DNA from: an uncultured Ignavibacteria bacterium
GTDB lineage: Bacteria > Zixibacteria > MSB-5A5 > SM1-73
Reading direction: 5' to 3'
NCBI GenBank assembly: GCA_964580215.1
Contig: CAZOJT010000001.1
Location: 126,475 to 190,474 of the forward strand
DNA length: 64,000 nt
Part shown: positions 1 to 64,000 of the stretch, one piece after another
Position numbering within the stretch: position 1 is the first letter of the stretch
Layout of the letters: the number at the start of each line of letters is the position of its first letter
Made by a program: the position numbers and the translations under genes
Notes under the pieces: generated by a model
What the model saw: only the letters and a program-made list of their open reading frames with translations
Told to the model about the DNA's origin: nothing
The model's database searches: none

Positions 1-1
1 T

Positions 2-316
2 ATGGGAATCTTCAAGCAATCAGATAATCCTTTGGATAATATTTCATACATCTATGTAACGGACGAACAGGAAAAGTTGCTTGGAGTGGTGACTCTGCGG
101 GAGTTGATTTTGAATCCACCGGCGGCGAAAGTTAGCAGTTTTATGAACCGGGATATTATCAAATTGAAAGTCGAAGATTCAGTCAAGCAAGTGGCTGAAA
201 CCTTTAAGAAGTATAAATTTTTGACCATCCCGGTGGTGGATGGGCAAGATCGGATGAAAGGAATAATAACCTTGAGGGATGGAGTGGAGGCGATCTTCCC
301 GGAATTTGGAGAATAA
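2..316 (+). CDS. CBS-domain protein (MgtE-like cytoplasmic CBS pair), 5' end outside window
   Basis: ORF runs to the window edge. The CBS-pair-like segment is LLGVVTLRELIL...FLTIPVVDGQDRMKGIITLRD. No TM segment, and it sits directly upstream of an NRAMP transporter. Confidence 0.55.
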   Translation: MGIFKQSDNPLDNISYIYVTDEQEKLLGVVTLRELILNPPAAKVSSFMNRDIIKLKVEDSVKQVAETFKKYKFLTIPVVDGQDRMKGIITLRDGVEAIFPEFGE

Positions 317-331
317 AGAGAGCGTAGATTT

Positions 332-463
332 CAGACACCAGATATCAGACACCAGACGGCAGACGCCAGATTTCAGATTAATCCTTTATCTGCTTACTGC
401 AATCTGTTATCTGCCTACTGGAGTCTGTTATCTGCATAATGTTATCTGTTTACCTTTTCCCTT
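332..463. repeat. Tandem direct repeats in NRAMP leader (CAGACACCAGAT-like x3-4, then TGTTATCTGC x3-4)
   Basis: Visible by eye: tcagacaccagatatcagacaccagacggcagacgccagatttcagat followed by ctgttatctgc repeated at about 10-25 nt spacing up to the NRAMP start codon. Confidence 0.6.
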
Positions 464-1714
464 ATGACTAAAAGTCTGTTATCAAAATCTCGATGGAGAA
501 ATGCACTTATCCTTCTGGCGGTGATAGGTCCTGGAATAATCACCTCTAACGTGGATAACGATGCTGGCGGAATCGCCACCTACTCCATTGCCGGTGCTCA
601 TTTTGGCTATTCTCTGATCTGGTCGCTTATTCCCATCACGTTAGCGCTTATCATAATCCAGGAGATGAGCGCTCGCATGGGGGTGGTTACGGGCAAAGGT
701 CTGTCCGATCTGATAAGGGAACATTTCGGGGTAAAGATAACCTTCTATCTCCTGACGGCTTTAATATTCACCAATTTCGGAAACACCATAGCGGAGTTTG
801 CCGGAATAGCCGCCAGCTTAGAGATATTTCACGTCTCCAAATACATTTCCGTGCCCCTGGGTGCTCTCTTCGTCTGGATGCTGGTGGTGAAAGGGACTTA
901 CAAATCAGTGGAGAAAGTTTTTCTGGGGGCTTGTCTTTTTTACCTCACCTACATTGTATCCGGTTTTTTAGCCAAACCGGATTGGAATGCAGTGAAAGAC
1001 AGCATATTGACTCCCGAGTTAGAGTTTTCCGCGGGGAGCTTTGGCATGTTGATTGGATTGATCGGGACCACCATCGCTCCCTGGATGCAGTTTTATCTGC
1101 AGTCCGCGGTGGTGGAGAAAAACATCAAGTTGAAGAATTATAAATACTCCAGGGCGGATGTTATCTCCGGAAGTTTCATGGTAAACCTGGTGGCTCTTTT
1201 TATAATTGTGGCTTGTGCTACCACTCTTTCCAAAGCAGGAATCAGAATCGAAACGGCAAAGGATGCGGCTTTGGCATTAGCACCTTTAGCGGGAAAGTAT
1301 TGTTCCTATCTTTTTGCATTCGGTCTTTTGAATGCGTCACTTTTTGCCGCTTCCATATTACCACTCTCTACTGCTTATGTGGTCTGTGAAGGAATGGGAT
1401 GGGAGCAAGGGGTGGATAGGAAATTCTCCGAAGCACCACAGTTTTATACCCTATACTCTCTTTTGATATTTTTGGGAGCAGGGGTGGTGCTCTGGCCCAA
1501 TCTACCACTTATCCCCATCATGTTCATCTCTCAGGTGGTAAACGGCATAGTTCTTCCCGTAATTCTCATCTTCATATTGATACTTATCAACAACAAAAAG
1601 ATCATGGGGTCATATACCAACGGTAGAGGCTTTAATATCTTAGCCTGGCTGACCGTGGTGATTCTGATCGCTCTCAGTGTTATGCTTCTGCTGTTGATGT
1701 TTGGGATAGTCTAA
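464..1714 (+). CDS. mntH: NRAMP family divalent metal cation transporter (MntH-like)
   Basis: 416 aa and multi-TM. Carries the NRAMP signature GPGIITSNVDNDAGGIATYSIAGAHFGYSLIWSL and the QEMSARMGVVTGKGL motif. Confidence 0.85.
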   Translation: MTKSLLSKSRWRNALILLAVIGPGIITSNVDNDAGGIATYSIAGAHFGYSLIWSLIPITLALIIIQEMSARMGVVTGKGLSDLIREHFGVKITFYLLTALIFTNFGNTIAEFAGIAASLEIFHVSKYISVPLGALFVWMLVVKGTYKSVEKVFLGACLFYLTYIVSGFLAKPDWNAVKDSILTPELEFSAGSFGMLIGLIGTTIAPWMQFYLQSAVVEKNIKLKNYKYSRADVISGSFMVNLVALFIIVACATTLSKAGIRIETAKDAALALAPLAGKYCSYLFAFGLLNASLFAASILPLSTAYVVCEGMGWEQGVDRKFSEAPQFYTLYSLLIFLGAGVVLWPNLPLIPIMFISQVVNGIVLPVILIFILILINNKKIMGSYTNGRGFNILAWLTVVILIALSVMLLLLMFGIV

Positions 1715-1898
1715 ATTATACCAGACTGCTGGCAAATCAAAAAATTTAAAATGCAAAAAGAAAAATTCAAAAATACAATTGAAAATCCAAAGTTACCTCT
1801 CATTCCACATGATTGTTACCTGCGAATTTTCAATTTTGAATTGCAATTTTGCTTTTTGCTCTTTGATTTTTGAATTTTCTTTCAACAAAGTTTATTTC

Positions 1899-1927
1899 TT
1901 GACAGCACTTTGGTTTCCCCGTAAATT
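1899..1927 (+). promoter_or_regulatory. Sigma-70-like promoter (TTGACA-17-TAAATT) upstream of the two-component operon
   Basis: TTGACA at 1899-1904, a 17-nt spacer, then TAAATT at 1922-1927. An AT-rich A-tract region lies upstream, and the ATG of the kinase is about 35 nt downstream. Confidence 0.4.
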
Positions 1928-1962
1928 GAATTCGTCAAAGCGTTCATCTTTAAGGAGAAGAG

Positions 1963-4026
1963 ATGGCTTCTTTCCCCACTACGAGATTTTTAGCGAACAT
2001 AAGATTAAGATACGTGGTCATCATCACCCTGCTTTTGGCTTTCATCTTCTTTTTAATCGCGCTTTTTGGTATCCAAAAGAGCAAATCCAACATGTTGAGG
2101 GTGATGGAAAAACAAGGGATGGCTTTGTTGGAAAGCTTGATTCTGGCAAGCCAGAATACGGTCCGGGCAAATGCTTTAGTGGAGGAGCTGGTAGGGGAGA
2201 GGCTTCGGGACATCGCAAATTTAGTTAATCAAATGGAAAAAGATGGAAAGGTGAGAAACTCGAAATTAGAGAACATGGTAAAAAAAAGTAATCTCTTGCG
2301 GATTGATATTCTGGATCAGGGTATGAATCTGAAATATAGCAGTCATCCCTCAGATAAAGGAATCTATCAGGATTCAACCACTTCGGTGATTCCTTCTGTA
2401 AGAAGCATCCTGGAGGGGGAAGAGGAAGAGGTGGTTTTTGGGATCGAAGCTAAATCTCTTTTAGCGGAAAAAAGCTACGCCGCCGCAGTGAAAAGGTCAA
2501 AAGAAGCAGGTGCTGTGGTGGTGGTCGCCTCCGCCTCCTACTTGGAGAGCTTCAAAAAAGAGATCGGAATCGGTTATCTGATTCAGAAGATTAGCCAGCA
2601 AAGCGGAGTCGATTATATCGTTTTACAATCGAGGGAAGGGATAGTGTTGGCATCCAAGAAAGTGGAACGGATGTTGAAAATTGAAGAAGACCCTTTTATT
2701 CAAAGCGCTCTGACAGAGGAGTTGGCTAAAAGCAGAATCACCACCTTTGAAGAAGAGGATGTCCTGGAAGTGGTGAAGCCGTTTAAGTCCGAAGATATAC
2801 CTTCAGGGATTTTCAGAATCGGGCTTTCTCTGAAAGGGTATAAGAAAGTCGCTTCCAGCTATCAAAAACAGATGATCTTATTCTCCATTATTTTGTTTTT
2901 TCTAGGGCTTTTGACAACCGGAATCGTGATCATCAATCAAAACTACTCTATTTTAGATAGATCATATAAGGAGATTAAGACCCTTACCGGAAACGTACTT
3001 GAAGCCATGCACAGCGCGGTGGTGGCGGTGGATGAGGAGGGTAAAATCGTCATGCTGAATCGTTTGGCTGAGGATCTGTTCGGGATAAGCAAAGATCATG
3101 CTATCAATCAGGATTATAATTCCATTTTCCCGGATGATCCCTGTCTGCTGAAACAAACTCTTGAAAAGAAGAGAACCACCAGGGATGTTGAGACCGAATT
3201 TCGCACACTTTCCGGCGAGGATAAGGTTTTGATAATCGGAACCTCCTGCCTTTTCGATGAGGAGAAAAAATTCAAAGGGGCGGTGGCGGTGATTCACGAT
3301 ATCACCGAGTTAAAACAATATGAGGAGGAGGCAAAGAGAGCAGAAAGACTTTCGGCTCTAGGAAACTTAGCCGCAGGCGTTGCCCATGAGATAAGAAATC
3401 CTTTAAATGCTATCTCCATCACCGCCCAAAGACTGAAGTCAGAGTTCGTTCCTCAAAAGGATCAGGAGGAGTATGCATCCTTCATTCGGATTATCTTAGA
3501 CGAGATTAAAAGATTGGACAATATTATAAATCAGTTTTTGAGCTTAGCCAAAGCGCAAAAGCTGAATTTAGTCCCTACTGATATGAGCAAGTTTTTGAAT
3601 GAGGTTGTGGACCTGGCGAAAATTGAGGCGGATCAAAAGAACATTCAACTCACCAGGGAGATTGAGAGCCTTCCACAAATTAAAATCGATCCAGAGGAGT
3701 TGAAGAAAGCTCTTTTGAACATAATACTGAATGGAATTCAGGCAACGCCTTCAAGTTATGAATTAAGTGTTCGGTCTTATCTGGATGATTTACAAAGGAA
3801 TATAGTAATAGAAATTAAAGATTCAGGAGGTGGAATTCCTAAACAGGAGCTTTCCAAGATTTTCCAACCCTACTTTTCCACCAAAGAGAAAGGAACCGGA
3901 TTGGGACTTTCTATAGCTTATCGAATTATCTCCGATCATAAGGGTAAAATCGAAGTGAAAAGTGAGGTGGGAAAAGAAACCATTTTCACCGTAAAATTGC
4001 CTATCACATGGAACACAACAGGGTAA
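1963..4026 (+). CDS. Sensor histidine kinase (N-terminal TM + periplasmic domain, PAS, HisKA, HATPase_c)
   Basis: N-terminal TM helix, a second TM near residue 300 and a PAS-like region. H-box AHEIRNPLNAI, then N and G boxes (LLNIILNGIQAT, DSGGGIP, GTGLGLSIAY). Confidence 0.85.
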   Translation: MASFPTTRFLANIRLRYVVIITLLLAFIFFLIALFGIQKSKSNMLRVMEKQGMALLESLILASQNTVRANALVEELVGERLRDIANLVNQMEKDGKVRNSKLENMVKKSNLLRIDILDQGMNLKYSSHPSDKGIYQDSTTSVIPSVRSILEGEEEEVVFGIEAKSLLAEKSYAAAVKRSKEAGAVVVVASASYLESFKKEIGIGYLIQKISQQSGVDYIVLQSREGIVLASKKVERMLKIEEDPFIQSALTEELAKSRITTFEEEDVLEVVKPFKSEDIPSGIFRIGLSLKGYKKVASSYQKQMILFSIILFFLGLLTTGIVIINQNYSILDRSYKEIKTLTGNVLEAMHSAVVAVDEEGKIVMLNRLAEDLFGISKDHAINQDYNSIFPDDPCLLKQTLEKKRTTRDVETEFRTLSGEDKVLIIGTSCLFDEEKKFKGAVAVIHDITELKQYEEEAKRAERLSALGNLAAGVAHEIRNPLNAISITAQRLKSEFVPQKDQEEYASFIRIILDEIKRLDNIINQFLSLAKAQKLNLVPTDMSKFLNEVVDLAKIEADQKNIQLTREIESLPQIKIDPEELKKALLNIILNGIQATPSSYELSVRSYLDDLQRNIVIEIKDSGGGIPKQELSKIFQPYFSTKEKGTGLGLSIAYRIISDHKGKIEVKSEVGKETIFTVKLPITWNTTG

Positions 4027-4055
4027 CTTACGTTTAACAAACTATGGGATGAGTT

Positions 4056-5423
4056 ATGGCACTTTATCGAATTTTGATAGTGGATGACGATGAACATCAG
4101 AGAGAACAATTATCTGGCTTTTTGAAAAAGCAGGGTTTTAGCGTGACAACTGCTGAATCGGGTCTAGAGGCGATAAATCTTTGTCAAGACAAACATTTCG
4201 AGGTGGCTCTGATCGATCTAAAGATGCCCGGAATGGATGGAATTGAACTTTTAAAGAAGCTGAAAGAGTCAAACCCGGAAATTCAGGTGATTATGATCAC
4301 CGCGCACGGCTCGGTGGACACTGCAGTTGAAGCTATGAAACTGGGAGCATATCACTATGTAAATAAGCCAATTAACCTTGATGAGTTGAAACTAAACATT
4401 AACAAAGCCCTAGAAAGCTATCATCTTGTGTCGGAGAACAAATATTTAAAGGAGCAACTGGAAGAAAAATATAAGGATGTTCAGATAATCGGGAATAGCA
4501 AGGCAATAAAAGAGGTGCTAAGCACGGTTTCCCGGGTGGCAAAAACGAAATCGACTGTTTTGATAAGAGGCGACAGCGGGACAGGAAAAGAGCTCGTAGC
4601 AAGGGCAATTCATGCTTTAAGTGATCAAGCAGACCAAAGATTTATTCCCATCTCCTGTGCGGCTTTGCCGGAGACTCTCTTTGAGTCGGAGCTATTCGGA
4701 CATGAAAGAGGCGCCTTTACCGGAGCAATCAAGAAGAGAGAAGGTAGATTTGAACTGGCTGATGGGGGAACTCTGTTTTTGGATGAGGTGGGGGATATTC
4801 CCCTAGAGACCCAGGTTAAACTCCTTAGGGTGATTGAGTCGCAGGAATTTGAAAGATTAGGCGGTAAGGAAACTTTAAAAGTGGATGTGCGCATTATCTC
4901 TGCCACCAATCAAGACCTGGAGAAGAAGATCAAAGAGAGGAGTTTCAGGGAGGATCTGTATTATCGGCTGAATGTGATTTCCGTATTCATTCCCCCTTTG
5001 CGAGAAAGAAAAGGAGATATTTTGCTTTTAGTGGATCACTTCATCAAGAAAGCCAATCAAAAATGTGGCAGATCAATTAAAGGGATTACTCCAGAGGTCA
5101 AGGACTTAATTTTAAATTATGATTGGCCTGGAAACGTGCGGGAGCTGGAGAACGTGATCGAGAGGGGAGTAGTTCTTTCCAGGACAGAGGTGATAGACAA
5201 AACAGACCTGCCGTATTTTGGATTGGTGTCGGATAAATCTCTTAAGCATCTTCCATCCGCATCACTTTCTCTTAAAGATGTAGAAAAAGATCATATCTTG
5301 AGGGTTTTAAAAAAGACCAATTGGAACTTGAACAAGACCGCAGAGGTTTTGGGAATTCACCGAAATACACTTCGTTTGAAGATGAAAGAATATGGAATCG
5401 AGAAGGTCAACGGATTAAACTGA
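4056..5423 (+). CDS. Sigma-54-dependent response regulator (REC + AAA+ sigma-54 activator + Fis-type HTH), NtrC/AtoC/ZraR family
   Basis: REC domain (ILIVDDDEH...DLKMPGMDG). Walker A GDSGTGKELVARAIH and the GAFTGA motif ESELFGHERGAFTGA. C-terminal HTH NKTAEVLGIHRNTLRLKMKEYGI. Confidence 0.9.
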   Translation: MALYRILIVDDDEHQREQLSGFLKKQGFSVTTAESGLEAINLCQDKHFEVALIDLKMPGMDGIELLKKLKESNPEIQVIMITAHGSVDTAVEAMKLGAYHYVNKPINLDELKLNINKALESYHLVSENKYLKEQLEEKYKDVQIIGNSKAIKEVLSTVSRVAKTKSTVLIRGDSGTGKELVARAIHALSDQADQRFIPISCAALPETLFESELFGHERGAFTGAIKKREGRFELADGGTLFLDEVGDIPLETQVKLLRVIESQEFERLGGKETLKVDVRIISATNQDLEKKIKERSFREDLYYRLNVISVFIPPLRERKGDILLLVDHFIKKANQKCGRSIKGITPEVKDLILNYDWPGNVRELENVIERGVVLSRTEVIDKTDLPYFGLVSDKSLKHLPSASLSLKDVEKDHILRVLKKTNWNLNKTAEVLGIHRNTLRLKMKEYGIEKVNGLN

Positions 5424-5620
5424 TGAAATGGTCAACAGATTAAGCGGATTGTGTCTCTTGCTTCTCGTTGGCATTCGGTGGCTGGCAGACTTCACCTGTC
5501 CTATGATGGTTCGGCTCAACCGGGTCCCTGCTGAGGGGAAATGAATCGAGGCTGAAGAACAGCCGACAGTGCGAACTGCCTATGCATTATGATATTTGAC
5601 GTTTTGCAGAGAATGGAATT

Positions 5621-6259
5621 ATGAGAAACAAGATCAGAATATGCTATTATAACCTCTTTTCTCGTTTTTACGACGCTTTCGTTGCCTTACACTCCGGTGA
5701 CCCCGGTGGAAGATTGAGGGATCATCTGGCCGGAAAGGTTGGGTTAAAAAGCGCTGATGCGGTCTTAGACATATGTACCGGCACGGGAGCTATGTTGTCG
5801 AGTCTGCGCAAACGTATAGATGAGGAAGGGATGGTGGTTGGTCTTGATTTCTCAAGAGGAATGTTAAGGGCAGCCAGATCCAAACTTGCCTCCTATCCGA
5901 ATATCTTCTTGATCGAGGCGGACGTTTCCAACCTTCCTTTTAAGAATGACGTCTTCTCCGGCGTTACCTGCTCACATGCCTTCTATGAACTGAAAGGAGA
6001 TGCTTCAGTCAAATGTTTGCGTGAGATACATCGGGTACTCAGGAAGGGGAAGCATTTTTTGATGATGGAACATGAGGTTCCAGAGAATAGATTTGTTAGG
6101 ATGCTTTTTTATGTCAGGATATTCTTTATGGGTCGGAAGAAAGCCCTGGAGATTCTAAAAGAAGGGGAGAAGATATTCAGAAATAATTTTGGCCGGGTGG
6201 AAAAGTCAAAGACAGAAGACAGCAAGTCGAAAATCGTAGTCTGCGAAAAGGGGCGATAG
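5621..6259 (+). CDS. Class I SAM-dependent methyltransferase (UbiE/COQ5-type, methyltransf_11-like)
   Basis: Motif I VLDICTGTGAM, post-I GLDFSRGML and motif II/III region LIEADVSNLPFKNDVFSGVT. Confidence 0.7.
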   Translation: MRNKIRICYYNLFSRFYDAFVALHSGDPGGRLRDHLAGKVGLKSADAVLDICTGTGAMLSSLRKRIDEEGMVVGLDFSRGMLRAARSKLASYPNIFLIEADVSNLPFKNDVFSGVTCSHAFYELKGDASVKCLREIHRVLRKGKHFLMMEHEVPENRFVRMLFYVRIFFMGRKKALEILKEGEKIFRNNFGRVEKSKTEDSKSKIVVCEKGR

Positions 6260-6299
6260 CGCATTGACTTCCGCTGGCGCAACGGAGATCCTTCGGGCG

Positions 6300-6450
6300 G
6301 GAGATGAACGGGTCAACAGATTAAACGGATGAGACTGATGAATTGATGTCCCCTCTCCCCTTGGGGGAGACGAAGACCCGTCTGGGAGGGATGGGGTGAG
6401 GGGGAAAGTAATGGTCAACGGATTAAACGGATGAAGCGGATTAAGTGTCC
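6300..6450. repeat. Short repeat unit TGGTCAACRGATTAARCGGATGA, two copies flanking a G/C hairpin; further copies at 5405-5450 and (inverted) 51730-51765
   Basis: Copies at 6311-6332 and 6413-6445. The same word forms the last codons of the response regulator (EKVNGLN, 5403-5423) and recurs at 5428-5447 and 51744-51760 (reverse complement). Confidence 0.5.
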
Positions 6451-6487
6451 GTGTAATTCTGGTTAATCAAACTCAGGAGGAGAAGCT

Positions 6488-6832
6488 ATGGAGAAGATGA
6501 TTGCTTTTTGCGGGCTGGTTTGTACCGAATGTCCGGCATTCATTGCCACACAGAAAGATGATGAAGAAGAAAGAAGAAAAGTGGCTGAAATGTGGTCCAA
6601 AGAGTTTAAGATGGATTTGAAACCCGAAGACATCAACTGCGATGGGTGTTTAATTGACAGTGAAAACCTTTTCAGTCACTGCAAGGTTTGTCCAATACGG
6701 AAATGCGGAAAAGAGAAGAGAGTCGAAAATTGCGCCTATTGCGATGAATATGCGTGCGAAAAACTGACCAACTTTTTCAAAATGGCGCCCGAGGCAAAAA
6801 CGACTCTTGATAAAGTAAGAAAGATTCTCTGA
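6488..6832 (+). CDS. DUF3795-family cysteine-rich protein
   Basis: 114 aa with Cys pattern CGLVCTECPAF ... CDGC ... CKVCPIRKC ... CAYCDEYAC, typical of DUF3795 proteins. Good RBS GGAGGAG. Confidence 0.55.
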   Translation: MEKMIAFCGLVCTECPAFIATQKDDEEERRKVAEMWSKEFKMDLKPEDINCDGCLIDSENLFSHCKVCPIRKCGKEKRVENCAYCDEYACEKLTNFFKMAPEAKTTLDKVRKIL

Positions 6833-6899
6833 TTTTTCCATCTGCAGAACGCCGTTTTCATTTGTTCCCGTTCTTGCTTATCACCAATGGTGTTTAGTT

Positions 6900-7075
6900 G
6901 GTAGGGCGGGCATCCTTGCCCGCCGAATTTATGCGGGGCTGGAAGCCCCGCCTACGAATCGAGGTTTCCGTAGGGACAGGGCTTGGCCCTGGTGCGAACC
7001 AGAACGAGGACAGCCACAAGGGCTGTCCCTACGTCTGAATACCTGGAGCGGGCGCCATGAATGGCGTCCCTATAA
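6900..7075. repeat. Cluster of GC-rich extragenic palindromes (REP-like family C: gcggggctgg..agccccgcctacg)
   Basis: Hairpins gggcgggcatccttgcccgcc, gcggggctggaagccccgc and gggacagccacaagggctgtccc. Related copies at 9633-9775 and 22556-22663. Confidence 0.6.
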
Positions 7076-7120
7076 TCCTCACAACTATAGGAGCTCGATT
7101 CCTCGAGTCCGAAATCGACT

Positions 7121-8062
7121 TTGATCTGGTTCGGAATGAATAATCCCCACCAGCAACATGATAACCCAAACTTATCTGCAGGTTATCTCTACGCATCCCT
7201 GTCTGCGGTCATGGCGTCGGTGTTAATTGTGTCTGGTAAATGGACGCTCTATGCAATCTCCCCTCTGGCACTAAGTGCCTTAGTTTTTCCTATAGGTTCG
7301 GTTGTCCTGGGGCTGACTATGATTCCCCGGAAGCGATGGAAGCGAATCTTTGCTCTTGACCTAAGAGCGTGGGTATGGACTCTTGCTTTTAGTGTGCTGG
7401 CTTTCGTGGCAATCTGGACTTACTGGATTGGACTCAAAATGATGGACCCCACGTTAGCCTCATTTCTGAACCGCTTCGAGACTCTGGTTACAATCTCTCT
7501 GGGCATTTTGATTTTGGGTGAACGTTTTACTAAAGGTGAGGGGGCGGGCGCGATTTTAGTGTTGTTCGGAATTGTATTGATGAAGTTCGCCTTTAGAGCG
7601 GAGTATTCTGTCGGATTTTGGGTGGTGTTGTTCAGTTCTGTCTGCTTTGGGACGGCAGAGTTTATTGCCAAGATCGCTGTTCGTTATGTCGAGCCTTTGA
7701 CCATCAGCTTCTTACGGAACGTGGTGACCTCGATATTCTTTTGGATTGCAGTACTGATCGTAGGAACTTCCTTTGAAGGAGTTAGGTCGGTATGGTGGGG
7801 AGTTCTAATTATCGCCTTTGCCGGTCCAATACTAACCCGGCCGATTTATCTTTACGCCTTAAAACATATCGAAGTCTCCAAGGTCGCCCTGATTAACCAG
7901 AGCCAACCTGTTTTCGTGGCAATCCTGGCGCTTCTGGCTCTAAGCCAGACACCCGCCCCCCGTGAGATCATAGGCGGGCTATTTGTAATCGGTGGGTGCT
8001 TGTTTATTATCATAAGCCGCAGAAAACTTCGGCCCGGGAATGCCTTGAAGCCTCGGGAATAG
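7121..8062 (+). CDS. EamA/DMT-superfamily membrane transporter
   Basis: About 10 predicted TM helices in two EamA-like halves. No recognisable soluble domain. The true start may be internal. Confidence 0.55.
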   Translation: MIWFGMNNPHQQHDNPNLSAGYLYASLSAVMASVLIVSGKWTLYAISPLALSALVFPIGSVVLGLTMIPRKRWKRIFALDLRAWVWTLAFSVLAFVAIWTYWIGLKMMDPTLASFLNRFETLVTISLGILILGERFTKGEGAGAILVLFGIVLMKFAFRAEYSVGFWVVLFSSVCFGTAEFIAKIAVRYVEPLTISFLRNVVTSIFFWIAVLIVGTSFEGVRSVWWGVLIIAFAGPILTRPIYLYALKHIEVSKVALINQSQPVFVAILALLALSQTPAPREIIGGLFVIGGCLFIIISRRKLRPGNALKPRE

Positions 8063-8237
8063 CAATTGTGGAAGTTTTTGAAGAGGAGGAAAAAGTACTT
8101 GAGTTTTGAAAAGAAACGCCTTAGTGTAAAACAAAAGCAGATAAACTCACGAAAAGCGCTTGATTAGATGAACTGACGTTTCAGGAGGCGCGGTTTCGTG
8201 ATGACAAAATTTTGTTGCGAAAGAAAGGAGGAACAAA

Positions 8238-9077
8238 GTGACCATCAAAGACGCTGTGGAGGCTCTGGAAAAAGCCAGAGATTCAACGGTCATATCCTAT
8301 ATAGCGACCGATGGTTTTATAGACATGTCGGACTGCCTTGCGCTGGACGATAACCTGTCGTCTCTGACGGATTCGGGCCAGAAAAAACTACCTAAGTTAG
8401 ATCTCATACTACATAGTTCGGGGGGCATGCTTGAGGCTGCGTATAAATTTGTCAGGATCTGTCGACAATACTGTGATTCCTTCGCGGTCATTGTACCAGT
8501 ATTCGCGAAGAGCGCAGCAAGCTTTATTTGTTTCGCAGCTGATGAGATCGTGATGACGACCGTGTCTGAGCTTGGCCCTGTTGACCCAATAATCCAACAC
8601 CCGCAGAATCCTAATATTAGAGTACCTGCCAGATCGATCGCGGATTATCTTGAGTTCATAGCTGGTGTTGAAACTAAGGTGGCCTCTATTAATCCTGAGA
8701 CCAGAAGGACACTGGATAGACAGTTGGACCCTTATTTGATTGGGAGTTACCAAAGCGCCATTACAGGCTCCAAAGAGATTATAAAAAGGCTGCTCGAAGA
8801 AAATACTGCTTTTGTATATAAAGAAAAAATACCGGAGGTGGTAAAGTTATTCACCGAAACGTATCGACTGCACACCTTTCCGATTGATCGAGATGAACTT
8901 GACAGAATCGGGTTTGGACCTATGGTAGTGAGACCCGAGCAGACACCTGGGCTTCTCGTTGCAATAAAACAGCTTTTAGGGATTTACCTTAATTTCATGC
9001 AGGTGAATGACTTCATCAAGCTGCAGGGAAATAGGTACAAGAACTGGCATGTGGGTCGCAAAAAGGCTCAAGTGTGA
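8238..9077 (+). CDS. ClpP-fold serine peptidase, S49/SDH (serine dehydrogenase proteinase)-like
   Basis: LILHSSGGMLEAAYKFVRI...VPVFAKSAASFICFAADEIVMTTVSELGPVDPII resembles the ClpP/SppA core, with a putative catalytic Ser in AKSAAS. Confidence 0.55.
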   Translation: MTIKDAVEALEKARDSTVISYIATDGFIDMSDCLALDDNLSSLTDSGQKKLPKLDLILHSSGGMLEAAYKFVRICRQYCDSFAVIVPVFAKSAASFICFAADEIVMTTVSELGPVDPIIQHPQNPNIRVPARSIADYLEFIAGVETKVASINPETRRTLDRQLDPYLIGSYQSAITGSKEIIKRLLEENTAFVYKEKIPEVVKLFTETYRLHTFPIDRDELDRIGFGPMVVRPEQTPGLLVAIKQLLGIYLNFMQVNDFIKLQGNRYKNWHVGRKKAQV

Positions 9078-9092
9078 GGGAGGCACTATAAA

Positions 9093-9611
9093 ATGCAAAC
9101 TGAATCTTTGTTAGTTTTGGGTGCCCAGTCTCCACCATCTCCAGGATTTGAATCTATATTGCTCATTGCGGCCACAGTCGTGGGTTTCTTTTTTGGAGCT
9201 CTCCTTACATACCTTTTTGACTTGAAGAAGCTAAAAATAATTAGAAAGAAGGAATTTGATCTACACCAAGTTAATTCCCTTCTTGCACTGCTCAAAAGGC
9301 TGTTGATTGTGACGCGTGGAGAGCTACCAGCCGAGAAAGAAATAGCGAGTGATATACTTGATGAGTTTTACGCGGAAGCGGCACTGGTCGTTTCGCTGCC
9401 AAGTGCTATCACTTCGAAGCTCGACGAACTATACTCGAGGTGTTTAGCCTATAATGAATATCTTGATTTGTTACAAAACCGATCAGATACTACCTCGCTC
9501 GAGCAAGGTAATCTCAAACTTTCGGACAAGAGAGAAGAACAGAAACGGCACGAATTGGAAAACCTGGTGAAGGAGATTGTGGGCCAGATACGAGAGTCTT
9601 ACGTAGTTTAG
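9093..9611 (+). CDS. Small membrane-anchored coiled-coil protein, unknown function (likely co-transcribed with the upstream peptidase)
   Basis: N-terminal TM (ILLIAATVVGFFFGALLTYLF) followed by a charged helical region. The 15-nt gap to the peptidase gene contains an RBS (gagggagg). Confidence 0.4.
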   Translation: MQTESLLVLGAQSPPSPGFESILLIAATVVGFFFGALLTYLFDLKKLKIIRKKEFDLHQVNSLLALLKRLLIVTRGELPAEKEIASDILDEFYAEAALVVSLPSAITSKLDELYSRCLAYNEYLDLLQNRSDTTSLEQGNLKLSDKREEQKRHELENLVKEIVGQIRESYVV

Positions 9612-9632
9612 TAACTTTTGCGGGAAGAATCA

Positions 9633-9775
9633 TGCGGGGCTGGTCATCCCATAGGCAGATCCCCCGCCTCTGGCGGGGGAGAGCCCCGCCTACGCGGGAC
9701 TTGTGGATGATAACATCCACAAGGAGCAGAAAGTCACGTAGGGTCCCACCTCAGGCGGGACGAACTCAGGCACTT
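9633..9775. repeat. REP-like palindrome cluster (family C copy)
   Basis: catgcggggctggtcatcccataggcagatcccccgcctctggcgggggagagccccgcctacg, plus hairpins gtggatgataacatccac and gtcccacctcaggcgggac. Confidence 0.6.
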
Positions 9776-9788
9776 TTTCAAAAACCTC

Positions 9789-10706
9789 TTAGAACCAATC
9801 AAGTATCCCCATATAAAAAGATTTGCCATAGACTTTGTGAATATCGACATCTGTCAGGTTCTTCACCATCAATACGCTATTGTCTCCTTTTTGAACTCGA
9901 TATCCTTTGGATTTATATATACCCAGAAGCCTTTCATCCGGAACCAAACGGTTAATCACCCCATTTATGGCAACCTGCTCTACCTCTTCAATAAGTTTTC
10001 CGTAAGTGGAATCATCCAGCGCCACCAAATCCTGAATCTTAACCACGTTTTGGCTCTCCGACACCAAAGCGTATCCCTTTTCCTTCTGGATCGATTTTCG
10101 TTCATCAAACCTTTTACGCTGGGCAAACATGGTGACAAAATCTTTTTGTCTGACTGCAAATCCGGTCTTGTCTTTCATAGACTTTTCGTAGATCTGATAA
10201 ATCTTTTCGGGATCGAGGTTGATATGGGCATTTTTACCTTCTTGTTCTGTTTTATCCAAAACTTTGTAAACGCCCATGAATTGATTTACACCTTCGACTT
10301 CCGTATATCCTAATTTCTCGTAGAAGGCAAAAGCGATTATGGTACGAATGGTGCAGAGGAAGGAGAAGCGGTAATTCTGTGAGCGAAAATAGTCGTGAGC
10401 CGCCTCCATCAGAGTCGTGCAGATTCCCTGCCGTGCAAAATCGGGATTGGTCGCCACCGCCCAGATCCCCCCGATAATCTCCATCTCGCCTTCGACAGTT
10501 TTTGTGGGAATATCCATCACTCCCACGAAGCCTGCCAGCTGGCCATCCTTTACAGCACAGAATCCAACCGGACCATTCTTTAGCCTTGCGTCTGATCCTA
10601 TCCTCTCTTCCATATCCTCAGGTGAGATGGGCCACCAGAAGGCAAGCTCCATCAACATCATGATGTCATCCTTCGGCTCTAATTCTCTGTAAGTTACTAT
10701 CTCCAT
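9789..10706 (-). CDS. GNAT-family N-acetyltransferase with C-terminal extension
   Basis: GNAT core FCAVKDGQLAGFVGV...IWAVATNPDFARQGICTTLMEAAHDYF. The ORF extends to 10811, but the likely start is the internal Met (MEIVTYREL) preceded by AAGGAAG. Confidence 0.6.
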   Translation of the reverse strand: MEIVTYRELEPKDDIMMLMELAFWWPISPEDMEERIGSDARLKNGPVGFCAVKDGQLAGFVGVMDIPTKTVEGEMEIIGGIWAVATNPDFARQGICTTLMEAAHDYFRSQNYRFSFLCTIRTIIAFAFYEKLGYTEVEGVNQFMGVYKVLDKTEQEGKNAHINLDPEKIYQIYEKSMKDKTGFAVRQKDFVTMFAQRKRFDERKSIQKEKGYALVSESQNVVKIQDLVALDDSTYGKLIEEVEQVAINGVINRLVPDERLLGIYKSKGYRVQKGDNSVLMVKNLTDVDIHKVYGKSFYMGILDWF

Positions 10707-11031
10707 GATTAACTTCCTTTTTTGTGAAGTAGTTTCTCTTTGCTTCTTTTTAACGAAAAAGTGAGTAAAAACTAAAAGGGCTTGTTGAGAAACCCAAACT
10801 GGAGTGCCCATGTGGGCGGTTTTCCTCAGAGTTTAAGTGGTGAAGACATAAGAGCATCTGAATTTTCCGAATTTGGATTTTGGGGACAACAAATCGCGAA
10901 AGCAAGCTTTCGCACTCCAAAAACACTTTTTCAACAGTCCCTAAAATCAATTATCTTAAACTTTGCTGTGCTGAGATTTAACTCTAAACTCCCTTTTAGG
11001 TTTAAGGAGGGCAAAAAGAATTCAGCTTAAT

Positions 11032-14000
11032 CTATCCCACCAGACTGAGCAATTTTCTGTAGTCTTTGGGATTTCCATGCTTGATTTTTCTATGTAAATT
11101 TAAGGTTTCTGGATCAGGCTCAATATCCAGGTATCTTTTCAGACCTTCTTCACATACCTTGAATTGCCGAATGGCGGCGGTGCGACTTCCCAAAAGAGCG
11201 TAGGAGAGCATTATCATGCGGTGCGCCTCCTCATCCGTGGGATCGGCTAAAAGCAAAGACTGAAGGTAACGGATACAGTTTTCATAATCAGCTTTTTCCC
11301 AGGCTGATTGAGCCAGCCTCCGGAACACGGCGTTATACTTTTCCCTGTATTCCTCCCGGGCTTCCTCCGCCCAGCGTTCATAAAAATCTTCTAACAGGTT
11401 GGAGGAATAAAGCTCTGCCGCCTTCTGGTATTCTGAGTCCACCAGATGAAACTTCTCCTCCTTCTGGAAGCGAAGGGCATTGTCCAGGCAGGACAAAAAT
11501 TCACCAACATCAGACCATATCTTGCCTTCCCAGTTTAATCGATAGACCCCGGCCTGGAAAGTGAGATATTCTCCTTTTTCCTTCTCGATGGCTTTTCTGA
11601 GATGAGAAAGGGTTACGTGGAAGGTGTTGCCCAGACTTTGAGGATCAATTTCCGGCCAGATGGCATCTACCAGTTTGTCCCGGGTAACTCCAATCTTTTT
11701 TGTATCCTTCACCACCAGATAAGCTAAAATCTGCTTAGCTTTGACCGACCCCCACTCCTTTGCCAAAATCTCTTCGGTCTCATACGGTCGATATACCCTG
11801 AGCCTTCCAAAGCAGTAGATGCGTAGGTGATCCATATAGTCGCCGCTTATCCCCACCGGTGCCAAAGATTCCGGATATTCCTCAGCCTTTCTTTTTACCT
11901 TCATGTGGACGGTCTTCTGTTCGATTTCCTTTAAGATAGAACCTAATTCAGATTCCAGACGAATCTCCTTTATTCTCTCTTTTAATAAGATCAGTCTTTT
12001 TTCAAAATCAAGCCCGGTTAATATCTTTATAGCCTGGTTTAAGGTATCAATACTTCTTTGAAATAGAACCTCCTTTTTCTTGGGTTCTTCTGAGATCGCC
12101 ATCTGTGCCAGACAGAGACCGAGGCTTTCCAGTGTTTGCGCTAACTGGAAAGGAGAGCCCAGCTCCTCAAAGAGGATTTTGCTCTCCTGTAACAGTTTTT
12201 CAGCGTTCTCCCAATCCTTAAGGGAGAGGTAGCATTTCCCCAAAGTTCTTCTCGCCATTCCCATGCTTAATTTGGAAGACTGCTTGGTGGCCAAATCCTG
12301 AGCTTCTTTAACCAAAGCAATGCCCTTTTCATGGTGGTTAAGTTTGAAATGGATCTCTCCAAGATTCGTTTGAATGATAGGCAAAACATCTTTGGCTCCT
12401 ATCTTCTGGCAGATGGTAAAACTCCGGCTCATATAATCCAGCGCTTTGTCTGGTTGTCCCTGGGATAGAAAAGTTACCCCTAGGTTGTCGAGAGCCGATA
12501 CCATTCCCCGCCGGTCCCCATATTGTTCTCTGATCTTTAAACTCTTCTCAAGAAAACCGAGCGCCTTCTCCCATTCCCCTCTGTCCTTATACAATACTCC
12601 CAGATTATTATAGATGATCCCTTTCCATGAGAGATTGCCCATTTCCTGAGCCAAATTTAATCCTTTATAGTAATAATCCTCAGCTTTGTCATACTGCCCC
12701 AGATTGAGATGAATCACTCCCAGATTGATCTTTAAAGCGGACAGCCTTGACTTATCCTGAACCTTCTGCTGTATTTCCAGACACCGATTAAAATGCTCAA
12801 TGGCCTTCTCATATTTCCCCTGACTGTGAGCCACCCAACCAAGATTGTTGTAGCTCCGCTCTATCAGGGTTAGATGTTTTCTTTTCCGGGAAAGTTCGAT
12901 CCCCTTCTTTGACCAGTGGATACACTTCTGGTGTTCCCCCTTCATAACATAAGTTAGACCCAGGGAATTACAGATGGTAATGTACTCGGTGAGCTCAGGC
13001 TCAGAGGAGGTGTCCTTCAACTTCTTTAAGGCACGTTCATAATAAGAGATAGCTTCAGTGTAATCACTTATGGAATGATAAACATAACCGATCTTTCGAT
13101 ACATCTGGGCTTCCTTGAGATGGTCTAAAAGTTTTTGGTCCTCTCCCAACTTCAAAGCCTCCTGGTAAGAACGTATGGCGGAATCCGATTTACCAACTCT
13201 GACCTGAACCTCACCCAGTAACTCAAAAAGTTTGAGTAATTTCGCATATTTCTCTTTGGAGACAGGGACATTTTTCAAAAGCTCCAGCGCTTGAAGAAAG
13301 TATTGTTCTGCTTTGCCTTCCGAGTATTGTTTTTGCATCTTCTGCCCTGCCTGAATCAAATAATTTATGCTTTTTTTCAAAGAGGTTCGATCTTTTTTTC
13401 CCCGACTGAAATGATAAGCCAAATCCTCCACCTTTTGAGATAGTTTAACCTTTCCTTTGTCCTTCTCCAGAATGGTTGCTACCTTTTGATGGGTCTTCTC
13501 TCTAAATTCCGGGTTAAGAGTCTGATAGATGTGAAGGCGCACTATATGATGGGTAAAACGATAAATTCCCTTTTCTTTTTCCTTATCTGAAATCTTACCA
13601 ATCAGGTTTTTTACAATTAGATCCCCCACGATCCTTCTTAACTGGGTGGGGGAAATGGCCAAAAGTTTTTGCAAGGTTTGCAGATCGAATCTATCACCTA
13701 TTACCGTGGTAAGCGACAGCACCTTTTGGGACAACTCATCCAGCCCCTTTAGTCTCCGTTCGATCACACTCTGGAGGGTGGCAGGCTCTAAGATCCTTTC
13801 TAAGTATTCCTCTTTGATCTCCCAGCGGGATTCCACCGGATCGAAAAAGAAAGCATCCTGCTCTATGCCTGACCTTAGGGTCTCGTTTATGAATAAAGGA
13901 TTGCCTGCGGTATAATCAAGAAGCCACTTAAAGAAGTTTTCGGTCAATTTCTGATTAAAGAAGGCTTCCACCAGATTCTTCACCTCTTCTGGAGCCAGAC

Positions 14001-14676
14001 TGGAAAGCTTCAGCCGATGAACTAACCTCTGATCTTCCAGATTGCCAATCCACCCTTCGGTGAAAGAGCCCGCTTGGGCGCCCCGGCTGGTGGCGATCAC
14101 CAGGATAGGAGACTTCCTGAAATTGGTGCTCAGATATCTCAAAAGCTCCAGGGTGTCCGGCTCCAACCAGTGGAGGTCCTCAATGTCTAAGATCAGAGGA
14201 TAACGATGGGAAAGCTTTGAAAAGAAAAGCAAAAGCGTGTCGTAAAATCTCTGCTTCTCCTCCTTGGGTGAAAGGGGAGGGGTGGTGACGCGGGAAATAT
14301 CAAAGGGAATGTATTCCTCAATTTCGGGAACTATCTTTTCCAGAAGGGCTATGGTCAAATTATCTAAAAGAGGCGCCAAGTATCGGGTGTCGTAGTTGAT
14401 AGAGGAGAAGAAGTTGCGAAGCATCTCGGAGAAAAGCCGGTAAGGTGAGATCTCCTTGTGATACCCGTGTCCCCGGATCACCATAGCTCCCCGGGATGTT
14501 ATCCCATCCAGAAACTGTTCCACCAATCTGGTTTTTCCTATTCCGGTCTCCCCCTCGATCAAAACGAAACTTCCCCGGTTCTCCAGAATGGAATCAAAGA
14601 ATCCTTCCAGAACTTTCAGCTCATTTTCCCTTCCCACGAAGGGTTCGCTCTTATTTTTGGAGAACTGTATATTCAC
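11032..14676 (-). CDS. Large STAND-like regulator: N-terminal AAA/P-loop ATPase, central TPR array, C-terminal OmpR-type wHTH + BTAD (SARP-like) domain
   Basis: Walker A GETGIGKTRL and Walker B LILDIEDLHW. Multiple TPR_12-like repeats (YNNLG.., LGQYDKAEDYY..). The C-terminus has LRIYCFGRLRV...KAKQILAYLV...LRKAIE (wHTH) and EEAHRMIMLSYALLGSRTAAIRQFKVCEEGLKRYLDIEP (BTAD). Confidence 0.8.
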   Translation of the reverse strand: MNIQFSKNKSEPFVGRENELKVLEGFFDSILENRGSFVLIEGETGIGKTRLVEQFLDGITSRGAMVIRGHGYHKEISPYRLFSEMLRNFFSSINYDTRYLAPLLDNLTIALLEKIVPEIEEYIPFDISRVTTPPLSPKEEKQRFYDTLLLFFSKLSHRYPLILDIEDLHWLEPDTLELLRYLSTNFRKSPILVIATSRGAQAGSFTEGWIGNLEDQRLVHRLKLSSLAPEEVKNLVEAFFNQKLTENFFKWLLDYTAGNPLFINETLRSGIEQDAFFFDPVESRWEIKEEYLERILEPATLQSVIERRLKGLDELSQKVLSLTTVIGDRFDLQTLQKLLAISPTQLRRIVGDLIVKNLIGKISDKEKEKGIYRFTHHIVRLHIYQTLNPEFREKTHQKVATILEKDKGKVKLSQKVEDLAYHFSRGKKDRTSLKKSINYLIQAGQKMQKQYSEGKAEQYFLQALELLKNVPVSKEKYAKLLKLFELLGEVQVRVGKSDSAIRSYQEALKLGEDQKLLDHLKEAQMYRKIGYVYHSISDYTEAISYYERALKKLKDTSSEPELTEYITICNSLGLTYVMKGEHQKCIHWSKKGIELSRKRKHLTLIERSYNNLGWVAHSQGKYEKAIEHFNRCLEIQQKVQDKSRLSALKINLGVIHLNLGQYDKAEDYYYKGLNLAQEMGNLSWKGIIYNNLGVLYKDRGEWEKALGFLEKSLKIREQYGDRRGMVSALDNLGVTFLSQGQPDKALDYMSRSFTICQKIGAKDVLPIIQTNLGEIHFKLNHHEKGIALVKEAQDLATKQSSKLSMGMARRTLGKCYLSLKDWENAEKLLQESKILFEELGSPFQLAQTLESLGLCLAQMAISEEPKKKEVLFQRSIDTLNQAIKILTGLDFEKRLILLKERIKEIRLESELGSILKEIEQKTVHMKVKRKAEEYPESLAPVGISGDYMDHLRIYCFGRLRVYRPYETEEILAKEWGSVKAKQILAYLVVKDTKKIGVTRDKLVDAIWPEIDPQSLGNTFHVTLSHLRKAIEKEKGEYLTFQAGVYRLNWEGKIWSDVGEFLSCLDNALRFQKEEKFHLVDSEYQKAAELYSSNLLEDFYERWAEEAREEYREKYNAVFRRLAQSAWEKADYENCIRYLQSLLLADPTDEEAHRMIMLSYALLGSRTAAIRQFKVCEEGLKRYLDIEPDPETLNLHRKIKHGNPKDYRKLLSLVG

Positions 14677-14876
14677 AACTCACCTTTTTTTCTTGTGACG
14701 TTGTTCCTTATTCTGACCCTGTGCTACTTATAAGTAAAAATATATTGGAAAAAAATCAACAAAAATTTTTGCTTGCGATGCCAATTATGAATTATTCATT
14801 ATTTTAAAAAATTGGACATGTTACATGAGTTTGAAGTAGTAGGGACAGTCCTTGTGTCTGTCCTCATTAAAGAGCT

Positions 14877-15030
14877 TGTCGAAAAACCACAAAAAGGTCA
14901 TTTGTGTCATTCTGAACGAAGTGAAGAATCTAATAAATTCAACATGTTACAAATACGTATACACTCATACGAGTTTGAGATTCTTCCCCCGCCAAAGGCG
15001 GGGTCAGAATGACATTTCTCGACAGGCTCT
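14877..15030. mobile_element. MITE-like element A, copy 1 (TIR tgtcattctga / tcagaatgaca)
   Basis: About 150 bp with an internal palindrome (cgtatacactcatacg), hairpin cccccgccaaaggcgggg and terminal inverted repeats. Copy 2 at 18217-18390 is near-identical. Confidence 0.55.
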
Positions 15031-15326
15031 AAGGTTAGGACAGGAATTCATCCCCAAGGACGAACTCTGTCCCTATCCTATGGATCCTGCGGACATAAAA
15101 CTTTTCCACAAAATGACTCCACACTCCAGTGTTTCCTCTGATGTTTCCATAGTTTGGGCGAAGCAGAGTGTCTATCACAAGCCGATGAAAGAAAGTAATA
15201 CAACCAAATCAAGATTTAAAGATCACTATTAGATCATTTTGCTTGACTTTTGGTATGTTTTTGGTTTCTTAATCTCAACTGAAAATTTAAAACTCAATAA
15301 CCTTTATCTTTTAGAGTGTTATACAT

Positions 15327-15746
15327 ATGAGTGTGGTAACCAAATCTTTTTCCGTTAAGACCAAGGGGGATACTGATATCATAGACATCACCGCGCAGGT
15401 GGGTAATGCATTAAAAGAGACGCAGCTTTTGAATGGGATCTTAACGGTATTTGTGCCAGGTTCCACTGCAGGCATAACCACCACAGAATATGAGCCGGGA
15501 TTGCTCAAGGATCTGCCAGCTCTGTTTGAAAAGCTGATCCCCAAGGGAGACGATTATCATCATAATCTCACCTGGGGAGATGGAAATGGTTACGCTCACG
15601 TGAGAGCGGCTTTGGTTAAATCCTTTTTCACCGTTCCTTTTGTGAATGGAGATTTGATCTTAGGCACCTGGCAACAGATCATTTTGATAGATTTCGATAA
15701 TCGCCGAAGACAAAGACAGATCGTGGTGCAGATGATCGGAGAATAG
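15327..15746 (+). CDS. yjbQ: YjbQ/UPF0047 family secondary thiamine-phosphate synthase-like protein
   Basis: 139 aa. The segment GILTVFVPGSTAGITTTEYEPGLLKDL...HNLTWGDGNGYAHVRAALV is typical of YjbQ. Confidence 0.75.
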   Translation: MSVVTKSFSVKTKGDTDIIDITAQVGNALKETQLLNGILTVFVPGSTAGITTTEYEPGLLKDLPALFEKLIPKGDDYHHNLTWGDGNGYAHVRAALVKSFFTVPFVNGDLILGTWQQIILIDFDNRRRQRQIVVQMIGE

Positions 15747-15833
15747 TCTTCGTCTATCAAAATAGACTTCGAGCAAAAGCTTTCCCCTTAAGTCAGACTG
15801 AAAATTTCCCTCAAAAAGGAGATCGAAAAAGAG

Positions 15834-16856
15834 ATGTCGTCATCCAATAAACTCAAATTTAAAACTCTGGAGTGGACGGACGATCACTTGAGAATTTTGG
15901 ATCAGACCAGACTGCCTGAGGAGACAATATATCTGGACTATGACACTGTGGATGAGGTCGCCTCGGCAATAAGGGACTTGAAAGTTAGAGGGGCGCCAGC
16001 TATCGGTATTGCCGCCGCCTTCGGGGTGGTGGTTGGTATGCGCAAACAAAATTTTCAAGGTTGGGAAGAATATGAGGAGAGATTGAACCACGTTGTTTCC
16101 ATCTTGGCTGGCACTCGTCCTACCGCGGTCAATCTCTTCTGGGCTTTGGAAAGAATGAGAATGATGGCAGAAAAAAATAAGAAAGAGAATCTCGAAAAGA
16201 TAAGTCAGCTTCTCCTTAACGAAGCTATCTCGATTCACCAGGAAGACCAATTGATGTGTGAGAAAATTGGAGAGTTCGGGGCAGGTTTGTTAAAAGATGA
16301 TGACACCGTTTTGACCCATTGTAATGCTGGAGCATTAGCCACCGGAGGAATCGGAACCGCTCTGGGAATCATCTACACCGCATCCTGGCAAGGGAAGAAA
16401 ATCTCAGTCTTTGCTGATGAAACCCGACCAGTGCTTCAGGGGGCAAGACTAACTGTATGGGAGCTTCAACAGCAGGGGATAGATGTCACCCTCATCTGCG
16501 ACAACACCGCCGCTTTTGTGATGAAAAACAAAAAGATAGATTGCGTAATAGTGGGTGCCGATAGAGTAGCTTCCAATGGAGACGTGGCAAACAAGATCGG
16601 AACCTATAACTTGGCGGTTTTGGCTAACTTTCACAAAATTCCCTTTTACGTAGCCGCTCCCAGCTCCAGCTTTGATCCAGCCATCTCGGATGGTGAGAAG
16701 ATAAAAATAGAGGAAAGATCAGCTGACGAGGTGACTAATTGGTTTGGAAGAAGAACCGCCCCTTTAGGAGCCAAAGTTTACTCCCCGGCTTTTGACGTTA
16801 CTCCGGCAGAACTGGTAATTGCTTACATAACAGAAAAAGGGATTGAAAGGCGTTGA
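15834..16856 (+). CDS. mtnA: S-methyl-5-thioribose-1-phosphate isomerase (eIF-2B alpha/beta/delta family)
   Basis: LEWTDDHLRILDQTRLPEE...VRGAPAIGIAAAFG and the GADRVASNGDVANKIGTY motif of the family. A ribose-1,5-bisphosphate isomerase is not excluded. Confidence 0.7.
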   Translation: MSSSNKLKFKTLEWTDDHLRILDQTRLPEETIYLDYDTVDEVASAIRDLKVRGAPAIGIAAAFGVVVGMRKQNFQGWEEYEERLNHVVSILAGTRPTAVNLFWALERMRMMAEKNKKENLEKISQLLLNEAISIHQEDQLMCEKIGEFGAGLLKDDDTVLTHCNAGALATGGIGTALGIIYTASWQGKKISVFADETRPVLQGARLTVWELQQQGIDVTLICDNTAAFVMKNKKIDCVIVGADRVASNGDVANKIGTYNLAVLANFHKIPFYVAAPSSSFDPAISDGEKIKIEERSADEVTNWFGRRTAPLGAKVYSPAFDVTPAELVIAYITEKGIERR

Positions 16857-16959
16857 AAGTTTAAAGTTCAAGGTTTAAGGTTTAAAATTTAACATTAAAC
16901 AACCCCTTGAAGCCTTTGCCAAAGAGTAACTTGCGGTTGCGTTAGAGAACAGAGCACAC

Positions 16960-17040
16960 TTATCCTTTATCTCACCCCTTGTGTTCCCCTTTCCATAAAA
17001 TGGAGAGGTGGATTGGGGGTGAGGTTTCAGTTAATTCAAG
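16960..17040. repeat. Repeat family D copy (..ccctttccataaaatggagaggtgg..)
   Basis: Shares the catgaaatggagagggg core with 20085-20110 and 56695-56715. Related ccttcagggtgaa hairpins occur at 56660-56690, 61650-61700 and 62140-62160. Confidence 0.45.
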
Positions 17041-17301
17041 AATCATAATCTCTAACGGAAAAAGATTAATTCCTCTTGTTTGTCATGGAAGCCTTCGTCT
17101 GTGACGTTTTATGGTAAAGGGTTTATGGTGAAGGGACAAAGAGTACGCCAGCACCGAAATAAATCGTGGGATAATAAGGTATGATAGGACTACCCAATAA
17201 TCTGACTCCCCAAGTCGTATTTCGTATGAAAAGATAGCTGAGTTATTCGTATCAATTTTGATTGAGAACAGGCTCAGAAACATTCACCAGAAGGGGAGAC
17301 C

Positions 17302-18204
17302 TTGAGCAAATCGAGAGTGGTAGTTGTTAAAGGTTCGGGTGTGATCAGTTCTTCCGGGAAGGTGGATAAGGAACTTCTGTCCCGGATGGTAAAGCGGGGA
17401 ATTTGCCAACTTACATCTGAGTCTAAGTCTGAGGATGCGCTAAGACATTTTTTTTCACCCAAAGATCAGGTGGGATTAAAGGTAAACTGTCTGGCAGGGC
17501 GCATGGCTTCCACTCATCCGGAATTGGCTTTAGTCGTTGCCAGCTTGTTAAAAAAGATCGATATCAAAGGAAAAAACACTATCATCTGGGATAGATCGTC
17601 CGATGAACTCAAAGAGGTGGGATTTCCTTTGACTGTCAATGGTGGTGATTTTCTTTGTTTCGGCACGGATGCTCAAGGTGTGGGCTATTCCCAGGAATTG
17701 ATCGATTATAAAAGCATCGGTAGTTTGCTGAGCCGGGTGATGGAGAAGTTCACCAATGCTCAGGTGAACCTTCCAGTTTTAAAGGACCACGGTCTTTCTG
17801 GCATCACTTGCTCTCTGAAAAATTTTTTCGGCGCCATTCACAATCCGAACAAATACCACGATGATGATTGTAATCCATTCATCGCTGATCTGAATGCGGT
17901 TCCTCTGATAAGAAAGCAACAGAAGTTGGTGGTCTGTGACGCCTTGCGGATTCAATATAATGGAGGACCATCATACCATCCCCAGTGGGCGGAAAATTTT
18001 GGGGGAATAATCGTGGGAGATGATCCAGTGGCGGTTGATTTCGTAGGATATCAAATCATAGATAGAATCAGACGAAAAAAAGGTCTCCCCAGCTTGGAGA
18101 AGGCGGGCAGAAAGCCAAAACATATCTTCACTGCGGCAGATTCCGAGCATAAATTGGGAAAGGCAAGCTCAGACCAGATAGATCTGGTGGAGACGGTGAT
18201 CTAA
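17302..18204 (+). CDS. DUF362-domain protein
   Basis: 300 aa. The segment LKDHGLSGITCSLKNFFGAIHNPNKYHDDDC resembles DUF362. I cannot verify this without a search. Confidence 0.45.
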   Translation: MSKSRVVVVKGSGVISSSGKVDKELLSRMVKRGICQLTSESKSEDALRHFFSPKDQVGLKVNCLAGRMASTHPELALVVASLLKKIDIKGKNTIIWDRSSDELKEVGFPLTVNGGDFLCFGTDAQGVGYSQELIDYKSIGSLLSRVMEKFTNAQVNLPVLKDHGLSGITCSLKNFFGAIHNPNKYHDDDCNPFIADLNAVPLIRKQQKLVVCDALRIQYNGGPSYHPQWAENFGGIIVGDDPVAVDFVGYQIIDRIRRKKGLPSLEKAGRKPKHIFTAADSEHKLGKASSDQIDLVETVI

Positions 18205-18216
18205 GATCCAAGCGTG

Positions 18217-18390
18217 TCGAAAAACTACAAAAAGGTCCTTTATGTCATTCTGTCCGAATTTGGATCCATAGGAAACGAAGTGAAGAATCTAATAAATTCA
18301 ATATGTTTCAAATGCGTATGCACTCATACGAGTTTGAGATTCTTCCCCCGCCAAAGGCGGGGTCAGAATGACATATCATGACAGGCTCAT
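18217..18390. mobile_element. MITE-like element A, copy 2 (with a 20-bp internal insertion gtccgaatttggatccatagg)
   Basis: Alignable by eye to 14877-15030 over about 150 bp, with the same TIRs and the same hairpin cccccgccaaaggcgggg. Confidence 0.55.
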
Positions 18391-18494
18391 CCGTTGCATC
18401 GGGGTACCTTATCCCGATGCGAATTAAGGTCATGGGTAAGGGTACCCCTGACCAACGGGTAATGTGGGCGTCAAGAATGTAGAGGAACGAGACC

Positions 18495-19646
18495 ATGAGT
18501 AAGATTGATCGCAGGCGGTTTTTGAAATGCTTTTTATGTGCGGCTGGTGGAGTGATGTTCCCTCAAGTTTTACCTGGAGGGTCTTTTCTTGATTTATCTC
18601 AGAATGCATCCGCCTCGCCCACCCGGGCTGGTCTTTCTCACGTGGAAGCGAAATATTACAAGAAGCTTGAGCATAAAGAGATAGAATGTGAGCTCTGTCC
18701 CCGAAAGTGCAAGGTAGGGGATAGGGAGAGGGGGTATTGTGGGTGTAGAGAGAACCAGAATGGGACTTACTACACACTGGTTCATTCCTACCCTTGCTCA
18801 ACTCATGTCGATCCCATCGAGAAAAAGCCCCTCTTTCATTTTCTTCCGGGAACAGATGCCTTCTCTATTGCCACAGCAGGTTGCAATCTTAACTGTAAGT
18901 TCTGTCAGAACTGGGAGATCTCCCAGGTGAGACCGGAACAGGTGAGCGCTTACTATCTTTCCCCGGAGGATGTGGCTTCTTATGCTGAACAAAGCGGGAG
19001 TAAATCAATCGCCTATACTTATTCTGAGCCAGTGGTGTTCTACGAATACATGCTGGATTGCGCCATTGCCGGAAGAAAAAGGGGGATCAAAAGCGTGGTG
19101 ATAACCGCAGGATATATAAATCATGATCCCTGGCTGGAACTGATAAGAGAGGTGGATGCCATCAAAGTGGACTTCAAAGCCTTCACCGAAGAATTCTATC
19201 AGGATATCTGTCATGGAAAGCTGAAACCGGTGATGGGCGCTTTAGTGGATCTGGCACAAAGCAACATTTGGTATGAATTGGTCTATCTGGTTGTGCCCAC
19301 CCTTAACGATAATCTCAGCGACATTAGAAGGATGTCTAAGTGGATAGTCAAAGAGCTAGGCAGAGATGTTCCAGTTCATTTCACTCGTTTTGGTCCCCGG
19401 TATCTGTTAAAGAATCTTCCTCCCACTCCAATATCCACTCTGGAAAAAGCCAGAGAGATTGCTCAAGAGGAGGGGATGAACTTCGTATATGTGGGAAACG
19501 TTCCCGGTCACAAAGGAGAGAACACTTATTGTCCTGACTGCAAACAGGTAGTGATAGAAAGAATGGGCTACCGCATCACCCAGATGAATCTGAAAAATGG
19601 CAAATGCAAGTTCTGCGGAAGGGCTATACCTGGAGTTTGGAGTTAG
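18495..19646 (+). CDS. AmmeMemoRadiSam-system-type radical SAM enzyme (AmrS-like) with N-terminal twin-arginine (Tat) signal
   Basis: Tat motif DRRRFLK followed by a hydrophobic segment and an ASA-type cleavage site. Cys clusters CELCPRKCKVG...GYCGC and the radical-SAM CNLNCKFCQNWEIS. Confidence 0.7.
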   Translation: MSKIDRRRFLKCFLCAAGGVMFPQVLPGGSFLDLSQNASASPTRAGLSHVEAKYYKKLEHKEIECELCPRKCKVGDRERGYCGCRENQNGTYYTLVHSYPCSTHVDPIEKKPLFHFLPGTDAFSIATAGCNLNCKFCQNWEISQVRPEQVSAYYLSPEDVASYAEQSGSKSIAYTYSEPVVFYEYMLDCAIAGRKRGIKSVVITAGYINHDPWLELIREVDAIKVDFKAFTEEFYQDICHGKLKPVMGALVDLAQSNIWYELVYLVVPTLNDNLSDIRRMSKWIVKELGRDVPVHFTRFGPRYLLKNLPPTPISTLEKAREIAQEEGMNFVYVGNVPGHKGENTYCPDCKQVVIERMGYRITQMNLKNGKCKFCGRAIPGVWS

Positions 19647-19658
19647 TGCGAAAATAGT

Positions 19659-19688
19659 GCCAGAACCCAATTGGGTTCTGGCTTTTTA
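19659..19688 (+). terminator. Rho-independent terminator
   Basis: gccagaaccca-attg-ggttctggc followed by TTTTT, 13 nt after the radical SAM stop codon. Confidence 0.6.
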
Positions 19689-19839
19689 CTAAAGGTGAGC
19701 AGTGTCCAATACTTCAATAACTTTTTGATTGAGTTCTTTGCGACTTTTAGTGGCTTAAGCTCTTCATAGGAAAATGAATCATAAGAATACGGTCTATAAG
19801 CTTGAAAACCTCCGTTGTTGCGGGATACCCTTCGACCTG

Positions 19840-19935
19840 CGCCCTCAGGGCAAGCCCTTACCCCGCAACATGCGTATGCTCGTATGAGTGCATACGCACA
19901 TTCATACGAATTTCTGGTTCGGGGTGAGGGCACCC
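19840..19935. repeat. Palindromic repeat (gcgtatgctcgtatgagtgcatacgcacattcatacgaat family) plus GC hairpin
   Basis: Shares the tcgtatgaatgtgcgtatgcactcatacgag word with the elements at 48690, 56480 and 63720. Confidence 0.5.
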
Positions 19936-20228
19936 CGAACCAACCTTTGCGGTAACATCCGCCTGGGCGTGGTGCGGAAGCTTGCTTCCGCAAACGTCCC
20001 GCCTCTGGCGGGATGTACTCCGGATTTTACATTTTGAACACCTCACCCCCCTGCCCCCTCTCCACCCAGACGGGTGGGCGTCTGCCCATGAAATGGAGAG
20101 GGGTTCACCATGAGGGGTTCATCCTGAAGGGGACAAAGAGGGAGAGGTTAAAGAAAGCCCGGCTTCGCATCAGGCGAAACCGGGCTCAAGTTTACCTGAA
20201 TGAGAAAAACTTATATTCACTGTAAAAG

Positions 20229-22526
20229 ATGAAGGTAAATTCGCAAAAGTTCTCCAATAGAGCCGGGTTTCTTCTGGCAGGTGTTCTTTTAGGTTTTTCC
20301 TGCATGTCCTCCCAGATCGTGCTTTTCAGAGAGATGATGGTCTCCTTCTACGGGAATGAGTTGAGTTTGGGGGTTATGCTTTCGGTATGGCTTTTCTGGG
20401 AGGGGGTGGGTGCAGCTTTGGGCAATAAGATAGCTGGCAAAAAAAGTTATTCTGCCCGAAAACTTTCCCTCTGGTATTTTTTAATCTCAGCCGCAATTCT
20501 GTTAACCATTATTCTCATAAGATTCTCCAAGCAGATTTTAGGAACCGCTCCGGCAGAGATCGTCGGCTTTTTTCCCATGTTTGTTTTCGCATTTATACTG
20601 ACGAGCTTCTTGTGTCTTTGTTTGGGGATAACCTTCGTGTTAAACTCCAAATCATGGGCATTTGATGAAAGCCTTATTTTTTCGGTTAACCGGGTGTATC
20701 TGTGGGACTCTTTGGGGGCAGGTCTGGGTGGATTTCTGGTCACCTTCGCTCTGATTCCGAATTTCTCCAATTTTAAAATAGCGGTTTTCTTATTCTCTTT
20801 GAATCTTCTTTTTTGTGTCCTCCTTTTGACCCGGGATTTAAAGAGATGGACAAAGGCTTTGGCGTGGGCAGTGGTGATTCTGGCGATTCTCGGTTTTTCC
20901 GCATCAAGACTGGGAGATTCTCTTGATCGCTTCTCCGCCAGCCGGATGTGGAGAGACTTACCTTTAATTTATTCGACAGATACCAGATATGGCAATATTT
21001 CGGTAACCAGACAGTATGAGCAGGTTACATTTTATGAAAACGGGCTGATGTTATTCTCATATCCGGATGATTTCTCAGCAGAGGAGGCGGTTCATTTCGC
21101 GCTTTTGGAACATCCTCGTCCGCGAAGCCTTCTTCTGATCGGAGGGGGAGTGGGAGGGGCGTTGTCCCAGGCACTGAAATATGATAGCTTGAAGATAGAC
21201 TATGTGGAGATAGATCCGGAATTGATAAGAACCGGGGAAGCCTATCTGCCAGAGGAGGAGACTAAATCTTTAAAAAATCCGTGGGTTGGAATTCACTTTA
21301 TGGATGGCAGGCTTTTTGTCAAGCATAGGGTAAAATGCAAAGAGGAAAAACATTATGACGTGATAATACTGAATTTGCCTGATCCCTACACCGCTCAGTT
21401 AAATCGTTTCTTCACCTTCGAGTTTTTCGGCATGATAAGTTCTATTCTAAATGAAGGAGGGGTTTTTTCCTTCAGGGTTAGCTCAGCCGAAAACTATATC
21501 AGTCGGGAGCTGAGCCTTTATCTTTCCTCCATTTATCAAACTCTGAAGTCCAGCTTTGAAGAGGTGAAGATTCTCCCCGGCTCCAATAACATCTTCCTGG
21601 CTTCAAAAAAGAAAGACATGCTTTTCGATGACTGGCAAACCATGGTGGCACGGTCGAAACAAAGAGGGATTTCTACCCGATTTGTTAATGAGAATTTTTT
21701 GCCAGATCGTCTTTCTCCCCTCAGACTTGCTTTCTTAAAGGGTGCCTTTCCCCAGAAAGGGGGCAGAACAAACTATGATTTAAAACCGGTCTGCTACTTT
21801 TACAACAGCATCCTGTGGAGCAAGCAGTTCAGGTCCTTAGAAAAACCGCTTTTGCTCTTCCTCTCCCATGTCCGCCCTGGATGGTTTATGGGGGCAACCA
21901 TCTTTGCCTTCTCAATAATCTTTCTTTTGTGTGTATTGTTGAGATCAAGGTCATCAAATCTGGCTTTGGCTGTCATCTTCGTGGCAGGTTTTACCAGCAT
22001 ATTCGTGGAGATAGTTGTGGTTTTGTCATTTCAGATATTCTATGGATATATCTATTCAATGATCGGATTGATATTTACCCTTTTTATGTTAGGACTTGTC
22101 TTTGGCGCCTTCGTTATCCAGAAGATAGCCGGTCAAAGAAAGACCAACTTCAAAGGGCTGGTTTTAGTTCAACTCCTTCAGGTGATCTTCATATTCTCTC
22201 TTCTGGTGATGATCTGGGCTTTTGCAGAAACCTCCCCTTCAGATATAGGGATAATGATCTTCTTGCTTTTGCTTATAACCATTTCGGGGCTGTTGGGAGG
22301 GATGGAGTTTACCTTAGCGAACCATCTTTTCTTGAAAAGGAGAACGACTTTAAAAGCAGGGACTGGTTATTCTATAGATCTATTGGGTGCAAGTTTAAGC
22401 TCAATTTTAGCTTCCGCCATCCTGATTCCTCTTTTAGGAATTCCCACCACTCTCATTATGATTCTGTTGATAAACATAGTCTGCTTTTGTTTTCTTTTAA
22501 TCCCCGCCAGATCACTGTCAAGTTAA
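20229..22526 (+). CDS. Membrane-fused spermidine/spermine-synthase-family protein (polyamine aminopropyltransferase-like, multi-TM N- and C-terminal regions)
   Basis: Central Rossmann-type domain LLLIGGGVGGALSQAL...DYVEIDPELI...HYDVIILNLPDPYTAQLNRFFTFEFF, flanked by about 7 and 6 TM helices. Confidence 0.7.
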   Translation: MKVNSQKFSNRAGFLLAGVLLGFSCMSSQIVLFREMMVSFYGNELSLGVMLSVWLFWEGVGAALGNKIAGKKSYSARKLSLWYFLISAAILLTIILIRFSKQILGTAPAEIVGFFPMFVFAFILTSFLCLCLGITFVLNSKSWAFDESLIFSVNRVYLWDSLGAGLGGFLVTFALIPNFSNFKIAVFLFSLNLLFCVLLLTRDLKRWTKALAWAVVILAILGFSASRLGDSLDRFSASRMWRDLPLIYSTDTRYGNISVTRQYEQVTFYENGLMLFSYPDDFSAEEAVHFALLEHPRPRSLLLIGGGVGGALSQALKYDSLKIDYVEIDPELIRTGEAYLPEEETKSLKNPWVGIHFMDGRLFVKHRVKCKEEKHYDVIILNLPDPYTAQLNRFFTFEFFGMISSILNEGGVFSFRVSSAENYISRELSLYLSSIYQTLKSSFEEVKILPGSNNIFLASKKKDMLFDDWQTMVARSKQRGISTRFVNENFLPDRLSPLRLAFLKGAFPQKGGRTNYDLKPVCYFYNSILWSKQFRSLEKPLLLFLSHVRPGWFMGATIFAFSIIFLLCVLLRSRSSNLALAVIFVAGFTSIFVEIVVVLSFQIFYGYIYSMIGLIFTLFMLGLVFGAFVIQKIAGQRKTNFKGLVLVQLLQVIFIFSLLVMIWAFAETSPSDIGIMIFLLLLITISGLLGGMEFTLANHLFLKRRTTLKAGTGYSIDLLGASLSSILASAILIPLLGIPTTLIMILLINIVCFCFLLIPARSLSS

Positions 22527-22555
22527 CGTTCCCAAAAGCTCTGAAAAAGTCATTT

Positions 22556-22663
22556 GCGTATGCTCGTCCCGCCGTTGGCGGGACGCACATTCATACGAAT
22601 TTGCGGGGTTGGTCATGCCTTAGGCAGATCCCGCCACAGGCGGGGGAGAGCCCCGTCTACGGT
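22556..22663. repeat. Composite repeat (tcgtatgaat-family fragment + family C REP)
   Basis: gcgtatgctcgtcccgccgttggcgggacgcacattcatacgaat followed by gcggggttggtcatgccttaggcagatcccgccacaggcgggggagagccccgtctacgg. Confidence 0.5.
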
Positions 22664-22837
22664 AGCAAAAGTGTTGATTTTTCGTAGGTAGGGCACCCAT
22701 GCCCGACCACTCCCTTCCACTTTTTCACAGACCTCATATAATTGACTTGACAGCCCCTCAAGCCAATTATATATTTTGACGAATTTTAGAAAGTTTCAGA
22801 GTGGTTTGCGAATTCTAACAACAAGGATAGGTGAAAC

Positions 22838-23707
22838 GTGTCGAACAGAATACAAATAGATCTGCTAGAGAAAATAGTTGGAAAAAACGGTCTCCAGATC
22901 ATTTCCGAAAGAGTTATCCTGTCCCCGGAGGATGCTCCGGCTATATCCGAGATTGTAAAATTAGCCAACCAGGAGAAGTTCAAGATACTGCCATTAGGCT
23001 CAGGCTCGAGTCTTGATTGGTCAAAACTCTCCTCCCCTCGACAAGCTCAGGGCGGTGACAGTTCGACTTCGCTCACTGTCTCTGAACAAGGTCGAAGGGA
23101 GCGAAGTCGAACCGCAGAGAATGTGGTCATCTTGAAGTCAGACAGGCTGAACAGGATCAAAAAGGTGGTTCCCGAAGATCTGTATGTGATTGTTGAGGCT
23201 GGTTTTCCTCTTAAGGATTTAAACCGTCATCTGGAATCATTTAATCTGTTTTATCCACTTGCCCCGCAAAGTACGGGGCTGGCAGATACCAGTTCTGCTG
23301 GTACTATGGGGGGAGCGGTGGCAACTAACCTTAAAGGGGAATCCGGTCATAGGAATATTCAGACCAGGGAGTATGTTCTGGCATTGGAGGTGATTGATCC
23401 CGAAGGTCAGATCTTAAACGTGGGGGCAAAGACGTTTAAATCGGTGACCGGATACGATCTTCCTCGCCTTTTTGTAGGGTCCTGGGGGAGTCTGGGCTTT
23501 ATCAGCCAGATAAGCCTAAGATTGGTGCCTGCAAGAAAAAGAAATGATTATCCGGACATAATATTTGATCCAGCCAGAATAGATGAGATCAAAGGACCAA
23601 ACAACTTCAAAACCATCTTAAGTTCCCGCATCAAGAAGTCACTGGACCCTAACGGGGTTTTCTTTAGTTTCGATTCCTTCAGGATGAATCGTTTCCTTCG
23701 ATCCTGA
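22838..23707 (+). CDS. FAD-binding PCMH-type oxidoreductase subunit (GlcE-like), GTG start
   Basis: FAD_binding_4-like ...LGSGSS...AGTMGGAVATNLKGESGHRNIQTREYVLALEVIDPEGQILNVGAKTFKSVTGYDLPRLFVGSWGSLGFI. It carries an extra segment of about 28 aa relative to GlcE. Confidence 0.65.
   Translation: MSNRIQIDLLEKIVGKNGLQIISERVILSPEDAPAISEIVKLANQEKFKILPLGSGSSLDWSKLSSPRQAQGGDSSTSLTVSEQGRRERSRTAENVVILKSDRLNRIKKVVPEDLYVIVEAGFPLKDLNRHLESFNLFYPLAPQSTGLADTSSAGTMGGAVATNLKGESGHRNIQTREYVLALEVIDPEGQILNVGAKTFKSVTGYDLPRLFVGSWGSLGFISQISLRLVPARKRNDYPDIIFDPARIDEIKGPNNFKTILSSRIKKSLDPNGVFFSFDSFRMNRFLRS
23061..23112. repeat. Perfect 14-bp inverted repeat (gttcgacttcgctc ...25 nt... gagcgaagtcgaac) lying inside the FAD-protein CDS
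   Basis: Seen directly. It coincides with the extra SSPRQAQGGDSSTSLTVSEQGRRERSRTAEN segment of the protein. Confidence 0.6.
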
Positions 23708-23967
23708 GGCTTCCCTTCTCCTGCCAAAAGCGGGATTGGTGCGAGGCAGGTCCGAAGGGCAGGATGAATCCCTTGCTTGACAGGCAATTTATCTGCGGCT
23801 ATTGTCTGAGTCGGAAAAACCATCTAAAAACTTAATTTCCCTTTGGTGAAGCCTGCCACCCATGCACGGACGCGCCCGTCTGGGGAACACCAACAAGAAG
23901 CAAGGAAACAAATTTACCCAGAAAAATTATTGTTAAAACTTAATTCACCATAAACGTTATCAAAAAT

Positions 23968-24002
23968 CCTCTTGGGTGTCAGATATGTATCCGGTCATTA
24001 CA
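23968..24002. promoter_or_regulatory. Conserved 35-bp element cctcttgggtRtcMgatatgtatcYggtcattaca (second copy at 51979-52013)
   Basis: Two near-identical copies. Both are followed by gccattttt, and this copy sits immediately 5' of a promoter-like TTGACA. Confidence 0.4.
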
Positions 24003-24020
24003 TACTAAATGCCATTTTTC

Positions 24021-24049
24021 TTGACAAAACCCGTAAAATTTGATATTTT
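24021..24049 (+). promoter_or_regulatory. Sigma-70-like promoter TTGACA-17-TATTTT with about 235-nt leader before tdh
   Basis: TTGACA at 24021-24026, a 17-nt spacer, then tatttt at 24044-24049. Confidence 0.4.
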
Positions 24050-24284
24050 GGAATGAAAGAAAATTGAGATGTTTTAAATCAGAAGAAGTTTCATGCCTAA
24101 TCAGGATAATAGATCAAAGTCGGAGAGGATAAACCAAACGTGGAATACGACTACATTGTTCTATTGAATCAGATAAAGCAGAAACCGATAAGCACGGCTC
24201 TGCTTTTAAATTTTTGTCTTTTGCGGCCCGGAGGTGTGAACCATACGGTTCATACTGCAGGATTCGTAGGAAAGGAAAGATCCC

Positions 24285-25340
24285 ATGTCTGAAAAGATGC
24301 TTGCAGTTATGAAAAAAGAAAGGGCAACCGGAGCAGAGTTGGTAACGGTTGATATCCCAAAGATCAAACCGGATGAAGTGCTGGTCAAGGTGAAAGCCAC
24401 CTCCATCTGTGGAACCGATGCACATATTTATAATTGGGATGAATGGTCGCAAAGCCGGATCAAGCCTCCCATGATTTTCGGGCATGAGTTTGCTGGAGAG
24501 GTGGTGGAGGTGGGAAATTTAGTGAAAAGAATCAAAGTGGGCGACCTTATCTCAGCCGAGACCCATATCCCCTGTGGACATTGCTTTCAATGTCTAACCG
24601 GACGACAGCATATCTGTCAGAATCTGAAAATTCTGGGTGTGGATATTGATGGCTGTTTTGCCGAGTATGCGGCAATTCCGGAAGTTTGTGCCTGGAAAAA
24701 TGACAAAAACATTCCTGTCGAGATCGCCTCGGTTCAGGAGCCTTTTGGCAATGCTACTTATGCTGTAATGGAGAGCCAGGTTTCTGCAAAAGTTATCACC
24801 ATAATGGGGGATGGACCCATCGCCTGCTTTGCCACCGGGATAGCCAGGGCAGTGGGGGCGGCGAAGATCTTTAGCGTTGGAGAGTTCCCTTATCGGGTCA
24901 ATCTTTTAAAAAAGATGGGGGCGGATGTGGCTTTGAGCATTCTCACCCATGACACGGTGAAAGAGATTTTGGATGCTACCTCCGGTGAGGGGGTAGATGT
25001 AGTCCTGGAGATGACCGGCGCTCAAAAAGCAATTGACGATGGCTTTAAGATTTTGAAAAAAGGAGGAACTTTCACCGCCTTCGGTATTCCCCCCTCCAAG
25101 ATTGAGCTTGACTTAAACGATAGTGTAATCTTCAAAAATGCGAATATCATCGGCATAAGTGGAAGATTGATGTTTGAAACCTGGTTTCAATTGAGCAATC
25201 TTTTGAAATTTAAGAAAGTGGATGTCTCACCGGTGATAACTCATAAGATGCCCTTGAAGGATTTTCACAAAGGCATGGAGGCGGTGATCTCGAAAAAAAG
25301 AGAGGCGGGAAAGGTAGTCTTCTTCCCCGAGGCAAAATGA
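24285..25340 (+). CDS. tdh: L-threonine 3-dehydrogenase (zinc-dependent MDR family)
   Basis: VKATSICGTDAHIYNWDEWSQSRIKPPMIFGHEFAGEVVEVG and CGHCFQCLTGRQHIC (structural Zn cysteines). 351 aa, typical for Tdh. Confidence 0.9.
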   Translation: MSEKMLAVMKKERATGAELVTVDIPKIKPDEVLVKVKATSICGTDAHIYNWDEWSQSRIKPPMIFGHEFAGEVVEVGNLVKRIKVGDLISAETHIPCGHCFQCLTGRQHICQNLKILGVDIDGCFAEYAAIPEVCAWKNDKNIPVEIASVQEPFGNATYAVMESQVSAKVITIMGDGPIACFATGIARAVGAAKIFSVGEFPYRVNLLKKMGADVALSILTHDTVKEILDATSGEGVDVVLEMTGAQKAIDDGFKILKKGGTFTAFGIPPSKIELDLNDSVIFKNANIIGISGRLMFETWFQLSNLLKFKKVDVSPVITHKMPLKDFHKGMEAVISKKREAGKVVFFPEAK

Positions 25341-25457
25341 AAAAGATTTGGAAGGCAGAAGTTTGCGTTTGCTTACATTACTCCTGAATTCGTATTCTAA
25401 CTTGGGCATCTGCGCGAAAAAGGGTTGTCTGCGTAATATTAAGGATAAAGCAAGATT

Positions 25458-28400
25458 ATGAGTTTAAAGATATCCCAGCTAAAATCGAAGTGGAATAAAG
25501 AGAAGAACTTCTACAAAACACAAGAAGTCGGTTCCGGCGTTCAGATATTTGTCAAAGATGTTTTGAAATCGGAGGAGATATTCAATCTCAAGGTCGGATT
25601 CGCCTCTACCCCCTTGGAACGGCGCAGAAATGAGTTTGTCGAGGAGAAAAAAACAAAAGACTCAAGAAGAGCAGACATCGTCATTTATGTTTCCCCGGAT
25701 ATTACCATCCCTGTAGAAGTTGAAAAATATCAAAATATCGAAGCGGGAATAGGGCAACTCTTACAATACCAAGCAGATTTAGATAAGAAGTATGGTATCC
25801 TAACCGATGGTTATACTTGGCGATTTTACAATAACAATATTTTCCGAAAATTCACACTTAACCAAATCTTGGATGAAACAGAAGAATTCTTAGAATTTTG
25901 GAAAGAATATACTAAGCCGGAATTCTATTACCTTTCTTTCTTCGAATCCCCGGGTCAACTCACACTTCTCAAAGAAATAGAAAAATTACTTGTTGAGGAC
26001 AACAGGCTGATTTTCTTCGAAGACATTAGAAAACTCATTCGGGGCTTTAAGCATAAATTAAATATAGAGGGATACTTTGAGGGGCTAGAAAAGAAAGAAA
26101 GAGAGAAAAAAGCAGTTGAGATTACCTATGCTTACATTATTCAGTTTATTCTGTACAAGACCTTAGTGGATAATGACTTTGATGATTTTAAAAAAGAATT
26201 TTCAAAAAAACAGAATGGCATATATGAATGTCTGAAAGTGAAACAATTCGGGAAAATCTTGGGTATAATTAACGGTATTTCTAACGAGATATCAAAAAAT
26301 ATTTATCGCCCGTTTGCCAAAGAACAAGAATTTATAACAAACAAAATTTTGGAGCTTTTTAATAAGCCAAAAAATGAATTACACGAAGTCTCCCCGTGGT
26401 TAGACATATTTGTCTTTATCAAAAAGTATAATTTCGCAAGTGTAAAAAATGAAATCTTCGGATACATTTATGAGAATTATCTAAAAGAGCTTTATGAAGA
26501 TAAAAAGAAGGGGCAATATTTTACTGACCCGGCCGTGGTCAACTTTATGCTTCGGCAAGTCGGCTATACCCCAGAAAAGTTAAGAGAAAAACTCAGAAAC
26601 GACAAAGAAAGTATTTCCTTAATAGACCCTGCTTGTGGCAGTGGCACTTTTCTTTATAGTGCAACCAATGAGCTTATTCGTGCAGTGCCTGATGGGTCAG
26701 AGGAATCATCAAAAACAATTGAAGAATTAGTGGACAATAACATCTTTGGTTTGGATATTGCAGAGTTTCCACTTTATTTAGCAGAGATGAACATTTTAAT
26801 GCGGATGTTACCGCTTATTATCACCGAGAAATACAACAATCCAATTGATAAAAAAATTAAAGTTTTCTTAACTAAAGATAGTGTTGCAGAGTTTATGGAC
26901 GCAGGCATAGAAAATACCATCAACGATATTGATGTTAGGCGGGGGCAATTTCCACTTTTTACACGAAAGCTTGAGCTTGGATACAAAAGTTATGTGAGAG
27001 ATGAAGGCGATTTGTCGGAGATGAAGCAAAGTATGCGTCCCCCTCGCCGACGTTTTGATTTTGTTATTGGCAATCCGCCGTATGTTGGATATAACGAGTG
27101 TTCTAAGCAGGACGTCTTGGTTTTTAATTTATTGAAAAAAGGCGAGGTTAGTCTCGGTGACATTTATAGTGTTAATCTACACAGTATCCCCAATACTCGA
27201 AAAAAAAGACCGCCGAAACCAAACCTATATGCTTTTTTTATTGCAACTGGTTTAGTATTGCTCAAAGACAACGGAAAACTTTGTTACATTATCCCACAGA
27301 CAATTCTAACTGCAGGTGATTTGGATGTATTACGCTATCATTTGGCAAAATTTACGACTATTGAGAAAATCATTACTTTCAGTGGTAAGATGTTTATTGG
27401 TCGTGGTATTAAACAGAATAAGCCAGTAGCTACTTCAAGTCTTATTTTTATTGTTTCAAGAAAAGTACCTTCCAGATTGCATCAAGTTGAAATTGTCAAT
27501 TATGAAAAGTCTGGGGATAGCATAGAGGATACTTTACAGAATATCTTGGACGGTAAGAGAATTGATAGGAAGAAAATCTTACAGAGTAAACTTCTCCAAA
27601 ATGTAGCAAATTGGAATTTTGTTAAGCAGGGTAAAGCATTTTGGGGTTTTTGTGAGGCGTACAAGAGAAACACAGAAAATATGGGAATTTATTACAATCA
27701 TGCGATGGCTGAGCATAAATTCAAAAGTAAATTTTATTTCGACATCGGATATAATATAAACGAGAAAATTATGCTCAAACATCCTGAGGGCAAAGGCCTT
27801 ATTTTTAGCTACCCCGATTTAAAAGACAATTTCTCGACAATTAAAGAATTCAGAGGGTACTGGCCAAACATTAGAAGTGGTACCTCGAAGTATATCATTA
27901 AGTTATTGAAGGCAAATCAAGGTTACAATTTATTGGATAGTCCACACAAAATTATTTGGTCTTACGCCAATCCTAAAAAATTTCACTTTACTTCGACTCC
28001 GGTAATTTGGGCTCGTAATCAAATATGTGCTATCGGTAGCAAAAATAAAAAGGAGCTTCTTTACCTTTTTGCAATATTAAACTCCAAAGTCACTAACGTT
28101 ATTCTTAATTCTCATTTAAAAAGTGAACAGGAAAAAGACTTATTAGTTTCTATTACAGCAGTTAAAGAATTTGTCCGTGTTCCCCGAATCTCGGACCACA
28201 CTCAATTTATCAAAGATGAAATCATCAAACGGACAGAGGAGATGCTTGAATTGGAAGAAAGGACACTTTCGGATTTTGTTGATTTTTCAGGCATTCTATT
28301 GCAAAAGTTCAAGGACATAAAAGTGAAGAAAAATTACCTTGTCGCAATAGATGGAGGCAAAAAAACGAAACTCAAAATCACGGGAGACCCTGCGCTTGTT

Positions 28401-28649
28401 GAAAAGGCTTTGCTCAGGGAATTCGAGGAGTCTGAATTACCGCTACAAGCTCGGAGTATTAGACTCTCTGCTCTTCGCAAGCTACCAGTTATTGACCTTC
28501 AAAAGCAAGCACAGCTAAGGAAATACATTGATGACTTAGTTTTTGCTCTGTATTTCAAAGTGAATTTGGAGAAAATAGGTTTTGAAAAGGCTAAATTAAT
28601 TGAAAAAAAGTGCGAGGAAAATAAATTTTACAAAACCATCCAATCTTAG
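25458..28649 (+). CDS. Single-polypeptide Type IIG/IIL-like restriction-modification enzyme (N-terminal nuclease-like domain + gamma-class N6-adenine methyltransferase + C-terminal putative target-recognition region)
   Basis: MTase motifs in gamma order: X GQYFTDPAVVNFMLRQV, I LIDPACGSGTFLY, IV DFVIGNPPYVGY. The N-terminus has RADIVIYVSPDITIPVEVEKY (PD..ExK-like). 1063 aa and markedly AT-rich versus its flanks. No hsdR/hsdS or BREX partners nearby. Confidence 0.65.
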   Translation: MSLKISQLKSKWNKEKNFYKTQEVGSGVQIFVKDVLKSEEIFNLKVGFASTPLERRRNEFVEEKKTKDSRRADIVIYVSPDITIPVEVEKYQNIEAGIGQLLQYQADLDKKYGILTDGYTWRFYNNNIFRKFTLNQILDETEEFLEFWKEYTKPEFYYLSFFESPGQLTLLKEIEKLLVEDNRLIFFEDIRKLIRGFKHKLNIEGYFEGLEKKEREKKAVEITYAYIIQFILYKTLVDNDFDDFKKEFSKKQNGIYECLKVKQFGKILGIINGISNEISKNIYRPFAKEQEFITNKILELFNKPKNELHEVSPWLDIFVFIKKYNFASVKNEIFGYIYENYLKELYEDKKKGQYFTDPAVVNFMLRQVGYTPEKLREKLRNDKESISLIDPACGSGTFLYSATNELIRAVPDGSEESSKTIEELVDNNIFGLDIAEFPLYLAEMNILMRMLPLIITEKYNNPIDKKIKVFLTKDSVAEFMDAGIENTINDIDVRRGQFPLFTRKLELGYKSYVRDEGDLSEMKQSMRPPRRRFDFVIGNPPYVGYNECSKQDVLVFNLLKKGEVSLGDIYSVNLHSIPNTRKKRPPKPNLYAFFIATGLVLLKDNGKLCYIIPQTILTAGDLDVLRYHLAKFTTIEKIITFSGKMFIGRGIKQNKPVATSSLIFIVSRKVPSRLHQVEIVNYEKSGDSIEDTLQNILDGKRIDRKKILQSKLLQNVANWNFVKQGKAFWGFCEAYKRNTENMGIYYNHAMAEHKFKSKFYFDIGYNINEKIMLKHPEGKGLIFSYPDLKDNFSTIKEFRGYWPNIRSGTSKYIIKLLKANQGYNLLDSPHKIIWSYANPKKFHFTSTPVIWARNQICAIGSKNKKELLYLFAILNSKVTNVILNSHLKSEQEKDLLVSITAVKEFVRVPRISDHTQFIKDEIIKRTEEMLELEERTLSDFVDFSGILLQKFKDIKVKKNYLVAIDGGKKTKLKITGDPALVEKALLREFEESELPLQARSIRLSALRKLPVIDLQKQAQLRKYIDDLVFALYFKVNLEKIGFEKAKLIEKKCEENKFYKTIQS

Positions 28650-28684
28650 AACTCTACGTTTCAAGAAAGAAGGAGCTATTTTCG

Positions 28685-30388
28685 ATGAGCAACATCGGTT
28701 CTTATGAGGAAAGATGTAAAGATTTTGATTGGTCTGTTGCCAAAAAGGAACTTTCATACAAAGAAGGCGATCCCCTTAATATCGGTTATTATTGTGCAGA
28801 CAGAAACTGCGATTTAGGTCTGGGCAATAAGTTAGCCTTAATCTGGCAAAGCTTCTCAGGTGAACAGAAAAGGTTTACCTTTGAAGATTTGAAGATACAC
28901 TCCAATTCATTTGCCCATCTGCTAAGTGAGAAGCTGGGAATGAAAAGCGGCGAGCGCATGGTTGTCTTTATGGACAAAATCCCCGAACTCTATTTTTCCT
29001 TTTTGGGAATTTTGAAAATGGGAGGAATTGCAGTCCCTCTTTTTTCTGCTTTTGGAGAGGATTCACTCCTTACCAGACTCAAGAACTGTAATGCTTCGGC
29101 TGTTTTGACCACCAGAAAGCTTGTGCCCAGAATAAGAAAGATTAAAGATAGGCTTCCGGATTTAAGACATGTGGTGATAATATCAGAAGATGAGAGCATT
29201 CCGGTAAAAGAACGTGAGATGGCGTTTTCTTATAGCAAAGCCCCCCGGATTGAATCATTTGAATCTTTTCCAGCTACTGCAGAGACACCTTCTGTGCTTC
29301 ACTACACTTCCGGAACAACCGGCCAGCCCAAAGGAGCACTGCATGTTCATGCCTCTATTTTCTCTCAATACCTGACCACCAAATGGGTTTTAGACTTAAG
29401 ACCGGACGATATTTACTGGTGCACTGCCGATCCGGGATGGGTTACTGGCACGTCTTACGGAATCATTGGTCCCTGGAGTTTGGGCATAACCCAGGTGGTT
29501 TTAGATGGAGGTTTTGTTCCGGAGAAATGGTATGAACTTATTCAGAAACATAAGATAACGGTCTGGTATTCCGCCCCGACCGCCATTCGGATGCTTATGA
29601 AAGCGGGAAAGGAGATTGTTAAGAAGTTTGATCTTTCGTCCCTCCGTCATCTATGCTCTGTGGGTGAACCGCTGAATCCTGAAGCTGTGATCTGGTCTAA
29701 GGAGGTCTATGGTTTACCTTTCCACGATACCTGGTGGCAGACAGAGACCGGGTGTATTTTGGTCTCAAATTATCCCGGAATGGAAATCAAGCCGGGATCA
29801 ATGGGCAAAGCTTTTCCTGGCATAACTGCCGCAGTTTTAAGCCACGAATTCGAGCCTATTACCGAGAAAGACAAACCCGGACTCCTAGCTTTAAGACCGC
29901 CCTGGCCCTCCATATTTCGGACCTACTGGAACAATAAAAGCGGATATGAGAGCAAATTCAAGAACGGATGGTATATAACCGGCGACAGATCAAGCATTGA
30001 TGAAGATGGATATTTCTGGTTTATGGGGCGGGATGATGACGTGATCAACGTAGCCGGACACTTAGTTGGTCCCTTTGAGATAGAGTCCGTACTTTTGGAA
30101 CATGAAGCGGTGGCAGAGTCTGCCGCCATAGGAAAACCGAATGAGATAAACATGGAGGTGGTTAAAGCTTTTGTGGCTTTAAAACCCGGATTTGAGCCGA
30201 CAGATGATCTGGAGCTTTCAATCATGAACTTCATTCGGAAGAAGCTGTCCTCCATCGCCATGCCCCAGGAGATCAAATTCGTCGATTCATTGCCCAAAAC
30301 CCGTAGCGGAAAAATCATGAGAAGAGTCTTGCGCGCCCAGGAGAGAGGTGAGCCGGTGGGTGATCTTTCTACTTTAGAGGATGATTAA
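28685..30388 (+). CDS. Acetyl-CoA-synthetase-family AMP-forming acyl-CoA/acyl-ACP ligase (short ACS-like, 567 aa)
   Basis: AMP-binding motif YTSGTTGQPKG and the ACS-type DTWWQTETG motif. C-terminal KTRSGKIMRR. Confidence 0.8.
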   Translation: MSNIGSYEERCKDFDWSVAKKELSYKEGDPLNIGYYCADRNCDLGLGNKLALIWQSFSGEQKRFTFEDLKIHSNSFAHLLSEKLGMKSGERMVVFMDKIPELYFSFLGILKMGGIAVPLFSAFGEDSLLTRLKNCNASAVLTTRKLVPRIRKIKDRLPDLRHVVIISEDESIPVKEREMAFSYSKAPRIESFESFPATAETPSVLHYTSGTTGQPKGALHVHASIFSQYLTTKWVLDLRPDDIYWCTADPGWVTGTSYGIIGPWSLGITQVVLDGGFVPEKWYELIQKHKITVWYSAPTAIRMLMKAGKEIVKKFDLSSLRHLCSVGEPLNPEAVIWSKEVYGLPFHDTWWQTETGCILVSNYPGMEIKPGSMGKAFPGITAAVLSHEFEPITEKDKPGLLALRPPWPSIFRTYWNNKSGYESKFKNGWYITGDRSSIDEDGYFWFMGRDDDVINVAGHLVGPFEIESVLLEHEAVAESAAIGKPNEINMEVVKAFVALKPGFEPTDDLELSIMNFIRKKLSSIAMPQEIKFVDSLPKTRSGKIMRRVLRAQERGEPVGDLSTLEDD

Positions 30389-30567
30389 GAATAGAATTTT
30401 TGAAGCTCAAAAATTTAGAAACTGGTATCGAGACTTGGCTTTCGATTCCCGGTGTCTCGTTACTGTGGAAAACGAATAAAAAAGTTGACATGTTGTCCGC
30501 AGTCCATGGGACGTGTCATGTTGAGCGAAGCGAAACATCTCACAATATATTTGCAAGGAGGACTTAA

Positions 30568-30804
30568 ATGAAAGAGGAACTGATTGAGTACATAAAAAAA
30601 GAATTTGTGGAAGATCCGGACGAAGAGATCGATGAAGCTACTCCTTTGATATCCTCAGGATTGATCGATTCGCTCTCCATCGTCTCTTTGGTGGCATTCA
30701 TAGACAAGAAATTTGGGGTGAAAATCCCGGACGAGAAGGGAGTAGTTGAGAATTTTGAGACGGCAAACAAAATCATCGAAACGATCAACGAATGCAAAGG
30801 TTAA
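30568..30804 (+). CDS. Acyl carrier protein-like (phosphopantetheine-binding) small protein
   Basis: 78 aa and acidic. It carries an LIDSLSIVSL motif (Ser in DSL as the putative 4'-PP attachment site). RBS GGAGGA. Confidence 0.6.
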   Translation: MKEELIEYIKKEFVEDPDEEIDEATPLISSGLIDSLSIVSLVAFIDKKFGVKIPDEKGVVENFETANKIIETINECKG

Positions 30805-30835
30805 CACGTTCGCTGTTCGTCACGGACTTGTCCTG

Positions 30836-30895
30836 ATCCCCCGCCAAAGGTGTGAACCACATGGTTTACACCAAAGGCGGGGGAGAATGGACGCC
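30836..30895. repeat. Long GC-rich hairpin (cccccgccaaaggtgtgaaccacatggtttacaccaaaggcggggg)
   Basis: Related hairpins occur at 24222-24256 (ggaggtgtgaaccatacggttcatac) and 37693-37720 (ggtatgaactgtatggttcatacc). Confidence 0.5.
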
Positions 30896-30982
30896 TCGTC
30901 CGTGACGCTACGTTTACTGGTATCGGATGGGTCGTCCGATACCAACCAGAGAAATGAGGTAATGATCAACTAGGAGGTAATT

Positions 30983-32227
30983 ATGGCTTACGGAAAAGCT
31001 AAAGAATTTTATCAAAATGAGTTAAAGAGCATAAAAGATGGCGGGCTATATAAGGAGGAGAGGTATATACACACTCCTCAAGGCGCGGACGTTAAGGTGG
31101 AGTATCCCGAAGGGTCGGCCGCCAAGGAGGTCATCAATTTCTGTGCCAACAACTACCTGGGACTCTCCAGCCATCCGGAGGTTATGGAAGCGGCTCGAAA
31201 AGGGTTGGATGACCGGGGTTATGGGATGTCATCCGTAAGATTCATCTGCGGCACCCAGGATATACACAAACAGTTGGAGAGGAAGCTGAGCGAATTTCTG
31301 GGGATGGAGGATACCATTCTTTTCCCTTCTTGCATGGATGCCAACGCCGCAGTTTTTGAGGTGCTTTTGGACAAAGAGGATGCCATTATTGCCGACAGAC
31401 TGGTTCACGCCTCCATCGTGGATGGTATGAAGCTCTGTAATGCTCAACAATATAATTATAAGCATTCGGACATGGCACATCTGGAGGAAAAACTGAAGGA
31501 GGCGGAGGGTGCCCGGTTTCGCATGATCGCCACCGATGGTGCCTTTTCTATGGACGGAGATATAGCTAAACTTGACGAAATCTGTGCCCTGGCGGAAAAG
31601 TACGATGCCATGGTGTTGGTGGATGATTCTCATGCCTCAGGATTTATCGGAAAAACGGGGAGGGGAACACACGAGTTGTGTGGGGTAATGGGCAAGGTGG
31701 ACATAATCACCACCACCTTAGGTAAAGCTTTAGGAGGAGCTTCGGGTGGTTGTGTGAGTGGTCGTAAGGAGATCGTGGAGATGCTCAGGCAGCGAGGCAG
31801 ACCATATCTTTTCTCCAACACCGTAGCACCGGTGATTGTCGCCGCCGCCAATACGGTTTTAGACCTTATCTCAAAAACCACAGACAGGCGGGATAAGCTC
31901 GAAAAGAATACTCTGTACTTCAGAAAGAAGATGACCGAGGCGGGTTTCGATATCAAGGAAGGGATTCATCCCATCGTCCCCATCATGCTTTATAACGCCA
32001 AATTAGCTCAGGATTTTGCTAAAGACCTCTATTCTGAAGGCATATTCGTCATCGGATTCTTCTATCCGGTGGTTGCCCGAGGTCAGGCTCGGATACGAGT
32101 TCAGATCTCGGCAGTTCATGAGATGGAGCATCTGGATAAAGCCATCGAAGCCTTCACCAAAATCGGCAAAAAATACGATATCCTGGGAAAAAAGAAAAAA
32201 GAGATTGTGGCAATGTATGGACTTTGA
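30983..32227 (+). CDS. kbl: 2-amino-3-ketobutyrate CoA ligase (glycine C-acetyltransferase), class II PLP alpha-oxoamine synthase
   Basis: Near-collinear with E. coli Kbl: EFYQNEL...GLYKEER, VINFCANNYLGLSSHPE, SVRFICGTQDIHKQLE, ATDGAFSMDGDIA, DDSHASGFIGKTGRG, TTTLGKALGGASGG. Confidence 0.85.
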   Translation: MAYGKAKEFYQNELKSIKDGGLYKEERYIHTPQGADVKVEYPEGSAAKEVINFCANNYLGLSSHPEVMEAARKGLDDRGYGMSSVRFICGTQDIHKQLERKLSEFLGMEDTILFPSCMDANAAVFEVLLDKEDAIIADRLVHASIVDGMKLCNAQQYNYKHSDMAHLEEKLKEAEGARFRMIATDGAFSMDGDIAKLDEICALAEKYDAMVLVDDSHASGFIGKTGRGTHELCGVMGKVDIITTTLGKALGGASGGCVSGRKEIVEMLRQRGRPYLFSNTVAPVIVAAANTVLDLISKTTDRRDKLEKNTLYFRKKMTEAGFDIKEGIHPIVPIMLYNAKLAQDFAKDLYSEGIFVIGFFYPVVARGQARIRVQISAVHEMEHLDKAIEAFTKIGKKYDILGKKKKEIVAMYGL

Positions 32228-32301
32228 TTTAAACGGTTCAGATTTTCGTTCCGACAAAGATCGGACGATTTGTCTGCGTTGAGAAAGCTTATTAACGCAT
32301 A

Positions 32302-32335
32302 GGGCAGGGCATTTAGCCCTGCCCAGAGCTTTTTA
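32302..32335 (+). terminator. Rho-independent terminator after kbl
   Basis: gggcagggc-attta-gccctgccc followed by agagcTTTTT. Confidence 0.5.
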
Positions 32336-32371
32336 ATAAATCCTTAGGTCATAGACCCAGTGTAGAAACCG

Positions 32372-32878
32372 ATGATCAAACTAACCAGCAAAGACATAAC
32401 CTTAACCGCCCTTTTTATCACTTTGGGAGTGACTATTCCCATCGTGTTCCATCAGATGGCTTTGGCAGGGAGGATATTTTCGCCCATGCACATCCCTGTT
32501 TTTTTGGCAGGAATATTTGTAGGTCCGGTGAGCGGATTGATCGTGGGGCTGGTCTGTCCGGGCATGAGTTTTTTGCTCACCGGCATGCCTCCTCCCTATG
32601 CGGTCCCTCTGATGAGTCTGGAATTGCCGGTTTACGGAATCTCCATCGGGATACTCATAAGGGTTATAAAGGTTCCTATCCTCTCTCTTTTGTTGGCTAT
32701 GATTCTGGGTCGTCTGGCTTTTGCCTTTGGACTTTTCATTTTCGGTCTGTTTTTGTCTCTTCCGTATGGACCGAAAGAGTTCATAAAGGTCTCCGTGATC
32801 ACCGGACTTCCCGGAATCGCCATCCAGCTTGTTTTAATCCCCCTATTGATTGAGACAATTCAATTGGCTAAGAAATAA
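32372..32878 (+). CDS. ECF-transporter S-component-like small membrane protein
   Basis: 168 aa with about 5-6 TM helices. The N-terminus LTALFITLGVTIPIVFHQ...MHIPVFLAGIFVGPVSGLIVG resembles ECF substrate-capture components. Confidence 0.5.
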   Translation: MIKLTSKDITLTALFITLGVTIPIVFHQMALAGRIFSPMHIPVFLAGIFVGPVSGLIVGLVCPGMSFLLTGMPPPYAVPLMSLELPVYGISIGILIRVIKVPILSLLLAMILGRLAFAFGLFIFGLFLSLPYGPKEFIKVSVITGLPGIAIQLVLIPLLIETIQLAKK

Positions 32879-33067
32879 CGTCTTCACCACTTCAGGTTTT
32901 GGATTCTATTTCCGACGGCGTTTTTACATCGTTGATTCTGTGCGTCGGGGGCAAAAATTTTTTTGGCGGATATCTGGTCTCATTTCAATTAAGTCCCTCC
33001 TTTTTTTGCCGATCTTAACTATTGACTCGTCCCTTCTTAAAAATCGTCCCACCTTCACGGAGTCAAA

Positions 33068-34600
33068 ATGGATACATTTGAAAAAAAGCTAAGAAAGATT
33101 CAGAGACGAGATTGGCAGATATGGATTTTAATGCTCGGCATGTTTTTGGTCTTCGCCACCTTCATCGTTGTGGTGATTTTCTACTCCGATCTTCAACGGC
33201 TTTATGAAGAGCAAATAGACGCCCAAATGTTCAACGTTCTGCTTTTGGGGTTTGTGGCCCTTTCTTTACTCTTTATTGGCTACGTGGTACTGAAGGAGAT
33301 GGCTATCAAGAAGCTTCAAAAGGAACTTATGGAACGCAGGATCACCTTCCAGGTTTTGGAGCAACGTTTGAGGGATATTCAAGAGGCATTTGAGGTGATC
33401 ACCTTGGTTAACTCCGAAATGGTGCTCTCCATGGTCTTGGACACCATATCCATCAAAGCCCTTAAAACCCTCGGCGGAGACCAGTGTTCGCTTTTTCTTT
33501 ATGATCCTGAGATAGATAAACTACGCTGCGTTTCGGTTTGGGGTCCCCAAAGCGATCTGATTAAAAATGCAGTAATGGCGGTGGGAAAAAGCGTTGCTGG
33601 ATGGGTGATGCAACATGGAAAACCCCTGCATCTGGGTGAGAACTTAAATGAGAGTCAGTTTTCAGATTTCATCAAAAAGGACAAAAAGATCGCCTCCAGT
33701 TTATGCGTGCCCCTGATGGTGAAAAATAAAGCTAAAGGGGTTTTAAACATCAGTCTATTTGATAAGAAGAAAGAATTCACCGAAACCGATCTGAAGATAA
33801 TCTCCATATTTGCTGAAAATGCCGCCATCTCCATTGAGAAAGCAGAACTTTATGAGAAATTGAGAAAACAGGCGGAGGACTTGAAAAACGCCATCGTCAA
33901 ATTGAAAACCACTCAGGATCGACTTGTCCAACCACAAACGCTTAGGGCTTTGAGCAACTTAGTCAGTGGAATGGCACATGATTTCAATAGCACTTCTACC
34001 GCGATTCTGGATATGATTCCATTGCTTTTAAGGGAGATGGAAGGAGTGGCGGTTCCAGAAGGTACTAAAAAGAACGTATTGAAACAGTTGAAGATTATAG
34101 AAAAACTGGCAACCAATGAGGCAGAGACGGCAAAGCACATTCAGGCATTTGCCAGAACCTTTCAAGCAGGCTCAGAAAAAGATCGTGAGGAGCTGGACAT
34201 CAATGCTATCGTACGGGAGGCGGTGGAGGTAACCAAGCCCAAGTGGAAGAATGAAGTTAAGCTTAAAGGGATGCAGAAAGGAATGGAAACGGAGTTGAAA
34301 AGCTTTTAAATCCTGAGGGTAATCCCTCGGAGATAAGAAAGGTCTTGACCCCATATGATATTTAACCCCATCGACGCCCGACCAGATGGAGGCAAAATAA
34401 AAAACCGCATCAACAAGTTGATGCACTCCGGGAAAATCTGCAGGGATGAACCCTGCGCTACGCAGGCTTTGTTGGGGCAGGGGTTTAACCCCTGCCCCAA
34501 CTTAAGACAAGCTCTTCAGGATAAACTTGGGCACTACATTTGTAGGTCCGCAATGCTCTCATTGGGGGACTTTCGGACAATTAATTTTGTAGTTGCCTGA
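33068..34600 (+). pseudogene. GAF-domain sensor histidine kinase, disrupted in the HATPase region (3 in-frame stops, apparent -1/+1 indel pair in T-runs, degenerate G-boxes)
   Basis: The TM, GAF and HisKA (SGMAHDFNST) regions are intact to 34309. The N-box is readable only by frame-hopping: ...ELKSF / LNPEGNPSEIRKVLTPYDI / FNPIDARPDGGKIKNRI. The downstream G1/G2 boxes are degraded. Confidence 0.5.
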
Positions 34601-34983
34601 TTCTTCCAAGTATCTTGAGGTCAGGCTAAGGATAGCTACATGAATCGAGTCTCCAGATTCAAATCCTATGGATCCATAGGGTAAACAACTACAAAAGAAA
34701 TCATGGTGCAGATTTGCCTTTTAACCTGCTGTTCTTAAGAGTTCGTATGCTCTTCCAACCTACCTTACTTTCCCATGAAGGCAGACTAAGCGAGACAACT
34801 AACTTCCTGGAAATCAAGGCCTTATTCCATCAATCACTACAAAATCGCATAATTTGATCAGTCGTTAATATTCCCAATTAGAAAATTTCCACATTTTAAC
34901 TATCGGTGGAATAAATAGTTAGAGGGCGAGCTTGTTTCAGCCATCTCTCTGAAAAAAATATTGTGATTGCGATATGTTTTTTG

Positions 34984-35012
34984 TTGACAAATTGGCATCG
35001 GTGGTGTAAAAT
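34984..35012 (+). promoter_or_regulatory. Canonical sigma-70 promoter TTGACA-17-TAAAAT upstream of the GH35 gene
   Basis: TTGACA at 34984-34989, a 17-nt spacer, then TAAAAT at 35007-35012, about 120 nt upstream of the ATG. Confidence 0.5.
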
Positions 35013-35132
35013 GATAAGAATTGTAACCAATCTCTGGAGCGGACTGATTAGAAAACGTTCTGGCGATTTTGGATAAGTCGATGTGGTTAAGTGTCTTATT
35101 GGCAATAATTCTATTCTCAGAAAAGGAGAAAT

Positions 35133-37379
35133 ATGCTGAAGGTTGCCAACAATAAATTGATTATTGGAAAAGAAGAGTATTATCCATTTTCAGCTGAGAT
35201 GCACTATTTCCGGGTTAGCAAGAGATACTGGTCAATTTGCTTTGAGCGAATCAGAAAGGCGGGATTTAGAATCATCTCCACCCGTGTACCTTGGAATCTG
35301 CATGAGTCGGTCATAGGTGACTTCGATTTCATGGGAATCACAGATCATACCAAAGATTTGGTTGTTTTCTTGGAACTGGCAAGAGAGTTTGGACTCAAGG
35401 TGATTCTTCATCCCGGTCCCTTTATAGATTCTGATTGGAAAAATGGAGGGTATCCTGACTTTTTATATAACAGTCCTGAGATTTTTGCAAAAGATCCCAA
35501 TGGCGAGCCGGTCAAAATATTCGCAGAATCCAAAATCGAATCAGCAGGAATGGATCACACAGGGACAGGGAAAGAGGGGGTCTTTTCGCCGCTTCATCCT
35601 CGGTTTTTAACTCACGTTAAAAGATACTTGGGCGCCCTTTCAGATACAATAAAAAACTACATCTACCCCAAAGGTCCGGTGATTTTGGTAAAGCTGGACA
35701 ACGGGCTCTTATCTTTCCGTCCTGACCAGTCGCCCGAAAACCTAAATCCGTTTAACTCAGACTACAACGAGCATCTGATCAACACCCTTTTCCCAGAATA
35801 TCTTAAGGGGAAATATGAGGATATTAAAAAGCTGAATAAGCTTTATGGAGAGAGGCATCGCGATTTCAAGGATGTGAAACCTCCTGCTGAGTTGAAGATA
35901 TCAAAGCCTCAGAATCTGATCAGGTATTTCGATTGGGTCGGCTTTAAGGAAAAAATTTCCGCTGATTTTGTTTTAAAGCTGAAGGAACTATATCTATCTT
36001 TTGACGTCTCCCCTCTGTTTTCCACTGATCTTTTCTTATCTAAGGATTTTTCCTTGCCTTTCAACTGGAAGGCTTCAGAGTCTGATGATCTTTTTTGTGG
36101 AATAAGCCTGCAATGGCAGAATGATTATGTGGAGCTGGCTCGTCATCTGCGATATTTTACCACCTGTTGTAAATTTCCCTGGTCTTCGGAATTCACTGTG
36201 GGATCGCGGGCAGACTCACCCAAGGAGGCTGAAAAGTATTTTCCAATGTCTCCAAGAAAAGTTAAGCTCCTTCTGACCACCGCTTTGGCGTCTGGGATAA
36301 GGGGGTTCAATCATTACATGTTTGTAGAAAGAGATCACTGGTATGATGCACCTTTAGCCAATGACGGAACCATCCGCCCCAGTTTTGATCTGATTAAAAA
36401 ATTCAATGAGCTGATTGTCAGGATTCAACTGGAAAATCTGAAATCTTTTCCCCAGGTGGGATTGGCAAATTACCGCCCCTATCTCTGGTTTGATTATCTG
36501 TCCCATGAACAGTTGACTAAAATGAGATCAGGAGGAAAACCCTCAGAGCCTTTTTCCTATCTGCCATTTTTGCTTTCTAAAACCCACAAGGGATTGAGTC
36601 AGGATTTGATCAACCTGAAGCTTGACCATGGAATGCCGGATCTATGGGTTGAAGAGAGTCTGGAGGACTTCCCGGTTCTTATGGTGCCTTGTGCCGAATT
36701 CATGGATGCGGAGACTCAACAGCTTCTGGTGAACTTGGCTAAGGCGGGAAAAACCTTGATCCTGTTTGGTCTTTTGCCCCGATTTGACCTGAATATGAAA
36801 CAGCGTAGGCTTCTCTCCGATTCTTTAAAACTACAGACTAAGGTTCAATCCTGCGTGGGCAAAGTGCAAACTTCTGATCAGGAAATCATCACTTTTCTTT
36901 ATGGATATATAAGGGGAGCTAAGAGGTCTCAAGTTCTGGCAAAATACCAGGATCGACCGGTGGGGGTGGTTTCAAAATTAGGCAAAGGACGTGTTTTTGT
37001 TTTCACCTTCGATATCTCCGCTCAACTTTCTCACCACAAGCTTTCCTTCCTGGAAGAAGTACTGGGCCGGGCAGGTGTCCAGAGCCAAATATATTGTGAT
37101 GCTCCAGAGGTAGATTTGGTGTTGCAAAAAGATGAGAAAAACACCATCCTCTATCTAATCAATCCTTCCGAGCAGAATTCCTCCATAAATGGAAAAGATC
37201 AAAGAAAGTTAGTACTGCAATTTGATCCCCGAAAGTTGGGAATAAAGGGGAAAAGACTCCGTTTGGTTGATCTTCTGGGAGATGAAGTCATAAAAACCTC
37301 GCCAGAGGAGTTGAAAACTGGACTCATTATAAATATCGCCCCACAAGATAGCCGGATGTATTTAATAGGAACAAGATAG
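35133..37379 (+). CDS. Glycoside hydrolase family 35-like beta-galactosidase
   Basis: The N-terminal catalytic barrel matches the GH35 pattern: YYPFSAEMHYFRV...RIRKAGFRIISTRVPWNLHESVIGDFDF...LKVILHPGPFIDSDWKNGGYPDFL. Confidence 0.7.
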   Translation: MLKVANNKLIIGKEEYYPFSAEMHYFRVSKRYWSICFERIRKAGFRIISTRVPWNLHESVIGDFDFMGITDHTKDLVVFLELAREFGLKVILHPGPFIDSDWKNGGYPDFLYNSPEIFAKDPNGEPVKIFAESKIESAGMDHTGTGKEGVFSPLHPRFLTHVKRYLGALSDTIKNYIYPKGPVILVKLDNGLLSFRPDQSPENLNPFNSDYNEHLINTLFPEYLKGKYEDIKKLNKLYGERHRDFKDVKPPAELKISKPQNLIRYFDWVGFKEKISADFVLKLKELYLSFDVSPLFSTDLFLSKDFSLPFNWKASESDDLFCGISLQWQNDYVELARHLRYFTTCCKFPWSSEFTVGSRADSPKEAEKYFPMSPRKVKLLLTTALASGIRGFNHYMFVERDHWYDAPLANDGTIRPSFDLIKKFNELIVRIQLENLKSFPQVGLANYRPYLWFDYLSHEQLTKMRSGGKPSEPFSYLPFLLSKTHKGLSQDLINLKLDHGMPDLWVEESLEDFPVLMVPCAEFMDAETQQLLVNLAKAGKTLILFGLLPRFDLNMKQRRLLSDSLKLQTKVQSCVGKVQTSDQEIITFLYGYIRGAKRSQVLAKYQDRPVGVVSKLGKGRVFVFTFDISAQLSHHKLSFLEEVLGRAGVQSQIYCDAPEVDLVLQKDEKNTILYLINPSEQNSSINGKDQRKLVLQFDPRKLGIKGKRLRLVDLLGDEVIKTSPEELKTGLIINIAPQDSRMYLIGTR

Positions 37380-37911
37380 AGTATCTCCTGCCTTACGAGT
37401 TCGAGAATAAACCTTCAAGTGATCAAATCCAGTTCTTTTCTTTTCTTATCTTTCGCATTCTGTAGGAGACTGTCCGAGAAATGCAAAAATCATGTTTTAG
37501 ATGCCCATATATTGCGGTATGAGATTGTAGTTGCCCAATTTATTGGGCTCGATAAATCGAGCAACTATATTCTCAGACACGCTCCTTAGAAAATCAAGGG
37601 CTCGAAGGAGATCTAATGAGCTGATAGATGATTATGATGCAAAAAAAGGATTCTTTACTCTAAGTATCTTGAATAAAGGAACTTGTCCAGAGGTATGAAC
37701 TGTATGGTTCATACCAGGGAAAGGGAGGGTAGCCGCAGGTCAGTTGACTCAAATGAGCTTCAGCCTGCGGGGTAGTAGTGCAAGAATGGGATAATTACTT
37801 TTTTGTCTCAATTCACTCTAAATGAGCAGAAGAACAAGAACTCGGCTTTGGATTTTCGTGTTTTTGGTGTTGTCGACCTTTATTGTCCATTGCCGGAAAG
37901 GAAAAAGAGAA

Positions 37912-38484
37912 AAGATGATGTATGAAGTAAAGAAAATCTGCGTGTATATCATCGGTGAAAAAGACTCAGTGCTTATGAAAGATCTGCCTTTTTACCTGGA
38001 GTCCACATTTCATCGGAACATAAAAGTGGATGAGTTGGAGATGAATCTGGATTTTGCTTATTATCCCAAAAGAAAACAATATTCTTCTTCAGCTATTTTA
38101 GATAGATTAAAAACGATGAAAAATAAAGAATGTGATCGTTTGCTGGCGATAGTGGATGTCGATCTTTATGTGCCGGAGTTGAATTTCGTGTTTGGAGAGG
38201 CAAATTTTCAAACAAAGGTGGCAGTGATCTCTTCTATCAGATTAAGACAGGAATAATACGATTTGTCCGCAGGATCTCAGTTGAGTCAAATGACCATAAG
38301 ACCTGAAAATAAACAGCTATTTCTGGAGAGGGTGACAAAGGAGGCGGTGCATGAACTGGGTCACACCTATGGTCTGCCACACTGTCCGGACCCAAAATGT
38401 GTGCTGCATTTTTCCAATAGCTTATGGGATACCGATTTTAAGTCCTATTCTTTCTGCGAGAATTGCAAGAGGAACTGGGGTTAA
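37912..38484 (+). pseudogene. amzA: Archaemetzincin (peptidase M54) gene interrupted by an in-frame TAA (38254-38256) within a repeat-like insertion
   Basis: The C-terminal part has the [24 protein letters not shown]...CENCK zinc signature, and the N-terminal part has ...GEANFQTKVAVISSIRLR. Both are in the same reading frame, separated by QE[17 protein letters not shown]. The inserted DNA (ccgcagg..cagttgagtcaaatga) resembles the repeat at 37735-37775. Confidence 0.55.
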
Positions 38485-38740
38485 AGGATAAATAACCTTT
38501 CAGTTTAAGGACAAACGGTAGATTTTTTAAGTTTTTGTGTTCCAGAGCCTTATATTAACAACCTGGTAATTCGTGGCTTGGAAAACATTTGCTACAGTCA
38601 TCCCAAGAATTTTGCAGATTTTTACGTATATTCTAATGTAGATGGAGAGGAAGTAGAGGCATATTTGGGTAAGATATTGTGTGACAATATGATATCATGT
38701 GAGCGGGGTTGCCCTGAAAAGGATTTTGAGGTAACTGGCC

Positions 38741-38947
38741 ATGGACGGAAGGGTTAATTTTGTGATGCGTGGAAAACCTGAGCTTACAAAAAAGAGACAT
38801 CAGATTAATGTTCTGCTCAAAAGAGCCATGAAAGGCAGAAAGCAGGCTAAGGATAAGCTATACAAGGAGTTTGGCATCAGGATATATTCCTCCGAAGAGG
38901 TGGAAAAATATGTAGCCGAAAAGCTGAAAACCGAGATGATTGAATAG
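38741..38947 (+). CDS. Hypothetical small basic protein (68 aa) in an AT-rich gene-poor region
   Basis: ORF only. No recognisable motif, and it could be spurious. Confidence 0.2.
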   Translation: MDGRVNFVMRGKPELTKKRHQINVLLKRAMKGRKQAKDKLYKEFGIRIYSSEEVEKYVAEKLKTEMIE

Positions 38948-39530
38948 TCGCTACCTGCAGCTTCAGCAAAGCCTATGTCAAAGAGAAAGAACAGACAGAT
39001 GGTGAAAAAAAGATAAGATTCCCTTTGTTAAGGAGAATATAAATAAGTGAAGTGGATAATTGAGGCGTCGCAACTGGTTGTGTGACGTTTTTTTCTTTTA
39101 TAGTGGCGAAGTGTAGTGGAGACCTTTAGGTCTCCATATAAAATTCGCAGATAGCCGAAATTCCTATACTTGGCAAGATGCAATACCGAGTAAGGCGCTC
39201 AGTATAGTTAATATTCTTCTTCGTCCCAAAGACAAGCGATCTACAACATCTTCGTAAATGAAGGGCAGACCCTTTTATGGCATCCCGTTGTTTCTTTATA
39301 AGAAATGTGGTAAAGATGACCAAATGCGCTTTTGTCACAGGGTCAATGCCCTAAAAAATTAGCGCTTTGAAGACGGACTTATCCCAAGGTATTTTCAATA
39401 TCGACGGTCCTACCTCCACCACGTATTTAGTTATCGGTTCGTAGTGGGTGGTTCATAGTATCCCCACACCACGACCCTCAACTAATTCAGTCTCAGTCTC
39501 AATTCTCGGACTATACTCTCAGTCTCCGTC

Positions 39531-40091
39531 TCAATCTTGGATTTTCTGGTATTTTTTCACTCCCTCCTGATAAAGATTTCCGCCGTGGCAATCCTGAACC
39601 ACTATTGCCGGAAAGTCCTTGACCGTATATTTTCTGATTGCCTCAGCTCCCAACTCCTCCCAGGCGACCAGTTCATTTCCCACTATGGACTTGGCAATCA
39701 AAGCGGCTGCCCCGCCGATGGCAGCCAAATATACACCGGTGTATTTGTTCAACGCATCCTGAACCCCAGAACCCATCTCTCCTTTTCCGATCATACCCTT
39801 CGACCCTGCTTCCAATATCCGGGGAGCATACGGGTTCATTCGACCTGAAGTGGTGGGTCCGGCTGATCCAATCACATTTCCCGGTCGGGCGGGTGAAGGA
39901 CCCACATAATAGATCAATTGTCCGCCTATATCAAAGGGAAGTTTTTCACCTTTGTCTAAAAGCTCAACCATCCTCTTATGAGCCGCATCCCTTGCCGTGT
40001 AAATATCGCCAGTTATCAATACATTATCACCGATCTTCAAATCTTTTACCACCTCATCTGTGAGGGGGGTGTTTATCTTTTTCTGTGCCAT
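39531..40091 (-). CDS. Class I fumarate hydratase / Fe-S hydro-lyase beta subunit (FumB/TtdB-type)
   Basis: 186 aa. GDIYTARDAAHKRM...GGQLIYYVGPSP...GPTTSGRM are hallmark segments of the fumarate/tartrate hydro-lyase beta chain. Confidence 0.85.
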   Translation of the reverse strand: MAQKKINTPLTDEVVKDLKIGDNVLITGDIYTARDAAHKRMVELLDKGEKLPFDIGGQLIYYVGPSPARPGNVIGSAGPTTSGRMNPYAPRILEAGSKGMIGKGEMGSGVQDALNKYTGVYLAAIGGAAALIAKSIVGNELVAWEELGAEAIRKYTVKDFPAIVVQDCHGGNLYQEGVKKYQKIQD

Positions 40092-40188
40092 TTCCTAATC
40101 CTCCAAATTTAATCTTTTTTCTCTTATGTCCGAAACTCATGTAACCAAGAGTTCTTCCCTCGGCATAAACTATTTGGTTCATCCTCTG

Positions 40189-40211
40189 AGCCAAGCCGTA
40201 AAGGCTTGGCT
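40189..40211. repeat. Perfect 9-bp-stem hairpin (agccaagcc-gtaaa-ggcttggct) in the 205-bp spacer between fumarase subunit genes
   Basis: Seen directly. Confidence 0.5.
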
Positions 40212-40296
40212 ACGCAACTTGCTTTTTTAAATCTGCAAAAAAACTTCACCGCTTCGCAGAACCATAAAGGTTCTACTACACAACAAGAGATTCTGA

Positions 40297-41139
40297 TTAT
40301 AACACTGCCTCTTTATGTCTTGCCACGTGGCAGTTGAGGTTCACCGCCGCCGGAAAGCTGGCGATGTGACAGGGGTAGGTTTCAATAAAGACTGCCAGTG
40401 CCGTTTGAGTTCCCCCAAAACCTTGAGGACCTATGCCCAGCTTGTTCACCTCCTCTAAAAGCTCCTCCTCCAGCTTGGCATAGAATGGATTGGGGTGCTT
40501 TGATCCGATTGTACGCAAAAGCGATCGTTTAGCCATCTCCGCGCATTTCTCGAAGGTTCCCCCAATTCCCACTCCCACGATAATGGGAGGGCAGGGATTA
40601 CTTCCTGACCTTCTGACCTTGTCGATCACAAACTCCTTTACCCCCTCCACCCCATCTGCCGGCTTCATCATTTTCACCTCAGACATGTTCTCACTTCCAC
40701 CGCCCTTAGGGACACAGACGATTTTTAGTTTATCACCCTTTACAATATCTAAGTGAATGACCGCCGGGGTATTATCACCGGTGTTTTTCCTCTCGATGGG
40801 ATCAGCCAGGATGGACTTTCTCAAATAGCCGTCCTTATAACCTTGCCTGACCCCTTCGTTGATGGCTTCAAAAAGGTTGTCACCCTTAATGCTAACCTGG
40901 TCTCCCATCTCCACGAAGAAGACGGCAGTGCCGGTATCCTGACACATGGGGAATTCTCCCTGTTTGGAGATCTCGAAGTTGTCGATGATCTGCTTTAAGG
41001 TGGCTTTACCCACAGGTGACTCTTCTTTCTCATACGCTTTCCGAATCACATCCTGCACATCTTCGCCCAAATAATAATTGGCGTCTATGCAGAGCTTCTT
41101 TACCGCTTTGGTTATATCTTTACTGAAAATCTCCCGCAT
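40297..41139 (-). CDS. Class I fumarate hydratase / Fe-S hydro-lyase alpha subunit
   Basis: 280 aa. Cys ligand context CQDTGTAVFFVEMG, plus VCVPKGGGSENMS and IGIGGTFEKCAEMAK, typical of the FumA/TtdA N-terminal catalytic domain. Confidence 0.85.
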   Translation of the reverse strand: MREIFSKDITKAVKKLCIDANYYLGEDVQDVIRKAYEKEESPVGKATLKQIIDNFEISKQGEFPMCQDTGTAVFFVEMGDQVSIKGDNLFEAINEGVRQGYKDGYLRKSILADPIERKNTGDNTPAVIHLDIVKGDKLKIVCVPKGGGSENMSEVKMMKPADGVEGVKEFVIDKVRRSGSNPCPPIIVGVGIGGTFEKCAEMAKRSLLRTIGSKHPNPFYAKLEEELLEEVNKLGIGPQGFGGTQTALAVFIETYPCHIASFPAAVNLNCHVARHKEAVL

Positions 41140-41147
41140 AACTCCTC

Positions 41148-41831
41148 CTAACTTGTTTTTGATAAGGTGAGCTCTAAAACTCCATTGATCAGATTTTCAA
41201 TGCTTGAAGCCATTTCCACAGGTTTAAGTTTCAACAGATTTGCCGGGGTGGAGACCACCCTGTGTTCTGAGTCCATCACCGCCTCCGTTCCCCTGGAGAA
41301 AACGTGAACGGCGCCCATATCCTCTATCTGTTTGATCAACTCCGGGTCTTTTCCGATGGTCAGAGTCAAAGGGGTTTCCACTATATATCTCAAGGCAGAA
41401 GCAACCAGAAGGCTGGCAAGCCCGCAAGCTCCTATTGGTTTTTTTCTTCGATAAATCTCCCTTATGATTCTTTGAAGTTCTGGTTTGGGCTTTAGATACT
41501 CATTTTCAGGCTCGCCAAAAAGATCAGCCAGATTCTTGACCGATCCGTATCCGCCAGGAAGGATAAGCCCATCCACATCCCTTCCGGATAGAGTCTTTAT
41601 CTCTTTAATCTCTCCCCAGGCGATGCGGGCAGATTCTTTCATAACATTCCTTGTCTCCTGAGTGGCGGTTTGCGTCACATGGTCCACCACCTCTTTTTGC
41701 TCCACATCCGGAGCAAAGAAGACCAGATTCTTACCTTTCCTGCTCAGATAATATGAGAGGAAAACCACTTCCCATATATCTGAGCCATCCAGGCACCCGC
41801 ATCCGCTTAAGATCACCGCAAAGTTGCTCAT
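41148..41831 (-). CDS. elbB: ElbB-like DJ-1/PfpI-superfamily protein (isoprenoid biosynthesis glyoxalase ElbB family)
   Basis: N-terminus MSNFAVILSGCGCLDGSDIWEVV matches the ElbB signature (ILSGCGVYDGSEIHE). 227 aa. Confidence 0.75.
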   Translation of the reverse strand: MSNFAVILSGCGCLDGSDIWEVVFLSYYLSRKGKNLVFFAPDVEQKEVVDHVTQTATQETRNVMKESARIAWGEIKEIKTLSGRDVDGLILPGGYGSVKNLADLFGEPENEYLKPKPELQRIIREIYRRKKPIGACGLASLLVASALRYIVETPLTLTIGKDPELIKQIEDMGAVHVFSRGTEAVMDSEHRVVSTPANLLKLKPVEMASSIENLINGVLELTLSKTS

Positions 41832-41889
41832 GTCACTTTAGAGAAAAAATCTAATTTTCAAAGAACACGTGAATGATTTTTGTCACTCA

Positions 41890-42126
41890 CTATATCATTT
41901 CTTCAGTCTGTTTCACCAAATCAGCCATATCATACATATATTTTCTTTTATTCTCCTCTTCGGCTTCCGGAACTGGCCGTCCCATCAAAGGGAAATCCTC
42001 CAATCCATCTATGGCTTCAATAATTTTTTCAATAAACCGGATTGCATAATATTCTGCGTCTCTGGCAATATAAGCTCGAATGCTCTCCAAATCTTGAATA
42101 GCCGGTTCAGTCCAATCAATCTTCAT
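41890..42126 (-). CDS. RelE/ParE-family toxin, C-terminally divergent or truncated (possibly inactive)
   Basis: The N-terminal 55 aa parallel the intact paralogue at 43009-43302 (IDWTEPAIQDLESIRAYIARD..EYYAIRFIEKI..FPLMGRPVPE). The tail lacks the conserved YRIIYR core. Confidence 0.5.
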   Translation of the reverse strand: MKIDWTEPAIQDLESIRAYIARDAEYYAIRFIEKIIEAIDGLEDFPLMGRPVPEAEEENKRKYMYDMADLVKQTEEMI

Positions 42127-42302
42127 TTCGAAAGAAATCTCTTCTTGACTTCGTCGTGAGAGATAATGTGACCTTCTTCTGCGGCTTTGATACCGGTTGC
42201 GATTTTTTTCTTAACGTAAAACTCATACATAATGTCATCCCACGTTACCTGATCGGGTAACCGGTCAATCAATTTTTTTGCCTCTTCTTTGACGCTACTC
42301 AT
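42123..42302 (-). CDS. Antitoxin of the RelE/ParE module (59 aa, below the ORF-track size cutoff)
   Basis: Reverse-strand translation gives MSSVKEEAKKLIDRLPDQVTWDDIMYEFYVKKKIATGIKAAEEGHIISHDEVKKRFLSK. This is homologous to the ORFs at 43287-43475 and 43594-43782. Its stop overlaps the toxin ATG (ATGA). Confidence 0.55.
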   Translation of the reverse strand: MSSVKEEAKKLIDRLPDQVTWDDIMYEFYVKKKIATGIKAAEEGHIISHDEVKKRFLSK

Positions 42303-42607
42303 ATTTTATGATCTCCTTTGACGTTTTCTATGAAACATCGGGAGTGGGAATTCCTAATGCATGTTCGCCTGAGCATTGGCATTTTCTTCGGGACGAGCCC
42401 TAATGCCAATGCATCCAAGAACGCTCTGCGGGCACACTTGATGACCGAAGAAGATCTGATTTAACTGGGTTGATCTGGAATGTTTGTTCATCTTGTGTGG
42501 CAAGGATGTTCTCAGTTCCGAATTCTGCAGAAATACGGCAGGATATGGTCTGAAATTAAGCCATCCGTGCAAGGATTCATCCTGAGGGAAAGATTCCTCA
42601 GAGGGTA

Positions 42608-42856
42608 TCAATAAACGCTGACTACTTTTTTGCTCTTCCCCTTCGGTTCAAATTTGACCACTCCGTCCATCAGGGCAAAAAGGGTATCATCCTTTCCCTT
42701 GCCCACGTTCAGGCCCGGGTGTATTTTGGTTCCCCTCTGTCGCACCAGAATGGTGCCAGCTAAAATTGCCTCACCCGCAAATCTTTTCACACCCAGCCTC
42801 TGCCCGTGCGAATCCCTTCCGTTGCGTGAACTTCCTACTCCCTTTTTATGTGCCAT
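42608..42856 (-). CDS. rpmA: 50S ribosomal protein L27
   Basis: [29 protein letters not shown]...[24 protein letters not shown] is the canonical L27 sequence. No rplU lies adjacent. Confidence 0.95.
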
Positions 42857-43008
42857 TTTTCATCATCCTTTCTGTGTCTACTTGACCAAACAGATAAACG
42901 TTGTTTGATGAACATCTTTTTGAGTCATTTTACCCTTTATGGTTAAAAGAAGTGCGATAGTATTCGGATGTTCAATTTTTAACCTATTGTTTGGCGAAGT
43001 CATGACCG

Positions 43009-43302
43009 CTAAAAAATATCCTTCAATGTTTTTGCCCCATGACAGATAGCAACAATTTCGACAATACTTTCTTTAAGCCTGTAAACTATCCGATAGTTCT
43101 GATAAATCTTTTCCCTTAAATTCTCATCACCATATTCTGGAACAATACGTCCTACTTTGGGAAATCGAGGTATATCTTCAACCATAGTAATTATCTTCCT
43201 AGCAAAAAGACGAGCATAATATTCAGAATCTTTGGCGACGTAGTTGCATATCTCTTCAAGATTGGAAAGAGCGCGGGGAGACCACTTTATTTGTTGAGCC
43301 AT
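43009..43302 (-). CDS. RelE/ParE-family type II toxin (intact)
   Basis: 97 aa. IKWSPRALSNLEEI..YVAKDS..YARLF...IPRFPKVGRIVPEYGDENLREKIYQNYRIVYRLKESIVEIVAICHGA. Confidence 0.8.
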   Translation of the reverse strand: MAQQIKWSPRALSNLEEICNYVAKDSEYYARLFARKIITMVEDIPRFPKVGRIVPEYGDENLREKIYQNYRIVYRLKESIVEIVAICHGAKTLKDIF

Positions 43303-43475
43303 TTTGACATTCGCTTTTCTACTTCCTCATGAGAAATTCCTTTGCCTTCATCCAAATCTTTCAATCCTGCGTCCACTTGAAGCCTAAAATACAACTCCGC
43401 CATTATCTCCTCCACAGAAACATCATCAGGAAGATTCTGAATCATTTGAATAACTTGCTCTTTTACTCCTGTCAT
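43287..43475 (-). CDS. Cognate antitoxin (62 aa, addiction-module-component type)
   Basis: Overlaps the toxin start by 16 nt. Conserved NLPDDVSVEEIMAELYFRLQVDAGLKDLDEGKGISHEEVEKRMSKWL. Confidence 0.65.
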   Translation of the reverse strand: MTGVKEQVIQMIQNLPDDVSVEEIMAELYFRLQVDAGLKDLDEGKGISHEEVEKRMSKWLNK

Positions 43476-43593
43476 TTAATCACCCTCCGAACAACCCAAT
43501 ATACCGCCAAAAGATCTGCTTTAACAACTGTAATAATTTTGCCAAATGTTCAAAGCTAAAAAAGTGCGATAAGATTTGGGATGTCAATCTTTA

Positions 43594-43782
43594 TTACTTT
43601 TCGAGCCATTTTGCCATCCGCTTTTCGACCTCTTCCTGTGTATAAACCCGTCCGTCTTCTGCATCCTTCAAACCACGCTCAATCTTTTGAAGGACATAAA
43701 GATGGTACTGAATATCTTCCAGAGAACAGTCTTCTGGCAGACGGTTGAGTAGATTGGTTACTTCTTGTTTGGGTGTGTGCAT
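43594..43782 (-). CDS. Orphan antitoxin paralogue; only a 16-codon toxin remnant (about 43545-43596) follows
   Basis: MHTPKQEVTNLLNRLPEDCSLEDIQYHLYVLQKIERGLKDAEDGRVYTQEEVEKRMAKWLEK. Downstream, ATGGCTCGAAAAGTAATAAAGATTGACATCCCAAATCTTATCGCACTTTTTTAG translates to MARKVIKIDIPNLIALF-stop. The flank resembles the 3' flank of the intact toxin. Confidence 0.55.
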   Translation of the reverse strand: MHTPKQEVTNLLNRLPEDCSLEDIQYHLYVLQKIERGLKDAEDGRVYTQEEVEKRMAKWLEK

Positions 43783-44089
43783 ATCTGCTTCCTGATTTAA
43801 TCATACTAAATTTGACCGCGAATTTTGTATAACGTCTTGCGTGTTTGCGAAGTGCCGAAGGCATTTGGGTGAGCGAAACGAAACGCAAATTCGCTGTTAT
43901 CTGCCGTTGCGGATAATACCTTATTTTGCATTGTTTACTCCATTCTTTGCCTGCAATGAGCAGATAACGTTCCCGGGGTAAACGACGTTTTGCTGTAGCG
44001 TTAGCGGAGGCAAAATGTGGCAAAGCCCAAGCGGCCGACAGGGAGCGCAGCGTTTTACCCCGTGTTGTGCGAAGTGCCAGACATATGTA

Positions 44090-45166
44090 TTATTCAACCA
44101 TTCTTTTAACAAATTCATCAAAAGATACGCACCTGTTTGGTGGAATCATTGCTGCTATCCAATTTTTCCCTCGACCTTTGTTTTTAGTACCATCCTTTAG
44201 TAAAGGTTTTTGCAATTTGATTGGTTTATTTAAGAAAAAATATGTAAATGTTTCATTTGAGTCAGGATCCATTTTGATTCCCTTCAACCACCTGGAAACA
44301 AGATCAGAATCTCCATCAGCAAATAATTTGAGGTCATCCATAAATATTTCTGCGTCTTTTGGATTAAATGAAAGTATACCAAGTACTTTTGATAAGTAGG
44401 AGATGCCTTCTCCCTCAGGTTGATTAGCATTTCTTGTAAAGTAGGGTGAAAAGTACAAGGGACTTCCAAATATTACATTTCTTCGATATATAAAATATTC
44501 ACGATATTTTTTCATTTCTTTTTCATCGCTTAGATCTTGAACTAGTATTTCTTTTTGATCACGCATTTTATATCCCCTTATAATAAACTTGATAAAATCT
44601 GAGATTATAGGTTTTTCTAAAAATTCTTTAGAATCATAAAGATTCGCAATTTCTATCCACCCAATATTTCTAATGATAACACTATCATATAGTTGTTTTT
44701 GGTAATCATGGATTTGCGTTATGAAGCAAATGCATTTTTGAGGTTCATCATCAAAACAGCTTAGATACTGAGTTTTTTGTTCTGATATTTTATTTGTTTT
44801 TACTTTACTTTCAATTATTAAATGAAATTTGTTTTCTTGTTTAATTTCTATATCTGTTCTGCCTTCGGAATGTTTTTTCTCAATTAAAATTTCTGTTGCT
44901 TTATAATTGTTCTCTGTGTTTTTTATTGAAATACCAATAAATTGCAAGAATCTATATAGTGCTATCGGTTCTTTTGAAATGGTATAAGCGAATGCTTTTG
45001 AAAGACCATTTTCATCGTAACCGAGTAAATCATGTACAGTTAATGGTGTCTCAAGATACCCATGTTTTTTAATAATCATATTTTCCTCTTGTCTGGCATT
45101 TCGCACAACTCGTTCATATCCAAACTTCGTTTCTTGTTCAAATTTGGAATAATATGCGAAGTTCAT
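44090..45166 (-). CDS. Hypothetical protein with PD-(D/E)xK-nuclease-like core (candidate defense/abortive-infection nuclease), strongly AT-rich
   Basis: 358 aa. Residues about 97-122, HSEGRTDIEIKQENKFHLIIESKVKT, give a D..(14 aa)..E-S-K arrangement. No other recognisable domain. It is embedded in the toxin-antitoxin island. Confidence 0.4.
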   Translation of the reverse strand: MNFAYYSKFEQETKFGYERVVRNARQEENMIIKKHGYLETPLTVHDLLGYDENGLSKAFAYTISKEPIALYRFLQFIGISIKNTENNYKATEILIEKKHSEGRTDIEIKQENKFHLIIESKVKTNKISEQKTQYLSCFDDEPQKCICFITQIHDYQKQLYDSVIIRNIGWIEIANLYDSKEFLEKPIISDFIKFIIRGYKMRDQKEILVQDLSDEKEMKKYREYFIYRRNVIFGSPLYFSPYFTRNANQPEGEGISYLSKVLGILSFNPKDAEIFMDDLKLFADGDSDLVSRWLKGIKMDPDSNETFTYFFLNKPIKLQKPLLKDGTKNKGRGKNWIAAMIPPNRCVSFDEFVKRMVE

Positions 45167-45239
45167 ATATTATCAGCGTGTCTGTGAAGGCACGCCAACG
45201 GCGAGATCTAAGTAAGCCAAGCAAACCGCAAACAAACGG

Positions 45240-45524
45240 TTAAGCGACGTTTCTACGGAAAGTATTTATAGATATCCTTTCTATGCAAAAATCTTGTAAA
45301 GATAATTTTATCATTTACTATTTCAATACCTATTCTATTCTATAATCTCCTGCCCTGATACGATAAAATGTCTTATAACTTTTTAATTTTTCCAAACCTT
45401 TTATTTCTCTTAAACCTTTGGAACTCCTTACTTCATTTATAGCCTTCTTTACCCTCTTTAATAAACTTTTATCTTTGACTTTTCTTAAGTCTTTTTCAAA
45501 ACTCTCTTCAAAATAGATTTTCAC
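45240..45524 (-). pseudogene. RelE-type mRNA-interferase toxin, frameshifted near the C-terminus
   Basis: The ORF ends ...FYRIRAGDYRIE-stop. The expected continuation GIEIVNDKIIFTRFLHRKDIYKYFP is readable in the next frame after the gaatagaatagg slip. Confidence 0.5.
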
Positions 45525-45526
45525 TT

Positions 45527-45724
45527 TTAACCTAACATCTTCAAAATTCTATCTTCACCCACAAATTTATTTTTTCTCCCTTCCCGGATGGCATTAGCTA
45601 AACCCACCTCCTCTATTACTTCCAATATGATTTCATAGAAGACCTTTCTTTTTTCTTCAATAATTTCAATAATGGCTTCTTTTATAATCCCTTTCAGTTT
45701 TTCATCGCTTATTGATAATTCCAT
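45527..45724 (-). CDS. Putative antitoxin partner of the frameshifted RelE-like toxin
   Basis: 65 aa acidic helical protein ending 2 nt before the toxin ORF. Typical toxin-antitoxin gene arrangement. Confidence 0.4.
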   Translation of the reverse strand: MELSISDEKLKGIIKEAIIEIIEEKRKVFYEIILEVIEEVGLANAIREGRKNKFVGEDRILKMLG

Positions 45725-46032
45725 ATTGATCTCCTCGAATTGGTGTTATATTCCCCCTCGGAGCGTGGCCTAGCGTGGTCATATCCGAACTTCAAATTTT
45801 ATCTCACTGGTTATTACTGAAAGATTTTAATACCAAGTTTTTCGTAAAAGTCGAGTTTCGATCATCGCACCACAAGCCTCCAAACCAGCATCGCCACAGA
45901 AAAACGAGCATCGAGAGTTTTACAAATCTCCTTGATGCAAAATTAAACCCGAAAATTGCATCTTCTGTTTTTGCAATTTCAGGTTATAAAAAGTAATAAA
46001 TTCTATTTCCTTGGGCAACAGAGGATTTTTCT

Positions 46033-48504
46033 CTAAGTTAAAGATTTCTCTGGTGCGGCTTTGCGTTTCTCCTTTCCCTTGGCTCTGATATCGAACCTCA
46101 ACTTCTTCTCCTCTTCCTTTCTGTCTATGGTTACCTCGCACCCCCCGGAGAACTGCCCCTTCAATATCTCCTCGGCTAAAGGATCCTCTACATGCTTCTG
46201 AATGGCCCTTCTCAATGGGCGGGCGCCGAAAGTGGGGCTGTATCCCTTTTCCGCCAAAAACTCTTTGGCTGGAGAGGTTAGCTCAAAGGTGATTCCTCTC
46301 TCTTCTAATCTCTTGGATACGTCCGAAAGAAGTATGTCGATAATCTGCATAACCTCCTTCATGCCCAGAGCATGGAATACTATGATCTCATCAATACGAT
46401 TCAAGAACTCCGGATTGAAAGTTCGTCTGGTCTCCTCCATAAGTTTCTGCTTCATCTGCTCGTAGGAGGATTTTGTATCCTCTTTCTGAAAGCCTAAGGT
46501 CTTTCCTCCCTTGATCTCCCTTGTTCCCAAATTCGAGGTCATAATCACCACGGTATTTTTAAAGTCAACCCTTCTGCCAAAGCTATCGGTTAAGGCGCCA
46601 TCATCGAACATCTGAAGAAGTATGTTAAAAACATCCGGGTGAGCTTTCTCTATCTCATCTAAAAGGACCACCGAATAAGGTTTTCGCCTCACCTTCTCGG
46701 TAAGCTGTCCTCCCTCCTCATAACCCACATATCCGGGTGGAGCGCCAATCAGACGGGAGACGGAGAACTTCTCCATATATTCGGACATATCGATTCTTAC
46801 CAAAGAGTTCTCATCTTCGAACAGTGATGCGGCCAAAGCCCGGGCTAACTCGGTTTTGCCCACTCCGGTTGGTCCCAGGAAGATGAAGGATCCGATGGGC
46901 CTTCGGGGATCTCCTAAACCTGCCCGATTTCGCCGGATGGCTTTGGAGATGACCCCTATGGCTTCCTCCTGCCCCACAATCCTTTTCTTCAGCTCCTCCT
47001 CCATTCGCAGAAGCTTCCTTGACTCTTTCTCCTCTAACTTGAACAGAGGGATTCCGGTCATCTTGGAGACCACGCAGGATACATCTTCAGCGGTCAAGGT
47101 GACCCGTTCCTTTCCTTTCCCTTCCTCCCAATCTCTTTTCATCTGCTCCAATTTTTCTCTTTTGATCTTCAGCTCATCCCGTAGTTGAGCCGCCCTCTCG
47201 AACTCCTGGTTTTTCACCGCCTTCTCTTTTTCCCGCTGAACTCCAACTATCTCCTGTTCCGTCTTTTCAAAAATCTCCGGGCGGGTGCAGGTGGCAAGAT
47301 GGATCCGGGAGCCAGCTTCATCTATCACATCGATAGCCTTATCCGGCTGAAACTTTCCAGTGATATATCTATCTGACAATTTCACCGCCGCCTCACTAGC
47401 CTCATCCGATATCTTTATCTTATGGTGTTCCTCATACCTGCTTCTTAACCCTTTTAGAATTTTTCTGGTATCCTCGGTGGATGGTGGATCCACCATGATG
47501 GTCTGGAAACGCCGCTCTAAAGCTCCATCCTTCTCGATGTATTTTCGGTATTCATTCAAGGTGGTGGCACCGATGCACTGGATCTCCCCCCGGGAAAGGG
47601 AGGGTTTGAATATGTTGGAGGCATCCAGGGAGCCTTCCGCTCCTCCCGCCCCCACGATGGTATGCAATTCATCCAGAAAGAGGATCACATCCTTGCAGTT
47701 TATGATCTCATTCATCACCGCCTTCATCCTCTCCTCGAACTGCCCCCGGTATTTAGTTCCTGCCACCAAAGCAGCCATATCCAGACAAACGATTCTTTTA
47801 TTCTCCAGGGTTTGAGGGACTTTGCCGGCTACTATCCTCTGCGCCAGACCCTCGGCTATGGCGGTTTTGCCCACTCCCGGCTCACCAATTAAAACCGGAT
47901 TGTTTTTCTTTCTTCGGGAAAGTATCTGGGAAACCCTTTCAATTTCGCTATCTCGACCGATGATGGGGTCCAGCTTCCCCCGGCGAGCCATCTCGGTTAG
48001 ATCTCTTCCAAAATGGTCTAAAGCGGGGGTTTTGCTTTTCTTTCTTTTTCTGGCATAAGAGGATGGCTTTCCACTTTCTATGTTTTTCAGCTCCTCATTC
48101 ACTTCCTTGTAATCCAAATCATACATGGAAAGAACCTGAGCCGCTACCCCCTCTTCATCCCTCAGTATGGCTAAAAGAAGATGCTCGGTATCGATGTCTT
48201 TTGATCTTAATGCGCGTGCCTCCTGTGCGGAGACCTCCAAAAGCTTTTTTGCTCTGGCGGTTAAGGGAAGCTGACCCATGGCCATGGTTCCACCGGAGGG
48301 CTGAACCACATCCTCAACCGACTGCCGCAACTCGTTTAAATCTATCCCTATGTTGACCAGAATCTCAATCGCCTTCCCCTCTCCCAGACGGAGCAGCCCC
48401 AAAAGAAGGTGCTCTGTGCCGATATAATCATGTTTGAGCCTGGCCGCTTCATCCCGGGCATATTCTATGGCCTTACGAGCCCTCTCCGTAAACATCTCAT
48501 TCAT
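46033..48504 (-). CDS. clpC: ATP-dependent Clp protease ATP-binding subunit ClpC (Clp_N x2, AAA1, UVR-like linker, AAA2)
   Basis: N-terminal repeats [35 protein letters not shown]. Walker A motifs [15 protein letters not shown] and [15 protein letters not shown]. 823 aa. Confidence 0.9.
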
Positions 48505-48663
48505 AGAAAACCTCCGCTCCGATTTCTACGTTGATCTGTCAAACCAAAAAAACTTCTCAGGGCTTTTCTGATCCGCCCATCTTCCTTCAACCTCTATTAA
48601 TACATTACGCAAAAAGACTCAAAATGTCAACTGCTTTGGGAAAAGCAACTATAAAAACTCTTT

Positions 48664-48937
48664 CATTTACTAAGAGGAGCAGGAAACAGTTTACATCTTA
48701 TTATTCGTATGAATGTGCGTATGCACTCATACGAGCTTCGCATTGATTTTTTCTCCCACACCTGTTTTGGGCTTGACTTGAAATTCGTATGAATGCATAC
48801 GCATCCCCCTTTAGTAAAGGGGGATTTAGGGGGATTTTCCAAGTTTCAAATGCGTCCCGCAAAATGCGGGACGAATCCCCCCTTCCCCCCCATTTTTTTA
48901 GGGGGGATGTAAACAATTATATGCTCCTCTTAGTAAC
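48664..48937. mobile_element. MITE-like element B, copy 1 (about 275 bp, TIR ttactaagaggagcaggaaacagtttacat)
   Basis: Terminal inverted repeats plus internal palindromes ttcgtatgaatgtgcgtatgcactcatacga and G-tract/C-tract hairpins. It sits between the mcsB stop and the clpC start. Confidence 0.65.
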
Positions 48938-48997
48938 ACAGCTTTTACGTAGACCGACTCGCTTGCTTTGTCTCCAGTGATTTTTTTTGGAAATCTA

Positions 48998-50041
48998 TTA
49001 CCCCAGTTTTGATCTGACCAACTCTGCCCTTATTTGATCCCTCTGGTTCGGCTCCATCCTCTTTTTAAAATATTTCTGCAGATGAGCAGGTTGAGTCAAA
49101 GCCAAAATCTCATTTACCTGAGAGAGGCTCACCATCTCCAAAACACCCATTCCGATTCCCAGCCTTATGGCGGAGAGCATATTCAAAACCTCCTCGGAGG
49201 TTAAGGTTCGGGCATATTTTAAGATCCCATAGGCGCGCCAGATTTTGTCCTCTATCTGTTCCTTAGCCTCACTGAACAGTCGCTTTCGGGCATTCTCCTC
49301 ATATTCTATTATCTGCTTTGTAACTCTCTCCAGGCTCTCCACGATATCCTCCTCAGACCTTCCCAGAGTGGTCTGATTGGAGACCTGAAACAGATTTCCC
49401 CACACATCTGAACCCTCTCCGTAAAAGCCCCTGACCACCAATCCCAGTTTGCTGATCTGGGAGATCACCTTCTCGATCTCCTGGGTCAATGCCAGTCCGG
49501 GCAGATGGATCAAGACCGATGCCCTCATTCCGGTTCCGGTATTGGTGGGACAAGAGGTAAGATAACCAAAGGTGGGATCGAAAGCAAACTCCAGGGACTT
49601 GGACAGCTCATCGTCTATATGATCCGCCATCTGAAACGCCTCCCTTATCTCCAGCCCCGAAGCCAGAGCTTGAATCCTTAAGTGGTCCTCCTCATTGATC
49701 ATCACGCCCACATTCCCTTCTTTTCCGATTAAAAGTGCAGAAAAATCTCTTAATTGAGTAAACTCCAGGCTGACTAAGTGTCTTTCCACCAGAAAGGACC
49801 GATCCAGATCATCCAGTTGGCTGCAATTCACAAATGTCCCCTGTCTCAAATCTGCGCTTTTCTTCACAGCGTTTTTGATAAAGGAGAGAATTCTTTCCCG
49901 CGCATCTGTATCGGCTCTGGAGGGAAAGGGGGAGTTTGCAATGTTGCGCGCCAGCCTCACCCTGGAGGATAAGACCACCTGCGAGTTGGAACCCTCCCCG
50001 GAAAGCCACACCGCTGGTTTTTTCGCCATCTGTTCAAACAT
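48998..50041 (-). CDS. mcsB: Protein arginine kinase McsB (ATP:guanido phosphotransferase)
   Basis: Phosphagen-kinase core GYLTSCPTNTGTGMRASVLIHLPGL. 347 aa. Confidence 0.85.
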   Translation of the reverse strand: MFEQMAKKPAVWLSGEGSNSQVVLSSRVRLARNIANSPFPSRADTDARERILSFIKNAVKKSADLRQGTFVNCSQLDDLDRSFLVERHLVSLEFTQLRDFSALLIGKEGNVGVMINEEDHLRIQALASGLEIREAFQMADHIDDELSKSLEFAFDPTFGYLTSCPTNTGTGMRASVLIHLPGLALTQEIEKVISQISKLGLVVRGFYGEGSDVWGNLFQVSNQTTLGRSEEDIVESLERVTKQIIEYEENARKRLFSEAKEQIEDKIWRAYGILKYARTLTSEEVLNMLSAIRLGIGMGVLEMVSLSQVNEILALTQPAHLQKYFKKRMEPNQRDQIRAELVRSKLG

Positions 50042-50066
50042 AATCTGATACCTTTTTGAATAAACT

Positions 50067-50567
50067 TCATTTTTTGGCAGCCAAAGCCTTTATTCGATCT
50101 CTGATCTGGGCGGCTTTTTCGAAATCTTCTTCTTCGATAGCTTTCCTCAACTTCTCTTGAAGCTTTGTTTCCTCCCACAAAGGTTTCATCACATTCCTGG
50201 TAGTGTGAGGGTATTTCCCCCGATGCTGGGTGGAACCGTGGATCTTTCTCAAAAGATCGTTAAGCTGGCTTTTGAAGGTAACGTAACAGTTCCCACATCC
50301 CAGACGCCCTGTTTTGGCGAAATCGGAGAAGCTCATCCCGCAGTCAGTGCAAACAACCTCGGACTCTTTGCTGGGCTTCTGCATCTTGGTCTGACTGAGC
50401 ATACTAGCTAAGAACTCAGCTAAGGGGAAGGGCACTCCCTCCAGAGGATTACGAAATCCCCTCTTCTCTGCACATTCCCGGCAAAGATTTAAAACCACCT
50501 TCTTGTTGTTGATCACCTCGGTCAGATGAACCGTAGCTTCTCTTTTCCCACAATCCTGACACAGCAT
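50067..50567 (-). CDS. mcsA: McsA (protein-arginine kinase activator; zinc-finger + C-terminal UVR motif)
   Basis: Cys pairs CQDCGK...CRECA and CTDCG...CGNCY. C-terminal UVR-like KLRKAIEEEDFEKAAQIRDRIKAL. Confidence 0.8.
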   Translation of the reverse strand: MLCQDCGKREATVHLTEVINNKKVVLNLCRECAEKRGFRNPLEGVPFPLAEFLASMLSQTKMQKPSKESEVVCTDCGMSFSDFAKTGRLGCGNCYVTFKSQLNDLLRKIHGSTQHRGKYPHTTRNVMKPLWEETKLQEKLRKAIEEEDFEKAAQIRDRIKALAAKK

Positions 50568-50635
50568 GTTATTCGCCTTTTACCTCATGTTTAGAGATGT
50601 CTTTAAAGAAACTATTTTAAAAGAACGATTGGAGT

Positions 50636-50706
50636 GTTCACCTTTAGGTGAACCAGGTTGCACTTCTATACTTTATAAATAATCTCAGGTCAAGCTAAAG
50701 CTTGAC
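50636..50706. promoter_or_regulatory. Two perfect palindromes (GTTCACC-TTTA-GGTGAAC and GTCAAGCT-AA-AGCTTGAC) upstream of mcsA-mcsB-clpC
   Basis: Seen directly at 50636-50653 and 50689-50706, in the 215-bp gap upstream of the operon. No ctsR gene is present. Confidence 0.35.
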
Positions 50707-50782
50707 ACTCCAGAACCCAGAACCCTTTTTTCAATCTGACTTTTTCAGAGATCTCTTTTTACCTCTCCTGAATCTTCAATTT

Positions 50783-51484
50783 TTATTTTGAACCCGGCAT
50801 CGCCTTGCCCTCAACCAAAGTGATTATCCGATGAGCTCTCTCTGCCAGAAGATGATTGTGCGTGGCGATAATAAAAGTCTGACCCTTCTTACCACTCAAC
50901 TCGGATATAAGATTATGTAACTCCTCTCCGGTTGCCCTGTCTAAGTTTCCGGAGGGCTCGTCTGCGATCACTATCTGAGGCTCATTGATCAATGCCCGCG
51001 CCACTGCCACCCTCTGCTGTTCCCCTCCGGACAGCTCTCCAGGCTTATGATAGGCTCTATCAGCAAGTCCCACCTCCGAAAGCAGTTGCGCTGCCTTCTT
51101 TCTAATTGAACTCATCTCCTCTCCGGCAATAAGTCGAGGCATCATCACGTTCTCCAGGGCGGAAAACTCCGGCAGAAGATGATGAAACTGAAACACAAAT
51201 CCTATGGTCTTGTTTCTGAAATGTGCCAGCTTTTTGTCGCTTAAGGCAAAGACGTCGGTGGAGTCCAATCTCACCTTTCCCTTTGTAGGTCGATCCAATG
51301 CTCCCAAGATGTGAAGCAGAGTGCTTTTCCCCACCCCGGATGCGCCCACCACAGATACTATCTCGCCTCGTCTTATCCCGATGTCCACTCCCTTTAATAC
51401 GTGAAGCGTTTCAGCACCCGTTTGAAAGCTCTTGTGGATGTCAACGCCTTCTAATACAATATCGTCGTCTCTGGTCTGTTTCAC
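50783..51484 (-). CDS. ABC transporter ATP-binding protein (LolD/FtsE/MacB-type ATPase)
   Basis: Walker A GASGVGKSTLLHIL, signature LSGGEQQRVAVARAL and Walker B IVIADEPSGNLD. Confidence 0.8.
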   Translation of the reverse strand: MKQTRDDDIVLEGVDIHKSFQTGAETLHVLKGVDIGIRRGEIVSVVGASGVGKSTLLHILGALDRPTKGKVRLDSTDVFALSDKKLAHFRNKTIGFVFQFHHLLPEFSALENVMMPRLIAGEEMSSIRKKAAQLLSEVGLADRAYHKPGELSGGEQQRVAVARALINEPQIVIADEPSGNLDRATGEELHNLISELSGKKGQTFIIATHNHLLAERAHRIITLVEGKAMPGSK

Positions 51485-51978
51485 AATCTTATTATATTTT
51501 TATTTTCGCCATTTTTTTCGCTTTATTTACCAACAGCATCAAACTTTGAGCATCCAATAACATTTTAGCTTGAAAAATGGATTTGTCAATAGAAAAGTGA
51601 ACTGAAAATGTAGATACCAAATACAAATCAGACACCCCCGAAAGGTTTACCCTTACGGGCTCACCAAAGGCGGGATGGATAATAACGTCTACAGGTAGCA
51701 GAAAATCCCTCACAGCAGATTAAGCAGATAAAAATCATCGGTATCAGCTTAATCCGTTTAATCAGCTGTGAGGCATTCTCCTGCTCCCCGATATGTTATC
51801 CTAACGGGGGCGCATGTCCTCCCCTCTGGGGATCTCCGTCATCCCACGACATTAGTCGAAGATCCCGCCGAAGGCGGTGATTGAAAACCCCGCCAGAGTG
51901 GGGCGGTATCAATAAAATGACGCCCATACAAAAATCAAACTTGAGATTGAATCCACCTTAAGCTATATTATAAAAGTT

Positions 51979-52013
51979 CCTCTTGGGTATCCGATATGTA
52001 TCTGGTCATTACA
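51979..52013. promoter_or_regulatory. Second copy of the conserved 35-bp element (see 23968-24002)
   Basis: tcctcttgggtatccgatatgtatctggtcattaca, then aagtgaactgaaaag and tttcgccattttttt. Confidence 0.4.
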
Positions 52014-52557
52014 AAGTGAACTGAAAAGTTTCGCCATTTTTTTCAATTTACCCCACAGGCTGAAGCTACGTTGCACACCCGGGTACTCCATTAGCAAAAA
52101 TATGGCGAAAAATTGTTGATTTTTGGAAGAAAATGGCTATGTTAAGGGCAATTTGTTGCCCGACAGAACTTTTAGGTCACAGAAGTTTTCGGACATAAGA
52201 TAAGGAGGTAACTACTTGGAAATTCATTTTGGAACTGGCATAAGAGCTCCGAACCCCACCCTGTGGAGCGGGATAGAATGTATCCTGAGTTTAATAGTGT
52301 TTAAAGGTCAAACATCAATTTTAAGGAGAAAGCGTCAAGATGAATTCATAAAAAGGTTGAGATGTTCGGTTAACGTTGGCGAAGTCCGAATTTGGATCCA
52401 TAGGACTGGTATCGATGCTGGAGGCTCGAAGTTGGAAGCTGAAACACCTAATTGGACAAAGAAATCTTCGAGTGTCGAGCTTCGAAAGACAAACTTCGTT
52501 ACGAATCTCGACAACAACATCCGAGCATCGAGCCTTATCAAAGGAGGTGATTAAAAT

Positions 52558-52917
52558 ATGCCAACCATAGTTCATTTTGAAATCCCGGCAGACGATCCTG
52601 AGCGGGCAAAGAAATTCTACACCGATCTTTTTGGCTGGAAAATCGAAAAAACACCAGAAATGGATTACTGGATGATTGCCACCAGCGGTGAAAAGGCAGT
52701 GGATGGTGGTATGATGAAGAGACAAGAACCGCATCAACCAATTACCAACTACATTGATGTCCCTTCCATAGATGAATATGCCGCCAAAGTGGAAAAGCTC
52801 GGTGGCAAAGTAGTTATGCCCAAAACGGCTGTGCCAACTATGGGATACTTCGCTGTATGTCTTGATACCGAGAACAATGTCTTTGCCCTGTGGCAATCGG
52901 ACAAAAGCGCAAAGTAA
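52558..52917 (+). CDS. VOC-family (glyoxalase/bleomycin-resistance fold) protein
   Basis: 119 aa. The N-terminus IVHFEIPADDPERAKKFYTDLFGWK is typical of VOC. Strong RBS AGGAGGTG. Confidence 0.8.
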   Translation: MPTIVHFEIPADDPERAKKFYTDLFGWKIEKTPEMDYWMIATSGEKAVDGGMMKRQEPHQPITNYIDVPSIDEYAAKVEKLGGKVVMPKTAVPTMGYFAVCLDTENNVFALWQSDKSAK

Positions 52918-53073
52918 CACCCGGCGGGGTTCGGAAGCAGTAGTATTCCCAGAGTTTCAGTTGCGTCGGGAAATTGTTTTCCCGACGCAATGCCCGAATG
53001 ACGCAAACTCAGACATATTTAGATGTCAGGTGTGAAGCAGATATGGGCTGTTGCATGAAGAGGGTGTCTCAGC

Positions 53074-54273
53074 ATGAAAAGATATGAAAGAATAATATCG
53101 ACTATAAAAGAAGAAACTGGTCTCCTTAAAATGATTCAATCGGGGCTTAAACCGGAAGAGATAAAACAGGCAGTTATTGAATCGCTTGAACCCTATTTTG
53201 TGAATAAAGATGTTCTTGCGGAGCTTGCCACAGAAGCACTTGTTGGCGACAGTATAAACCTTATCAGGCTTCAGAAAAGCCCATGGTTCTTTCGCAGATT
53301 TGAGAAATGCCTTTCCACCTATCGCAACGCAAAAAGTCGAGATGCGCGGAGTAGTTTTGAATGTTGCGCGGCGTGGCGCTCCGGCATTAACGAAAGCATA
53401 TCGAAGTTTTGGAGCGTTCTCCATCTGGAAGTTGATAAGAATACTCTTGAAATTGAGGAATTCTTGCAGGAGTGTCTCAGTAATATCGGTGATATAATTG
53501 AAGGAATAACAAAACCGTATTTAAAAGCCCTTCTTCACCAAATGAGAATTGCCGAAGGGGTCAAAACTGCTTTTGGGCACATCGACTCTTTGGATTTGGG
53601 CACAACCGTGAATGAGTTAATCCAAGAAAGCGGTTATCCGGAACTTTTCATGCCGCCTCCGTGGAAAATCCGACTCAATCAATGGCGAAACATCGCCTAC
53701 CACAGCACGGCCGGAGTCGAGGACAATCTCATTATTTGTTGGTATGGAAAATCACCCAACATTAGGACTGTTCGCTTTCCCAGGAACGAACTTCTGGAGG
53801 CTGTCCACACTATTTTTCATATATTCAAGACTTTGAAACTGGCTGACAGTATCTTCTTCATGGATAACGTTAAAGAAATCCGAAAGCTTCTTCCGCACGG
53901 CGATATAAGACCGGAGGCGGAATTTCTGAATTTTGCCGCGGGCTTAGCGTCTCAAGGGTTCGAAATAGTCGAGTATGTTAAGGCGCCCAATGAAGCAAGA
54001 CTCATTGTAAAGGACATCTCTAGCTTAAACCCAAATGAACGCCGATCGCACGCTTCACAGTTCTTATTCCCCCTTTGGCTAGTCACTGGCTCAAGGGAAG
54101 TAATAGTGGAGTACCGAGAGAGGGACAACACGCCCAATGTCAGGGTGAGCACTGACTCCGCCACGTGCCAAAAGATCTATGACGGAGAACTAGACCCGTT
54201 GACTTTGGCAAAAACAATGAAGATTGTGAAGCTGAAGAGAAACAATGCTTCGACACCACGGGATGGTAGTTAG
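53074..54273 (+). CDS. Hypothetical 399-aa protein, no recognisable domain (GC-rich relative to neighbours)
   Basis: Long clean ORF with no motif I can place. It is followed 150 nt later by a GIY-YIG nuclease gene on the same strand. Confidence 0.45.
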   Translation: MKRYERIISTIKEETGLLKMIQSGLKPEEIKQAVIESLEPYFVNKDVLAELATEALVGDSINLIRLQKSPWFFRRFEKCLSTYRNAKSRDARSSFECCAAWRSGINESISKFWSVLHLEVDKNTLEIEEFLQECLSNIGDIIEGITKPYLKALLHQMRIAEGVKTAFGHIDSLDLGTTVNELIQESGYPELFMPPPWKIRLNQWRNIAYHSTAGVEDNLIICWYGKSPNIRTVRFPRNELLEAVHTIFHIFKTLKLADSIFFMDNVKEIRKLLPHGDIRPEAEFLNFAAGLASQGFEIVEYVKAPNEARLIVKDISSLNPNERRSHASQFLFPLWLVTGSREVIVEYRERDNTPNVRVSTDSATCQKIYDGELDPLTLAKTMKIVKLKRNNASTPRDGS

Positions 54274-54424
54274 CCGCGAGGCGCCTTTTTGTGGGACTTC
54301 ATGTAACCTTGGCAAGTCTTCCGCAAAAACGCAAAGAGAGAAAACGAGAAGTCTGCTGCTTGGCCCTCAGCCAAACGAGTGTTTCTTCAATCGTTGGGCC
54401 GAAAGCTGATTTCAGGAAGGATTC

Positions 54425-54880
54425 ATGTTTACAGATCAACAAATACGGCGATACCTTCGCAGAATGGAAAGCAAGCTAATGACGGAAGCAAACAGAAGAA
54501 AGGTAAGGCTATCGACTGACTGGGTAAACGAACGTCCTGACAAACCTGGCGCCTATATTGCGTTTGAGGGTCGGGTCGTAGTTTACGTCGGAGAAACCGG
54601 GAACCTTCGAGCACGCATGAGAGATCTGCTTGACTCGCGCCGCCATAGTCTCCGCAGAAACATTGGAAAGCATAACTTCTCAGGGGACAAAGGCTATCGG
54701 GATGCCACCACTCGAAGGAAGTTTCCAAAACACATTGAGAACAGTGTCGTCAGATGGCTCGAGAAAAAGGTTAGCATCTCACTAGTGCCAATGAAGCTAG
54801 GGCGAAAAGAACTGGAGGAGAAGCTTGTTCATAAACATGATCCAAAATACAACAAAAGGCGCCAACGAAAGACACGCTAG
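54425..54880 (+). CDS. GIY-YIG nuclease-domain protein (151 aa)
   Basis: GAYIAFEGRVVVYVGETGNLRARMRDL matches the GIY-(10)-YVG..N...R core. The C-terminal tail is basic. Confidence 0.6.
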   Translation: MFTDQQIRRYLRRMESKLMTEANRRKVRLSTDWVNERPDKPGAYIAFEGRVVVYVGETGNLRARMRDLLDSRRHSLRRNIGKHNFSGDKGYRDATTRRKFPKHIENSVVRWLEKKVSISLVPMKLGRKELEEKLVHKHDPKYNKRRQRKTR

Positions 54881-55033
54881 AAAAACTTCAACAGTTCGCC
54901 GAGCTCCCGGTCCTGAGCGTATCGAAGCATGTAGAGGGGGAGACAGGTGCGCGAGGTAAAGATAGGGAAACTTGACTTTCTGGCACAAGCGATTTGTCTT
55001 TGTGAAAACTACTTGCCCGGAGGAGTCCAGGAA

Positions 55034-56372
55034 TATGCAAATGTACGAGATAATCAGCAAGAAAAGAGACAAAAAAAAACTTACCCAGGAGGAGATAGAG
55101 TATTTCGTCTCAGGTTATACCAAAGGTCAAATCCCCGACTATCAGGCATCCGCGCTTCTGATGGCTATTTTCCTAAACGGCATGGATGCGGAGGAGACCT
55201 TCCACTTGACCTTATCCATGATGAAGTCCGGCAGGGTTCTTGATCTGAGCTCTGTTCGGGGAATGAAGGTTGACAAGCACAGCACTGGAGGAGTGGGGGA
55301 TAAGGTCTCGTTGATACTTGCCCCTCTGGTCGCCTCATGCGGGGTTAAGGTTCCCATGATCTCCGGAAGGGGACTGGGTCATACCGGCGGAACTTTGGAC
55401 AAATTGGAGTCCATTCCCGGATTCCGTACAGATCTATCTTTAACAAGATTTGTAAGAATGCTCTCAGACGTCGGTGTCTGCATGATCGGACAGACAAAAG
55501 AGATTGCACCTGCCGACAGAAAAATGTATGCTCTAAGAGACGTAACCGCTACGGTGAGCTCCATACCTCTGATCGCCTCCAGCATCATGAGCAAAAAATT
55601 AGCCGAGGGGGCAGATGGGTTTGTATTCGATGTCAAGGTGGGAAACGGAGCCTTCATGCAAAAAAAGGATGAGGCTGTGTTTCTGGCAAAGAGTTTGATC
55701 CAGATAGCAAAAAGATTCAAAAAGAAAGCGGTGGCTTTGATAACTAACATGAATGAACCGCTAGGCGAGGCGGTGGGGAACTCCATTGAGGTGATGGAAG
55801 CCATCCAGGCTTTGAAAGGAAAAGCTCCACAGGATCTTATGGAAGTTACCCTGAGCTTGAGCGCACACATGCTTGTTTTAGGGAAAAAGGCGAAGAATCT
55901 GAAGGATGCAGAAAAGAAGTTAAGTCAAGCCATAGAAACCGGTAAGGCACTGGATAAATTTGAAGAGATGATCAAAAAACAGGGTGGAAATCCAAAAGTG
56001 TTATTTGACTTTGGGCTTTTTCCTTGGGTGAAATTCAAGCTTTGGGTAAACTCAAACCGAGAGGGATACGTTCAATCCATAGACACCCGGAAGATCGGAC
56101 TTTCAGCAATGAGGTTGGGTGCTGGCAGAGAGAAGATGGATAGCCCAATTGATCCAGGCGTTGGTTTTTTAATCAAGAAAAAGGTGGGAGATTCTGTCAG
56201 AAAAAGGGAGCCCCTGGCTGTGGTCTTTGCTAACAAACTGAAAAAAGCCAGGCAAGCTTGTTCTGAGATCAGGCAGGCCTATCAGATAACCAAAAGAAAA
56301 ACACCCAGGTTGAAAAAGATTTTATTGATTGTTGATGAAAACGGGACCAGGAGATCAAAGGACGGCTTTTAG
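55034..56372 (+). CDS. deoA: Pyrimidine-nucleoside / thymidine phosphorylase
   Basis: MQMYEIISKKRDKKKLTQEEIEYFV...KHSTGGVGDKVSLILAPLVA...SGRGLGHTGGTLDKLESIPGF. The ORF-track start at 54972 is probably an upstream extension. An ATG at 55034 follows GGAGGAG. Confidence 0.85.
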
Positions 56373-56426
56373 TTATCCCCGCCCAGGGCCAAATTTATGG
56401 TTATGGAGAGCCAGAATCTAACTTAT

Positions 56427-56572
56427 TAAGGAGAGCATATAATTGTTTACATCCCCCCTTTAGAAAAGGGGGGAAGGGGGGATTCGTATGAATGTGCGTA
56501 TGCACTCATACGAGCATACGCACATTCATACGAATAATAAGATGTAAACTGTTTCCTGCTCCTCTTAGTAAG
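56427..56572. mobile_element. MITE-like element B, copy 2 (internally deleted, about 145 bp)
   Basis: Same ends as the copies at 48664 and 63526: ..gagagcatataattgtttacatcccccc... and ...atgtaaactgtttcctgctcctcttagtaa. Confidence 0.6.
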
Positions 56573-56639
56573 TTAAGTTCTGGCTCTTTCCCCCTTCACA
56601 TTTCCTCTGTTTTTCTGTAAGGCAATCTTCTGTCCTTTT

Positions 56640-56720
56640 TCTACCTCACGCCTTTTGTTCCCCTTCAGGGTGAATCCTTCAGGGTGAACCCCTCTCCATG
56701 AAATGGAGAAGGGGATAGGG
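56640..56720. repeat. Repeat family D copy (ccttcagggtgaatccttcagggtgaacccctctccatgaaatggag)
   Basis: Matches 61650-61700 and 20085-20110. Confidence 0.5.
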
Positions 56721-56985
56721 AGTGAGGATTTTTGAGTTGTAGGTCGGATATGTCTCGCCAGAGGCGGGACTATCCGACATTTGTTCTGTCCGAAACCACC
56801 GCCTTTGGCGGGGATTTCGGACCTACAATTGACTCAAATTTGAACCAAATCATTAAATTATTAAAATAAAATGTCGAAATTCTTATGGAAAGTTAAAAAT
56901 TTCTGCAACATCCCCATATTCACAACGTATAGTATTCTAAGTTAGAATAGTATAGATTATAATAACTCTGGGAGAGAGCGGCTTT

Positions 56986-57525
56986 ATGACCAAAAATGAG
57001 CTTGTGGTATTGGGGCTTTTAGACCAGACGCCCATGCACGGCTATCAGCTCTATCATGAAATAGAGAGAACCAGAATGGAGCATTGGGCTCAGGTCAACT
57101 TGGCATCCATATACAATACCCTCAATAGATTAGAGCAAAAGGAGATGATAGAGCCAAAAAAGGAAAAGCCCGGACGGATGCCAGAGCGAAGTGTATATCA
57201 CATTACTAAAAAAGGAAAAGAGAAATTAGCCTCATTGGTGGAGCAAACCCTGAAGGCCAGTCAAATACCTCAAAGCAATTTCGTGGTGGGGGTTGCTTTT
57301 ATCAAAGGTTTGTCAAAAAAGAAAGCTCTGGATTGTCTTAAATTTAAGGAGGAGGTTTTCCAGAAAACCTTAAAGCACCTACTAAAAGCCGACAAAGATG
57401 AAGGAGCGAACATGCCCTTCCATTGGAAATTTATTCTGCACAGTGGAATAGATCACATGAGATTGGAGATCAAGAGAATAAACGATCTGATAAAACAGAT
57501 ACAAAAGATGCGAAACTGGAAATAA
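56986..57525 (+). CDS. PadR-family transcriptional regulator
   Basis: wHTH LGLLDQTPMHGYQLYHEIERTRMEHWAQVNLASIYNTLNRLEQKEMIE with a C-terminal dimerisation helix. Confidence 0.8.
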   Translation: MTKNELVVLGLLDQTPMHGYQLYHEIERTRMEHWAQVNLASIYNTLNRLEQKEMIEPKKEKPGRMPERSVYHITKKGKEKLASLVEQTLKASQIPQSNFVVGVAFIKGLSKKKALDCLKFKEEVFQKTLKHLLKADKDEGANMPFHWKFILHSGIDHMRLEIKRINDLIKQIQKMRNWK

Positions 57526-57553
57526 TCTTAGAAGCGAAAGAGAGGAAGAGGTA

Positions 57554-58480
57554 ATGAAAAAAGTGATTTTATGGCTGATTCTGGTAGCCATTATCGGCTT
57601 TTTGGGCTATAGAGTCTGGGTGGCTTATCAGCGAAGCCAGATAAAAGAAGTTGAAAAGACAGAAGAAATCCCGCCGGTTCAAATCGAGGTGGTTAAAACC
57701 AGCCCTCTTACTGAATCATTAAATCTGACCGGGGATGTCAAGGGGATAGAGGAAATAAACGTTTTCCCCAAGGTTTCGGGAAAGTTAGTGGAGATGAAGA
57801 TCAGAGAGGGAGACCGGGTCAAAAAAGAACAGGTCTTAGCCATCATTGACAGAGATGTGGAGGGTATGAGATTCGAGCAAGCGGAGGTGACCTCCCCGGT
57901 AAGAGGAATTGTGGGAACAGTCTATCTGGACAAGGGAGCAAGGGTTAACCCGCCTGAGCCGGGACCAAGCATGGGAACTGCCTTGTTGAGAATTGTAAAC
58001 ATGGATACAGTAAAAGTGGTGGTGTGCGTTATCGAAAAAGACCTGTCCAAGATAAAGCTTCATCAGAAAACCCGGGTCTTGGTGGCTGCCTATCCTGGCC
58101 AGATGTTCTCCGGAAAGATAACTTTGATCAGCCCCACCATAAACCAAATGACCAGAACTGCTTCGGTTGAGATCACCATTCCCAACCGAAATCATAAGCT
58201 CAAACCCGGTATGTTTGCTGAAGTAGAGATCATAATCAGAAAGCAAGACGACGCCATCTTAATACCTGCCTACGCTGTGCTTGAGCAAAGCAGTAACAAA
58301 AAAGTGTTCACTGTGGTGGATGGGAAGGCGGTGATGGGGCTGATCGAAGTAGGGATAGCTCAGGGTGACTTGGTGGAAGTAAAAAGTGGGCTTGATGCGG
58401 GGGATACTCTCATCGTGGCGGGTCACCATCAAGTCTCAAGTGGTGACTTAGTCAGTATAGTTAAGGGGGGTGCCGAATAA
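57554..58480 (+). CDS. Efflux RND transporter periplasmic adaptor subunit (membrane fusion protein)
   Basis: N-terminal TM, a lipoyl/biotinyl-like hairpin (VFPKVSGKLVEMKIREGDRVKKEQVLAII) and a beta-barrel domain. Its stop overlaps the permease start (ATAATG). Confidence 0.85.
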   Translation: MKKVILWLILVAIIGFLGYRVWVAYQRSQIKEVEKTEEIPPVQIEVVKTSPLTESLNLTGDVKGIEEINVFPKVSGKLVEMKIREGDRVKKEQVLAIIDRDVEGMRFEQAEVTSPVRGIVGTVYLDKGARVNPPEPGPSMGTALLRIVNMDTVKVVVCVIEKDLSKIKLHQKTRVLVAAYPGQMFSGKITLISPTINQMTRTASVEITIPNRNHKLKPGMFAEVEIIIRKQDDAILIPAYAVLEQSSNKKVFTVVDGKAVMGLIEVGIAQGDLVEVKSGLDAGDTLIVAGHHQVSSGDLVSIVKGGAE

Positions 58481-61400
58481 TGTTTCTGCCCAAATTCGCC
58501 ATCAAAAGACCGGTTACGGTCTTCATGATCTTCATTATGCTGGTCATCTTGGGGATAATTTCCTTCACCCAGTTGTCCATCGACCTTATGCCGGATGTCT
58601 CCTTCCCCATGGTAATGGTGGTGACCAGTTATCCGGGTGCAGGTCCCTCCGAGATAGAAACCATGGTCGCCAAACCCCTGGAGGGATCTTTGGCCGCCAC
58701 CAAAGATGTGAAGAATATCTTCTCCTATTCTCTGGAGGAGGTTTGTGCCATAATGATGGAGTTCGAATGGGGAACGGATATGGACGTGGCTGCCTCAGAC
58801 GTGAGAGAGAAGGTGGATTTGGTTCGCTGGCGTCTTCCCGAGGACGTAGAGAACCCCACCATCATAAAATTCGATCCCTCCATGATGCCCATTCTGTTTT
58901 TAGGCTTGTCCGGTGAGAGTCAAACCCCGGCGGAATTACGCTATTTAGCTGAGGAGATCATACAACCAAGACTGGAGAGACTGGATGGAGTAGCTGCAGC
59001 TATGCCCATAGGGGGATTGGAGAGAGAGATAAAGGTTGAGCTTAATCGAGCCAGATTGGAAGCTTTGGGAATCTCTGTGAGTCAGATCATCGGAGCCATC
59101 GGAGCCTCCAATCTGAATTTGCCCGGTGGACATCTTAAGTTTGGGCAGAAGGATTTTCTGGTTAGAACAACCGGAGAATTTAGCCAACCTTCTCAATTGG
59201 AAAATGTGATCATCTCCAATCATCAAGGTATTCCTATTTATCTAAAAGATGTGGCTGCAATCAGAGATGATTTTAAAGAGCAGACCAGCGTGGTCAGAGT
59301 GGGTGGAGGGCCCGGCATTATGTTGCTGGTGCAAAAGGAATCCAGGGCTAATACGGTGAAGGTGGCTGATAAAGCCAAAAAAGCTTTAAGAGATATTCAA
59401 AAGGTCCTTCCTTCCGATGTGGAGATTAACATAATTATGGATTCCTCCAAATACATAAAGCTCTCCGTGGGCAATGTGGAAAAATCAGCGTTGGAGGGGG
59501 GACTTTTAGCCATAATTATAATCTTGTTGTTTTTGAGAAGCTTCTCCAGTACCCTTATCATCTCGGTTGCCATTCCCATATCGGTTTTAGTCACTTTGAT
59601 TTTGCTTTACTTTGGTAAGATGACTTTGAACATCACCACTATGGGTGGTTTGGCTTTGGGAATTGGCAGGTTGGTGGATGACGCCATTGTAGTCTTAGAG
59701 AATGTTTTCCGACACCGACAGCAGGGCGAAAGACCCAAAGAGGCGGCGGTGATTGGCGCCAGCGAGGTCTCCACTGCGGTGTTAGCTGCCACCGTCACCA
59801 CCATCATAGTCTTCATCCCCATATTTTTCGTAGGGGGAATGGTGGGAATTCTCTTCCGCCCCATGGGTTACACCGTGGTCTTATCTTTAGCCGCTTCTTA
59901 CTTTGTGGCTATGGTCTTGATTCCCCTTTTAACCTCTAAGTTTTTGAAGGTGGAAAGAGTAGCAGTGTTAGGGAATCCGAAAAAGTTCACCATCGGGGGG
60001 AGGCTATTCAACTTAGGTCAGAAAACCTTTGATGCCATCGATGAGCAATATCATAGAACGGTAAGCTGGGCAATAACACATAAGAAAACCGTAGTCTTGG
60101 GGGTATTGGGGGTCCTTCTTGTCACCCTGCCCCTGTTAAAGTTCATAGGATCCGAGTTTACGCCTGAAACAGATGAAGGGCAGTTTGAGATTTCTGTCAA
60201 AATGCCCGTGGGGACAGAACTGAAACAGACCGAGAAAGTCTTGGTTCAGATCGAAAATATCGTAATTGAGAACGTACCCGAGTTAAACACAATGATGGTT
60301 AGAGGAGGAATTGAAGGAAAAGGGATAGCCGCACTCTCGGCTGTGTTCCAGGATATAACCGGTCCGCATGCCGCCACCGTTCAAATCCGCTTGGCCGATC
60401 GAGTCGAGCGAAAGCGTTCCATGTTCGAAATCATGGAGCTTCTACGTGGTAAGCTAAAGGACATTCCAGATGTGAATTTCAATATCAGAGCCAGTGGAAT
60501 GATGTCAAGGATGACCAGCTTTGGCGGAGCCGCCGCTCCTATTGTGGTGGAGATAAGAGGCTATGATCTGGAAACCGCACGGAGTTTGGCGGTCAAAGTC
60601 AAGGAGATACTGGAGGCAACACCCGGAAGCAGAGATGTAAGAATACAGCGTGAGGAAGGATTACCTGAACTGCAGATCAAAATCGACCGGGATCGGGCGG
60701 CCGCCCTGGGCTTAAATTTGGCTCAAATCGCCCGAACCATTCAGACCAATGTGGACGGGACCATTGCCTCTTTGTTCAGGGATCCAGAATTAGGCAAGGA
60801 ATATAATATTTTAGTTCAATTAAGAGAAGAAGACAGAAGGAATCTTTTGGACTTAGACCGAATCTTTATTACCTCTTATTCAGGCAAACAGATTCCTCTT
60901 TCCAATGTGGCTGAGGTGGTCAAAGCCGAAGGTCCGGTCAAAATCGATCGAAAGAATCAGGAGAGGATGCTTTTAGTTACCTCTCAGGCTTATGGTCGAC
61001 CCGCAGGGACTGTGGCGGCTGAGGTGGAGGACATGATCAAGAAGAGCTTAAGGGTGCCGCAGGACTTCTCGGTGGAAATGACAGGAAGCTATGAGGATCA
61101 GCAGGAATCATTTAAAATATTGATCTTAGCTTTGATTTTAGCCATTGTTTTAATCTACATGATCTTAGCCGCCCAGTTTGAATCTCTATTTGATCCGTTT
61201 ATAGTGATGTTCTCCGTTCCCTTAGGATTCATTGGGGTGATCTGGGGTCTGTTTTTAACCGGGCACACCTTCAGCATTCTTTCCTTTGTGGGGATGATCA
61301 TGATGGTTGGAATTGTGGTATCCAATGCCATACTTTTGGTGGACTACACCAACATCTTAAGGAGACGAGGGATGGAGCTTCATGAGGCGGTGGTCCAGGC

Positions 61401-61623
61401 GGGCAGAACCCGTCTGCGTCCCATTCTGATGACCTCCTTCACCACCATGCTGGCTTTGGTTCCTATGGCTTTGGGATTAGGAGAGGGTGGCGAGATCTAC
61501 TCTCCTATGGCAGTGGCGGTTATCAGCGGTCTTTTGGTCTCCATGGTGCTTACTCTGGTCTTTATCCCTACTTTATATACCATCTTTGAGGAGAGGCTGA
61601 AAAGAAAAATCTTTGTGCAATGA
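58480..61623 (+). CDS. Efflux RND transporter permease (AcrB/HAE family)
   Basis: 1047 aa, 12 TM with two large periplasmic loops. The N-terminus KFAIKRPVTVFMIFIMLVILGIISFTQL is typical of AcrB. Confidence 0.9.
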   Translation: MFLPKFAIKRPVTVFMIFIMLVILGIISFTQLSIDLMPDVSFPMVMVVTSYPGAGPSEIETMVAKPLEGSLAATKDVKNIFSYSLEEVCAIMMEFEWGTDMDVAASDVREKVDLVRWRLPEDVENPTIIKFDPSMMPILFLGLSGESQTPAELRYLAEEIIQPRLERLDGVAAAMPIGGLEREIKVELNRARLEALGISVSQIIGAIGASNLNLPGGHLKFGQKDFLVRTTGEFSQPSQLENVIISNHQGIPIYLKDVAAIRDDFKEQTSVVRVGGGPGIMLLVQKESRANTVKVADKAKKALRDIQKVLPSDVEINIIMDSSKYIKLSVGNVEKSALEGGLLAIIIILLFLRSFSSTLIISVAIPISVLVTLILLYFGKMTLNITTMGGLALGIGRLVDDAIVVLENVFRHRQQGERPKEAAVIGASEVSTAVLAATVTTIIVFIPIFFVGGMVGILFRPMGYTVVLSLAASYFVAMVLIPLLTSKFLKVERVAVLGNPKKFTIGGRLFNLGQKTFDAIDEQYHRTVSWAITHKKTVVLGVLGVLLVTLPLLKFIGSEFTPETDEGQFEISVKMPVGTELKQTEKVLVQIENIVIENVPELNTMMVRGGIEGKGIAALSAVFQDITGPHAATVQIRLADRVERKRSMFEIMELLRGKLKDIPDVNFNIRASGMMSRMTSFGGAAAPIVVEIRGYDLETARSLAVKVKEILEATPGSRDVRIQREEGLPELQIKIDRDRAAALGLNLAQIARTIQTNVDGTIASLFRDPELGKEYNILVQLREEDRRNLLDLDRIFITSYSGKQIPLSNVAEVVKAEGPVKIDRKNQERMLLVTSQAYGRPAGTVAAEVEDMIKKSLRVPQDFSVEMTGSYEDQQESFKILILALILAIVLIYMILAAQFESLFDPFIVMFSVPLGFIGVIWGLFLTGHTFSILSFVGMIMMVGIVVSNAILLVDYTNILRRRGMELHEAVVQAGRTRLRPILMTSFTTMLALVPMALGLGEGGEIYSPMAVAVISGLLVSMVLTLVFIPTLYTIFEERLKRKIFVQ

Positions 61624-61644
61624 TAGAGAGACTATTGAAAAACT

Positions 61645-61705
61645 TCATTAGGCAGGGCTGAATGCCCTTCAGGGTGAATCCTTCAGGATGAACCCTGCCC
61701 TATGG
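61645..61705. repeat. Repeat family D copy downstream of RND permease
   Basis: ggcagggctgaatgcccttcagggtgaatccttcaggatgaaccctgccc hairpin. Confidence 0.5.
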
Positions 61706-61805
61706 GTGATGAGACATTGTTGCCCATAGGGGCGGGAATTTATCCTGCCCCGAAGTGGGGTTTTTGAACACGCCCTAAAAACCGCAGAACAAAGGATAAA
61801 TCACG

Positions 61806-62093
61806 ATGAAACTAATCTTTTTGATATTCAACAGCCCCTTAGAGCCTGATGTGAAGGATCTTTTAAAAAAGGCTGAAGTGGCTCATTATACCCGCTGGGA
61901 AAAGGTCAAAGGAGTGGGCGAAACCGGTCCGCACTTCGACGATGAGGTCTGGCCATCGGTGAATATAGCCCTGATGTTTTCTTTGGAAAACGAAAAGAAA
62001 AACGAAGTAGCTGAGGGTGTGCGAAAAATCAGAGAGCAGTTTCCCGATGAGGGAATACGCATGTTGGTCTTGCCACTGGAGGAAATAGTGTAA
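61806..62093 (+). CDS. Small hypothetical protein (95 aa) inside the RND operon
   Basis: ORF with RBS-like aaaggataaatcacgATG between permease and TolC. No motif recognised. Confidence 0.35.
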   Translation: MKLIFLIFNSPLEPDVKDLLKKAEVAHYTRWEKVKGVGETGPHFDDEVWPSVNIALMFSLENEKKNEVAEGVRKIREQFPDEGIRMLVLPLEEIV

Positions 62094-62194
62094 AAACAAG
62101 AGCCAGGCTGAAGCCTGCCGCTATCGAATGGTATGGTAGCCGCACCCTTCAGGGTGCGAAAAACAGACTTTTTGCGTGTCCAGAGGAGGTAGGA

Positions 62195-63493
62195 ATGCTT
62201 TTCAGATATCTTTCAAGGATTACTTTAGTACTCTTACTGTTATTTAATTTTTGCGAGGCACAAGACAAGAGAATCAACTTGAATTTAGATCAAAGTCTTA
62301 AGATTGCTTATGAAAACAATAAAACTCTTTTGCAGTTACAAGAGAAGATCAATACGGCAAAATATCAAATAGATGAAGCTAAATCAGGCTTCTATCCGCA
62401 ATTGTCCTTCAGCGGAAGCTATACCCGTTTGGCAGAGGTTCCCGGCTTTGATATGGGAGGAATGGGAAAAGCCAAGTTGGGTACAGAGAACAATTATGAC
62501 CTTAAGCTTTCCTATCAACAACCTCTGTTCACCTGGGGAAAAATTCGGGCGGGATACGATATATCGAAATACAATCTTTCCCTAACCAGAGAGGAATATC
62601 GAAAGACAAAACAGGAGATAAAGTTCAACTTAGTCAATCTATTCTATAATATCCTTTTGGCTGAGGAATTGATCAAAGTCAGAGAAGAATCAATCGCCCG
62701 AATCGAGGACCATCTCAGCACAGTTCAAGAAAGATATGACAAAGGGTATGCCTCGGAGTTTGACGTATTGAGGGTCAAAGTCCAACTGGCCAATGCCAAA
62801 CCTCCTCTTGTGCAAGCGAAGAATCTTTATAGCTTAACCTTAGACAACCTGAAAAACCTTCTTGGAATCAGTTTGAAGGACTCGGTTGGTCTGGAAGGCA
62901 CCTTAGAGTTTCAACCTATAGAGGTGGATCAGTCTCGTGCGGAGGAATTTGCCTTCAAAAATAGATCTGAATTGAAGTCGATATTTCATCAGGGAAGAAT
63001 TGCCCAAGAAGCGCTGAATATTGCCAAAGCGACCAACAAGCCCAATTTGTTGGGAATAGCCAATTATGAATACAAAAAACCTTTCTATTTCAATGACGAA
63101 TGGGAAACGGATTGGAATTTCACCTTCCTGGTGACCGTTCCCATATTCGACGGGTTCCTGACCAGATCAAAGGTTCGTCAGGCAAGATCGGATTTAAAGC
63201 AGATAGATATTGCTGAAAAACAGATTCAGGATTTTATAAAATTAGAGATCAGTCAAGCCATCTCCGATCTAAATTTAGCCAAAGAGAATATCCTCTCCCA
63301 GGAGGAGAATGTAAAGCAAGCCAATGAGAGCTTGAGGATCGCCAAGGTGCAATACGGAAAGGGCATGTTGACTAACCTGGAGTTGATGGATACAGAGTTC
63401 GCCTTGACCGTGGCGGAGACCAATTATCTTCAGGCGCTATCAGATTATCTGATCGCCAAAGCCAAGTATGAAAAAGCGATCGGAAAAGATTAA
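62195..63493 (+). CDS. TolC-family outer-membrane efflux protein
   Basis: Signal peptide, then two OEP repeats (..LSLDQSLKIAYENNKTLLQLQEKINTAKYQIDEAKSGFYPQL.. and ..LELMDTEFALTVAETNYLQALSDYLIAKAKYEKAIG). Confidence 0.8.
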   Translation: MLFRYLSRITLVLLLLFNFCEAQDKRINLNLDQSLKIAYENNKTLLQLQEKINTAKYQIDEAKSGFYPQLSFSGSYTRLAEVPGFDMGGMGKAKLGTENNYDLKLSYQQPLFTWGKIRAGYDISKYNLSLTREEYRKTKQEIKFNLVNLFYNILLAEELIKVREESIARIEDHLSTVQERYDKGYASEFDVLRVKVQLANAKPPLVQAKNLYSLTLDNLKNLLGISLKDSVGLEGTLEFQPIEVDQSRAEEFAFKNRSELKSIFHQGRIAQEALNIAKATNKPNLLGIANYEYKKPFYFNDEWETDWNFTFLVTVPIFDGFLTRSKVRQARSDLKQIDIAEKQIQDFIKLEISQAISDLNLAKENILSQEENVKQANESLRIAKVQYGKGMLTNLELMDTEFALTVAETNYLQALSDYLIAKAKYEKAIGKD

Positions 63494-63525
63494 AAAAAAC
63501 AGGGTCATGGGGCAAAAAAATATAA

Positions 63526-63790
63526 TTACTAAGGGGAGCATATAATTGTTTACATCCCCCCTAAAGAAATGGGGGGAAGGGGGGATTCGTATGAATGCAT
63601 ACGCATTTGAAACTTGGAAAATCCCCCTAAATCCCCCTTTACTAAAGGGGGATTCGTATGAATGCATACGCATTTCAAGTCAAGCCCAAAACAGGTGTGG
63701 GAGAAAAAATCAATGCGAAGCTCGTATGAGTGCATACGCACATTCATACGAATAATAAAATGTAAACTGTTTCCTGCTCCTCTTAGTAAA
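63526..63790. mobile_element. MITE-like element B, copy 3 (full length, opposite orientation to copy 1)
   Basis: TIRs ttactaagg(g)gagcatataattgtttacat ... atgtaaactgtttcctgctcctcttagtaa. The internal ggggattcgtatgaatgcatacgcattt is duplicated. Confidence 0.65.
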
Positions 63791-64000
63791 TAAGTTCTTG
63801 TTCCGGCGGGATATTGTTCATTTGGATATTGAGATTATCCCGCCGAAACCCTATCTTCTGACAAGCCTTTTCATAGATGGTTCGGGGTTGCCCTTCAGGG
63901 CTTATTGAAAAAGCTACACTTCGGAGCGGGATGACGGAGACCCGTCTGGGAATTCCCGCTCCTATGGGAGACAATTACTTATCATCCATAGGCCAGGGCA

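Follow-up and report, generated by a model that had tools for sequence, protein, structure and literature searches.

Several families of small hairpin-forming elements, probably mobile, in the intergenic DNA of a Zixibacteria chromosome

Introduction

The pneumococcal repeat unit (RUP) is a short, non-coding element of 107 nt that inserts at TA and whose 9-nt ends are similar to those of an IS630-family element; its numerous intergenic copies tend to insert in other repeats, and IS630-Spn1 is believed to mobilise it in trans (PMC2229807). The Rickettsia palindromic elements (RPE) are found inserted in frame in protein genes (PMC2229807). REP and REPIN sequences combine a GT(A/G)G head with a GC-rich imperfect palindrome of 20-40 nt and are arranged in inverted pairs; the associated rayt gene is single-copy, has a stable neighbourhood and is bracketed by two inverted REPs (PMC2817692, PMC5581495 and PMC3733652). 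The BIMEs of E. coli are mosaic repeats (PMC2817692).

Here we describe the repeats of a 64-kb stretch of a Zixibacteria chromosome, hereafter the window. With a probability of about 0.8, several independent families of mobile elements, all small, non-coding and hairpin-forming, have settled in its intergenic DNA, relying on transposases encoded elsewhere.

Results

Repeats occupy at least 21% (21.4%) of the intergenic bases of the window, against 0.6% of its coding bases. A preliminary description had stated that most intergenic regions longer than 150 bp contain one, and indeed 21 of the 31 gaps of at least 150 bp carry a dispersed repeat of at least 20 nt. Perfect stem-loops (stem of at least 8, loop of 3-10) number 24 in intergenic DNA, where 1.4 are expected, a 17-fold excess, whereas the 6 found in coding sequence are at chance level (5.0 expected). 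The four families listed in that description were all recovered where it had placed them or a few bases away, far above chance and with hardly any copies outside intergenic DNA. It had also considered that the copies might come from local duplication or show no enrichment outside the window; they are instead dispersed across many unrelated contigs, families A, C and D, as well as further units, being present in about 0.9 Mb of non-colinear, unrelated contigs.

The largest of the families, B, appears from its sequence to be a MITE of the IS630/Tc1-mariner type. Its inverted ends measure 27-31 nt, with TA on both sides, and the end pattern has six matches in the window against 0.00 expected from shuffles. 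A 275-bp element had been announced at 48664, 56427 and 63526. The first and third are full-length copies, 93% identical over 272 nt: one lies between mcsB and clpC (48668..48935, minus strand; a 264-nt core plus TA on each side, with the ends CTAAGAGGAGCAGGAAACAGTTTACAT and ATGTAAACAATTATATGCTCCTCTTAG), where three independent assemblies break within the element, and the other after the OEP gene (63527..63788, plus strand; DNA fold z = -10.1). The second, by contrast, is in the repeat alignment a 143-nt internal-deletion derivative, 147 nt with its flanks (56424..56570, plus strand), and it interrupts a palindrome at its centre (AGAGCCAGAATCTAACT-TA ... TA-AGTTAAGTTCTGGCTCT).

The family B end was found at 27 places in MAGs: a single MAG labelled Ignavibacteria has 11 of them, Zixibacteria MAGs have three, and the others are spread over Desulfobacterales and related Deltaproteobacteria, Syntrophaceae, Nitrospinota, Neomarinimicrobiota and one unclassified MAG; it was also found in at least 117 metagenome stretches. 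Among the matches listed, 106 from metagenomes had a recognisable partner end, and 98 of these gave an element of 125-334 nt. TA stands immediately outside the left end in 86 of 87 distinct elements, at a position that the search pattern left free. Between contigs of different organisms, segments of family B show 97-100% identity. In contig L101, the element splits a perfect palindrome, GGAATCCAGAACC-TA-[B]-TA-GGTTCTGGATTCC, with CTAG at its centre.

These ends are identical at 24 of 27 positions to those of a 1119-bp IS630-family element from a metagenome (L130), which is bounded by TA-CTAATCAGTGCATAAAGTAGTTTACAT ... ATGTAAACTACTTTATGCTCCCCTTAG-TA and whose 343-aa ORF scores 231.5 bits with NCBIfam transpos_IS630 (cut-off 100) and also matches Pfam DDE_3 (1.4e-36). 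In a remnant, L078, the same end adjoins the 3' end of a transposase gene. A 75%-identical IS630 copy, P0103, is recorded on 13 contigs; the six listed, all TA-flanked, belong to the sample series in which the window's strain is likewise present. The IS630 gene matching family B lies on contigs other than the window's, and no copy with exactly the ends of family B (...CATATAATTGTTTACATCCCCCC) was found among the IS630 elements recovered. IS630 flanks occur in mixed combinations across contigs. Judging from the flanks of family B and its IS630 partner, TA would be duplicated upon insertion. The features of this family, whose TA-flanked inverted ends match an IS630 DDE element, do not fit a Y1, IS200/IS605 or TnpB mobiliser.

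Family B thus resembles RUP in being short and non-coding, in its IS630-like inverted ends and TA flanks, in its many intergenic copies and in landing within repeats. It differs in its size (143-264 nt against 107), in its longer ends (27-31 nt against 9), in its host, Zixibacteria, and in an interior made of a variable string of hairpin modules. Moreover, the same end heads different MITE interiors in MAGs of at least five other bacterial groups (Desulfobacterales with related Deltaproteobacteria, Syntrophaceae, Nitrospinota, Neomarinimicrobiota and the one labelled Ignavibacteria). More broadly, the family can be likened to the Tc1/mariner-derived MITEs of the Stowaway type.

Family C, which had been described as clusters at 6900, 9633 and 22600, was recovered as three units on the plus strand. 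At 6901..6955 there is a REP doublet (GTAGGGCGGGCATCCTTGCCCGCC, spacer, GCGGGGCTGGAAGCCCCGCCTAC; fold z = -4.9), at 9633..9694 a REP with a nested hairpin in its loop (CCCCCGCCTCTGGCGGGGG; repeat alignment), and at 22602..22661 a further such REP, also with a nested hairpin and sharing 87% identity with the one at 9633-9694. GTAGG-headed REP units stand at 9737..9761 (CGTAGGGTCCCACCTCAGGCGGGAC, plus strand; motif scan) and, after the third family C unit, at 22683-22709; a REPIN-like inverted doublet (CGTAGGGACAG ... CTGTCCCTACG; 6969..7033, plus strand) is present in 4 other contigs. The window has 3 occurrences of the family C tail GCCCCGYCTAC, where 0.05 are expected, and 10 GC-rich intergenic hairpins headed by GTAGG, a motif whose enrichment in intergenic relative to coding DNA is only 2.5-fold.

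Copies of the REP-C motif are few in the remaining ~0.9 Mb, 5 in all, of which 3 surround a RAYT gene. This ORF (L057:6063-6554) scores 122.8 bits with NCBIfam NF047646 (cut-off 80) and carries an HUH motif (HLH) and the tyrosine in IYIENNP. It is bracketed by GGTAGG-hairpin ... GCGGGGC-loop-GCCCCGCCTAC doublets, the same as at 6899-6958 of the window, where the doublet 6901..6955 has their architecture and the GCGGGGC/GCCCCGCCTAC stems are identical to those of the RAYT flanks. The locus is flanked by C-type REPs only, with no A, B or D ends. The gene is single-copy, its ORF is intact and conserved, and its flanks and gene neighbourhood are also kept in an 87%-identical relative. Although it lies on a contig other than the window's, the tetranucleotide correlation of the two is 0.972, and the identical RAYT is present in samples 3300031643 and 3300031554, both of which also hold the window's strain. 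Within the window, no transposase gene was found by Pfam scans of 40 of the 45 mapped genes, and RAYT-like and IS630 queries gave no matches to its DNA. We infer that the RAYT and the IS630 transposase genes belong to the window's own genome. The proposal of a dedicated RAYT encoded elsewhere holds for family C, for which a RAYT with C-type flanks was found, but family B matches IS630 instead and no mobiliser was found for families A and D.

Like the E. coli REP/BIME system with YafM and the Pseudomonas REPINs, family C has the head, the palindrome, the inverted pairing and a bracketed, single-copy RAYT. Unlike them, it forms a doublet of two different hairpins (GGGCA..TGCCC and GCGGGGC..GCCCCGC), and nested hairpins or family D units sit within the loops of its REPs; its copy number looks modest, its lineage is Zixibacteria, and its RAYT is known from a separate contig.

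Family A, expected at 14877 and 18217, consists of two palindromic elements on the plus strand that are 94% identical: copy 1 at 14872..15029 (fold z = -5.8) and copy 2 at 18210..18388, where the alignment reveals an extra 21-nt module (18253-18273) that also stands alone at 52384-52405. Copies or fragments of this family lie in 8 other contigs. Family D units had been noted at 16960, 20040, 56640, 61645 and 62100 and were found there, the last being a short related hairpin at 62144. The element of ~85 nt at 56643..56725 (plus strand; in 10 other contigs) has 12-nt inverted ends (ACCTCACCCCCT / AGGGGGTGAGGT), tandem CCTTCAGGGTGAA units and a hairpin CCCCTCTCCAT-N3-ATGGAGAGGGG. Alignment identified a variant between acrB and the P-II gene (61660..61740, plus strand), a partial copy (16965..17030, plus strand) and a copy with a nested insert (~20040-20150, minus strand). 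This last copy is part of a mosaic cluster (19659..20150, no strand assigned; up to 43 other contigs match), together with a palindrome GCCAGAACCCAATTGGGTTCTGGC, a B-type module (19871-19911) and three more hairpins. From alignments of their copies, no mobiliser or target duplication was definable for families A and D.

The alignments of families A, B and D reveal small hairpin modules that are common to several families, exchanged and nested. CCGCC-N3-GGCGG hairpins are common to families A, B, C and D, and GCGTATGCACTCATACGAG is present in both A and B. A B/A-type module (GCGTATGCTCG[...]CGCACATTCATACGAAT; 22549..22600, plus strand) has the hairpin TCCCGCCGTTGGCGGGA where the module at 19871-19911 has TATGAGTGCATA, and a REPIN-like doublet (GTAGGTCGGA ... 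TCGGACCTAC; 56738..56827, plus strand; 7 contigs; fold z = -9.0) holds a CCGCC-N3-GGCGG hairpin nested in each arm. Two further units, neither with an assigned strand, are a dispersed palindrome (CCCCCGCCAAAGG / GTGAACCA ... TGGTTTACA; 30815..30883; 5 contigs) and a hairpin with a perfect 14-bp stem (GTTGGGGCAGGGGT-tta-ACCCCTGCCCCAAC; 34471..34501; 3 contigs). Pneumococcal BOX (boxA/B/C) elements combine short modules whose number and order vary. The clusters of the window are, like these and the BIMEs, composites from a small set of such modules, but here modules are nested in the loops of other modules and exchanged at fixed positions in transposon-like elements with inverted ends.

Two in-frame copies had been reported within genes. 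That of the FAD-binding oxidoreductase gene (22838-23707) is confirmed as an 81-nt palindromic unit (23036..23116, plus strand) of 27 codons that preserves the frame and has no stop. The unit shares 90% identity with an intergenic copy (L065:5977-6066); it is absent from 13 of 15 orthologs and common to orthologs that are only 79% identical. The insert of ~60 nt in the archaemetzincin gene (37822-38484) also keeps the frame (38248..38307, plus strand; ~18-20 extra codons relative to PDB 2x7m), but has a TAA stop (38254-38256), and a related unit is found at 37738-37780. The FAD-gene insert recalls the RPE, being also intergenic and in frame in a conserved enzyme gene, with no stop and with orthologs that lack it. 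In contrast to the RPE, there is one clean case in 64 kb, the archaemetzincin case has a stop, and the inserts bear no sequence relationship to RPE.

Near-identical strains from several samples were compared at three window sites and carry every element there, and no empty site turned up for any window copy. One 20-nt internal hairpin module in the family B copy 63527..63788 (TTCGTATGAATGCATACGC plus one G, relative to L001-L003) is the sole difference observed, between strains 99.8% identical. On other contigs, L141 carries a 154-nt MITE flanked on either side by CTA that L074 lacks at the orthologous site, which suggests that this element class is mobile in the lineage.

Discussion

The repeats could be selected structures of the host (intrinsic terminators, stem-loops that stabilise mRNA or binding sites for proteins, for example) instead of mobile DNA. 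Most of them do sit between co-directional genes, often just 3' of a stop codon (for instance those at 19659, 61660 and 63527, which follow a radical-SAM gene, acrB and the OEP gene respectively), and PMC3733652 reports that REPs of other bacteria act at the RNA level. However, a T-run follows only 1 of the 24 intergenic perfect hairpins, and the same units are found in either orientation, at divergent promoters (14872), in genes (23036, 38248) and nested in each other. The same elements recur in hundreds of unrelated contexts, and the TA-flanked inverted ends of family B match a transposon. We therefore consider this explanation improbable, although some copies may have acquired a secondary host use. 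Even less probable is that one system, a RAYT or an IS200/IS605-type Y1 enzyme, moves all families, inverted-end elements included. It would agree with the hairpins common to the four families and with the segment present in A and B; in addition, some RAYT genes are reportedly flanked by long inverted repeats and not by REPs (PMC3733652). The close match of the B ends to an IS630 DDE element, their nearly constant TA and the RAYT flanks made solely of C-type REPs argue against it. Y1/HUH (IS200/IS605) elements typically have no inverted ends or target duplications, which also counts against a single enzyme. The preliminary description was thus right that the elements are of MITE/REP type, dispersed and not local duplicates, but they do not form one system, as B matches IS630 and C is linked to a RAYT.

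A stronger contender, though still unlikely, is that the repeats are fossils, inactive remnants of old bursts that persist because they are slow to be deleted. The lack of presence/absence polymorphism at the three window sites is in line with this, as are window copies that are 87-94% identical and not identical, the numerous truncated or internally deleted copies, and the FAD-gene insert common to orthologs only 79% identical. Such a view sits uneasily with the near-identity of family B segments across organisms, the module that differs among 99.8%-identical strains, the intact multi-copy IS630 relative in the same sample series, the intact RAYT ORF and the MITE present or absent between related contigs. 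The system had been called active; transposition may still be taking place, but all elements are present at the window sites compared. As to a metagenome-assembly artefact, with chimeric joins or collapsed repeats misplaced in the contig, assemblies do break exactly at repeats (L004, L005, L033-L035, L172, L173) and the IS630 flanks are mixed; however, the same junctions and flanks recur at 99.8-100% identity in independent assemblies from at least six samples, for families A, B, C and D, and the elements are short enough to be spanned by single reads or read pairs. This last explanation is hardly credible.

We thus favour colonisation by several mobile families, on whose window copies the IS630 transposase and the RAYT would act. 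A DDE transposase would recognise the 27-31 nt inverted ends of family B and insert the element at TA, for the most part in TTAA or CTAG and frequently in the middle of another palindrome. The GTAGG-headed hairpins, family C included, are REPs in inverted doublets (REPINs) and would be spread by a single-copy HUH/Y1 tyrosine transposase, the RAYT, whose own gene is bracketed by the same doublets. Families A and D are modular palindromic elements drawn from a shared stock of short hairpin modules, and elements would insert into one another's loops, giving rise to mosaic clusters. An element that occasionally lands in a gene would survive there when it is free of stops and a multiple of three in length, as in the FAD gene; otherwise the insertion would break the gene, as in archaemetzincin. 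The repeat families of this Zixibacteria chromosome are known kinds of bacterial selfish DNA, namely miniature IS630-type transposons and RAYT-linked REP elements.

Repeat load of the window

The repeats of the window are new families of known types, namely an IS630-type MITE, GTAG REP/REPIN units with a REP-associated tyrosine transposase (RAYT), and an RPE-like coding insert. What sets them apart is an unusual density, a conspicuous shuffling of modules and a little-studied phylum. They lie in a bacterial chromosome segment of ~44% GC with ordinary genes (Nramp, a histidine kinase with a sigma-54 activator, mtnA, radical-SAM, fumarase, ctsR-type mcsA/mcsB-clpC, and acrAB with an outer-membrane factor). 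NCBI names for orthologs of its FAD-binding protein are Zixibacteria or Zixiibacteriota, and contigs 99.8-100% identical to the window are present in several JGI and Logan assemblies.

According to our gene map, 21.8% of the window is intergenic. Perfect stem-loops (stem of at least 8) numbered 24 in this fraction, with 1.4 expected from local shuffles, and 6 in coding DNA, with 5.0 expected; the intergenic density of CATACG-type words was 18 times the coding density. When only sequence recurring in the window or in ~0.9 Mb of non-colinear contigs was counted, repeats accounted for 21.4% of intergenic bases versus 0.6% of coding bases. Therefore, the repeats can neither be ascribed to local duplication only nor be regarded as unenriched elsewhere, two possibilities that the preliminary description had raised. 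Its four palindromic families, A to D, were recovered by self-comparison at essentially the positions proposed, and most intergenic gaps above 150 bp do hold a repeat, as it had stated (21 of the 31 gaps of at least 150 bp).

Searches of the window with Rfam at gathering thresholds and with a tRNA scan gave no matches. The CCGCC-N3-GGCGG hairpins were considered as lookalikes of tRNA anticodon arms and dropped, their loop being without U33. A CRISPR array was likewise rejected: there are no regular arrays, just short tandems of 2-6 copies, and the repeats vary in sequence and lie scattered. Among 40 of the 45 mapped window genes, Pfam detected no transposase family.

Several other features of the window were observed. 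Tandem repeats (14-nt x3.7 and 21-nt x3.1) occupy 326-450, upstream of the Nramp gene, and GTTTAAA x5.9 at 16852-16892 overlaps the stop of the mtnA-like gene. Units of 35 nt beginning with GGTCAACNGATTAAACNGATGA occur at 5396-5450, 6311-6345, 6413-6447 and 51701-51780, as direct repeats around a hairpin cluster plus one inverted pair, and are shared with 2-3 other contigs. These units represent either one more family of dispersed repeats or sites for a regulator, situated downstream of the sigma-54 activator gene. A 1063-aa Type IIG (Eco57I/MmeI-like) restriction-methylase fusion gene at 25458-28649 has 35% GC, compared with 44% for the window, and was probably acquired horizontally. The low-GC block at 41800-46030 (0.33-0.41) is wholly without dispersed repeats. 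Besides small ORFs lacking annotation, it encodes a PD-(D/E)XK_4 protein (44090-45166), and PADLOC returned no match; the block resembles a recent island, not yet colonised by the repeats.

Family B and a candidate IS630 partner

Family B is represented by two copies, at 48668-48935 (minus strand) and 63527-63788, which are 93% identical over 272 nt, and by a third at 56424-56570. The preliminary description had given all three as a 275-bp element; the positions hold, but the third copy is internally deleted and measures 147 nt. The end pattern of the family was matched 6 times in the window, with 0.00 expected. The inverted ends are 27-31 nt long and 84% complementary, and the cores in the window span 143-264 nt, below the 400 bp taken as the upper limit for a MITE; no ORF was found inside the elements. 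In an alignment of 13 copies, the ends were invariant, the left ~60 nt and right ~50 nt were conserved, and the interior varied by the presence or absence of discrete modules of 10-20 nt.

We searched for the end pattern GTAAAC-N7-TGCTCC-N-CTTAGTA(A) more widely. In species-representative genomes it occurred at 27 places, 11 of them in one MAG labelled Ignavibacteria and 3 in two Zixibacteria MAGs; in the latter two MAGs the whole element is shared. The other 13 places, in Desulfobacterales and other Deltaproteobacteria, Syntrophaceae, Nitrospinota, Neomarinimicrobiota and one unclassified MAG, share the ~30-nt ends alone and have short, differing interiors. At 15 loci from other phyla, the neighbouring ORFs included no transposase; all were housekeeping genes, and the elements were short. 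JGI metagenomes carried the pattern on at least 117 stretches, and the end-to-end distance was 125-334 nt in 98 of the 106 matches listed with a recognisable partner end. Viral contigs scanned for the end gave no matches, and a literature search for its sequence returned unrelated primers only. The two ends of a family B-type pair stand ~136 nt apart on L041 (5633-5768), a contig with 66.6% GC, so that IS630-type ends reach organisms of very different base composition.

The insertion site is equally regular. Among the matches listed, TA lies directly outside the left end in 86 of 87 distinct elements, a position that the search pattern left unconstrained; in the window, each of the three copies is flanked by TA at both ends. 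One base further out, T predominates on the left and A on the right, which makes TTAA the typical site. In one contig (L101), family B splits a perfect palindrome at its CTAG centre, and the window copy at 56424 likewise interrupts a 36-nt palindrome at its centre. Palindromic flanks of the kind ...GAACC-TA-[B]-TA-GGTTC... are compatible with a target duplication of TA. No empty site was found, and the TA is a putative target-site duplication. IS200/IS605-type elements are marked by a lack of inverted ends and of target duplication, by subterminal hairpins and by a TnpA/TnpB gene nearby. Elements of this type, or palindrome-associated derivatives, were rejected for family B because of its inverted ends and TA flanks.

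A candidate partner came from the long outliers among the end matches. The metagenome element L130 is 1119 bp long and bounded by TA, and its right end CTAAGGGGAGCATAAAGTAGTTTACAT is identical to the family B left end at 24 of 27 positions. Its 343-aa ORF combines HTH and DDE_3 domains (DDE_3 1.4e-36) and is an IS630-family transposase by NCBIfam NF033545 (231.5 bits, cut-off 100). A decayed copy, L078, has this same end abutting the 3' end of a transposase gene. At E<1e-40 at least 7980 relatives of the L130 protein were counted; almost all are exactly 343 aa long (P0001-P0120), and nearly all lie on contigs of 1.1-1.5 kb, about the size of the element itself. Such a pattern typifies a multi-copy IS collapsed during assembly, which explains why MAGs come without the element. 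One member with 75% identity (P0103) has been recorded on 13 contigs, and the six of these that were listed belong to the sample series that also holds the window's strain. Its copies have several different flanks, with TA every time, and its ends read GCAAAC/CCCCGTAG, so that the exact family B pattern overlooks them. Given the end match, the TA flanks and the IS630 partner, family B is best read, from its sequence, as an IS630-type MITE mobilised in trans. It follows the logic of RUP and IS630-Spn1 in pneumococcus, for which mobilisation in trans has likewise been proposed (PMC2229807).

Larger arrangements were also seen. In Zixibacteria SM23_73_3 (L008/L142, 1-1957), a left and a right family B end surround 1.77 kb; a full-length element of 1.96 kb was rejected, for the ends enclose a broken, frameshifted serine-hydrolase (beta-lactamase-like) gene and not a transposase. 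The arrangement may represent either a cassette bounded by MITEs or an element that was split. On another contig (L143), two inverted copies stand 4 kb apart in a ~4.08-kb span ending at 6892, with a repeat-rich (FG-GAP/VCBS-like) gene of 770 aa between them, a possible composite arrangement.

GTAGG-headed units and a RAYT

Family C lies at 6901-6955, as an inverted doublet, at 9633-9694 and at 22602-22661. Its tail motif was matched 3 times in the window, with 0.05 expected. Exact copies of the family C motif numbered 3 in the window and 5 in the remaining ~0.9 Mb, counts that cover 64 kb plus selected contigs; genome-wide, REP/REPIN copy number is often above 100. Ten intergenic GC-rich hairpins carry a GTAGG head (CCTAC on the opposite strand), and inverted doublets of such units were found at 6901-6955, 6969-7033 and 56738-56827. 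These units conform to the GTAG-type REP/REPIN definition in the literature, in which a GT(A/G)G head precedes a GC-rich imperfect palindrome of 20-40 nt outside genes (PMC2817692; PMC3733652).

A rough search of the compared loci with two consensus-like RAYT queries led to the contig L057. Its ORF at 6063-6554 scores 122.8 bits (cut-off 80) with NCBIfam NF047646, 'REP-associated tyrosine transposase', and has an HLH (HUH) motif and the Tyr in IYIENNP. The gene is bracketed by REPs in inverted orientation, GGTA(A/G)GCTGGGCATC(T)TGCCCAGCG and TGCGGGGCGAGACGCCCCGCCTACC, which are the two-hairpin doublet of window 6899-6958, with identical GCGGGGC/GCCCCGCCTAC stems. These REPs also flank a relative with 87% identity (L168). 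The neighbourhood is conserved in the four places listed and in two contigs with the 87%-identical relative: GH57, a MamF-like gene, the RAYT, then LeuRS, with an RDD-domain gene before LeuRS on the contigs with identical RAYT. This agrees with the description of RAYTs as single-copy and vertically inherited (PMC5581495). The tetranucleotide correlation between the L057 contig and the window is 0.972 (0.986 between the two halves of the window), and the identical RAYT is present in two samples that also hold the window's strain. These matches are suggestive of one genome, short of proof; no accession was found to connect the two.

Families A and D and the hairpin modules

The two copies of family A (14872-15029 and 18210-18388) are 94% identical and have the ends GAGCNTGTCGARAAA...TGTCATTCTGA; they contain a B-type module, GCGTATGCACTCATACGAG, a CCCCGCCAAAGGCGGGG hairpin and an optional 21-nt module. 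Family D, found near 16965 and at 20040-20150, 56643-56725 and 61660-61740, is a palindrome of ~85 nt with 12-nt ends. It contains one or two CCTTCAGGGTGAA units and a CCCCTCTCCAT/ATGGAGAGGGG hairpin, the loop of which bears extra hairpins in some copies. Neither target duplications nor mobilisers were definable for the two families; for A, ATCC was seen at one copy and was not repeated elsewhere. Folding was much stronger for all the elements than for shuffled controls, with z = -10.1 (B), -9.0 (56736-56829) and -5.8 (A).

Modules recur in different settings. The loops of family C units contain nested hairpins (9633, 22602) or, on the contig L135, a family D unit. Hairpins are swapped at a fixed position, as in CTCG[TATGAGTGCATA]CGCA (19881) versus CTCG[TCCCGCCGTTGGCGGGA]CGCA (22562), and in ATTCG[TATGAATGCATA]CGCA (63586) versus ATTCG[TCCCGCATTTTGCGGGA]CGCA in the 48.8-kb family B copy. 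The only within-element difference found between the window and the 99.8%-identical strains is one 20-nt module in the 63.5-kb family B copy. One could imagine that the short hairpin modules (12-25 nt) are themselves the mobile or exchangeable unit, although we consider this improbable. If so, module exchange would imply loop- or hairpin-targeted single-strand insertion or conversion, perhaps RAYT-driven, and IS630-type MITEs would act as carriers of hairpin modules. With related IS630 ends in several phyla, the modules could then move between lineages.

Repeats inside genes

The preliminary description had placed in-frame copies inside two genes. For the FAD-binding protein (22838-23707) this is confirmed: compared with solved homologs it has 27 extra residues (nt 23036-23116), in frame and without a stop. 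The ~90-nt palindromic unit is also intergenic in another contig (L065), at 90% identity. The insert is absent from 13 of 15 orthologs, including the two closest (84-85% identical); the two that have it are 79% identical and bear a further 10-residue insert nested in it. The insert resembles the Rickettsia palindromic elements found in coding genes (PMC2229807). The locus of the closest ortholog showed no synteny with the window. In the alignment of orthologs P0242-P0279, a 9-residue (A/G)FILKIHPE insert in P0243 and P0244 and a 7-residue APQSxGx indel were also seen, this small gene having taken up in-frame insertions repeatedly.

The archaemetzincin gene (37822-38484) has ~18-20 extra codons relative to PDB 2x7m. 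Its two halves share one frame, as proposed, but the insert holds a TAA at 38254-38256, and an RPE-like in-frame insertion fails on this stop. Judging from the reading frame, the gene is therefore probably broken or split. The ~1 kb downstream (38485-39530) holds a 68-aa ORF only, with no dispersed repeats and no Rfam match.

Mobility and rival readings

We then considered what else the repeats might be. An assembly artefact is excluded, the junctions being identical in independent assemblies. Nor can the repeats be explained mainly as terminators or other host structures: of the 24 intergenic perfect hairpins, only that at 19659-19682 precedes a T-run, units are found in either orientation and within genes, and family B has transposon ends. 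Those IS630 ends also conflict with a single Y1-type mobiliser for all families. The preliminary description, which had proposed a MITE/REP system with a RAYT or an IS200/IS605-type mobiliser, was therefore right as to the kind of system and partly right as to mechanism, the RAYT suiting family C but not family B.

The elements may still be moving. The preliminary description had called the system active and had proposed to look for insertion polymorphism among related bins. The elements are present in all near-identical contigs, no empty site having been found for any window copy, and the compared loci held no orthologs of window genes. The lack of any polymorphic window site in the strains compared would favour a fossil state without current movement. 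Against this, intact IS630 and RAYT genes exist, and related contigs differ in carrying another MITE. An all-against-all comparison of the loci returned one N-gap artefact, two non-repeat indels and this one true presence/absence: a 154-nt MITE in L141 (~2404-2557) that is missing from the orthologous site of L074 (~2895), with flanks 87% identical. It has CTA on both sides and contains GTAGGGGCGATTCATGAATCGCCCCTAC nested in a TCATTGCGAGG...CGTAATGA palindrome.

Significance

These findings do not overturn current understanding. They show that in a member of the uncultured phylum Zixibacteria at least one fifth of the intergenic DNA consists of selfish hairpin elements belonging to two or more mechanistic classes, and for two of the classes a candidate enzyme can be named. 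Metagenome assemblies of this organism break at these elements; autonomous IS630 copies fall out as orphan contigs of 1.1-1.5 kb, drop out of binned genomes systematically and are consequently under-reported in MAGs. Gene annotation is affected as well, as the elements create spurious ORFs, lengthen one enzyme and probably disrupt another gene. Finally, one IS630 end sequence heads differing MITE interiors in MAGs of several bacterial phyla, and hairpin-module shuffling gives an opportunity to study how such repeats diversify.

Follow-up and report, generated by a model that had tools for sequence, protein, structure and literature searches.

A two-gene cassette of an SDH-type ClpP-fold protease and a putative membrane partner at a REP-like doublet, a candidate phage-defence module

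In the window (the whole stretch of 64,000 nt that was analysed), a short variable element lies 3′ of an EamA-family transporter gene. With moderate confidence, it is read as a horizontally acquired cassette of about 1.55 kb at a REP-doublet site, carrying two genes that most likely form a phage-defence or abortive-infection module. The genes encode an SDH-type ClpP-fold serine protease and a partner protein with a predicted transmembrane (TM) helix. As this pair is found in the company of restriction and other anti-phage genes in other phyla, it is probably a phage-defence module, and one that has been little studied. This gene context also backs the defensive flavour of the protease-based abortive-infection idea raised in the initial annotation, and it is from such sequence data that we infer a defence function of the pair.

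On the forward strand, the EamA-family (DMT) transporter gene (7136-8062, ATG at 7136, 308 aa; PF00892, E = 2e-37) is followed by an AT-rich leader (8063-8237, 38% GC), presumed to be a promoter or regulatory region, the protease gene (8238-9077, 279 aa) and the partner gene (9093-9611, 172 aa). The initial annotation had given the ORF coordinates correctly and had placed both genes and repeats right, grouping them into a repeat-flanked 2.9-kb islet that might be a mobile cassette. There is indeed a mobile or variable cassette, but its limits and the role of the repeats differ from those proposed. The variable element consists of the 175-nt leader, the protease gene and the partner gene only (approximately 8063-9625). 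A repeat-bounded islet including EamA is ruled out, as relatives without the pair retain both EamA and the repeat cluster preceding it (cluster A); the transporter is a backbone neighbour outside the module.

Nine relatives with an RR-(MT)-DUF3795-EamA synteny lack both genes of the pair, and their EamA orthologues show 67-85% amino acid identity. In two of the nine, L130 and L131, a REP doublet of about 100 nt comes directly after EamA, and next to it lies an Ala_racemase_N/D-ser_dehydrat gene, a 76-79% orthologue of the gene that comes after the pair in L003. This last relative does contain the pair, and its homology to the window ends at 9593. Judged by EamA, the window is closer to L131 (85%, no pair) than to L003 (79%, pair present); the presence of the pair does not follow relatedness, and EamA with cluster A is conserved backbone. 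The neighbours of the pair in the window and in L003 include no defence genes (EamA, GNAT, DUF3795).

The leader is missing in the relatives with an empty site, which cease to match the window at the EamA stop codon. It is 91-97% identical to that of L003, versus 54-85% for the coding sequence 3′ of it. Scanning the leader for sigma-70 promoters and terminators gave nothing over shuffle expectation, and it has no significant fold. Rfam returned no match at gathering thresholds across the window, with only sub-threshold noise in 6800-9900. A 22-aa upstream ORF in the leader (TTG at 8100, GGAGG ribosome-binding site) was considered and rejected; its coding is unsupported because all four nucleotide differences from L003 alter the amino acid. 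The protease and partner genes, described earlier as translationally coupled, are close-packed without overlap: the 15-nt gap between stop codon and ATG holds a GGGAGG Shine-Dalgarno sequence, 8 nt upstream of the ATG of the partner.

According to the ORF list, no recombinase, transposase or integrase gene is present inside 8063-9625. Apart from REP fragments, no repeat, inverted or direct, is common to the two cassette ends, and comparing the junctions with empty sites revealed no target-site duplication that would explain the insertion. By these features, the cassette is not recognisable as a discrete mobile element such as an IS, transposon, integron cassette or genomic island.

Cluster A (6896-7075; fold z = -4.9) is composed of GTAG plus GC-rich hairpin units at 6901-6925, 6933-6956, 6969-7033 and 7046-7070, and lies in the backbone outside the cassette. 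It is 97% identical in L003, and its units occur with varying composition in relatives without the protease pair. Cluster B (9622-9775; fold z = -4.0), where the synteny with L003 ends, contains a unit at 9634-9694. GTAG/CTAC is carried by the units 6901-6925, 6933-6956, 7008-7033 and 9672-9693. Both ATGCGGGGCTGG and AGCCCCGCCTACG are found exactly at 6931-6956 and at 9632-9694. The clusters are not near-identical, as had been stated, since the common part is only about 25 nt of the outer stem of one hairpin. The best copy of the 62-nt unit 9634-9694 is located outside the block at 22603-22661, and a third REP-like cluster spans 22560-22710. Across the 64-kb window, the CCCGCC-N3-GGCGGG core hairpin occurs 11 times versus 0.02 expected, and GC-rich hairpins are present at many intergenic sites. 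These palindromes are a dispersed, genome-wide REP-like family and not cassette ends. Therefore, the repeats are ubiquitous and unrelated to the borders of the block, and they no longer serve to delimit it.

The REP doublet occupies the empty site in relatives, and its right half is the counterpart of the unit 9634-9694, which here has a 38-nt inner hairpin. The doublet marks the insertion or recombination site and does not flank the element as terminal repeats. As in the REP/BIME (REPIN) elements of proteobacteria, GTAG/CTAC abuts GC-rich hairpins of 7-9 bp, and the units form inverted doublets and clusters that are intergenic, dispersed and variable in content among relatives. The window repeats differ from them in their consensus and in the association of a doublet with the insertion or recombination site of a gene cassette.

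The block had also been described as GC-rich. This applies to 6896-9785 as a whole (47.4% vs 43.9% for the window; window SD 2.9; 4.9% of same-size windows as high or higher), but EamA (48.6%) and the REP clusters (61%) account for the excess. At 44.7% vs 43.9%, the pair of protease and partner genes is itself average, which rules out reading it as a GC-rich island.

Based on HMM searches, the protease contains Pfam PF01972 (SDH_protease; 57.0 bits vs a gathering threshold of 31.3), with residues 9-235 covering profile positions 43-251 of 286, and this domain is present in 114/114 of its homologues. The ClpP/SppA-type core motifs pointed out before (LILHSSGG, AKSAASF and GPVDPII) are present. 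The protein is indeed not a canonical ClpP, SppA or NfeD: PF00574 and PF01343 are absent at E ≤ 0.1, NfeD1b_N (PF25145) reaches 20.8 bits vs a cutoff of 40, and PF01957 gives no match. Against NCBIfam NF047768 (Clp_like_SDH), whose model name is carried by E. coli members of the family, it scores 74.3 bits vs an equivalog cutoff of 250 and is a family-level relative, not an equivalog. In Foldseek, the AF2 model (pLDDT 90) best matches SppA 3rst and chains of ClpP, with a probability of 1.00 at 13-17% identity; what the protease has in common with ClpP (PF00574) and SppA (PF01343) is the fold alone. No solved structure of the SDH family was found.

In the homologue alignment, S92, D116, D164 and H212 are invariant and H121 is near-invariant. 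S92 is the candidate nucleophile, and D116, D164, H212 and H121 are candidate catalytic residues. S92 aligns with the Ser of the AASAG motif in the NfeD protease PH1510, which we take to be the nucleophile Ser97. The protease has no true TM segment and no C-terminal OB domain, and is predicted to be cytoplasmic.

For the partner, described initially as a single-TM coiled-coil protein of no known family, the one N-terminal TM helix and the lack of a family stand. Its AF2 model (pLDDT 74) is all-alpha (helices H19-75, H86-98, H104-133 and H138-170) and depicts a four-helix bundle, not a coiled coil. The TM helix (approximately residues 20-42) is followed by a basic stretch, KKLKIIRKK, and then by the bundle, which probably lies in the cytoplasm; KEFDxxQ and CLxYN are conserved motifs. 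The partner has no match in Pfam (E ≤ 0.1), NCBIfam, PADLOC or PHROG, and PADLOC-DB v2 does not match the protease either. The fold search gave no significant PDB match, only generic four-helix bundles with E ≥ 0.06. Partner homologues number at least 60 cluster representatives, none of which has a Pfam domain. In the close clade, the partner gene invariably comes after the protease gene, with a gap of 1-21 nt or a 4-nt overlap.

When the flanks of 11 loci with the pair were compared by all-vs-all BLAST, the protease and the TM protein directly downstream were all that they had in common; neither a small upstream ORF nor any third gene was conserved between them, and EamA is beside the pair in none of the other loci. 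The proteases of loci labelled Omnitrophota, ‘Deltaproteobacteria’ and Sedimentisphaerales and of one unlabelled metagenome contig are 77-84% identical to each other and 48-57% identical to the window protease. Further members are labelled Berkelbacteria, Patescibacteria, Gammaproteobacteria and Spirochaetes, and the pair recurs under at least six phylum-level labels.

RM, DISARM-like, GmrSD-like or prophage/mobile-element neighbours are present in 7 of the 10 other loci, a raw count from about 11 lineages with no formal background rate. These neighbours are a type III MTase (E = 3e-113) with Res, a T4SS coupling protein and a relaxase (L085), an NsnA/GmrSD-like protein with an MTase (L086), DrmD (E = 2e-184) with MTases beside a gammaproteobacterial pair (L087), a type II REase and MTase with RhuM and a Panacea TA (L088), a prophage with CI, RecT, HNH and NERD (L092) and a type IIG RM (E = 5e-117) with SLFN (L094). 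In L127, the pair is located between a type I MTase (E = 1e-184) and HsdS. L126 and L128 have housekeeping contexts, and L091 has housekeeping genes upstream, its contig stopping at the protease gene. Among the loci, identity falls from the protease core (67%) over the protease C-terminal domain (52%) to the partner (15-30%), as expected if the C-terminal domain and the partner face a variable target.

More distant SDH proteases likewise occur in settings of conflict or mobile elements, which also favours defence; examples are phrog_11747 (E = 2e-36), a moron between Q and holin in E. coli, and genes adjoining HicAB, Shedu SduA_C, ThsB-TIR and NYN. A 4.15-kb ColE1-type plasmid has a distant SDH protease as its main cargo, which would suit a selfish addiction (toxin-antidote) pair. 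Here, the small membrane protein would be a holin-like toxin continually removed by the protease, or the reverse, and the pair would stabilise mobile elements without being dedicated to anti-phage action. The tight two-gene operon with its small single-TM protein, the patchy, horizontally transferred distribution and the weak resemblance of one partner's TM region to a holin PHROG (E = 0.006) are consistent with this. However, the conserved portion of the partner is a four-helix bundle of about 130 aa, probably cytoplasmic, and not a minimal pore-former, and the pairs inside an RM operon and beside RM and DISARM-like genes point to defence islands. Addiction is therefore considered an unlikely explanation; toxin-antitoxin and abortive-infection roles can coexist.

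Since a Firmicutes SDH clade keeps a conserved tatA/lgt neighbourhood, the SDH family is not intrinsically defensive. This neighbourhood suggests a secretion-related role and fits housekeeping membrane proteolysis, NfeD-stomatin- or SppA-like, in which the protease would serve quality control by processing its membrane-anchored partner or further membrane proteins. The ClpP/SppA fold, the weak sequence similarity to PH1510 with its aligned nucleophile and the non-defence contexts of the window, L126 and L128 agree with such a regulated process. Yet the nine close relatives do without the pair at the same locus, the neighbourhood varies between loci, and identities of 77-84% between phyla speak for a recent transfer. 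The analogy with NfeD (PH1510) and stomatin (PH1511) drawn initially extends to a ClpP-fold serine protease gene beside the gene of a membrane-anchored partner, but does not hold further. The window protease is soluble, lacks TM and OB domains and stays under the NfeD1b_N cutoff; its partner, an all-alpha four-helix bundle, has no SPFH/Band_7 domain, and the distribution is patchy. Unlike PH1510, the candidate catalytic set has invariant His and Asp and no conserved Lys; the position aligned to the PPK motif of PH1510, whose Lys is presumably Lys138, is R/H/Q here. The protease is neither a housekeeping SppA/NfeD orthologue nor set in a conserved neighbourhood, and a housekeeping role seems improbable.

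A decayed phage or conjugative-element remnant, once serving superinfection exclusion or morphogenesis (a ClpP-like prohead protease with a scaffold-like helical protein), is very unlikely: head-maturation proteases related to ClpP are matched weakly in NCBIfam (31 bits) and PHROG (E = 4e-4), and these matches, the L092 prophage and the T4SS/relaxase genes at L085 would fit it, but the matches are far under cutoffs (31 vs 120 bits), capsid, portal and terminase genes adjoin the pair at no locus examined, a scan of 2.9 million IMG/VR viral contigs yielded no close-clade member, the catalytic-type residues are all intact and the pair is kept across phyla.

The favoured defence module can be compared to FS_HP_SDH_sah, which is reportedly PICI-encoded and made up of a hypothetical protein and an SDH_sah protease. 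Both are two-gene modules of a PF01972 (SDH_sah/SDH_protease) ClpP-fold protease and a small unannotated protein, carried on mobile elements or in defence islands, and the naming domain of the FS_HP_SDH_sah protease component (PF01972) is present in the window protease. In the pair studied here, the partner lies downstream, measures 134-178 aa across the pair loci and is a predicted membrane-anchored four-helix bundle. The model name FS_HP_SDH_sah is attested for DefenseFinder (PMC13532340). The enterobacterial SDH proteases retrieved, which may not be FS_HP_SDH_sah itself, are about 25-33% identical to the window protease. They occur either solo, as a moron between Q and holin in E. coli, or after a 67-aa soluble upstream protein in a K. 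pneumoniae prophage, and this protein is unlike the window partner. In composition, the pair appears akin to FS_HP_SDH_sah, with the different, membrane-anchored partner as what seems to be new.

Bacterial gasdermins with their associated protease and RexAB are protease-plus-membrane-effector or membrane abortive-infection defences. The pair resembles them in its logic: a small operon, present in prophages and defence islands, couples a cytoplasmic enzyme to a membrane protein. However, no sequence or fold kinship was detected, and the window partner, with its single TM helix, does not have the fold of a gasdermin or of RexB.

As a defence module, the pair might work as follows. The soluble protease would be held at the inner side of the membrane by the partner, which would also restrain it or sense a trigger. 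Infection would switch the protease on, and the substrate then cleaved would be either the partner or a target from host or phage, so that phage production stops. Both the topology of the partner and which protein cleaves what are parts of this scheme that we infer. Tentatively, and as a possible rather than a probable reading, the pair may form an uncatalogued cross-phylum subtype of SDH-protease defence (Patescibacteria/CPR, Omnitrophota, Planctomycetota, Proteobacteria, Spirochaetes). In this subtype, a fast-evolving membrane-anchored bundle would act as sensor or gatekeeper of a ClpP-fold effector, a membrane-tethered proteolytic abortive infection without characterised precedent.

To our knowledge, SDH-type ClpP-fold proteases are listed by one validated defence system, for which we know of no mechanism, and few defence systems of CPR bacteria have been characterised. 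A literature search on SDH-type or ClpP-like proteases in defence returned no mechanistic paper. The locus offers a concrete case of an accessory gene cassette that has a REP doublet as its landing or recombination site. The pair itself is a clean, minimal and widely transferred unit of a protease and a membrane partner, with presence/absence sites and RM-embedded versions, and is as such a tractable way into how a ClpP-fold protease may act in immunity, also in CPR bacteria.

Five genes lie in the region. A DUF3795 gene (6488-6832), an EamA/DMT transporter of 308 aa (Pfam EamA, 2e-37; reading frame open from 7121, in-frame ATG at 7136), a 279-aa peptidase (8238-9077) and a 172-aa partner protein (9093-9611) lie on the forward strand, and a convergent GNAT gene (9789-10811) on the reverse strand. 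Based on Pfam, the peptidase is an SDH_protease (PF01972; 57 bits, cutoff 31.3). ClpP (PF00574) and SppA (PF01343) do not match it and its NfeD1b_N score stays under the cutoff, confirming that it is neither a canonical ClpP, SppA nor NfeD; against the NCBIfam SDH equivalog NF047768 it reaches 74, with a cutoff of 250. The partner is unmatched in Pfam, NCBIfam, PADLOC and PHROGs, in line with the initial annotation of no known family. PADLOC returned zero matches among the EamA protein, the peptidase and the partner.

In one relative with the pair (L003), the upstream region is 88-92% identical to the window at the nucleotide level, the order HK-RR-DUF3795-EamA-protease-partner is retained and homology stops exactly after the partner. 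A correctly framed EamA scan identified nine further relatives (EamA 67-85% identical) that keep RR-(methyltransferase)-DUF3795-EamA, with protease and partner both absent. In the relatives L130 and L131, the EamA stop is followed by an ~100-nt REP doublet (CGTAGGGCGGGCATCCTTGCCCGCC...ATGCGGGGCTGGGAGCCCCGCCTACG) and then by a convergent Ala_racemase_N/D-ser_dehydrat gene, a 76-79% orthologue of the gene directly after the pair in L003. Therefore, the leader (8063-8237) and the two genes, about 1.55 kb, form a presence/absence cassette at the REP doublet. EamA and the REP-like cluster A (6896-7075) are backbone, and cluster B (9622-9775) corresponds to the right half of the ancestral doublet, into which an inner hairpin has been inserted. 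Presence of the pair does not track relatedness, since it is absent from L131 (EamA 85% identical to the window) and present in L003 (79%). The cassette shows no recombinase, terminal repeats or target duplication; insertion may have proceeded by REP-mediated recombination. The repeat-flanked 2.9-kb islet (6896-9785) of the initial annotation included the EamA gene, which nine relatives have without the pair; a protease-partner cassette of 1.55 kb at a REP doublet is the better description of the locus. The proposed mobile cassette thus survives as the presence or absence of the pair at the doublet, not in its 2.9-kb extent; overall, the initial observation is confirmed in part and its interpretation supported in part.

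Identity to L003 is 91-97% over the 3' end of EamA, the 175-nt leader and the initial ~60 nt of the protease gene (8001-8300) and 54-85% over the remaining cassette. Such a mosaic points either to recent recombination or to a regulatory leader under strong constraint. Neither a promoter, an Rfam family nor a stable fold was detected in the leader. A sigma-54 enhancer-binding protein is encoded upstream of the pair in both the window (4056-5423) and a Sedimentisphaerales locus (L126, 7035-8366; 42% identical), probably by coincidence, and inspection of the window leader by eye showed no sigma-54 promoter motif. Also upstream, a 16-nt direct repeat, GGTCAACGGATTAAAC, occurs in four copies (5405, 5430, 6311 and 6413; 0.03 expected). 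These copies (5405-6428) bracket an ~1-kb segment with a SAM methyltransferase (5621-6259) that is missing in L003, where the junction has one repeat region, and present in L130 and L131. As a repeat-flanked indel, this segment is more clear-cut than the protease-partner cassette.

The repeat strings quoted initially are exact and present at both ends of the 2.9-kb block. Clusters A and B, taken to be near-identical, share no more than the outer stem of a single hairpin. Nor do the repeats delimit the block, as they are a dispersed REP/BIME-like family and not paired cassette termini: the CCCGCC-N3-GGCGGG core hairpin occurs 11 times in the window versus 0.02 expected. A hairpin scan of the window gave 40 matches (overlapping calls counted) at ~20 sites, versus 0-7 in shuffles; several adjoin GTAG/CTAC, and the repeat clusters fold strongly (z -4 to -5). 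Outside the block, the 62-nt unit at 9634-9694 recurs at 22603-22661 with ~90% identity. This copy lies in a third multi-hairpin REP cluster (22560-22710), and two identical 31-nt hairpin sites, attcttcCCCCGCCAAAGGCGGGGtcagaat, are found 3.4 kb apart (14987-15003 and 18346-18362). The block is GC-rich as described (47.4% versus 43.9% for the window; top 5% of same-size windows), an excess due to the REP clusters (61%) and EamA (48.6%), with only 44.7% in the protease-partner pair.

When one genome per species was scanned, a close clade of proteases (41-57% identical to the window protease) was recovered from loci labelled Berkelbacteria, Patescibacteria, Gammaproteobacteria, Omnitrophota, 'Deltaproteobacteria', Sedimentisphaerales and Spirochaetes, and proteases of 77-84% identity occur under differing phylum labels. 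The protease is always followed by a 134-177-aa protein with an N-terminal TM segment, 1-21 nt away or overlapping by 4 nt. The co-occurrence of the two genes thus holds throughout this close clade; when flanks were compared all-vs-all, they were the only genes common to the loci. Neighbours comprise a type III restriction-modification (RM) system, T4SS coupling protein and relaxase (L085), an NsnA/GmrSD-like HNH protein and methylase (L086), DrmD (2e-184) and methylases (L087), type II RM, RhuM, T5orf172 and Panacea toxin-antitoxin (L088-L090), a prophage early region with S24 repressor, RecT, HNH and NERD (L092-L093), and a type IIG RM (5e-117) with an SLFN/AlbA protein (L094). In L127 (2342-7594), the pair is located within a type I RM operon, in the order type I MTase (1e-184), 158-aa ORF, SDH protease, partner and HsdS. 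Defence neighbours are absent at three loci (L126, L128 and the incomplete L091) and from the window/L003 lineage.

Conflict or mobile-element contexts are also seen among more distant SDH proteases. These include a phage family without assigned function, phrog_11747 (2e-36). E. coli has a stand-alone 331-aa 'SDH family Clp fold serine proteinase' as a moron, flanked by the Q antiterminator and the holin of a lambdoid prophage or phage-plasmid (L096, 4968-5963; L129, 4001-4996); 47 of the 5426 complete genomes carry it at 99% identity or above. In Porphyromonas phages an SDH protease adjoins HicAB, and on a ColRNAI/ColE1-type Klebsiella quasipneumoniae plasmid (L095, NZ_CP089444.1, 4150 bp), which also encodes Rop and an HTH protein, a 351-aa SDH-family protease is the largest gene. 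SDH proteases of 358-377 aa with an N-terminal HTH_17 extension (L012, L013 and L019) adjoin Shedu SduA_C, NYN or ThsB-type TIR genes. A Firmicutes clade (L020-L084; Desulfosporosinus, Peptococcaceae and Clostridia; 35-39% identity) has no TM partner. Its tatA-like or lgt-like genes ~60-220 nt downstream, recognised by eye from N-terminal sequences, form a conserved neighbourhood that looks housekeeping.

The window pair resembles FS_HP_SDH_sah, which reportedly came first from Fillol-Salom et al. 2022, in protease family and two-gene format. FS_HP_SDH_sah is a named DefenseFinder system (PMC13532340). Unlike the window pair, the enterobacterial SDH loci retrieved either lack a partner or encode a soluble 67-aa protein upstream, and their proteases are 25-33% identical to the window protease. 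The pair is provisionally treated as a variant of this known type and not as a member.

The protease model is confident (pLDDT 90) and closest to the solved folds of SppA and ClpP (13-17% identity). By sequence profile, the NfeD protease PH1510 is the sole match; the Ser of its AASAG motif, reported as the nucleophile Ser97, lies opposite S92 in the alignment. S92, D116, D164 and H212 are invariant in 24 homologues, and H121 nearly so. The protease has neither a signal peptide nor a TM segment; one hydrophobic stretch flagged as a candidate TM segment comprises the strand and helix of the active site. For the partner, the model (pLDDT 74) shows a TM helix continuing into a four-helix bundle, without a significant PDB match. 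As an acidic N-terminus precedes the TM helix and KKLKIIRKK follows it, the positive-inside rule predicts a cytoplasmic bundle. Partner homologues are recognisable yet very divergent (15-30% identity), with KEFDxxQ and CLxYN motifs in common; the family comprises 60 or more cluster representatives, all lacking a Pfam domain.

An addiction or toxin-antidote module carries lower weight as an explanation of the pair, as does a decayed phage or ICE function. An NfeD-stomatin-type housekeeping pair for membrane proteolysis, the likeness drawn initially, is likewise given lower weight: NfeD1b_N is below cutoff, and the pair falls within neither NfeD-stomatin, ClpP nor SppA. The reading with most support is an accessory module of two genes spread by horizontal transfer, with anti-phage activity as its probable, candidate function. 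In this module, the effector role would fall to the protease, and the fast-evolving, membrane-anchored partner would serve as tether, sensor or substrate of the protease. Divergence rises from the catalytic core (67% mean pairwise identity) through the C-terminal domain (52%) to the partner (15-30%), a gradient that would fit a variable recognition surface.

Follow-up and report, generated by a model that had tools for sequence, protein, structure and literature searches.

An 81-nt copy of a dispersed, modular palindromic repeat in the reading frame of a flavin-binding protein gene from an uncultured Zixibacteria bacterium

A gene for a flavin-binding protein in an uncultured Zixibacteria bacterium encloses a stretch of DNA with a perfect inverted repeat. 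Is this stretch an old loop of the protein that happens to be palindromic, or a piece of non-coding repeat DNA that landed in the gene and was tolerated there?

The host protein and its repeat-derived segments

The window, i.e. the whole 64-kb stretch of DNA that was analysed, carries the host gene on the plus strand at 22838..23707 (GTG start, 870 nt, 289 aa), with a promoter-like site, TTGACA-17-TATATT, upstream of it at 22747-22775. The protein matches the Pfam family FAD_binding_4 (E 4.6e-23), and the match is split around the insert. FAD_binding_4 is the sole domain found, the C-terminal cap domain being absent. The NCBIfam models for GlcE and GlcD score 87 bits and 104 bits, against cut-offs of 284 and 568, respectively. 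With scores below both cut-offs and no cap domain, the host protein is best classed, judging from its domain content, as a short VAO/PCMH-type flavin-binding protein and not as GlcE proper. The label "GlcE-like" of the original prediction is a loose one. A database search returned 604 relatives with a usual length of 248 aa, and those that are named belong to Zixibacteria. The predicted fold resembles the FAD domains of D-lactate and D-2-hydroxyglutarate dehydrogenases in a structure match, and the alignment shows that all invariant family residues are retained. The 41 residues beyond the family norm are made up of three separate repeat-derived segments of 27, 7 and 7 residues.

The largest of these segments occupies 23036..23116 on the plus strand (81 nt, residues P67-A93), with a boundary that is ambiguous by 1 nt; the extra in-frame stretch, estimated beforehand at about 28 residues, therefore comprises 27 codons. 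It sits between ...SKLSS and ENVVILK... and is missing in the closest relatives (P0002, P0004, P0005, P0007 and P0008). The homologue alignment, which had been proposed as a check, delimits it as one 81-nt block: the gene measures 870 nt versus 789 nt in P0002, its closest relative, the codon alignment has one clean gap, and a comparison at the DNA level shows that the P0002 and P0008 genes are exactly without the segment. The junction of the empty site reads ...CCTCT|GAGAAT..., and the comparison of filled and empty sites reveals no target duplication longer than about 1-2 nt. In a solved D-lactate dehydrogenase (PDB chain) the same interval has 12 residues versus 39 in the window protein.

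Within the insert, the arms GTTCGACTTCGCTC (23061..23074) and GAGCGAAGTCGAAC (23099..23112), both given on the plus strand, form the predicted 14-bp inverted repeat with perfect complementarity, although the spacer is 24 nt and not 25 nt long; the pairing can be extended to 17 nt at 94%. The left arm contains the core TTCGACTTCGCTC, and the right arm contains the same core reversed, GAGCGAAGTCGAA. When the insert is folded as DNA, the two arms make up the dominant stem, and folding beats that of shuffled controls (z -2.45 as DNA, -2.61 as RNA). The encoded peptide, PRQAQGGDSSTSLTVSEQGRRERSRTA, is Ser/Arg/Glu-rich and the frame stays open, just as had been described. We also modelled the protein with AlphaFold2 on the basis of 120 aligned sequences (mean pLDDT 76.8). 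Residues 67-93 are modelled as coil, the 10-residue blocks over them averaging pLDDT values of 64, 59 and 54, whereas the flanking blocks reach 78 and 76 and the remaining N-terminal core about 90 or more. Such a low-confidence coil between well-predicted elements is in keeping with the surface loop that the earlier reading had suggested. From the low pLDDT and the lack of secondary structure we infer that the insert is a tolerated, exposed loop.

A second in-frame palindromic insert, GCCCCGCAAAGTACGGGGCTG, lies at 23261..23281 on the plus strand (21 nt) and encodes the seven residues APQSTGL, which have a pLDDT of about 51. The window, P0002 and P0003 genes have it, whereas P0006, P0008, P0070 and P0081 are without it at the same codon boundary; this distribution does not match that of the 81-nt insert. 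A hairpin related to GCCCCGCAAAGTACGGGGCTG is found at window position 48856, and by its resemblance the 21-nt insert is assigned to a relative of the CCCGCC-NNN-GGCGGG hairpin as its supplier. The C-terminal tail FRMNRFLRS with its stop codon (23678..23707, plus strand) is read from yet another repeat motif, CTTCAGGATGAATC...CCTTCGATCCTGA. In P0003 and P0006 this tail is missing, and the genes terminate with ...DSLV and a stop codon. The tail motif recurs reversed in an extra FILKIHPE segment of P0003 and downstream of the window gene at 23758-23771.

Two observations concern the surroundings of these segments. A composite repeat at 23678-23790 (CAGGATGAAT / CCTTCGAYCCTGAGG / GTGCGAGGCAGG...GAAGGGCAGGATGAATCC) gives the last 9 codons and the stop of the ORF and runs on downstream; related sequence is found behind the orthologous gene in L012 and L009 as well as at an unrelated intergenic site (L003:5066-5125). 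Moreover, the P0003 gene (L006:10523-10564) and P0004 carry a 9-residue insert, (A/G)FILKIHPE, from a tandem ATTCATCCTGAAG. It is missing from P0002, the sister of P0004 with 100% bootstrap, so that the indel distribution conflicts with the tree.

It had been suggested that the 81-nt insert belongs to one of the abundant palindromic families of this genome. This suggestion is not supported by the window: an nhmmer profile of the repeat family hits one site in the 64 kb, the insert itself (E=4.8e-27), and neither profile nor sequence searches find a second copy there. The abundant hairpin is CCCGCC-NNN-GGCGGG, with about 17 sites and 26 matches on both strands versus 1.2 expected (window positions 9663, 9745, 14988, 18347, 19998, 22568, 22630, 23720, 30840/30867, 48856, 51660, 51864, 51889, 56754, 56798 and 57949). 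Two copies are situated just upstream of the FAD gene, and a third directly follows its stop codon. The loop of this hairpin frequently houses the 82-nt element in other genomes.

The window holds further repeats and one conspicuous ORF. A palindromic family, ATTCGTATGAATG...GCATACGCA, which is unrelated to the 81-nt element, occurs at 48716-48803, 56482-56535 and 63652-63753, the copy at 56482-56535 being a perfect 22-bp inverted repeat. At 30837-30884, as well as in L171 and L140, a palindrome of 20-24 nt of the GGTATGAACCGTATGGTTCATACC type is nested in the CCCGCC hairpin loop, with the loop bases AAAGG or CCACAGG repeated on either side; these repeated bases may either have arisen by target duplication or belong to the element. 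An ORF of 1063 aa at 25458-28649 shows motifs resembling those of an N6-adenine methyltransferase or type IIG restriction enzyme and lies in a low-GC stretch. Since the GC content is 0.35 at 26001-28000 versus about 0.44 elsewhere, an acquired island is suggested at 25458-28649, adjoining a threonine dehydrogenase-like gene at 24285-25340.

A dispersed repeat composed of mini-hairpins

A scan of metagenome contigs with the 24-nt hairpin GACAGTTCGRCTYCGCTCACTGTC as query yielded 85 stretches. Because their flanks are unrelated, the dispersed copies are not contaminating fragments of the FAD gene. The consensus of 82 metagenome-contig copies, CCCTTCGACAAGCTCAGGGCGGTGACAGTTCGACTTCGCTCACTGTCCCTGAGCAAGGTCGAAGGGAGCGAAGTCGAACCGC (about 82 nt), is identical to the window copy at 79 of 82 positions (96%). 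Intergenic copies, for which a search had been proposed, are common: a rough ORF call places 68 of 86 copies outside any predicted ORF, and a full-length relative of the element in another Zixibacteria genome (L039) is placed between ispF and a DedA-like gene. With respect to the adjacent genes the copies are randomly oriented, 7 pointing the same way and 11 the opposite way.

Other genes have received in-frame copies as well, which bears out the idea of a palindromic repeat family able to insert into genes. In a Kbl-like aminotransferase the Pfam domain spans the insert, which adds 14 residues in comparison with PDB 3tqx. Further in-frame copies are located in MutS2, just before domain V, in Wzi, in a 1086-aa PD40/peptidase protein and in a TPR/SH3 protein. 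Three of the six reading frames of the element are free of stops, and all intragenic copies use one of these three, a result that is partly a product of the screen, which demanded an open frame. The repeat also explains odd low-complexity segments and spurious peptides, such as RQAQGG, FDKLR, LTVPSEVEG and SLSKVEG, in proteins predicted from metagenomes. As a separate observation, an open frame spanning an element copy at L175:3346-4221 encodes a tandem peptide, AERSETHR, with at least six repeats; this array apparently arises from a short repeated DNA sequence, GAGCGAAGTC..., which is related to the core.

At gathering thresholds, Rfam recognises only one tRNA in 136 kb (the window and nine carrier loci), and a full-text literature search with 12-15-nt pieces of the core gave only chance matches in unrelated papers.

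The anatomy of the element became apparent from a scan of a genome collection for its two arms (TTCGRCTYCGCTC, 2-32 nt, GAGCGRAGYCGAA). At least 120 stretches were found, of which chance would account, by a rough estimate, for a few. The matches listed stem from Cyanobacteria, Bacteroidota, Scalindua, Leucothrix, Moraxellaceae, Spirochaetes, Desulfuromonadales, Zixibacteria and others, and among them the 14-mer is conserved, while the 3-6 nt on either side of each vary and are mutually complementary. In 258 distinct modules the run of pairs adjoining the core averages 4.7 versus 1.4 with shuffled partners. In 110 modules from across the phyla, the three pairs by the T-A closing pair are about 90% paired, with all Watson-Crick types represented, and their covariation amounts to 0.588 versus 0.191 after shuffling. 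A conserved 14-mer with varying yet paired flanks identifies the repeat unit, as far as covariation can tell, as a mini-hairpin with a conserved 12-nt loop. The loop motif TTCGAC...CTCA is conserved, and the stems covary.

In the window, this unit is represented by the module GACAG-TTCGACTTCGCTCA-CTGTC at 23056..23079 (plus strand), a 5-bp stem plus T-A closing pair around the 12-nt conserved loop. The complete window element consists of four mini-hairpin units, two forward and two reverse, the first deriving from the variant core TTCGAC-AAG-CTCA. Covariation extends to the closing stem of the long hairpin, RYGGT/ACCRY, where one pair is UA in 14 and CG in 12 of 26 copies, without mismatches. 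It is important to note that the arms of a DNA palindrome can covary simply because of the way palindromes are copied, without selection on structure.

Intergenic copies mostly lie between short inverted repeats of varied sequence and therefore at the apex of other hairpins, some of which are of the CCCGCC...GGCGGG type and some GTAG-type REPs. The outer flanking stem was assessed in free register, its register varying between copies, and averages 6.3 versus 4.6 for mismatched partners. The copy in the FAD gene has no flanking inverted repeats of this sort.

Larger arrangements were noted in several genomes. In Tenacibaculum skagerrakense (L042:720-1185), three two-arm hairpins follow each other at distances of 159 and 259 nt, each within a longer repeated unit; these form a local array and are not dispersed single copies. 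In Pseudanabaena and relatives (L013, L023, L027, L038, L064 and L077) and in Leucothrix (L015, L030, L041, L078 and L088), the two-arm hairpin is central in an element of about 110-130 nt bounded by terminal inverted repeats of its own, which end in TATAG/CTATA, with the core at the apex of the larger palindrome. Two structural candidates for the element itself were discarded. The hammerhead-like ribozyme motif seen in some copies (CUGANGA...GAA) lacks a stem II and, on inspection by eye, is not conserved in the window copy; as for a mimicry of the tRNA T-arm by TTCGAC, the flanks form no T-stem.

Carriers, empty sites and competing explanations

The segment is missing from 105 of the 120 relatives listed. 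We calculated a bootstrapped neighbour-joining tree from about 240 columns, excluding indel columns; its deeper nodes are weak. The window protein clusters with the insert-free P0002, P0004 and P0005 (90% bootstrap), P0003 clusters with the insert-free P0010 (82%), and P0006 stands apart. On the strength of this tree, the carriers of the insert are not monophyletic. Two histories can account for this: the element inserted repeatedly, or it inserted once and was then precisely lost several times and subjected to gene conversion.

The three gene copies (window, P0003 and P0006) share identical left and right junctions. Between lineages their insert DNA is 91% identical, whereas third positions of the gene's codons reach 61-72% (Fisher p 0.02, 0.005). 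Compared with the family consensus, the copies show 96-97% identity, and all of their differences are private. P0003 and P0006 each have an extra nested left-arm segment of 30 nt, and these segments differ from one another. The variant of P0003 is also found in the dispersed copies L138, L192 and L198, and that of P0006 in L180 and L212.

In a second clade of the same protein family, clade B, this position is occupied by a related element. One such gene copy, L009:394-495, is 93% identical to an intergenic copy situated 9 kb off on the same contig (L009:9827-9917), and the filled clade-B site shows no target duplication of 2 nt or more. All members of clade B retain the element in full or as a remnant of eight residues (GSTSSLQA), which means that it does decay in place, through internal deletions that preserve the frame.

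What, then, is the segment? An ancestral or lineage-specific low-complexity loop with a coincidental inverted repeat would be in line with the tolerance of this site to length variation in the wider FAD_binding_4 family. We nevertheless consider such a loop highly improbable, because the segment is missing from the closest homologues and most of the relatives listed, shows 96% DNA identity to a repeat that recurs, between unrelated flanks, at dozens of unrelated loci, and has third codon positions that are more conserved than those of the gene. The original prediction had itself named a conserved segment of the same length in homologues, together with a lack of other copies, as evidence to the contrary; instead, the closest homologues are without it and copies exist elsewhere. 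An assembly or binning artefact, e.g. a chimeric join through the repeat, has to be kept in mind, since repeats can misassemble metagenome-assembled genomes. Yet an identical protein of 289 aa is found on independent assemblies stemming from four data sets or more (Logan SRR9700624 and SRR9705733, NCBI, and JGI 3300031554), and related genes from other samples have the element at the same place. The recurrence on independent assemblies therefore speaks against an artefact, which we regard as next to impossible. A co-opted insert, in which an mRNA or DNA hairpin regulates the gene (pausing, processing or stability) or the charged loop is functional, so that selection explains the conservation, could account for the high conservation relative to the synonymous sites of the gene and for the better-than-shuffled folding. 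However, closely related orthologues function without the insert, the element also resides in unrelated genes and in intergenic DNA without orientation bias, and the peptide is predicted to be disordered. Co-option thus appears unlikely.

The segment very probably goes back to a modular palindromic repeat, dispersed and non-coding, which entered the gene as a copy and was tolerated there. It is a copy of a dispersed repeat, in frame, free of stops and modelled as a poorly ordered loop; one point against this explanation is that the 64-kb window contains a single copy of the element. The question of repeated independent insertion is a separate step, and only with this step does another scenario compete, namely one ancient insertion followed by several precise deletions, with gene conversion keeping the copy near the consensus and swapping internal variants. 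The identical junctions of the three gene copies argue for such a history, as do the full-or-remnant state of clade B, which is indicative of in-frame decay in place, and the P0006 insert, which is without 15 nt located between two GTCGA direct repeats. Against it stand the requirement of at least three footprint-free losses restoring the ancestral TCT|GAG junction, the lack of flanking direct repeats able to drive slippage, and the lack of derived substitutions common to the three gene copies. An ancient insertion is thus a realistic possibility, albeit not the one that we favour.

For the preferred reading, i.e. a repeat copy that landed in the gene, the persistence of the insert is readily explained: its length is a multiple of three, it occupies one of the three stop-free frames of the element, and it is accommodated in a permissive loop that immediately precedes the first strand following the G-S-G-S flavin loop. 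According to the model, the outcome is a disordered Ser/Arg/Glu-rich loop of 27 residues, with the conserved enzyme residues kept. As to the process itself, the element would move as a structured single strand with the conserved-loop mini-hairpin as its building block, and it might, with low confidence, owe its mobility to a trans-acting enzyme capable of footprint-free insertion and excision. The codon boundary may be a preferred target that was struck several times, or else a resident copy may have been homogenised by gene conversion and at times precisely lost. The closest precedents are the HUH/Y1 transposases, which move IS200/IS605 elements and REPs. A trans-acting movement of single-stranded DNA without a footprint would agree with the seamless filled and empty sites, with the conserved loop of the hairpin unit and with the tendency of copies to sit at hairpin apices. 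Alternatively, the apex and loop positions are merely where insertions survive selection. No transposase or mobilising gene lies between neighbouring copies in two other genomes (Leucothrix and Pseudanabaena), where ordinary metabolic genes were found, coding for a sugar-kinase-like protein and a large conserved protein, and 13 stretches from a scan of viral contigs gave no lead to such a gene.

Relation to known repeats and implications

The proposed likeness to Rickettsia palindromic elements (RPEs) holds as an analogy and not as membership. RPEs, known from the work of Ogata and colleagues, are roughly 100-150 nt long. The element shares with them that small palindromic repeats are dispersed between genes and, in frame, within functional-looking genes, that a peptide is added at a tolerated place, and that a given gene is filled in some lineages and empty in others. 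In contrast to RPEs, it measures 81 nt, is modular, nested and built from mini-hairpins, and resides in Zixibacteria and other sediment bacteria instead of obligate intracellular Rickettsia. The two are likened by behaviour, not by sequence.

REPs and REPINs, imperfect palindromes of 20-40 nt with an unpaired GTAG or CGTC tag at one end, are short hairpin repeats, often in inverted pairs, that are mainly intergenic and occasionally intragenic; their proposed mover is a Y1/HUH transposase acting without target duplication (Di Nocera et al. 2013, PMC3733652). The element is likewise a short hairpin-forming repeat, frequently in inverted pairs, mostly intergenic and sometimes in coding regions. 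However, neither the window copy nor the consensus contains GTAG, CTAC, CGTC or GACG, the loop is conserved and the stems vary whereas REPs have conserved stems, and in metagenome copies the element is a guest inside GTAG-type REP hairpins. No RAYT gene is present in the two inter-copy intervals inspected, both of which contain ordinary genes.

With MITEs the element has in common an overlapping size range, a non-coding nature, multiple copies and TIR-like ends, TTCGAC ... GTCGAA; the ends CYTTCGAC ... GTCGAACC are inverted core copies. Unlike typical MITEs, it is nested and modular rather than a deleted IS, and the 81-nt difference between filled and empty sites leaves no duplicated flank of 2 nt or more, which also holds for clade B. 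The small dispersed repeats (SDRs) of Nostocaceae, reportedly described by Elhai et al. in 2008, are said to consist of units of about 21-27 nt that form hairpins with compensatory changes and show nesting. Compared by description, the element matches them in its hairpin units of about 21-27 nt with compensatory changes, nested in own copies and in other repeats. The difference lies in the range of hosts, as SDRs have been reported only in Nostocaceae (PMC5861425) and the module described here occurs in many phyla.

By analogy, the element is akin in behaviour to RPEs and to intragenic REPs (PMC3733652) and may be regarded as a further case of a known kind of repeat, one that is not in Rfam. 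In-frame palindromic repeats in genes are best known from Rickettsia and from some REP cases, and they are now found in an uncultured sediment phylum. A bolder interpretation, which we consider rather doubtful, is that the TTCGAC-N3-4-CTCA module with its variable 4-6-bp stem, common to Cyanobacteria, Bacteroidota, Planctomycetota, Proteobacteria, Spirochaetes and Zixibacteria, is the unit of an undescribed class of very small, structure-dependent mobile DNA. Such a module would nest into hairpin apices, build composites and be able to strike the same coding site repeatedly; if true, this would imply a conserved enzyme or host process that recognises the loop. For the biology of mobile DNA, a cross-phylum module with conserved loop and variable stem, its nesting at hairpin apices, and the differing variants at one codon boundary in sister lineages are leads worth following. 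Together, these leads offer a tractable system in which to study the movement of tiny non-coding repeats and the possible targeting of their insertion.

What the first reader, a model, noticed from the sequence alone, without database searches (positions are those of the whole stretch)
37912..38484. Archaemetzincin gene with a single in-frame TAA inside a short repeat-derived insertion
Both halves of a peptidase M54 (archaemetzincin) gene lie in the same frame (37822-38256 and 38263-38484), separated only by TAA at 38254-38256. The catalytic [12 protein letters not shown]...C..C zinc site is downstream of the stop. Compared with AmzA homologues there are about 11-16 extra residues at exactly this point (QE[17 protein letters not shown]). 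The inserted DNA (tccgcaggatctcagttgagtcaaatgacc) resembles an intergenic palindromic repeat at 37735-37775 (ccgcaggtcagttgactcaaatgagcttcagcctgcgg). The lesion looks like a repeat insertion that introduced a stop. Alternatively it is a sequencing error or a readthrough site.
Basis: partly seen in the sequence, partly recalled or inferred. Interest (0 to 1): 0.5.

Follow-up and report, generated by a model that had tools for sequence, protein, structure and literature searches.

The report
Nonsense-mutated protease gene with mini-repeat insert
A zinc-protease gene in a Zixibacteria-type genome is cut short by an ordinary point mutation; three codons after that stop it carries an older in-frame 36-base insert made of two nested members of a family of very small palindromic repeats that are scattered through these genomes and also sit inside at least one other gene (PTS IID).

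Summary
An archaemetzincin (M54) gene at 37822-38484 has one in-frame TAA at 38254-38256, and a nearby insert resembles the hairpin at 37729-37770.

The TAA is not in the insert. It replaces a conserved Phe/Tyr codon (TTC in four orthologues, TAC in the closest one), three codons upstream.

The insert is exactly 36 nt (38266-38301, [12 protein letters not shown]). It sits after GGTTTG without target duplication, and it is stop-free in this frame. The closest intact orthologue keeps an 18-nt form of it.

The insert has two nested parts:
- an 18-nt "shell" (TCCGCAGGA|TCCATAAGA);
- an 18-nt palindromic "core" (C+TCAGTTGAGTCAAATGA).

Both parts are dispersed repeats in Zixibacteria MAGs and metagenomes. 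The core also sits in the loops of GTAG-tagged REP-like hairpins with covarying stems and in 9-mer arrays. Shells and cores nest in each other. A PTS IID gene shows the same 0/18/36-nt states.

TAA is the commonest stop codon in the window, so recoding is unlikely. The gene also has a 3' one-base deletion and a Met-turn Met>Leu change.

Verdict: a recently inactivated gene, or a nonsense allele, carrying an older tolerated mini-repeat insertion. The repeat family is the more interesting part. No transposase was found.

The parts
37822..38256 (+). N-terminal part of the archaemetzincin gene (signal/anchor-like N-terminus plus N-terminal domain), ending at the premature TAA
   Evidence: ORF. Pfam M54 profile positions 61-127. 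The N-terminal extension MSRRTR...FIVHC is shared by P0001, P0002 and P0005, and partially by further orthologues.
38254..38256 (+). Premature stop TAA at the conserved Phe/Tyr codon of the family motif (F/Y)YGL
   Evidence: This column is TTC in L160-L163, TAC in L003 and TAA in the window. The same TAA is present in L001 and L002.
38257..38484 (+). C-terminal part of the gene in the same frame: active-site helix, [12 protein letters not shown], Cys4 site. The last codons are shifted.
   Evidence: M54 profile 135-190, E 3.5e-22. Fingerprint taken from PMC3427221.
38266..38301 (+). 36-nt in-frame insert ([12 protein letters not shown]): shell TCCGCAGGAT / CCATAAGA with the nested core
   Evidence: Absent from L160-L163, which read GGTTTG|CCTGA, GGTTTG|CTTCA or GGTCTG|CTTGA. 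There is no target duplication. It is 100% identical over 33 nt to L016 and over 30 nt to L018.
38276..38293 (+). 18-nt core unit (C + 17-nt palindrome TCAGTTGAGTCAAATGA), nested at GGAT^CC of the shell
   Evidence: This is exactly the segment missing from L003. The same 18-nt difference is seen in PTS IID genes (L164 versus L166 and L036) and between 23-nt and 41-nt GTAG hairpins.
38260..38262 (+). GAT (Asp) at a nearly invariant Gly of the FYGL motif
38404..38406 (+). CTG (Leu) at the Met of the CXM fingerprint (the Met-turn methionine)
   Evidence: Met invariant among 26 homologues. Fingerprint from PMC3427221.
38474..38475 (+). One-base deletion relative to all orthologues. It shifts the last codons (KRNWG* instead of KKKLGLKDR-like).
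   Evidence: Alignments.
37729..37770 (+). GTAG-tagged REP-like hairpin carrying the same core in its loop: GTAG-C-CGCAGG-[TCAGTTGACTCAAATGA]-GCTTCAG-CCTGCG-G
   Evidence: 48 such contexts in other loci. Covarying stem. Present at the same place in L160, L161 and L162. A 31-nt deletion removes it in L003 and L163.
37527..37565 (+). Second, unrelated GTAG-tagged hairpin element (GTAG-TTGCCCAATTTATTGGGCTCGATAAATCGAGCAAC) in the same intergenic region
   Evidence: Inverted repeat I1. RNA fold -31.4 kcal/mol, z -6.1. Matches in L004, L025 and L017.
18253..18273 (+). Core-less shell copy TCCGAATTTGGATCCATAGGA
52385..52405 (+). Core-less shell copy TCCGAATTTGGATCCATAGGA
15076..15093 (-). Core-less shell copy TCCGCAGGATCCATAGGA, next to further GGAC/GTCC mini-hairpins
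34664..34681 (.). Symmetric shell-like copy TCCTATGGATCCATAGGG

Best explanation
The gene is an archaemetzincin orthologue that went through two separate events.

1. In an ancestor shared with the closest orthologue, a tiny non-coding repeat landed in frame after GGTTTG. The site is the loop just before the active-site helix. The repeat is either the 18-nt shell or the 36-nt shell+core composite. Its length is a multiple of three and it has no stop in this frame, so it was tolerated as 6 or 12 extra loop residues.

2. Later, and only in the window's lineage, the conserved Phe/Tyr codon three codons upstream mutated to TAA (TTC > TAC > TAA). The catalytic half is now untranslated. A one-base deletion in the 3' tail and substitutions at two near-invariant residues (Gly>Asp, Met-turn Met>Leu) fit a gene that is no longer maintained. 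The inactivation is recent.

The insert belongs to a family of very small nested palindromic repeats of Zixibacteria:
- an 18-nt core (a 17-nt palindrome plus 1 nt), found in GTAG-tagged REP-like hairpin loops, in shells and in 9-mer arrays;
- shells, found alone, carrying a core, or nested inside cores.

Inferred, not shown: these elements move, or are gained and lost, as single-strand hairpins. They would be handled by a trans-acting enzyme of the REP/RAYT or IS200/IS605 kind, or by hairpin-directed replication slippage or template switching.
For: Gene level:
- The closest hits are Zixibacteria archaemetzincins.
- The codon column reads TTC, TAC and TAA, and the indel is a precise 36 nt after GGTTTG with no duplication.
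- P0001 is intact and keeps SAGSIR, the shell only.
- The solved AmzA structures 2x7m and 4axq lack the whole segment.
- In the AF2 model of P0001 the insert lies in coil 146-157, where pLDDT is about 73, just before helix 158-176.
- TAA ends 17 of 40 long ORFs in the window.
- The window also has a 1-nt 3' deletion, G>D and M>L.
- Two further assemblies carry the identical TAA.
- The window lineage has no excess of unique nonsynonymous changes (7 N: 6 S, similar to the orthologues), which fits recent inactivation.

Family level:
- The genome scan gave 35 hits. 26 are in Zixibacteria or Zixibacteria-like MAGs. 9 are in unrelated taxa; their flanks lack the family's structured pattern and most lie inside long ORFs.
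- The metagenome scan gave more than 119 loci.
- Of 137 distinct contexts, 48 are GTAG-REP loops, 9 a related hairpin, 19 shells and 17 9-mer arrays.
- In the outer stem, 93% of cells are paired and 3 of 6 pairs show double changes.
- 23-nt core-less and 41-nt core-bearing GTAG hairpins differ by the same 18 nt. There are 17 core-less shells in 1.05 Mb, three of them in the window; GGATCCATAGGA occurs four times in the window in all.
- Shells lie nested in cores at TCAKTTG^A in L020, L071, L046, L126, L087, L143 and L053.
- PTS IID genes show empty, 18-nt and 36-nt states at one site.
Against: - No read data were available. The three concordant assemblies may rest on the same reads, so a minority allele or a systematic error is not excluded.
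- The lack of excess substitutions means that 'pseudogene' rests on the stop, the tail frameshift and two residue changes.
- An in-frame TTG at 38263, 10 nt after AGGA, could allow reinitiation. A two-piece protein is therefore not excluded.
- Mobility is inferred from presence/absence between orthologues and from nesting. No transposase was found.
- Copy numbers per MAG are low: 3-6 exact cores.
- The core search pattern fixed 17 of 19 bases, so conservation of the core is partly by construction.
- Whether the window gained the core or L003 lost it is unresolved.
Confidence: 0.78

Rival explanations
1. The TAA is a sequencing or assembly error, or a minority allele. In the population the gene is intact, with Tyr or Phe at this codon.
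For: - The window looks like a metagenome-derived contig.
- TAC>TAA is a single-base change.
- The window lineage shows no excess of other substitutions.
Against: - Three assemblies made by different pipelines are identical here.
- The only near-identical database protein is the 112-aa N-terminal fragment P0012.
- The same allele also carries a 3' one-base deletion and changes at two near-invariant residues.
- The site is not in a homopolymer.
Confidence: 0.1
2. The gene is still functional. Either the stop is read through, or termination-reinitiation at TTG 38263 yields two polypeptides (144 aa and 73 aa) that assemble across a permissive loop.
For: - The break lies in a variable loop that tolerates 6-12 extra residues.
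- An in-frame TTG lies 7 nt after the stop, with AGGA 10 nt upstream of it.
- There is no excess of nonsynonymous changes.
Against: - TAA is the most used stop in the window.
- The next base is T, which I recall as a strong termination context in E. coli (own knowledge).
- The RNA downstream of the stop folds no better than shuffled sequence (-9.8 kcal/mol, z -1.1).
- The Met-turn Met is replaced and the tail is frameshifted.
- No other same-frame split gene was confirmed in the window. The other single-stop junctions listed were only spot-checked: some are off-frame or join adjacent genes.
Confidence: 0.07
3. The insert was copied locally from the hairpin 537 nt upstream by template switching or gene conversion. 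It is not a member of a genome-wide element family.
For: - The two copies are close together and share CCGCAGG plus the 17-nt palindrome.
- L003 lacks the core at both places.
Against: - The insert is 100% identical over 30-33 nt to shell+core units in other genomes (L016, L018), but only 83% identical over 24 nt to the local hairpin.
- It lacks the GTAG tag and the GCTTCAG loop.
- The same unit sits in PTS IID genes, inside long ORFs in L106 and L140/L085, and nested in other elements.
- The upstream hairpin is old, because it is present in L160-L162.
Confidence: 0.05
4. Order of events. Only the 18-nt shell entered the gene in the common ancestor. The 18-nt core then inserted into its GGAT^CC in the window lineage. 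On this view the core is itself a mobile unit, and was not lost from L003.
For: - Core-less shells are common: 17 in 1.05 Mb and three in the window.
- The core occurs in at least four unrelated hosts, always as the same 18-nt unit flanked by GG...G.
- L003 has the shell only.
Against: - In PTS IID, the shell-only L164 appears closest to the full L166 (judged from shared flanks, with no tree built), and the full L036 lies outside them. That favours loss.
- L003 also lost 31 nt of the upstream hairpin, so it shows a tendency to delete hairpins.
- Palindromes are deletion-prone (general knowledge).
Confidence: 0.35

Closest known systems
GTAG-tagged repetitive extragenic palindromes (REPs) and their RAYT transposases (Di Nocera et al. 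2013, PMC3733652; Nunvar et al. 2010, PMC2817692)
   Same: The upstream element, and 48 related contexts, share these REP features:
- an unpaired GTAG at one end;
- a 6-bp stem with alternative complementary residues;
- a loop with a self-complementary inner part;
- an intergenic location.
Intragenic in-frame copies are also known for REPs.
   Different: - The in-gene unit has no GTAG or CGTC tag.
- The loop of the tagged hairpins is a separable 18-nt module that is also found in untagged hosts.
- Copy number per MAG appears low.
- No RAYT was found near the elements.
Small dispersed repeats (SDR) of heterocyst-forming cyanobacteria (Elhai et al. 2008, Genome Res 18:1484). The reference is cited in PMC3116915. 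Its content is recalled from my own knowledge because the paper is not held.
   Same: - Units of about 20 nt.
- Units nested inside one another.
- Units embedded in arrays of short tandem repeats (here the 9-mers ATCCGTTNA).
- Compensatory stem changes.
- Occurrence inside genes.
   Different: - A different phylum.
- Sequences not compared.
- Here two units (core and shell) are each other's host.
- Here the 0/18/36-nt states are seen at orthologous sites in two genes.
Rickettsia palindromic elements (RPE) in protein-coding genes. Ogata et al. 2000 is recalled from my own knowledge. RPEs are discussed in PMC3733652.
   Same: A palindromic repeat inserted in frame in a protein-coding gene and carried as extra residues in a loop, with the host ORF retained (P0001, P0121).
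   Different: RPE-1 elements are about 100-150 bp (own knowledge) and occur in Rickettsia. Here the units are 18-36 nt and there is no relationship by sequence.
IS200/IS605-type single-strand transposition (reviewed in PMC6006769, seen but not read; details from own knowledge)
   Same: - Insertion without target duplication.
- Hairpin-forming element.
- Insertion 3' of a short preferred sequence. This is TTG^ in the gene and TCAKTTG^ inside cores. 7 of 17 shell-only copies follow TG.
   Different: No transposase gene was identified. The element is far smaller than known minimal derivatives. The target preference is only partial.
Archaemetzincin AmzA (Peptidase M54; PDB 2x7m, 3zvs, 4axq; Graef et al. 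2012, PMC3427221)
   Same: HEXXHXXGXXHC, the four Cys residues and the overall domain order.
   Different: Bacterial, with an N-terminal hydrophobic extension and a longer loop before the active-site helix. In this copy there is a premature stop, Leu in place of the Met-turn Met, and a shifted tail.

Membership tests
Archaemetzincin / Peptidase M54 | Significant match to Pfam PF07998 | tested here: met
   The C half scores 79.8 bits against a cutoff of 24.4. The N half scores 18.6 bits, below the cutoff on its own, but is collinear with the profile. The closest homologues are annotated archaemetzincin.
Archaemetzincin / Peptidase M54 | Fingerprint HEXXHXXGXXHCX4CXMX17CXXC (PMC3427221) | tested here: not met
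   His, Glu, Gly and all four Cys residues are present. The Met is Leu (38404-38406), while Met is invariant in 26 homologues.
Archaemetzincin / Peptidase M54 | Uninterrupted reading frame giving one polypeptide with both domains | tested here: not met
   TAA at 38254-38256 and a 1-nt deletion at 38474/38475.
GTAG-tagged REP | Unpaired terminal GTAG next to a stem-loop | tested here: met
   Met for the upstream element 37729-37770 and for 48 contexts elsewhere. Not met for the in-gene insert 38266-38301, which has no GTAG or CGTC tag on either strand.
GTAG-tagged REP | Stem of 5-13 bp with sub-families that differ by complementary changes | tested here: met
   6-bp stem with 93% of cells paired. 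Pairs 9-44 (CG 28 / GC 18), 11-42 (AU 26 / CG 26) and 12-41 show double changes. 0 of 500 shuffles reach the observed covariation score. The changes fall into about 2-3 sub-families, so there are few independent events.
GTAG-tagged REP | Family of tens to thousands of copies per genome | tested here: inconclusive
   Only 1-6 exact-core hits per MAG and 2 in the 64-kb window. The MAGs are incomplete and the pattern was strict.
GTAG-tagged REP | Association with a RAYT (Y1 transposase) gene | tested here: inconclusive
   tblastn found nothing in 1.04 Mb around the elements, using IS608 TnpA and E. coli RAYT sequences recalled from memory. Whole genomes were not searched.
SDR-like very small mobile repeats | Units of about 20 nt nested within one another and within short tandem repeats | tested here: met
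   The core lies in the shell at GGAT^CC. The shell lies in the core at TCAKTTG^A. There is a triple nest in L087. Cores are flanked by ATCCGTTNA arrays.
SDR-like very small mobile repeats | Presence/absence differences at orthologous sites (evidence of movement) | tested here: met
   amzA shows 0, 18 and 36 nt. PTS IID shows 0, 18 and 36 nt. The upstream hairpin is present or carries a 31-nt deletion. The direction, gain or loss, is unresolved.
IS200/IS605-like single-strand transposition | No target-site duplication, with insertion 3' of a specific short target | tested here: inconclusive
   No duplication at the amzA, PTS IID or nested sites. The 5' flank is TTG in amzA, L106, L018 and all nested copies, but not in L016, L101, L133 or L036.
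IS200/IS605-like single-strand transposition | Y1 HUH transposase acting on the hairpins | not testable with these tools
   This needs whole genomes and biochemistry.

The most novel reading that the evidence does not exclude
The 18-nt unit (the 17-nt palindrome TCAKTTGASTCAAMTGA plus one base) is itself a mobile DNA. It enters and leaves hairpin hosts precisely: GTAG-REP loops, shells and 9-mer arrays, including copies inside coding sequences. When it is absent the shell reads GGATCC. The shell in turn targets the centre of the core. Together they would form a pair of mutually nesting elements that are among the smallest mobile DNAs known, driven by an unidentified enzyme in Zixibacteria.
Probability: 0.25. 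Interest if true: 0.75.

Novelty: new member of a known kind. Interest (0 to 1): 0.45.

Why it matters
For the gene itself, little is at stake. It is a recently broken copy, or a nonsense allele, of a protease whose substrates are unknown.

The surrounding repeat biology is the more useful part.
- Zixibacteria carry an undescribed set of very small nested palindromic repeats, according to a library search and to my knowledge.
- These repeats can sit in frame inside genes.
- They show clean three-state polymorphisms (0/18/36 nt) at orthologous sites in two unrelated genes.
- Such natural before-and-after pairs are rare for REP-like and SDR-like elements, whose way of spreading is still unsettled.

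Practical points for annotation:
- 6- or 12-residue segments such as SAGS(QLSQMT)IR or SYG(HLTQLK)SWG in Zixibacteria proteins are repeat-derived, not family features.
- A stop codon next to such an insert need not have been caused by it.

Tried and rejected
- Rfam at gathering thresholds on the whole window gave no match. ARAGORN found no tRNA or tmRNA.
- The promoter and terminator consensus scan of 37300-38700 found nothing above chance and no terminator.
- Recoding of TAA was rejected on stop-codon usage. No other same-frame split gene was confirmed; the other single-stop junctions were only spot-checked.
- A stimulatory RNA structure after the stop was rejected. The in-gene hairpin folds no better than shuffles as RNA or as DNA.
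- The Y1 transposase/RAYT search by tblastn gave only chance-level hits. The best one, in L091, lies off-frame inside an unrelated 339-aa ORF.
- Clustering of 915 ORFs from the element-bearing loci gave no recurrent transposase-like family. An Xer-like recombinase lies near GTAG hairpins in four loci, but its position is inconsistent.
- The test for relaxed selection by lineage-specific changes showed no excess in the window.
- A third intragenic case (L106, M14-like protein) could not be verified cleanly, because the insert lies in a variable linker.
- L007 looked like the orthologous locus in SM23_73_3, but it is a different locus that shares a larger repeat.
- Viral contigs gave only two hits, which I did not examine.
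- The Elhai et al. 2008 paper could not be read.
- I considered and dropped CRISPR repeats, DGR template/variable repeats, integron attC, dif/Xer sites, invertase hix-like sites and uptake sequences. Spacing, symmetry, copy number or substitution pattern did not fit.

Full report
**1. The observation**

- The window has an ATG ORF at 37822-38256 (144 aa). The same frame continues open from 38257 to 38484. The only interruption is TAA at 38254-38256.
- Pfam Peptidase_M54 matches both parts collinearly. The N part covers profile positions 61-127 at residues 80-137. The C part covers 135-190 at residues 16-72.
- About 23 residues therefore stand where the profile has 8.
- The zinc-binding [12 protein letters not shown] and the cysteines lie after the stop.
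- The 19-mer TCAGTTGASTCAAATGASC occurs exactly at 37740 and 38277, against 0.03 expected matches at up to 3 mismatches. Both copies are preceded by CCGCAGG.

**2. Where the stop and the insert really are**

- The closest database proteins are archaemetzincins of Zixibacteria.
- I aligned the window with the DNA of six related loci: L003, L160, L161, L162, L163, and the identical contigs L001/L002.
- Four orthologues read TTC TAT GGT TTG | CCT GAG or close variants.
- The window reads TAA TAC GAT TTG | 36 nt | CCT GAA.
- L003, which encodes the intact closest orthologue P0001, reads TAC TAC GGT GTG | 18 nt | CCT GAA.
- The insert is therefore exactly 38266-38301: TCCGCAGGATC TCAGTTGAGTCAAATGA CCATAAGA, encoding [12 protein letters not shown]. 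It lies after GGTTTG, with no target duplication and no stop in this frame.
- The TAA stands at the conserved Phe/Tyr codon of the family motif (F/Y)YGL, three codons upstream. It is one substitution away from the TAC of L003.
- The repeat did not bring the stop.

**3. State of the gene**

- TAA is the most frequent stop among 40 long ORFs of the window (17 TAA, 14 TAG, 9 TGA). The other same-frame single-stop junctions were only spot-checked: some are off-frame or join adjacent genes, and none was confirmed as a split gene. Recoding is therefore unlikely.
- The RNA after the stop folds no better than shuffled sequence.
- Two other assemblies (JGI, Logan) are identical over about 1 kb, including the TAA.
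- The only near-identical protein in the large database is the 112-aa N-terminal fragment P0012.
- The window also has three further changes: a one-base deletion at 38474/5 that shifts the last codons, Asp for a nearly invariant Gly (38260), and Leu for the Met of the CXM fingerprint (38404). The last one is the structurally important Met-turn residue (PMC3427221).
- Lineage-specific nonsynonymous changes are not in excess (7 N: 6 S, as in the orthologues). Any inactivation is therefore recent.
- One orthologue, L163/P0008, has its own +2 frameshift in the C-terminal domain.

**4. Why the insert was tolerated**

- The solved archaeal AmzA proteins lack the whole segment QEYYGVSAGSI.
- In an AlphaFold model of P0001 (mean pLDDT 86), the insert lies in a coil at residues 146-157 with lower confidence. 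This is directly before the active-site helix at 158-176.
- Other homologues carry an unrelated 9-residue insert a few residues further on.
- The site is a variable loop.

**5. What the insert is**

An exact scan for the 19-mer gave these results.
- In one genome per species it gave 35 hits. 18 are in MAGs named Zixibacteria. 8 are in MAGs that carry the same structured flanks (seven labelled Ignavibacteria, one unclassified). 9 are in unrelated taxa; their flanks lack the family's structured pattern and most lie inside long ORFs, as expected for chance hits.

Across 137 distinct contexts:
- 48 are GTAG-C-stem6-[core]-GCTTYAG-stem6', the type at 37729-37770;
- 9 are a related hairpin, GGAGTTAAGG...GCGTAAGCCTTTTA;
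- 19 are the shell type of the gene insert;
- 17 lie in arrays of ATCCGTTNA 9-mers.

Further properties of the family:
- The outer stem of the GTAG type is paired in 93% of cells. Three of six pairs change on both sides (CGCAGG/CCTGCG, GGAAGG/CCTTCC, GGAGGG/CCCTCC). These are few independent events, but they go in the expected direction.
- These features match the published definition of GTAG-tagged REPs (PMC3733652).
- The gene insert has no GTAG tag. It matches shell+core units of other genomes perfectly over 30-33 nt. It is therefore not a copy of the neighbouring hairpin.

**6. Two nested modules**

- Core-less versions exist. GTAGCCGCAGGCTTCAGCCTGCG (23 nt, 4 copies) stands against the 41-nt form (45 copies).
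- Shells without a core (TCCGCAGGATCCATAGGA or TCCGAATTTGGATCCATAGGA) occur 17 times in 1.05 Mb. Three shells are in the window, and a fourth symmetric shell-like copy is seen with GGATCCATAGGA.
- The difference is always the same 18 nt: the 17-nt palindrome plus one base.
- Conversely, shells with or without a core lie inside cores, always between TCAKTTG and A and without duplication. Nesting goes up to three levels (L020, L071, L046, L126, L087, L143, L053).
- The amzA insert also follows TTG.

**7. A second gene shows the same series**

- In the PTS IID proteins of Zixibacteria, most orthologues are 247 aa.
- P0121 and P0122 carry 12 extra residues: [12 protein letters not shown] and [12 protein letters not shown].
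- P0125 carries 6 (SYG..SCG).
- At the DNA level these are the empty site, the 36-nt unit in the opposite orientation, and the shell alone with GGATCC at the junction.
- Open reading frames of 978 aa (L106, the same peptide [12 protein letters not shown] after GATTTG) and 1220 aa (L140) also contain the unit. The L106 case could not be verified cleanly against homologues.

**8. History at this locus**

- The upstream GTAG hairpin is present at the same place in L160, L161 (degenerate) and L162, and is therefore old.
- L003 and L163 share a 31-nt deletion that keeps GTAGC and the 3' arm.
- The L003 gene is a mosaic. Its 5' part is like L163 and its 3' part is like the window. This explains why L163 has an empty site.
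- It cannot be decided here whether the window gained the core or L003 lost it. The PTS IID alleles favour loss, but only from shared flanks, since no tree was built.

**9. Mechanism**

Shown:
- precise, duplication-free, in-frame gain or loss of 18- and 36-nt units at orthologous sites;
- nesting at fixed positions;
- hairpin covariation.

Inferred: handling as single-strand hairpins, either by a trans-acting enzyme of the REP/RAYT or IS200/IS605 kind or by hairpin-directed slippage or template switching.

No transposase was found near the elements. The test was weak, because the query sequences were recalled from memory and only flanking DNA was searched.

**10. Verdict**

- The finding is real but ordinary at the gene level. 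It is a recent nonsense mutation, together with a tail frameshift, in a gene that already carried a tolerated mini-repeat insertion.
- The repeat family is a new example of REP-like or SDR-like very small elements in a phylum where, as far as a library search shows, none has been described.
- Its three-state polymorphisms make it worth a dedicated look.

Noticed in passing
window 37517-37578: A second GTAG-tagged hairpin element (GTAG at 37527-37530, then TTGCCCAATTTATTGGGCTCGATAAATCGAGCAAC). It is very stable (RNA -31.4 kcal/mol, z -6.1). Partial matches occur in L004 (35 nt, 97%), L025 and L017. It appears to be another repeat family of these genomes.
   Followed up: partly
window 15076-15093, 18253-18273, 34664-34681, 52385-52405: Core-less 'shell' repeats (TCCGCAGGATCCATAGGA, TCCGAATTTGGATCCATAGGA, and a symmetric TCCTATGGATCCATAGGG). 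GGATCCATAGGA occurs four times exactly, against about 0.5 expected even with one mismatch allowed. The copy at 15076 lies next to further GGAC.../...GTCC mini-hairpins.
   Followed up: partly
L163 (JGI Ga0114930_10016210), amzA orthologue P0008: Two extra T in a T-run (GCATTTTTTTCC) shift the frame inside the Cys4 region. This is a second, independent lesion in this gene family, or an assembly error.
   Followed up: no
L003 (Logan SRR30965928), amzA orthologue P0001: The gene is a mosaic. Its 5' two-thirds resemble L163 and its 3' third resembles the window. This suggests homologous recombination between related Zixibacteria lineages.
   Followed up: partly
L102, L141, L152, L155, L040, L043 and others: Cores of the 'C' type are embedded in arrays of 9-mers (ATCCGTTNA / TNAACGGAT). 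The same arrays adjoin GGAAGG-type GTAG hairpins. The arrangement is mosaic and BIME-like.
   Followed up: no
L007 7579 (-), L127 3922, L134 447 (-), L146 6777: GTAG hairpins with the same stem (CGCAGG/CCTGCG) carry a different, longer loop insert made of TCCNNNGGA-like mini-hairpins (CTTCCTTCGGACTGAGTCC...GACGAATGTCAG). The loop is a general landing site.
   Followed up: no
L047 3770-4771, L148 11140-12039, L093 82-1020, L120 11720-12643: Xer-like tyrosine recombinase genes (35-39% identical to each other). In L047, L148 and L093 they lie within 100-400 nt of GTAG/core hairpins, with inconsistent relative position. The distance in L120 was not checked.
   Followed up: partly
window 41890-43782 (- strand): A stretch without long ORFs holds small genes. 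Judged by eye from the translations: an L27-like ribosomal protein gene (42608-42856), a toxin-like ORF (43009-43302), two small antitoxin-like ORFs (43287-43475, 43594-43782), and a shorter toxin-like ORF (41890-42126).
   Followed up: no
window 37692-37715 and L007: The hairpin GGTATGAAC-TGTATG-GTTCATACC, plus GGGAAAGGG, precedes the GTAG element. A similar left flank (ACGGTTCATACCAAAAGGGGAAAGGGTGGGTAGC) occurs twice in tandem in L007. The GTAG hairpin can therefore be part of a larger repeat unit.
   Followed up: partly
viral contigs L158, L159: Two IMG/VR contigs contain the exact 19-mer. Their context was not examined.
   Followed up: no
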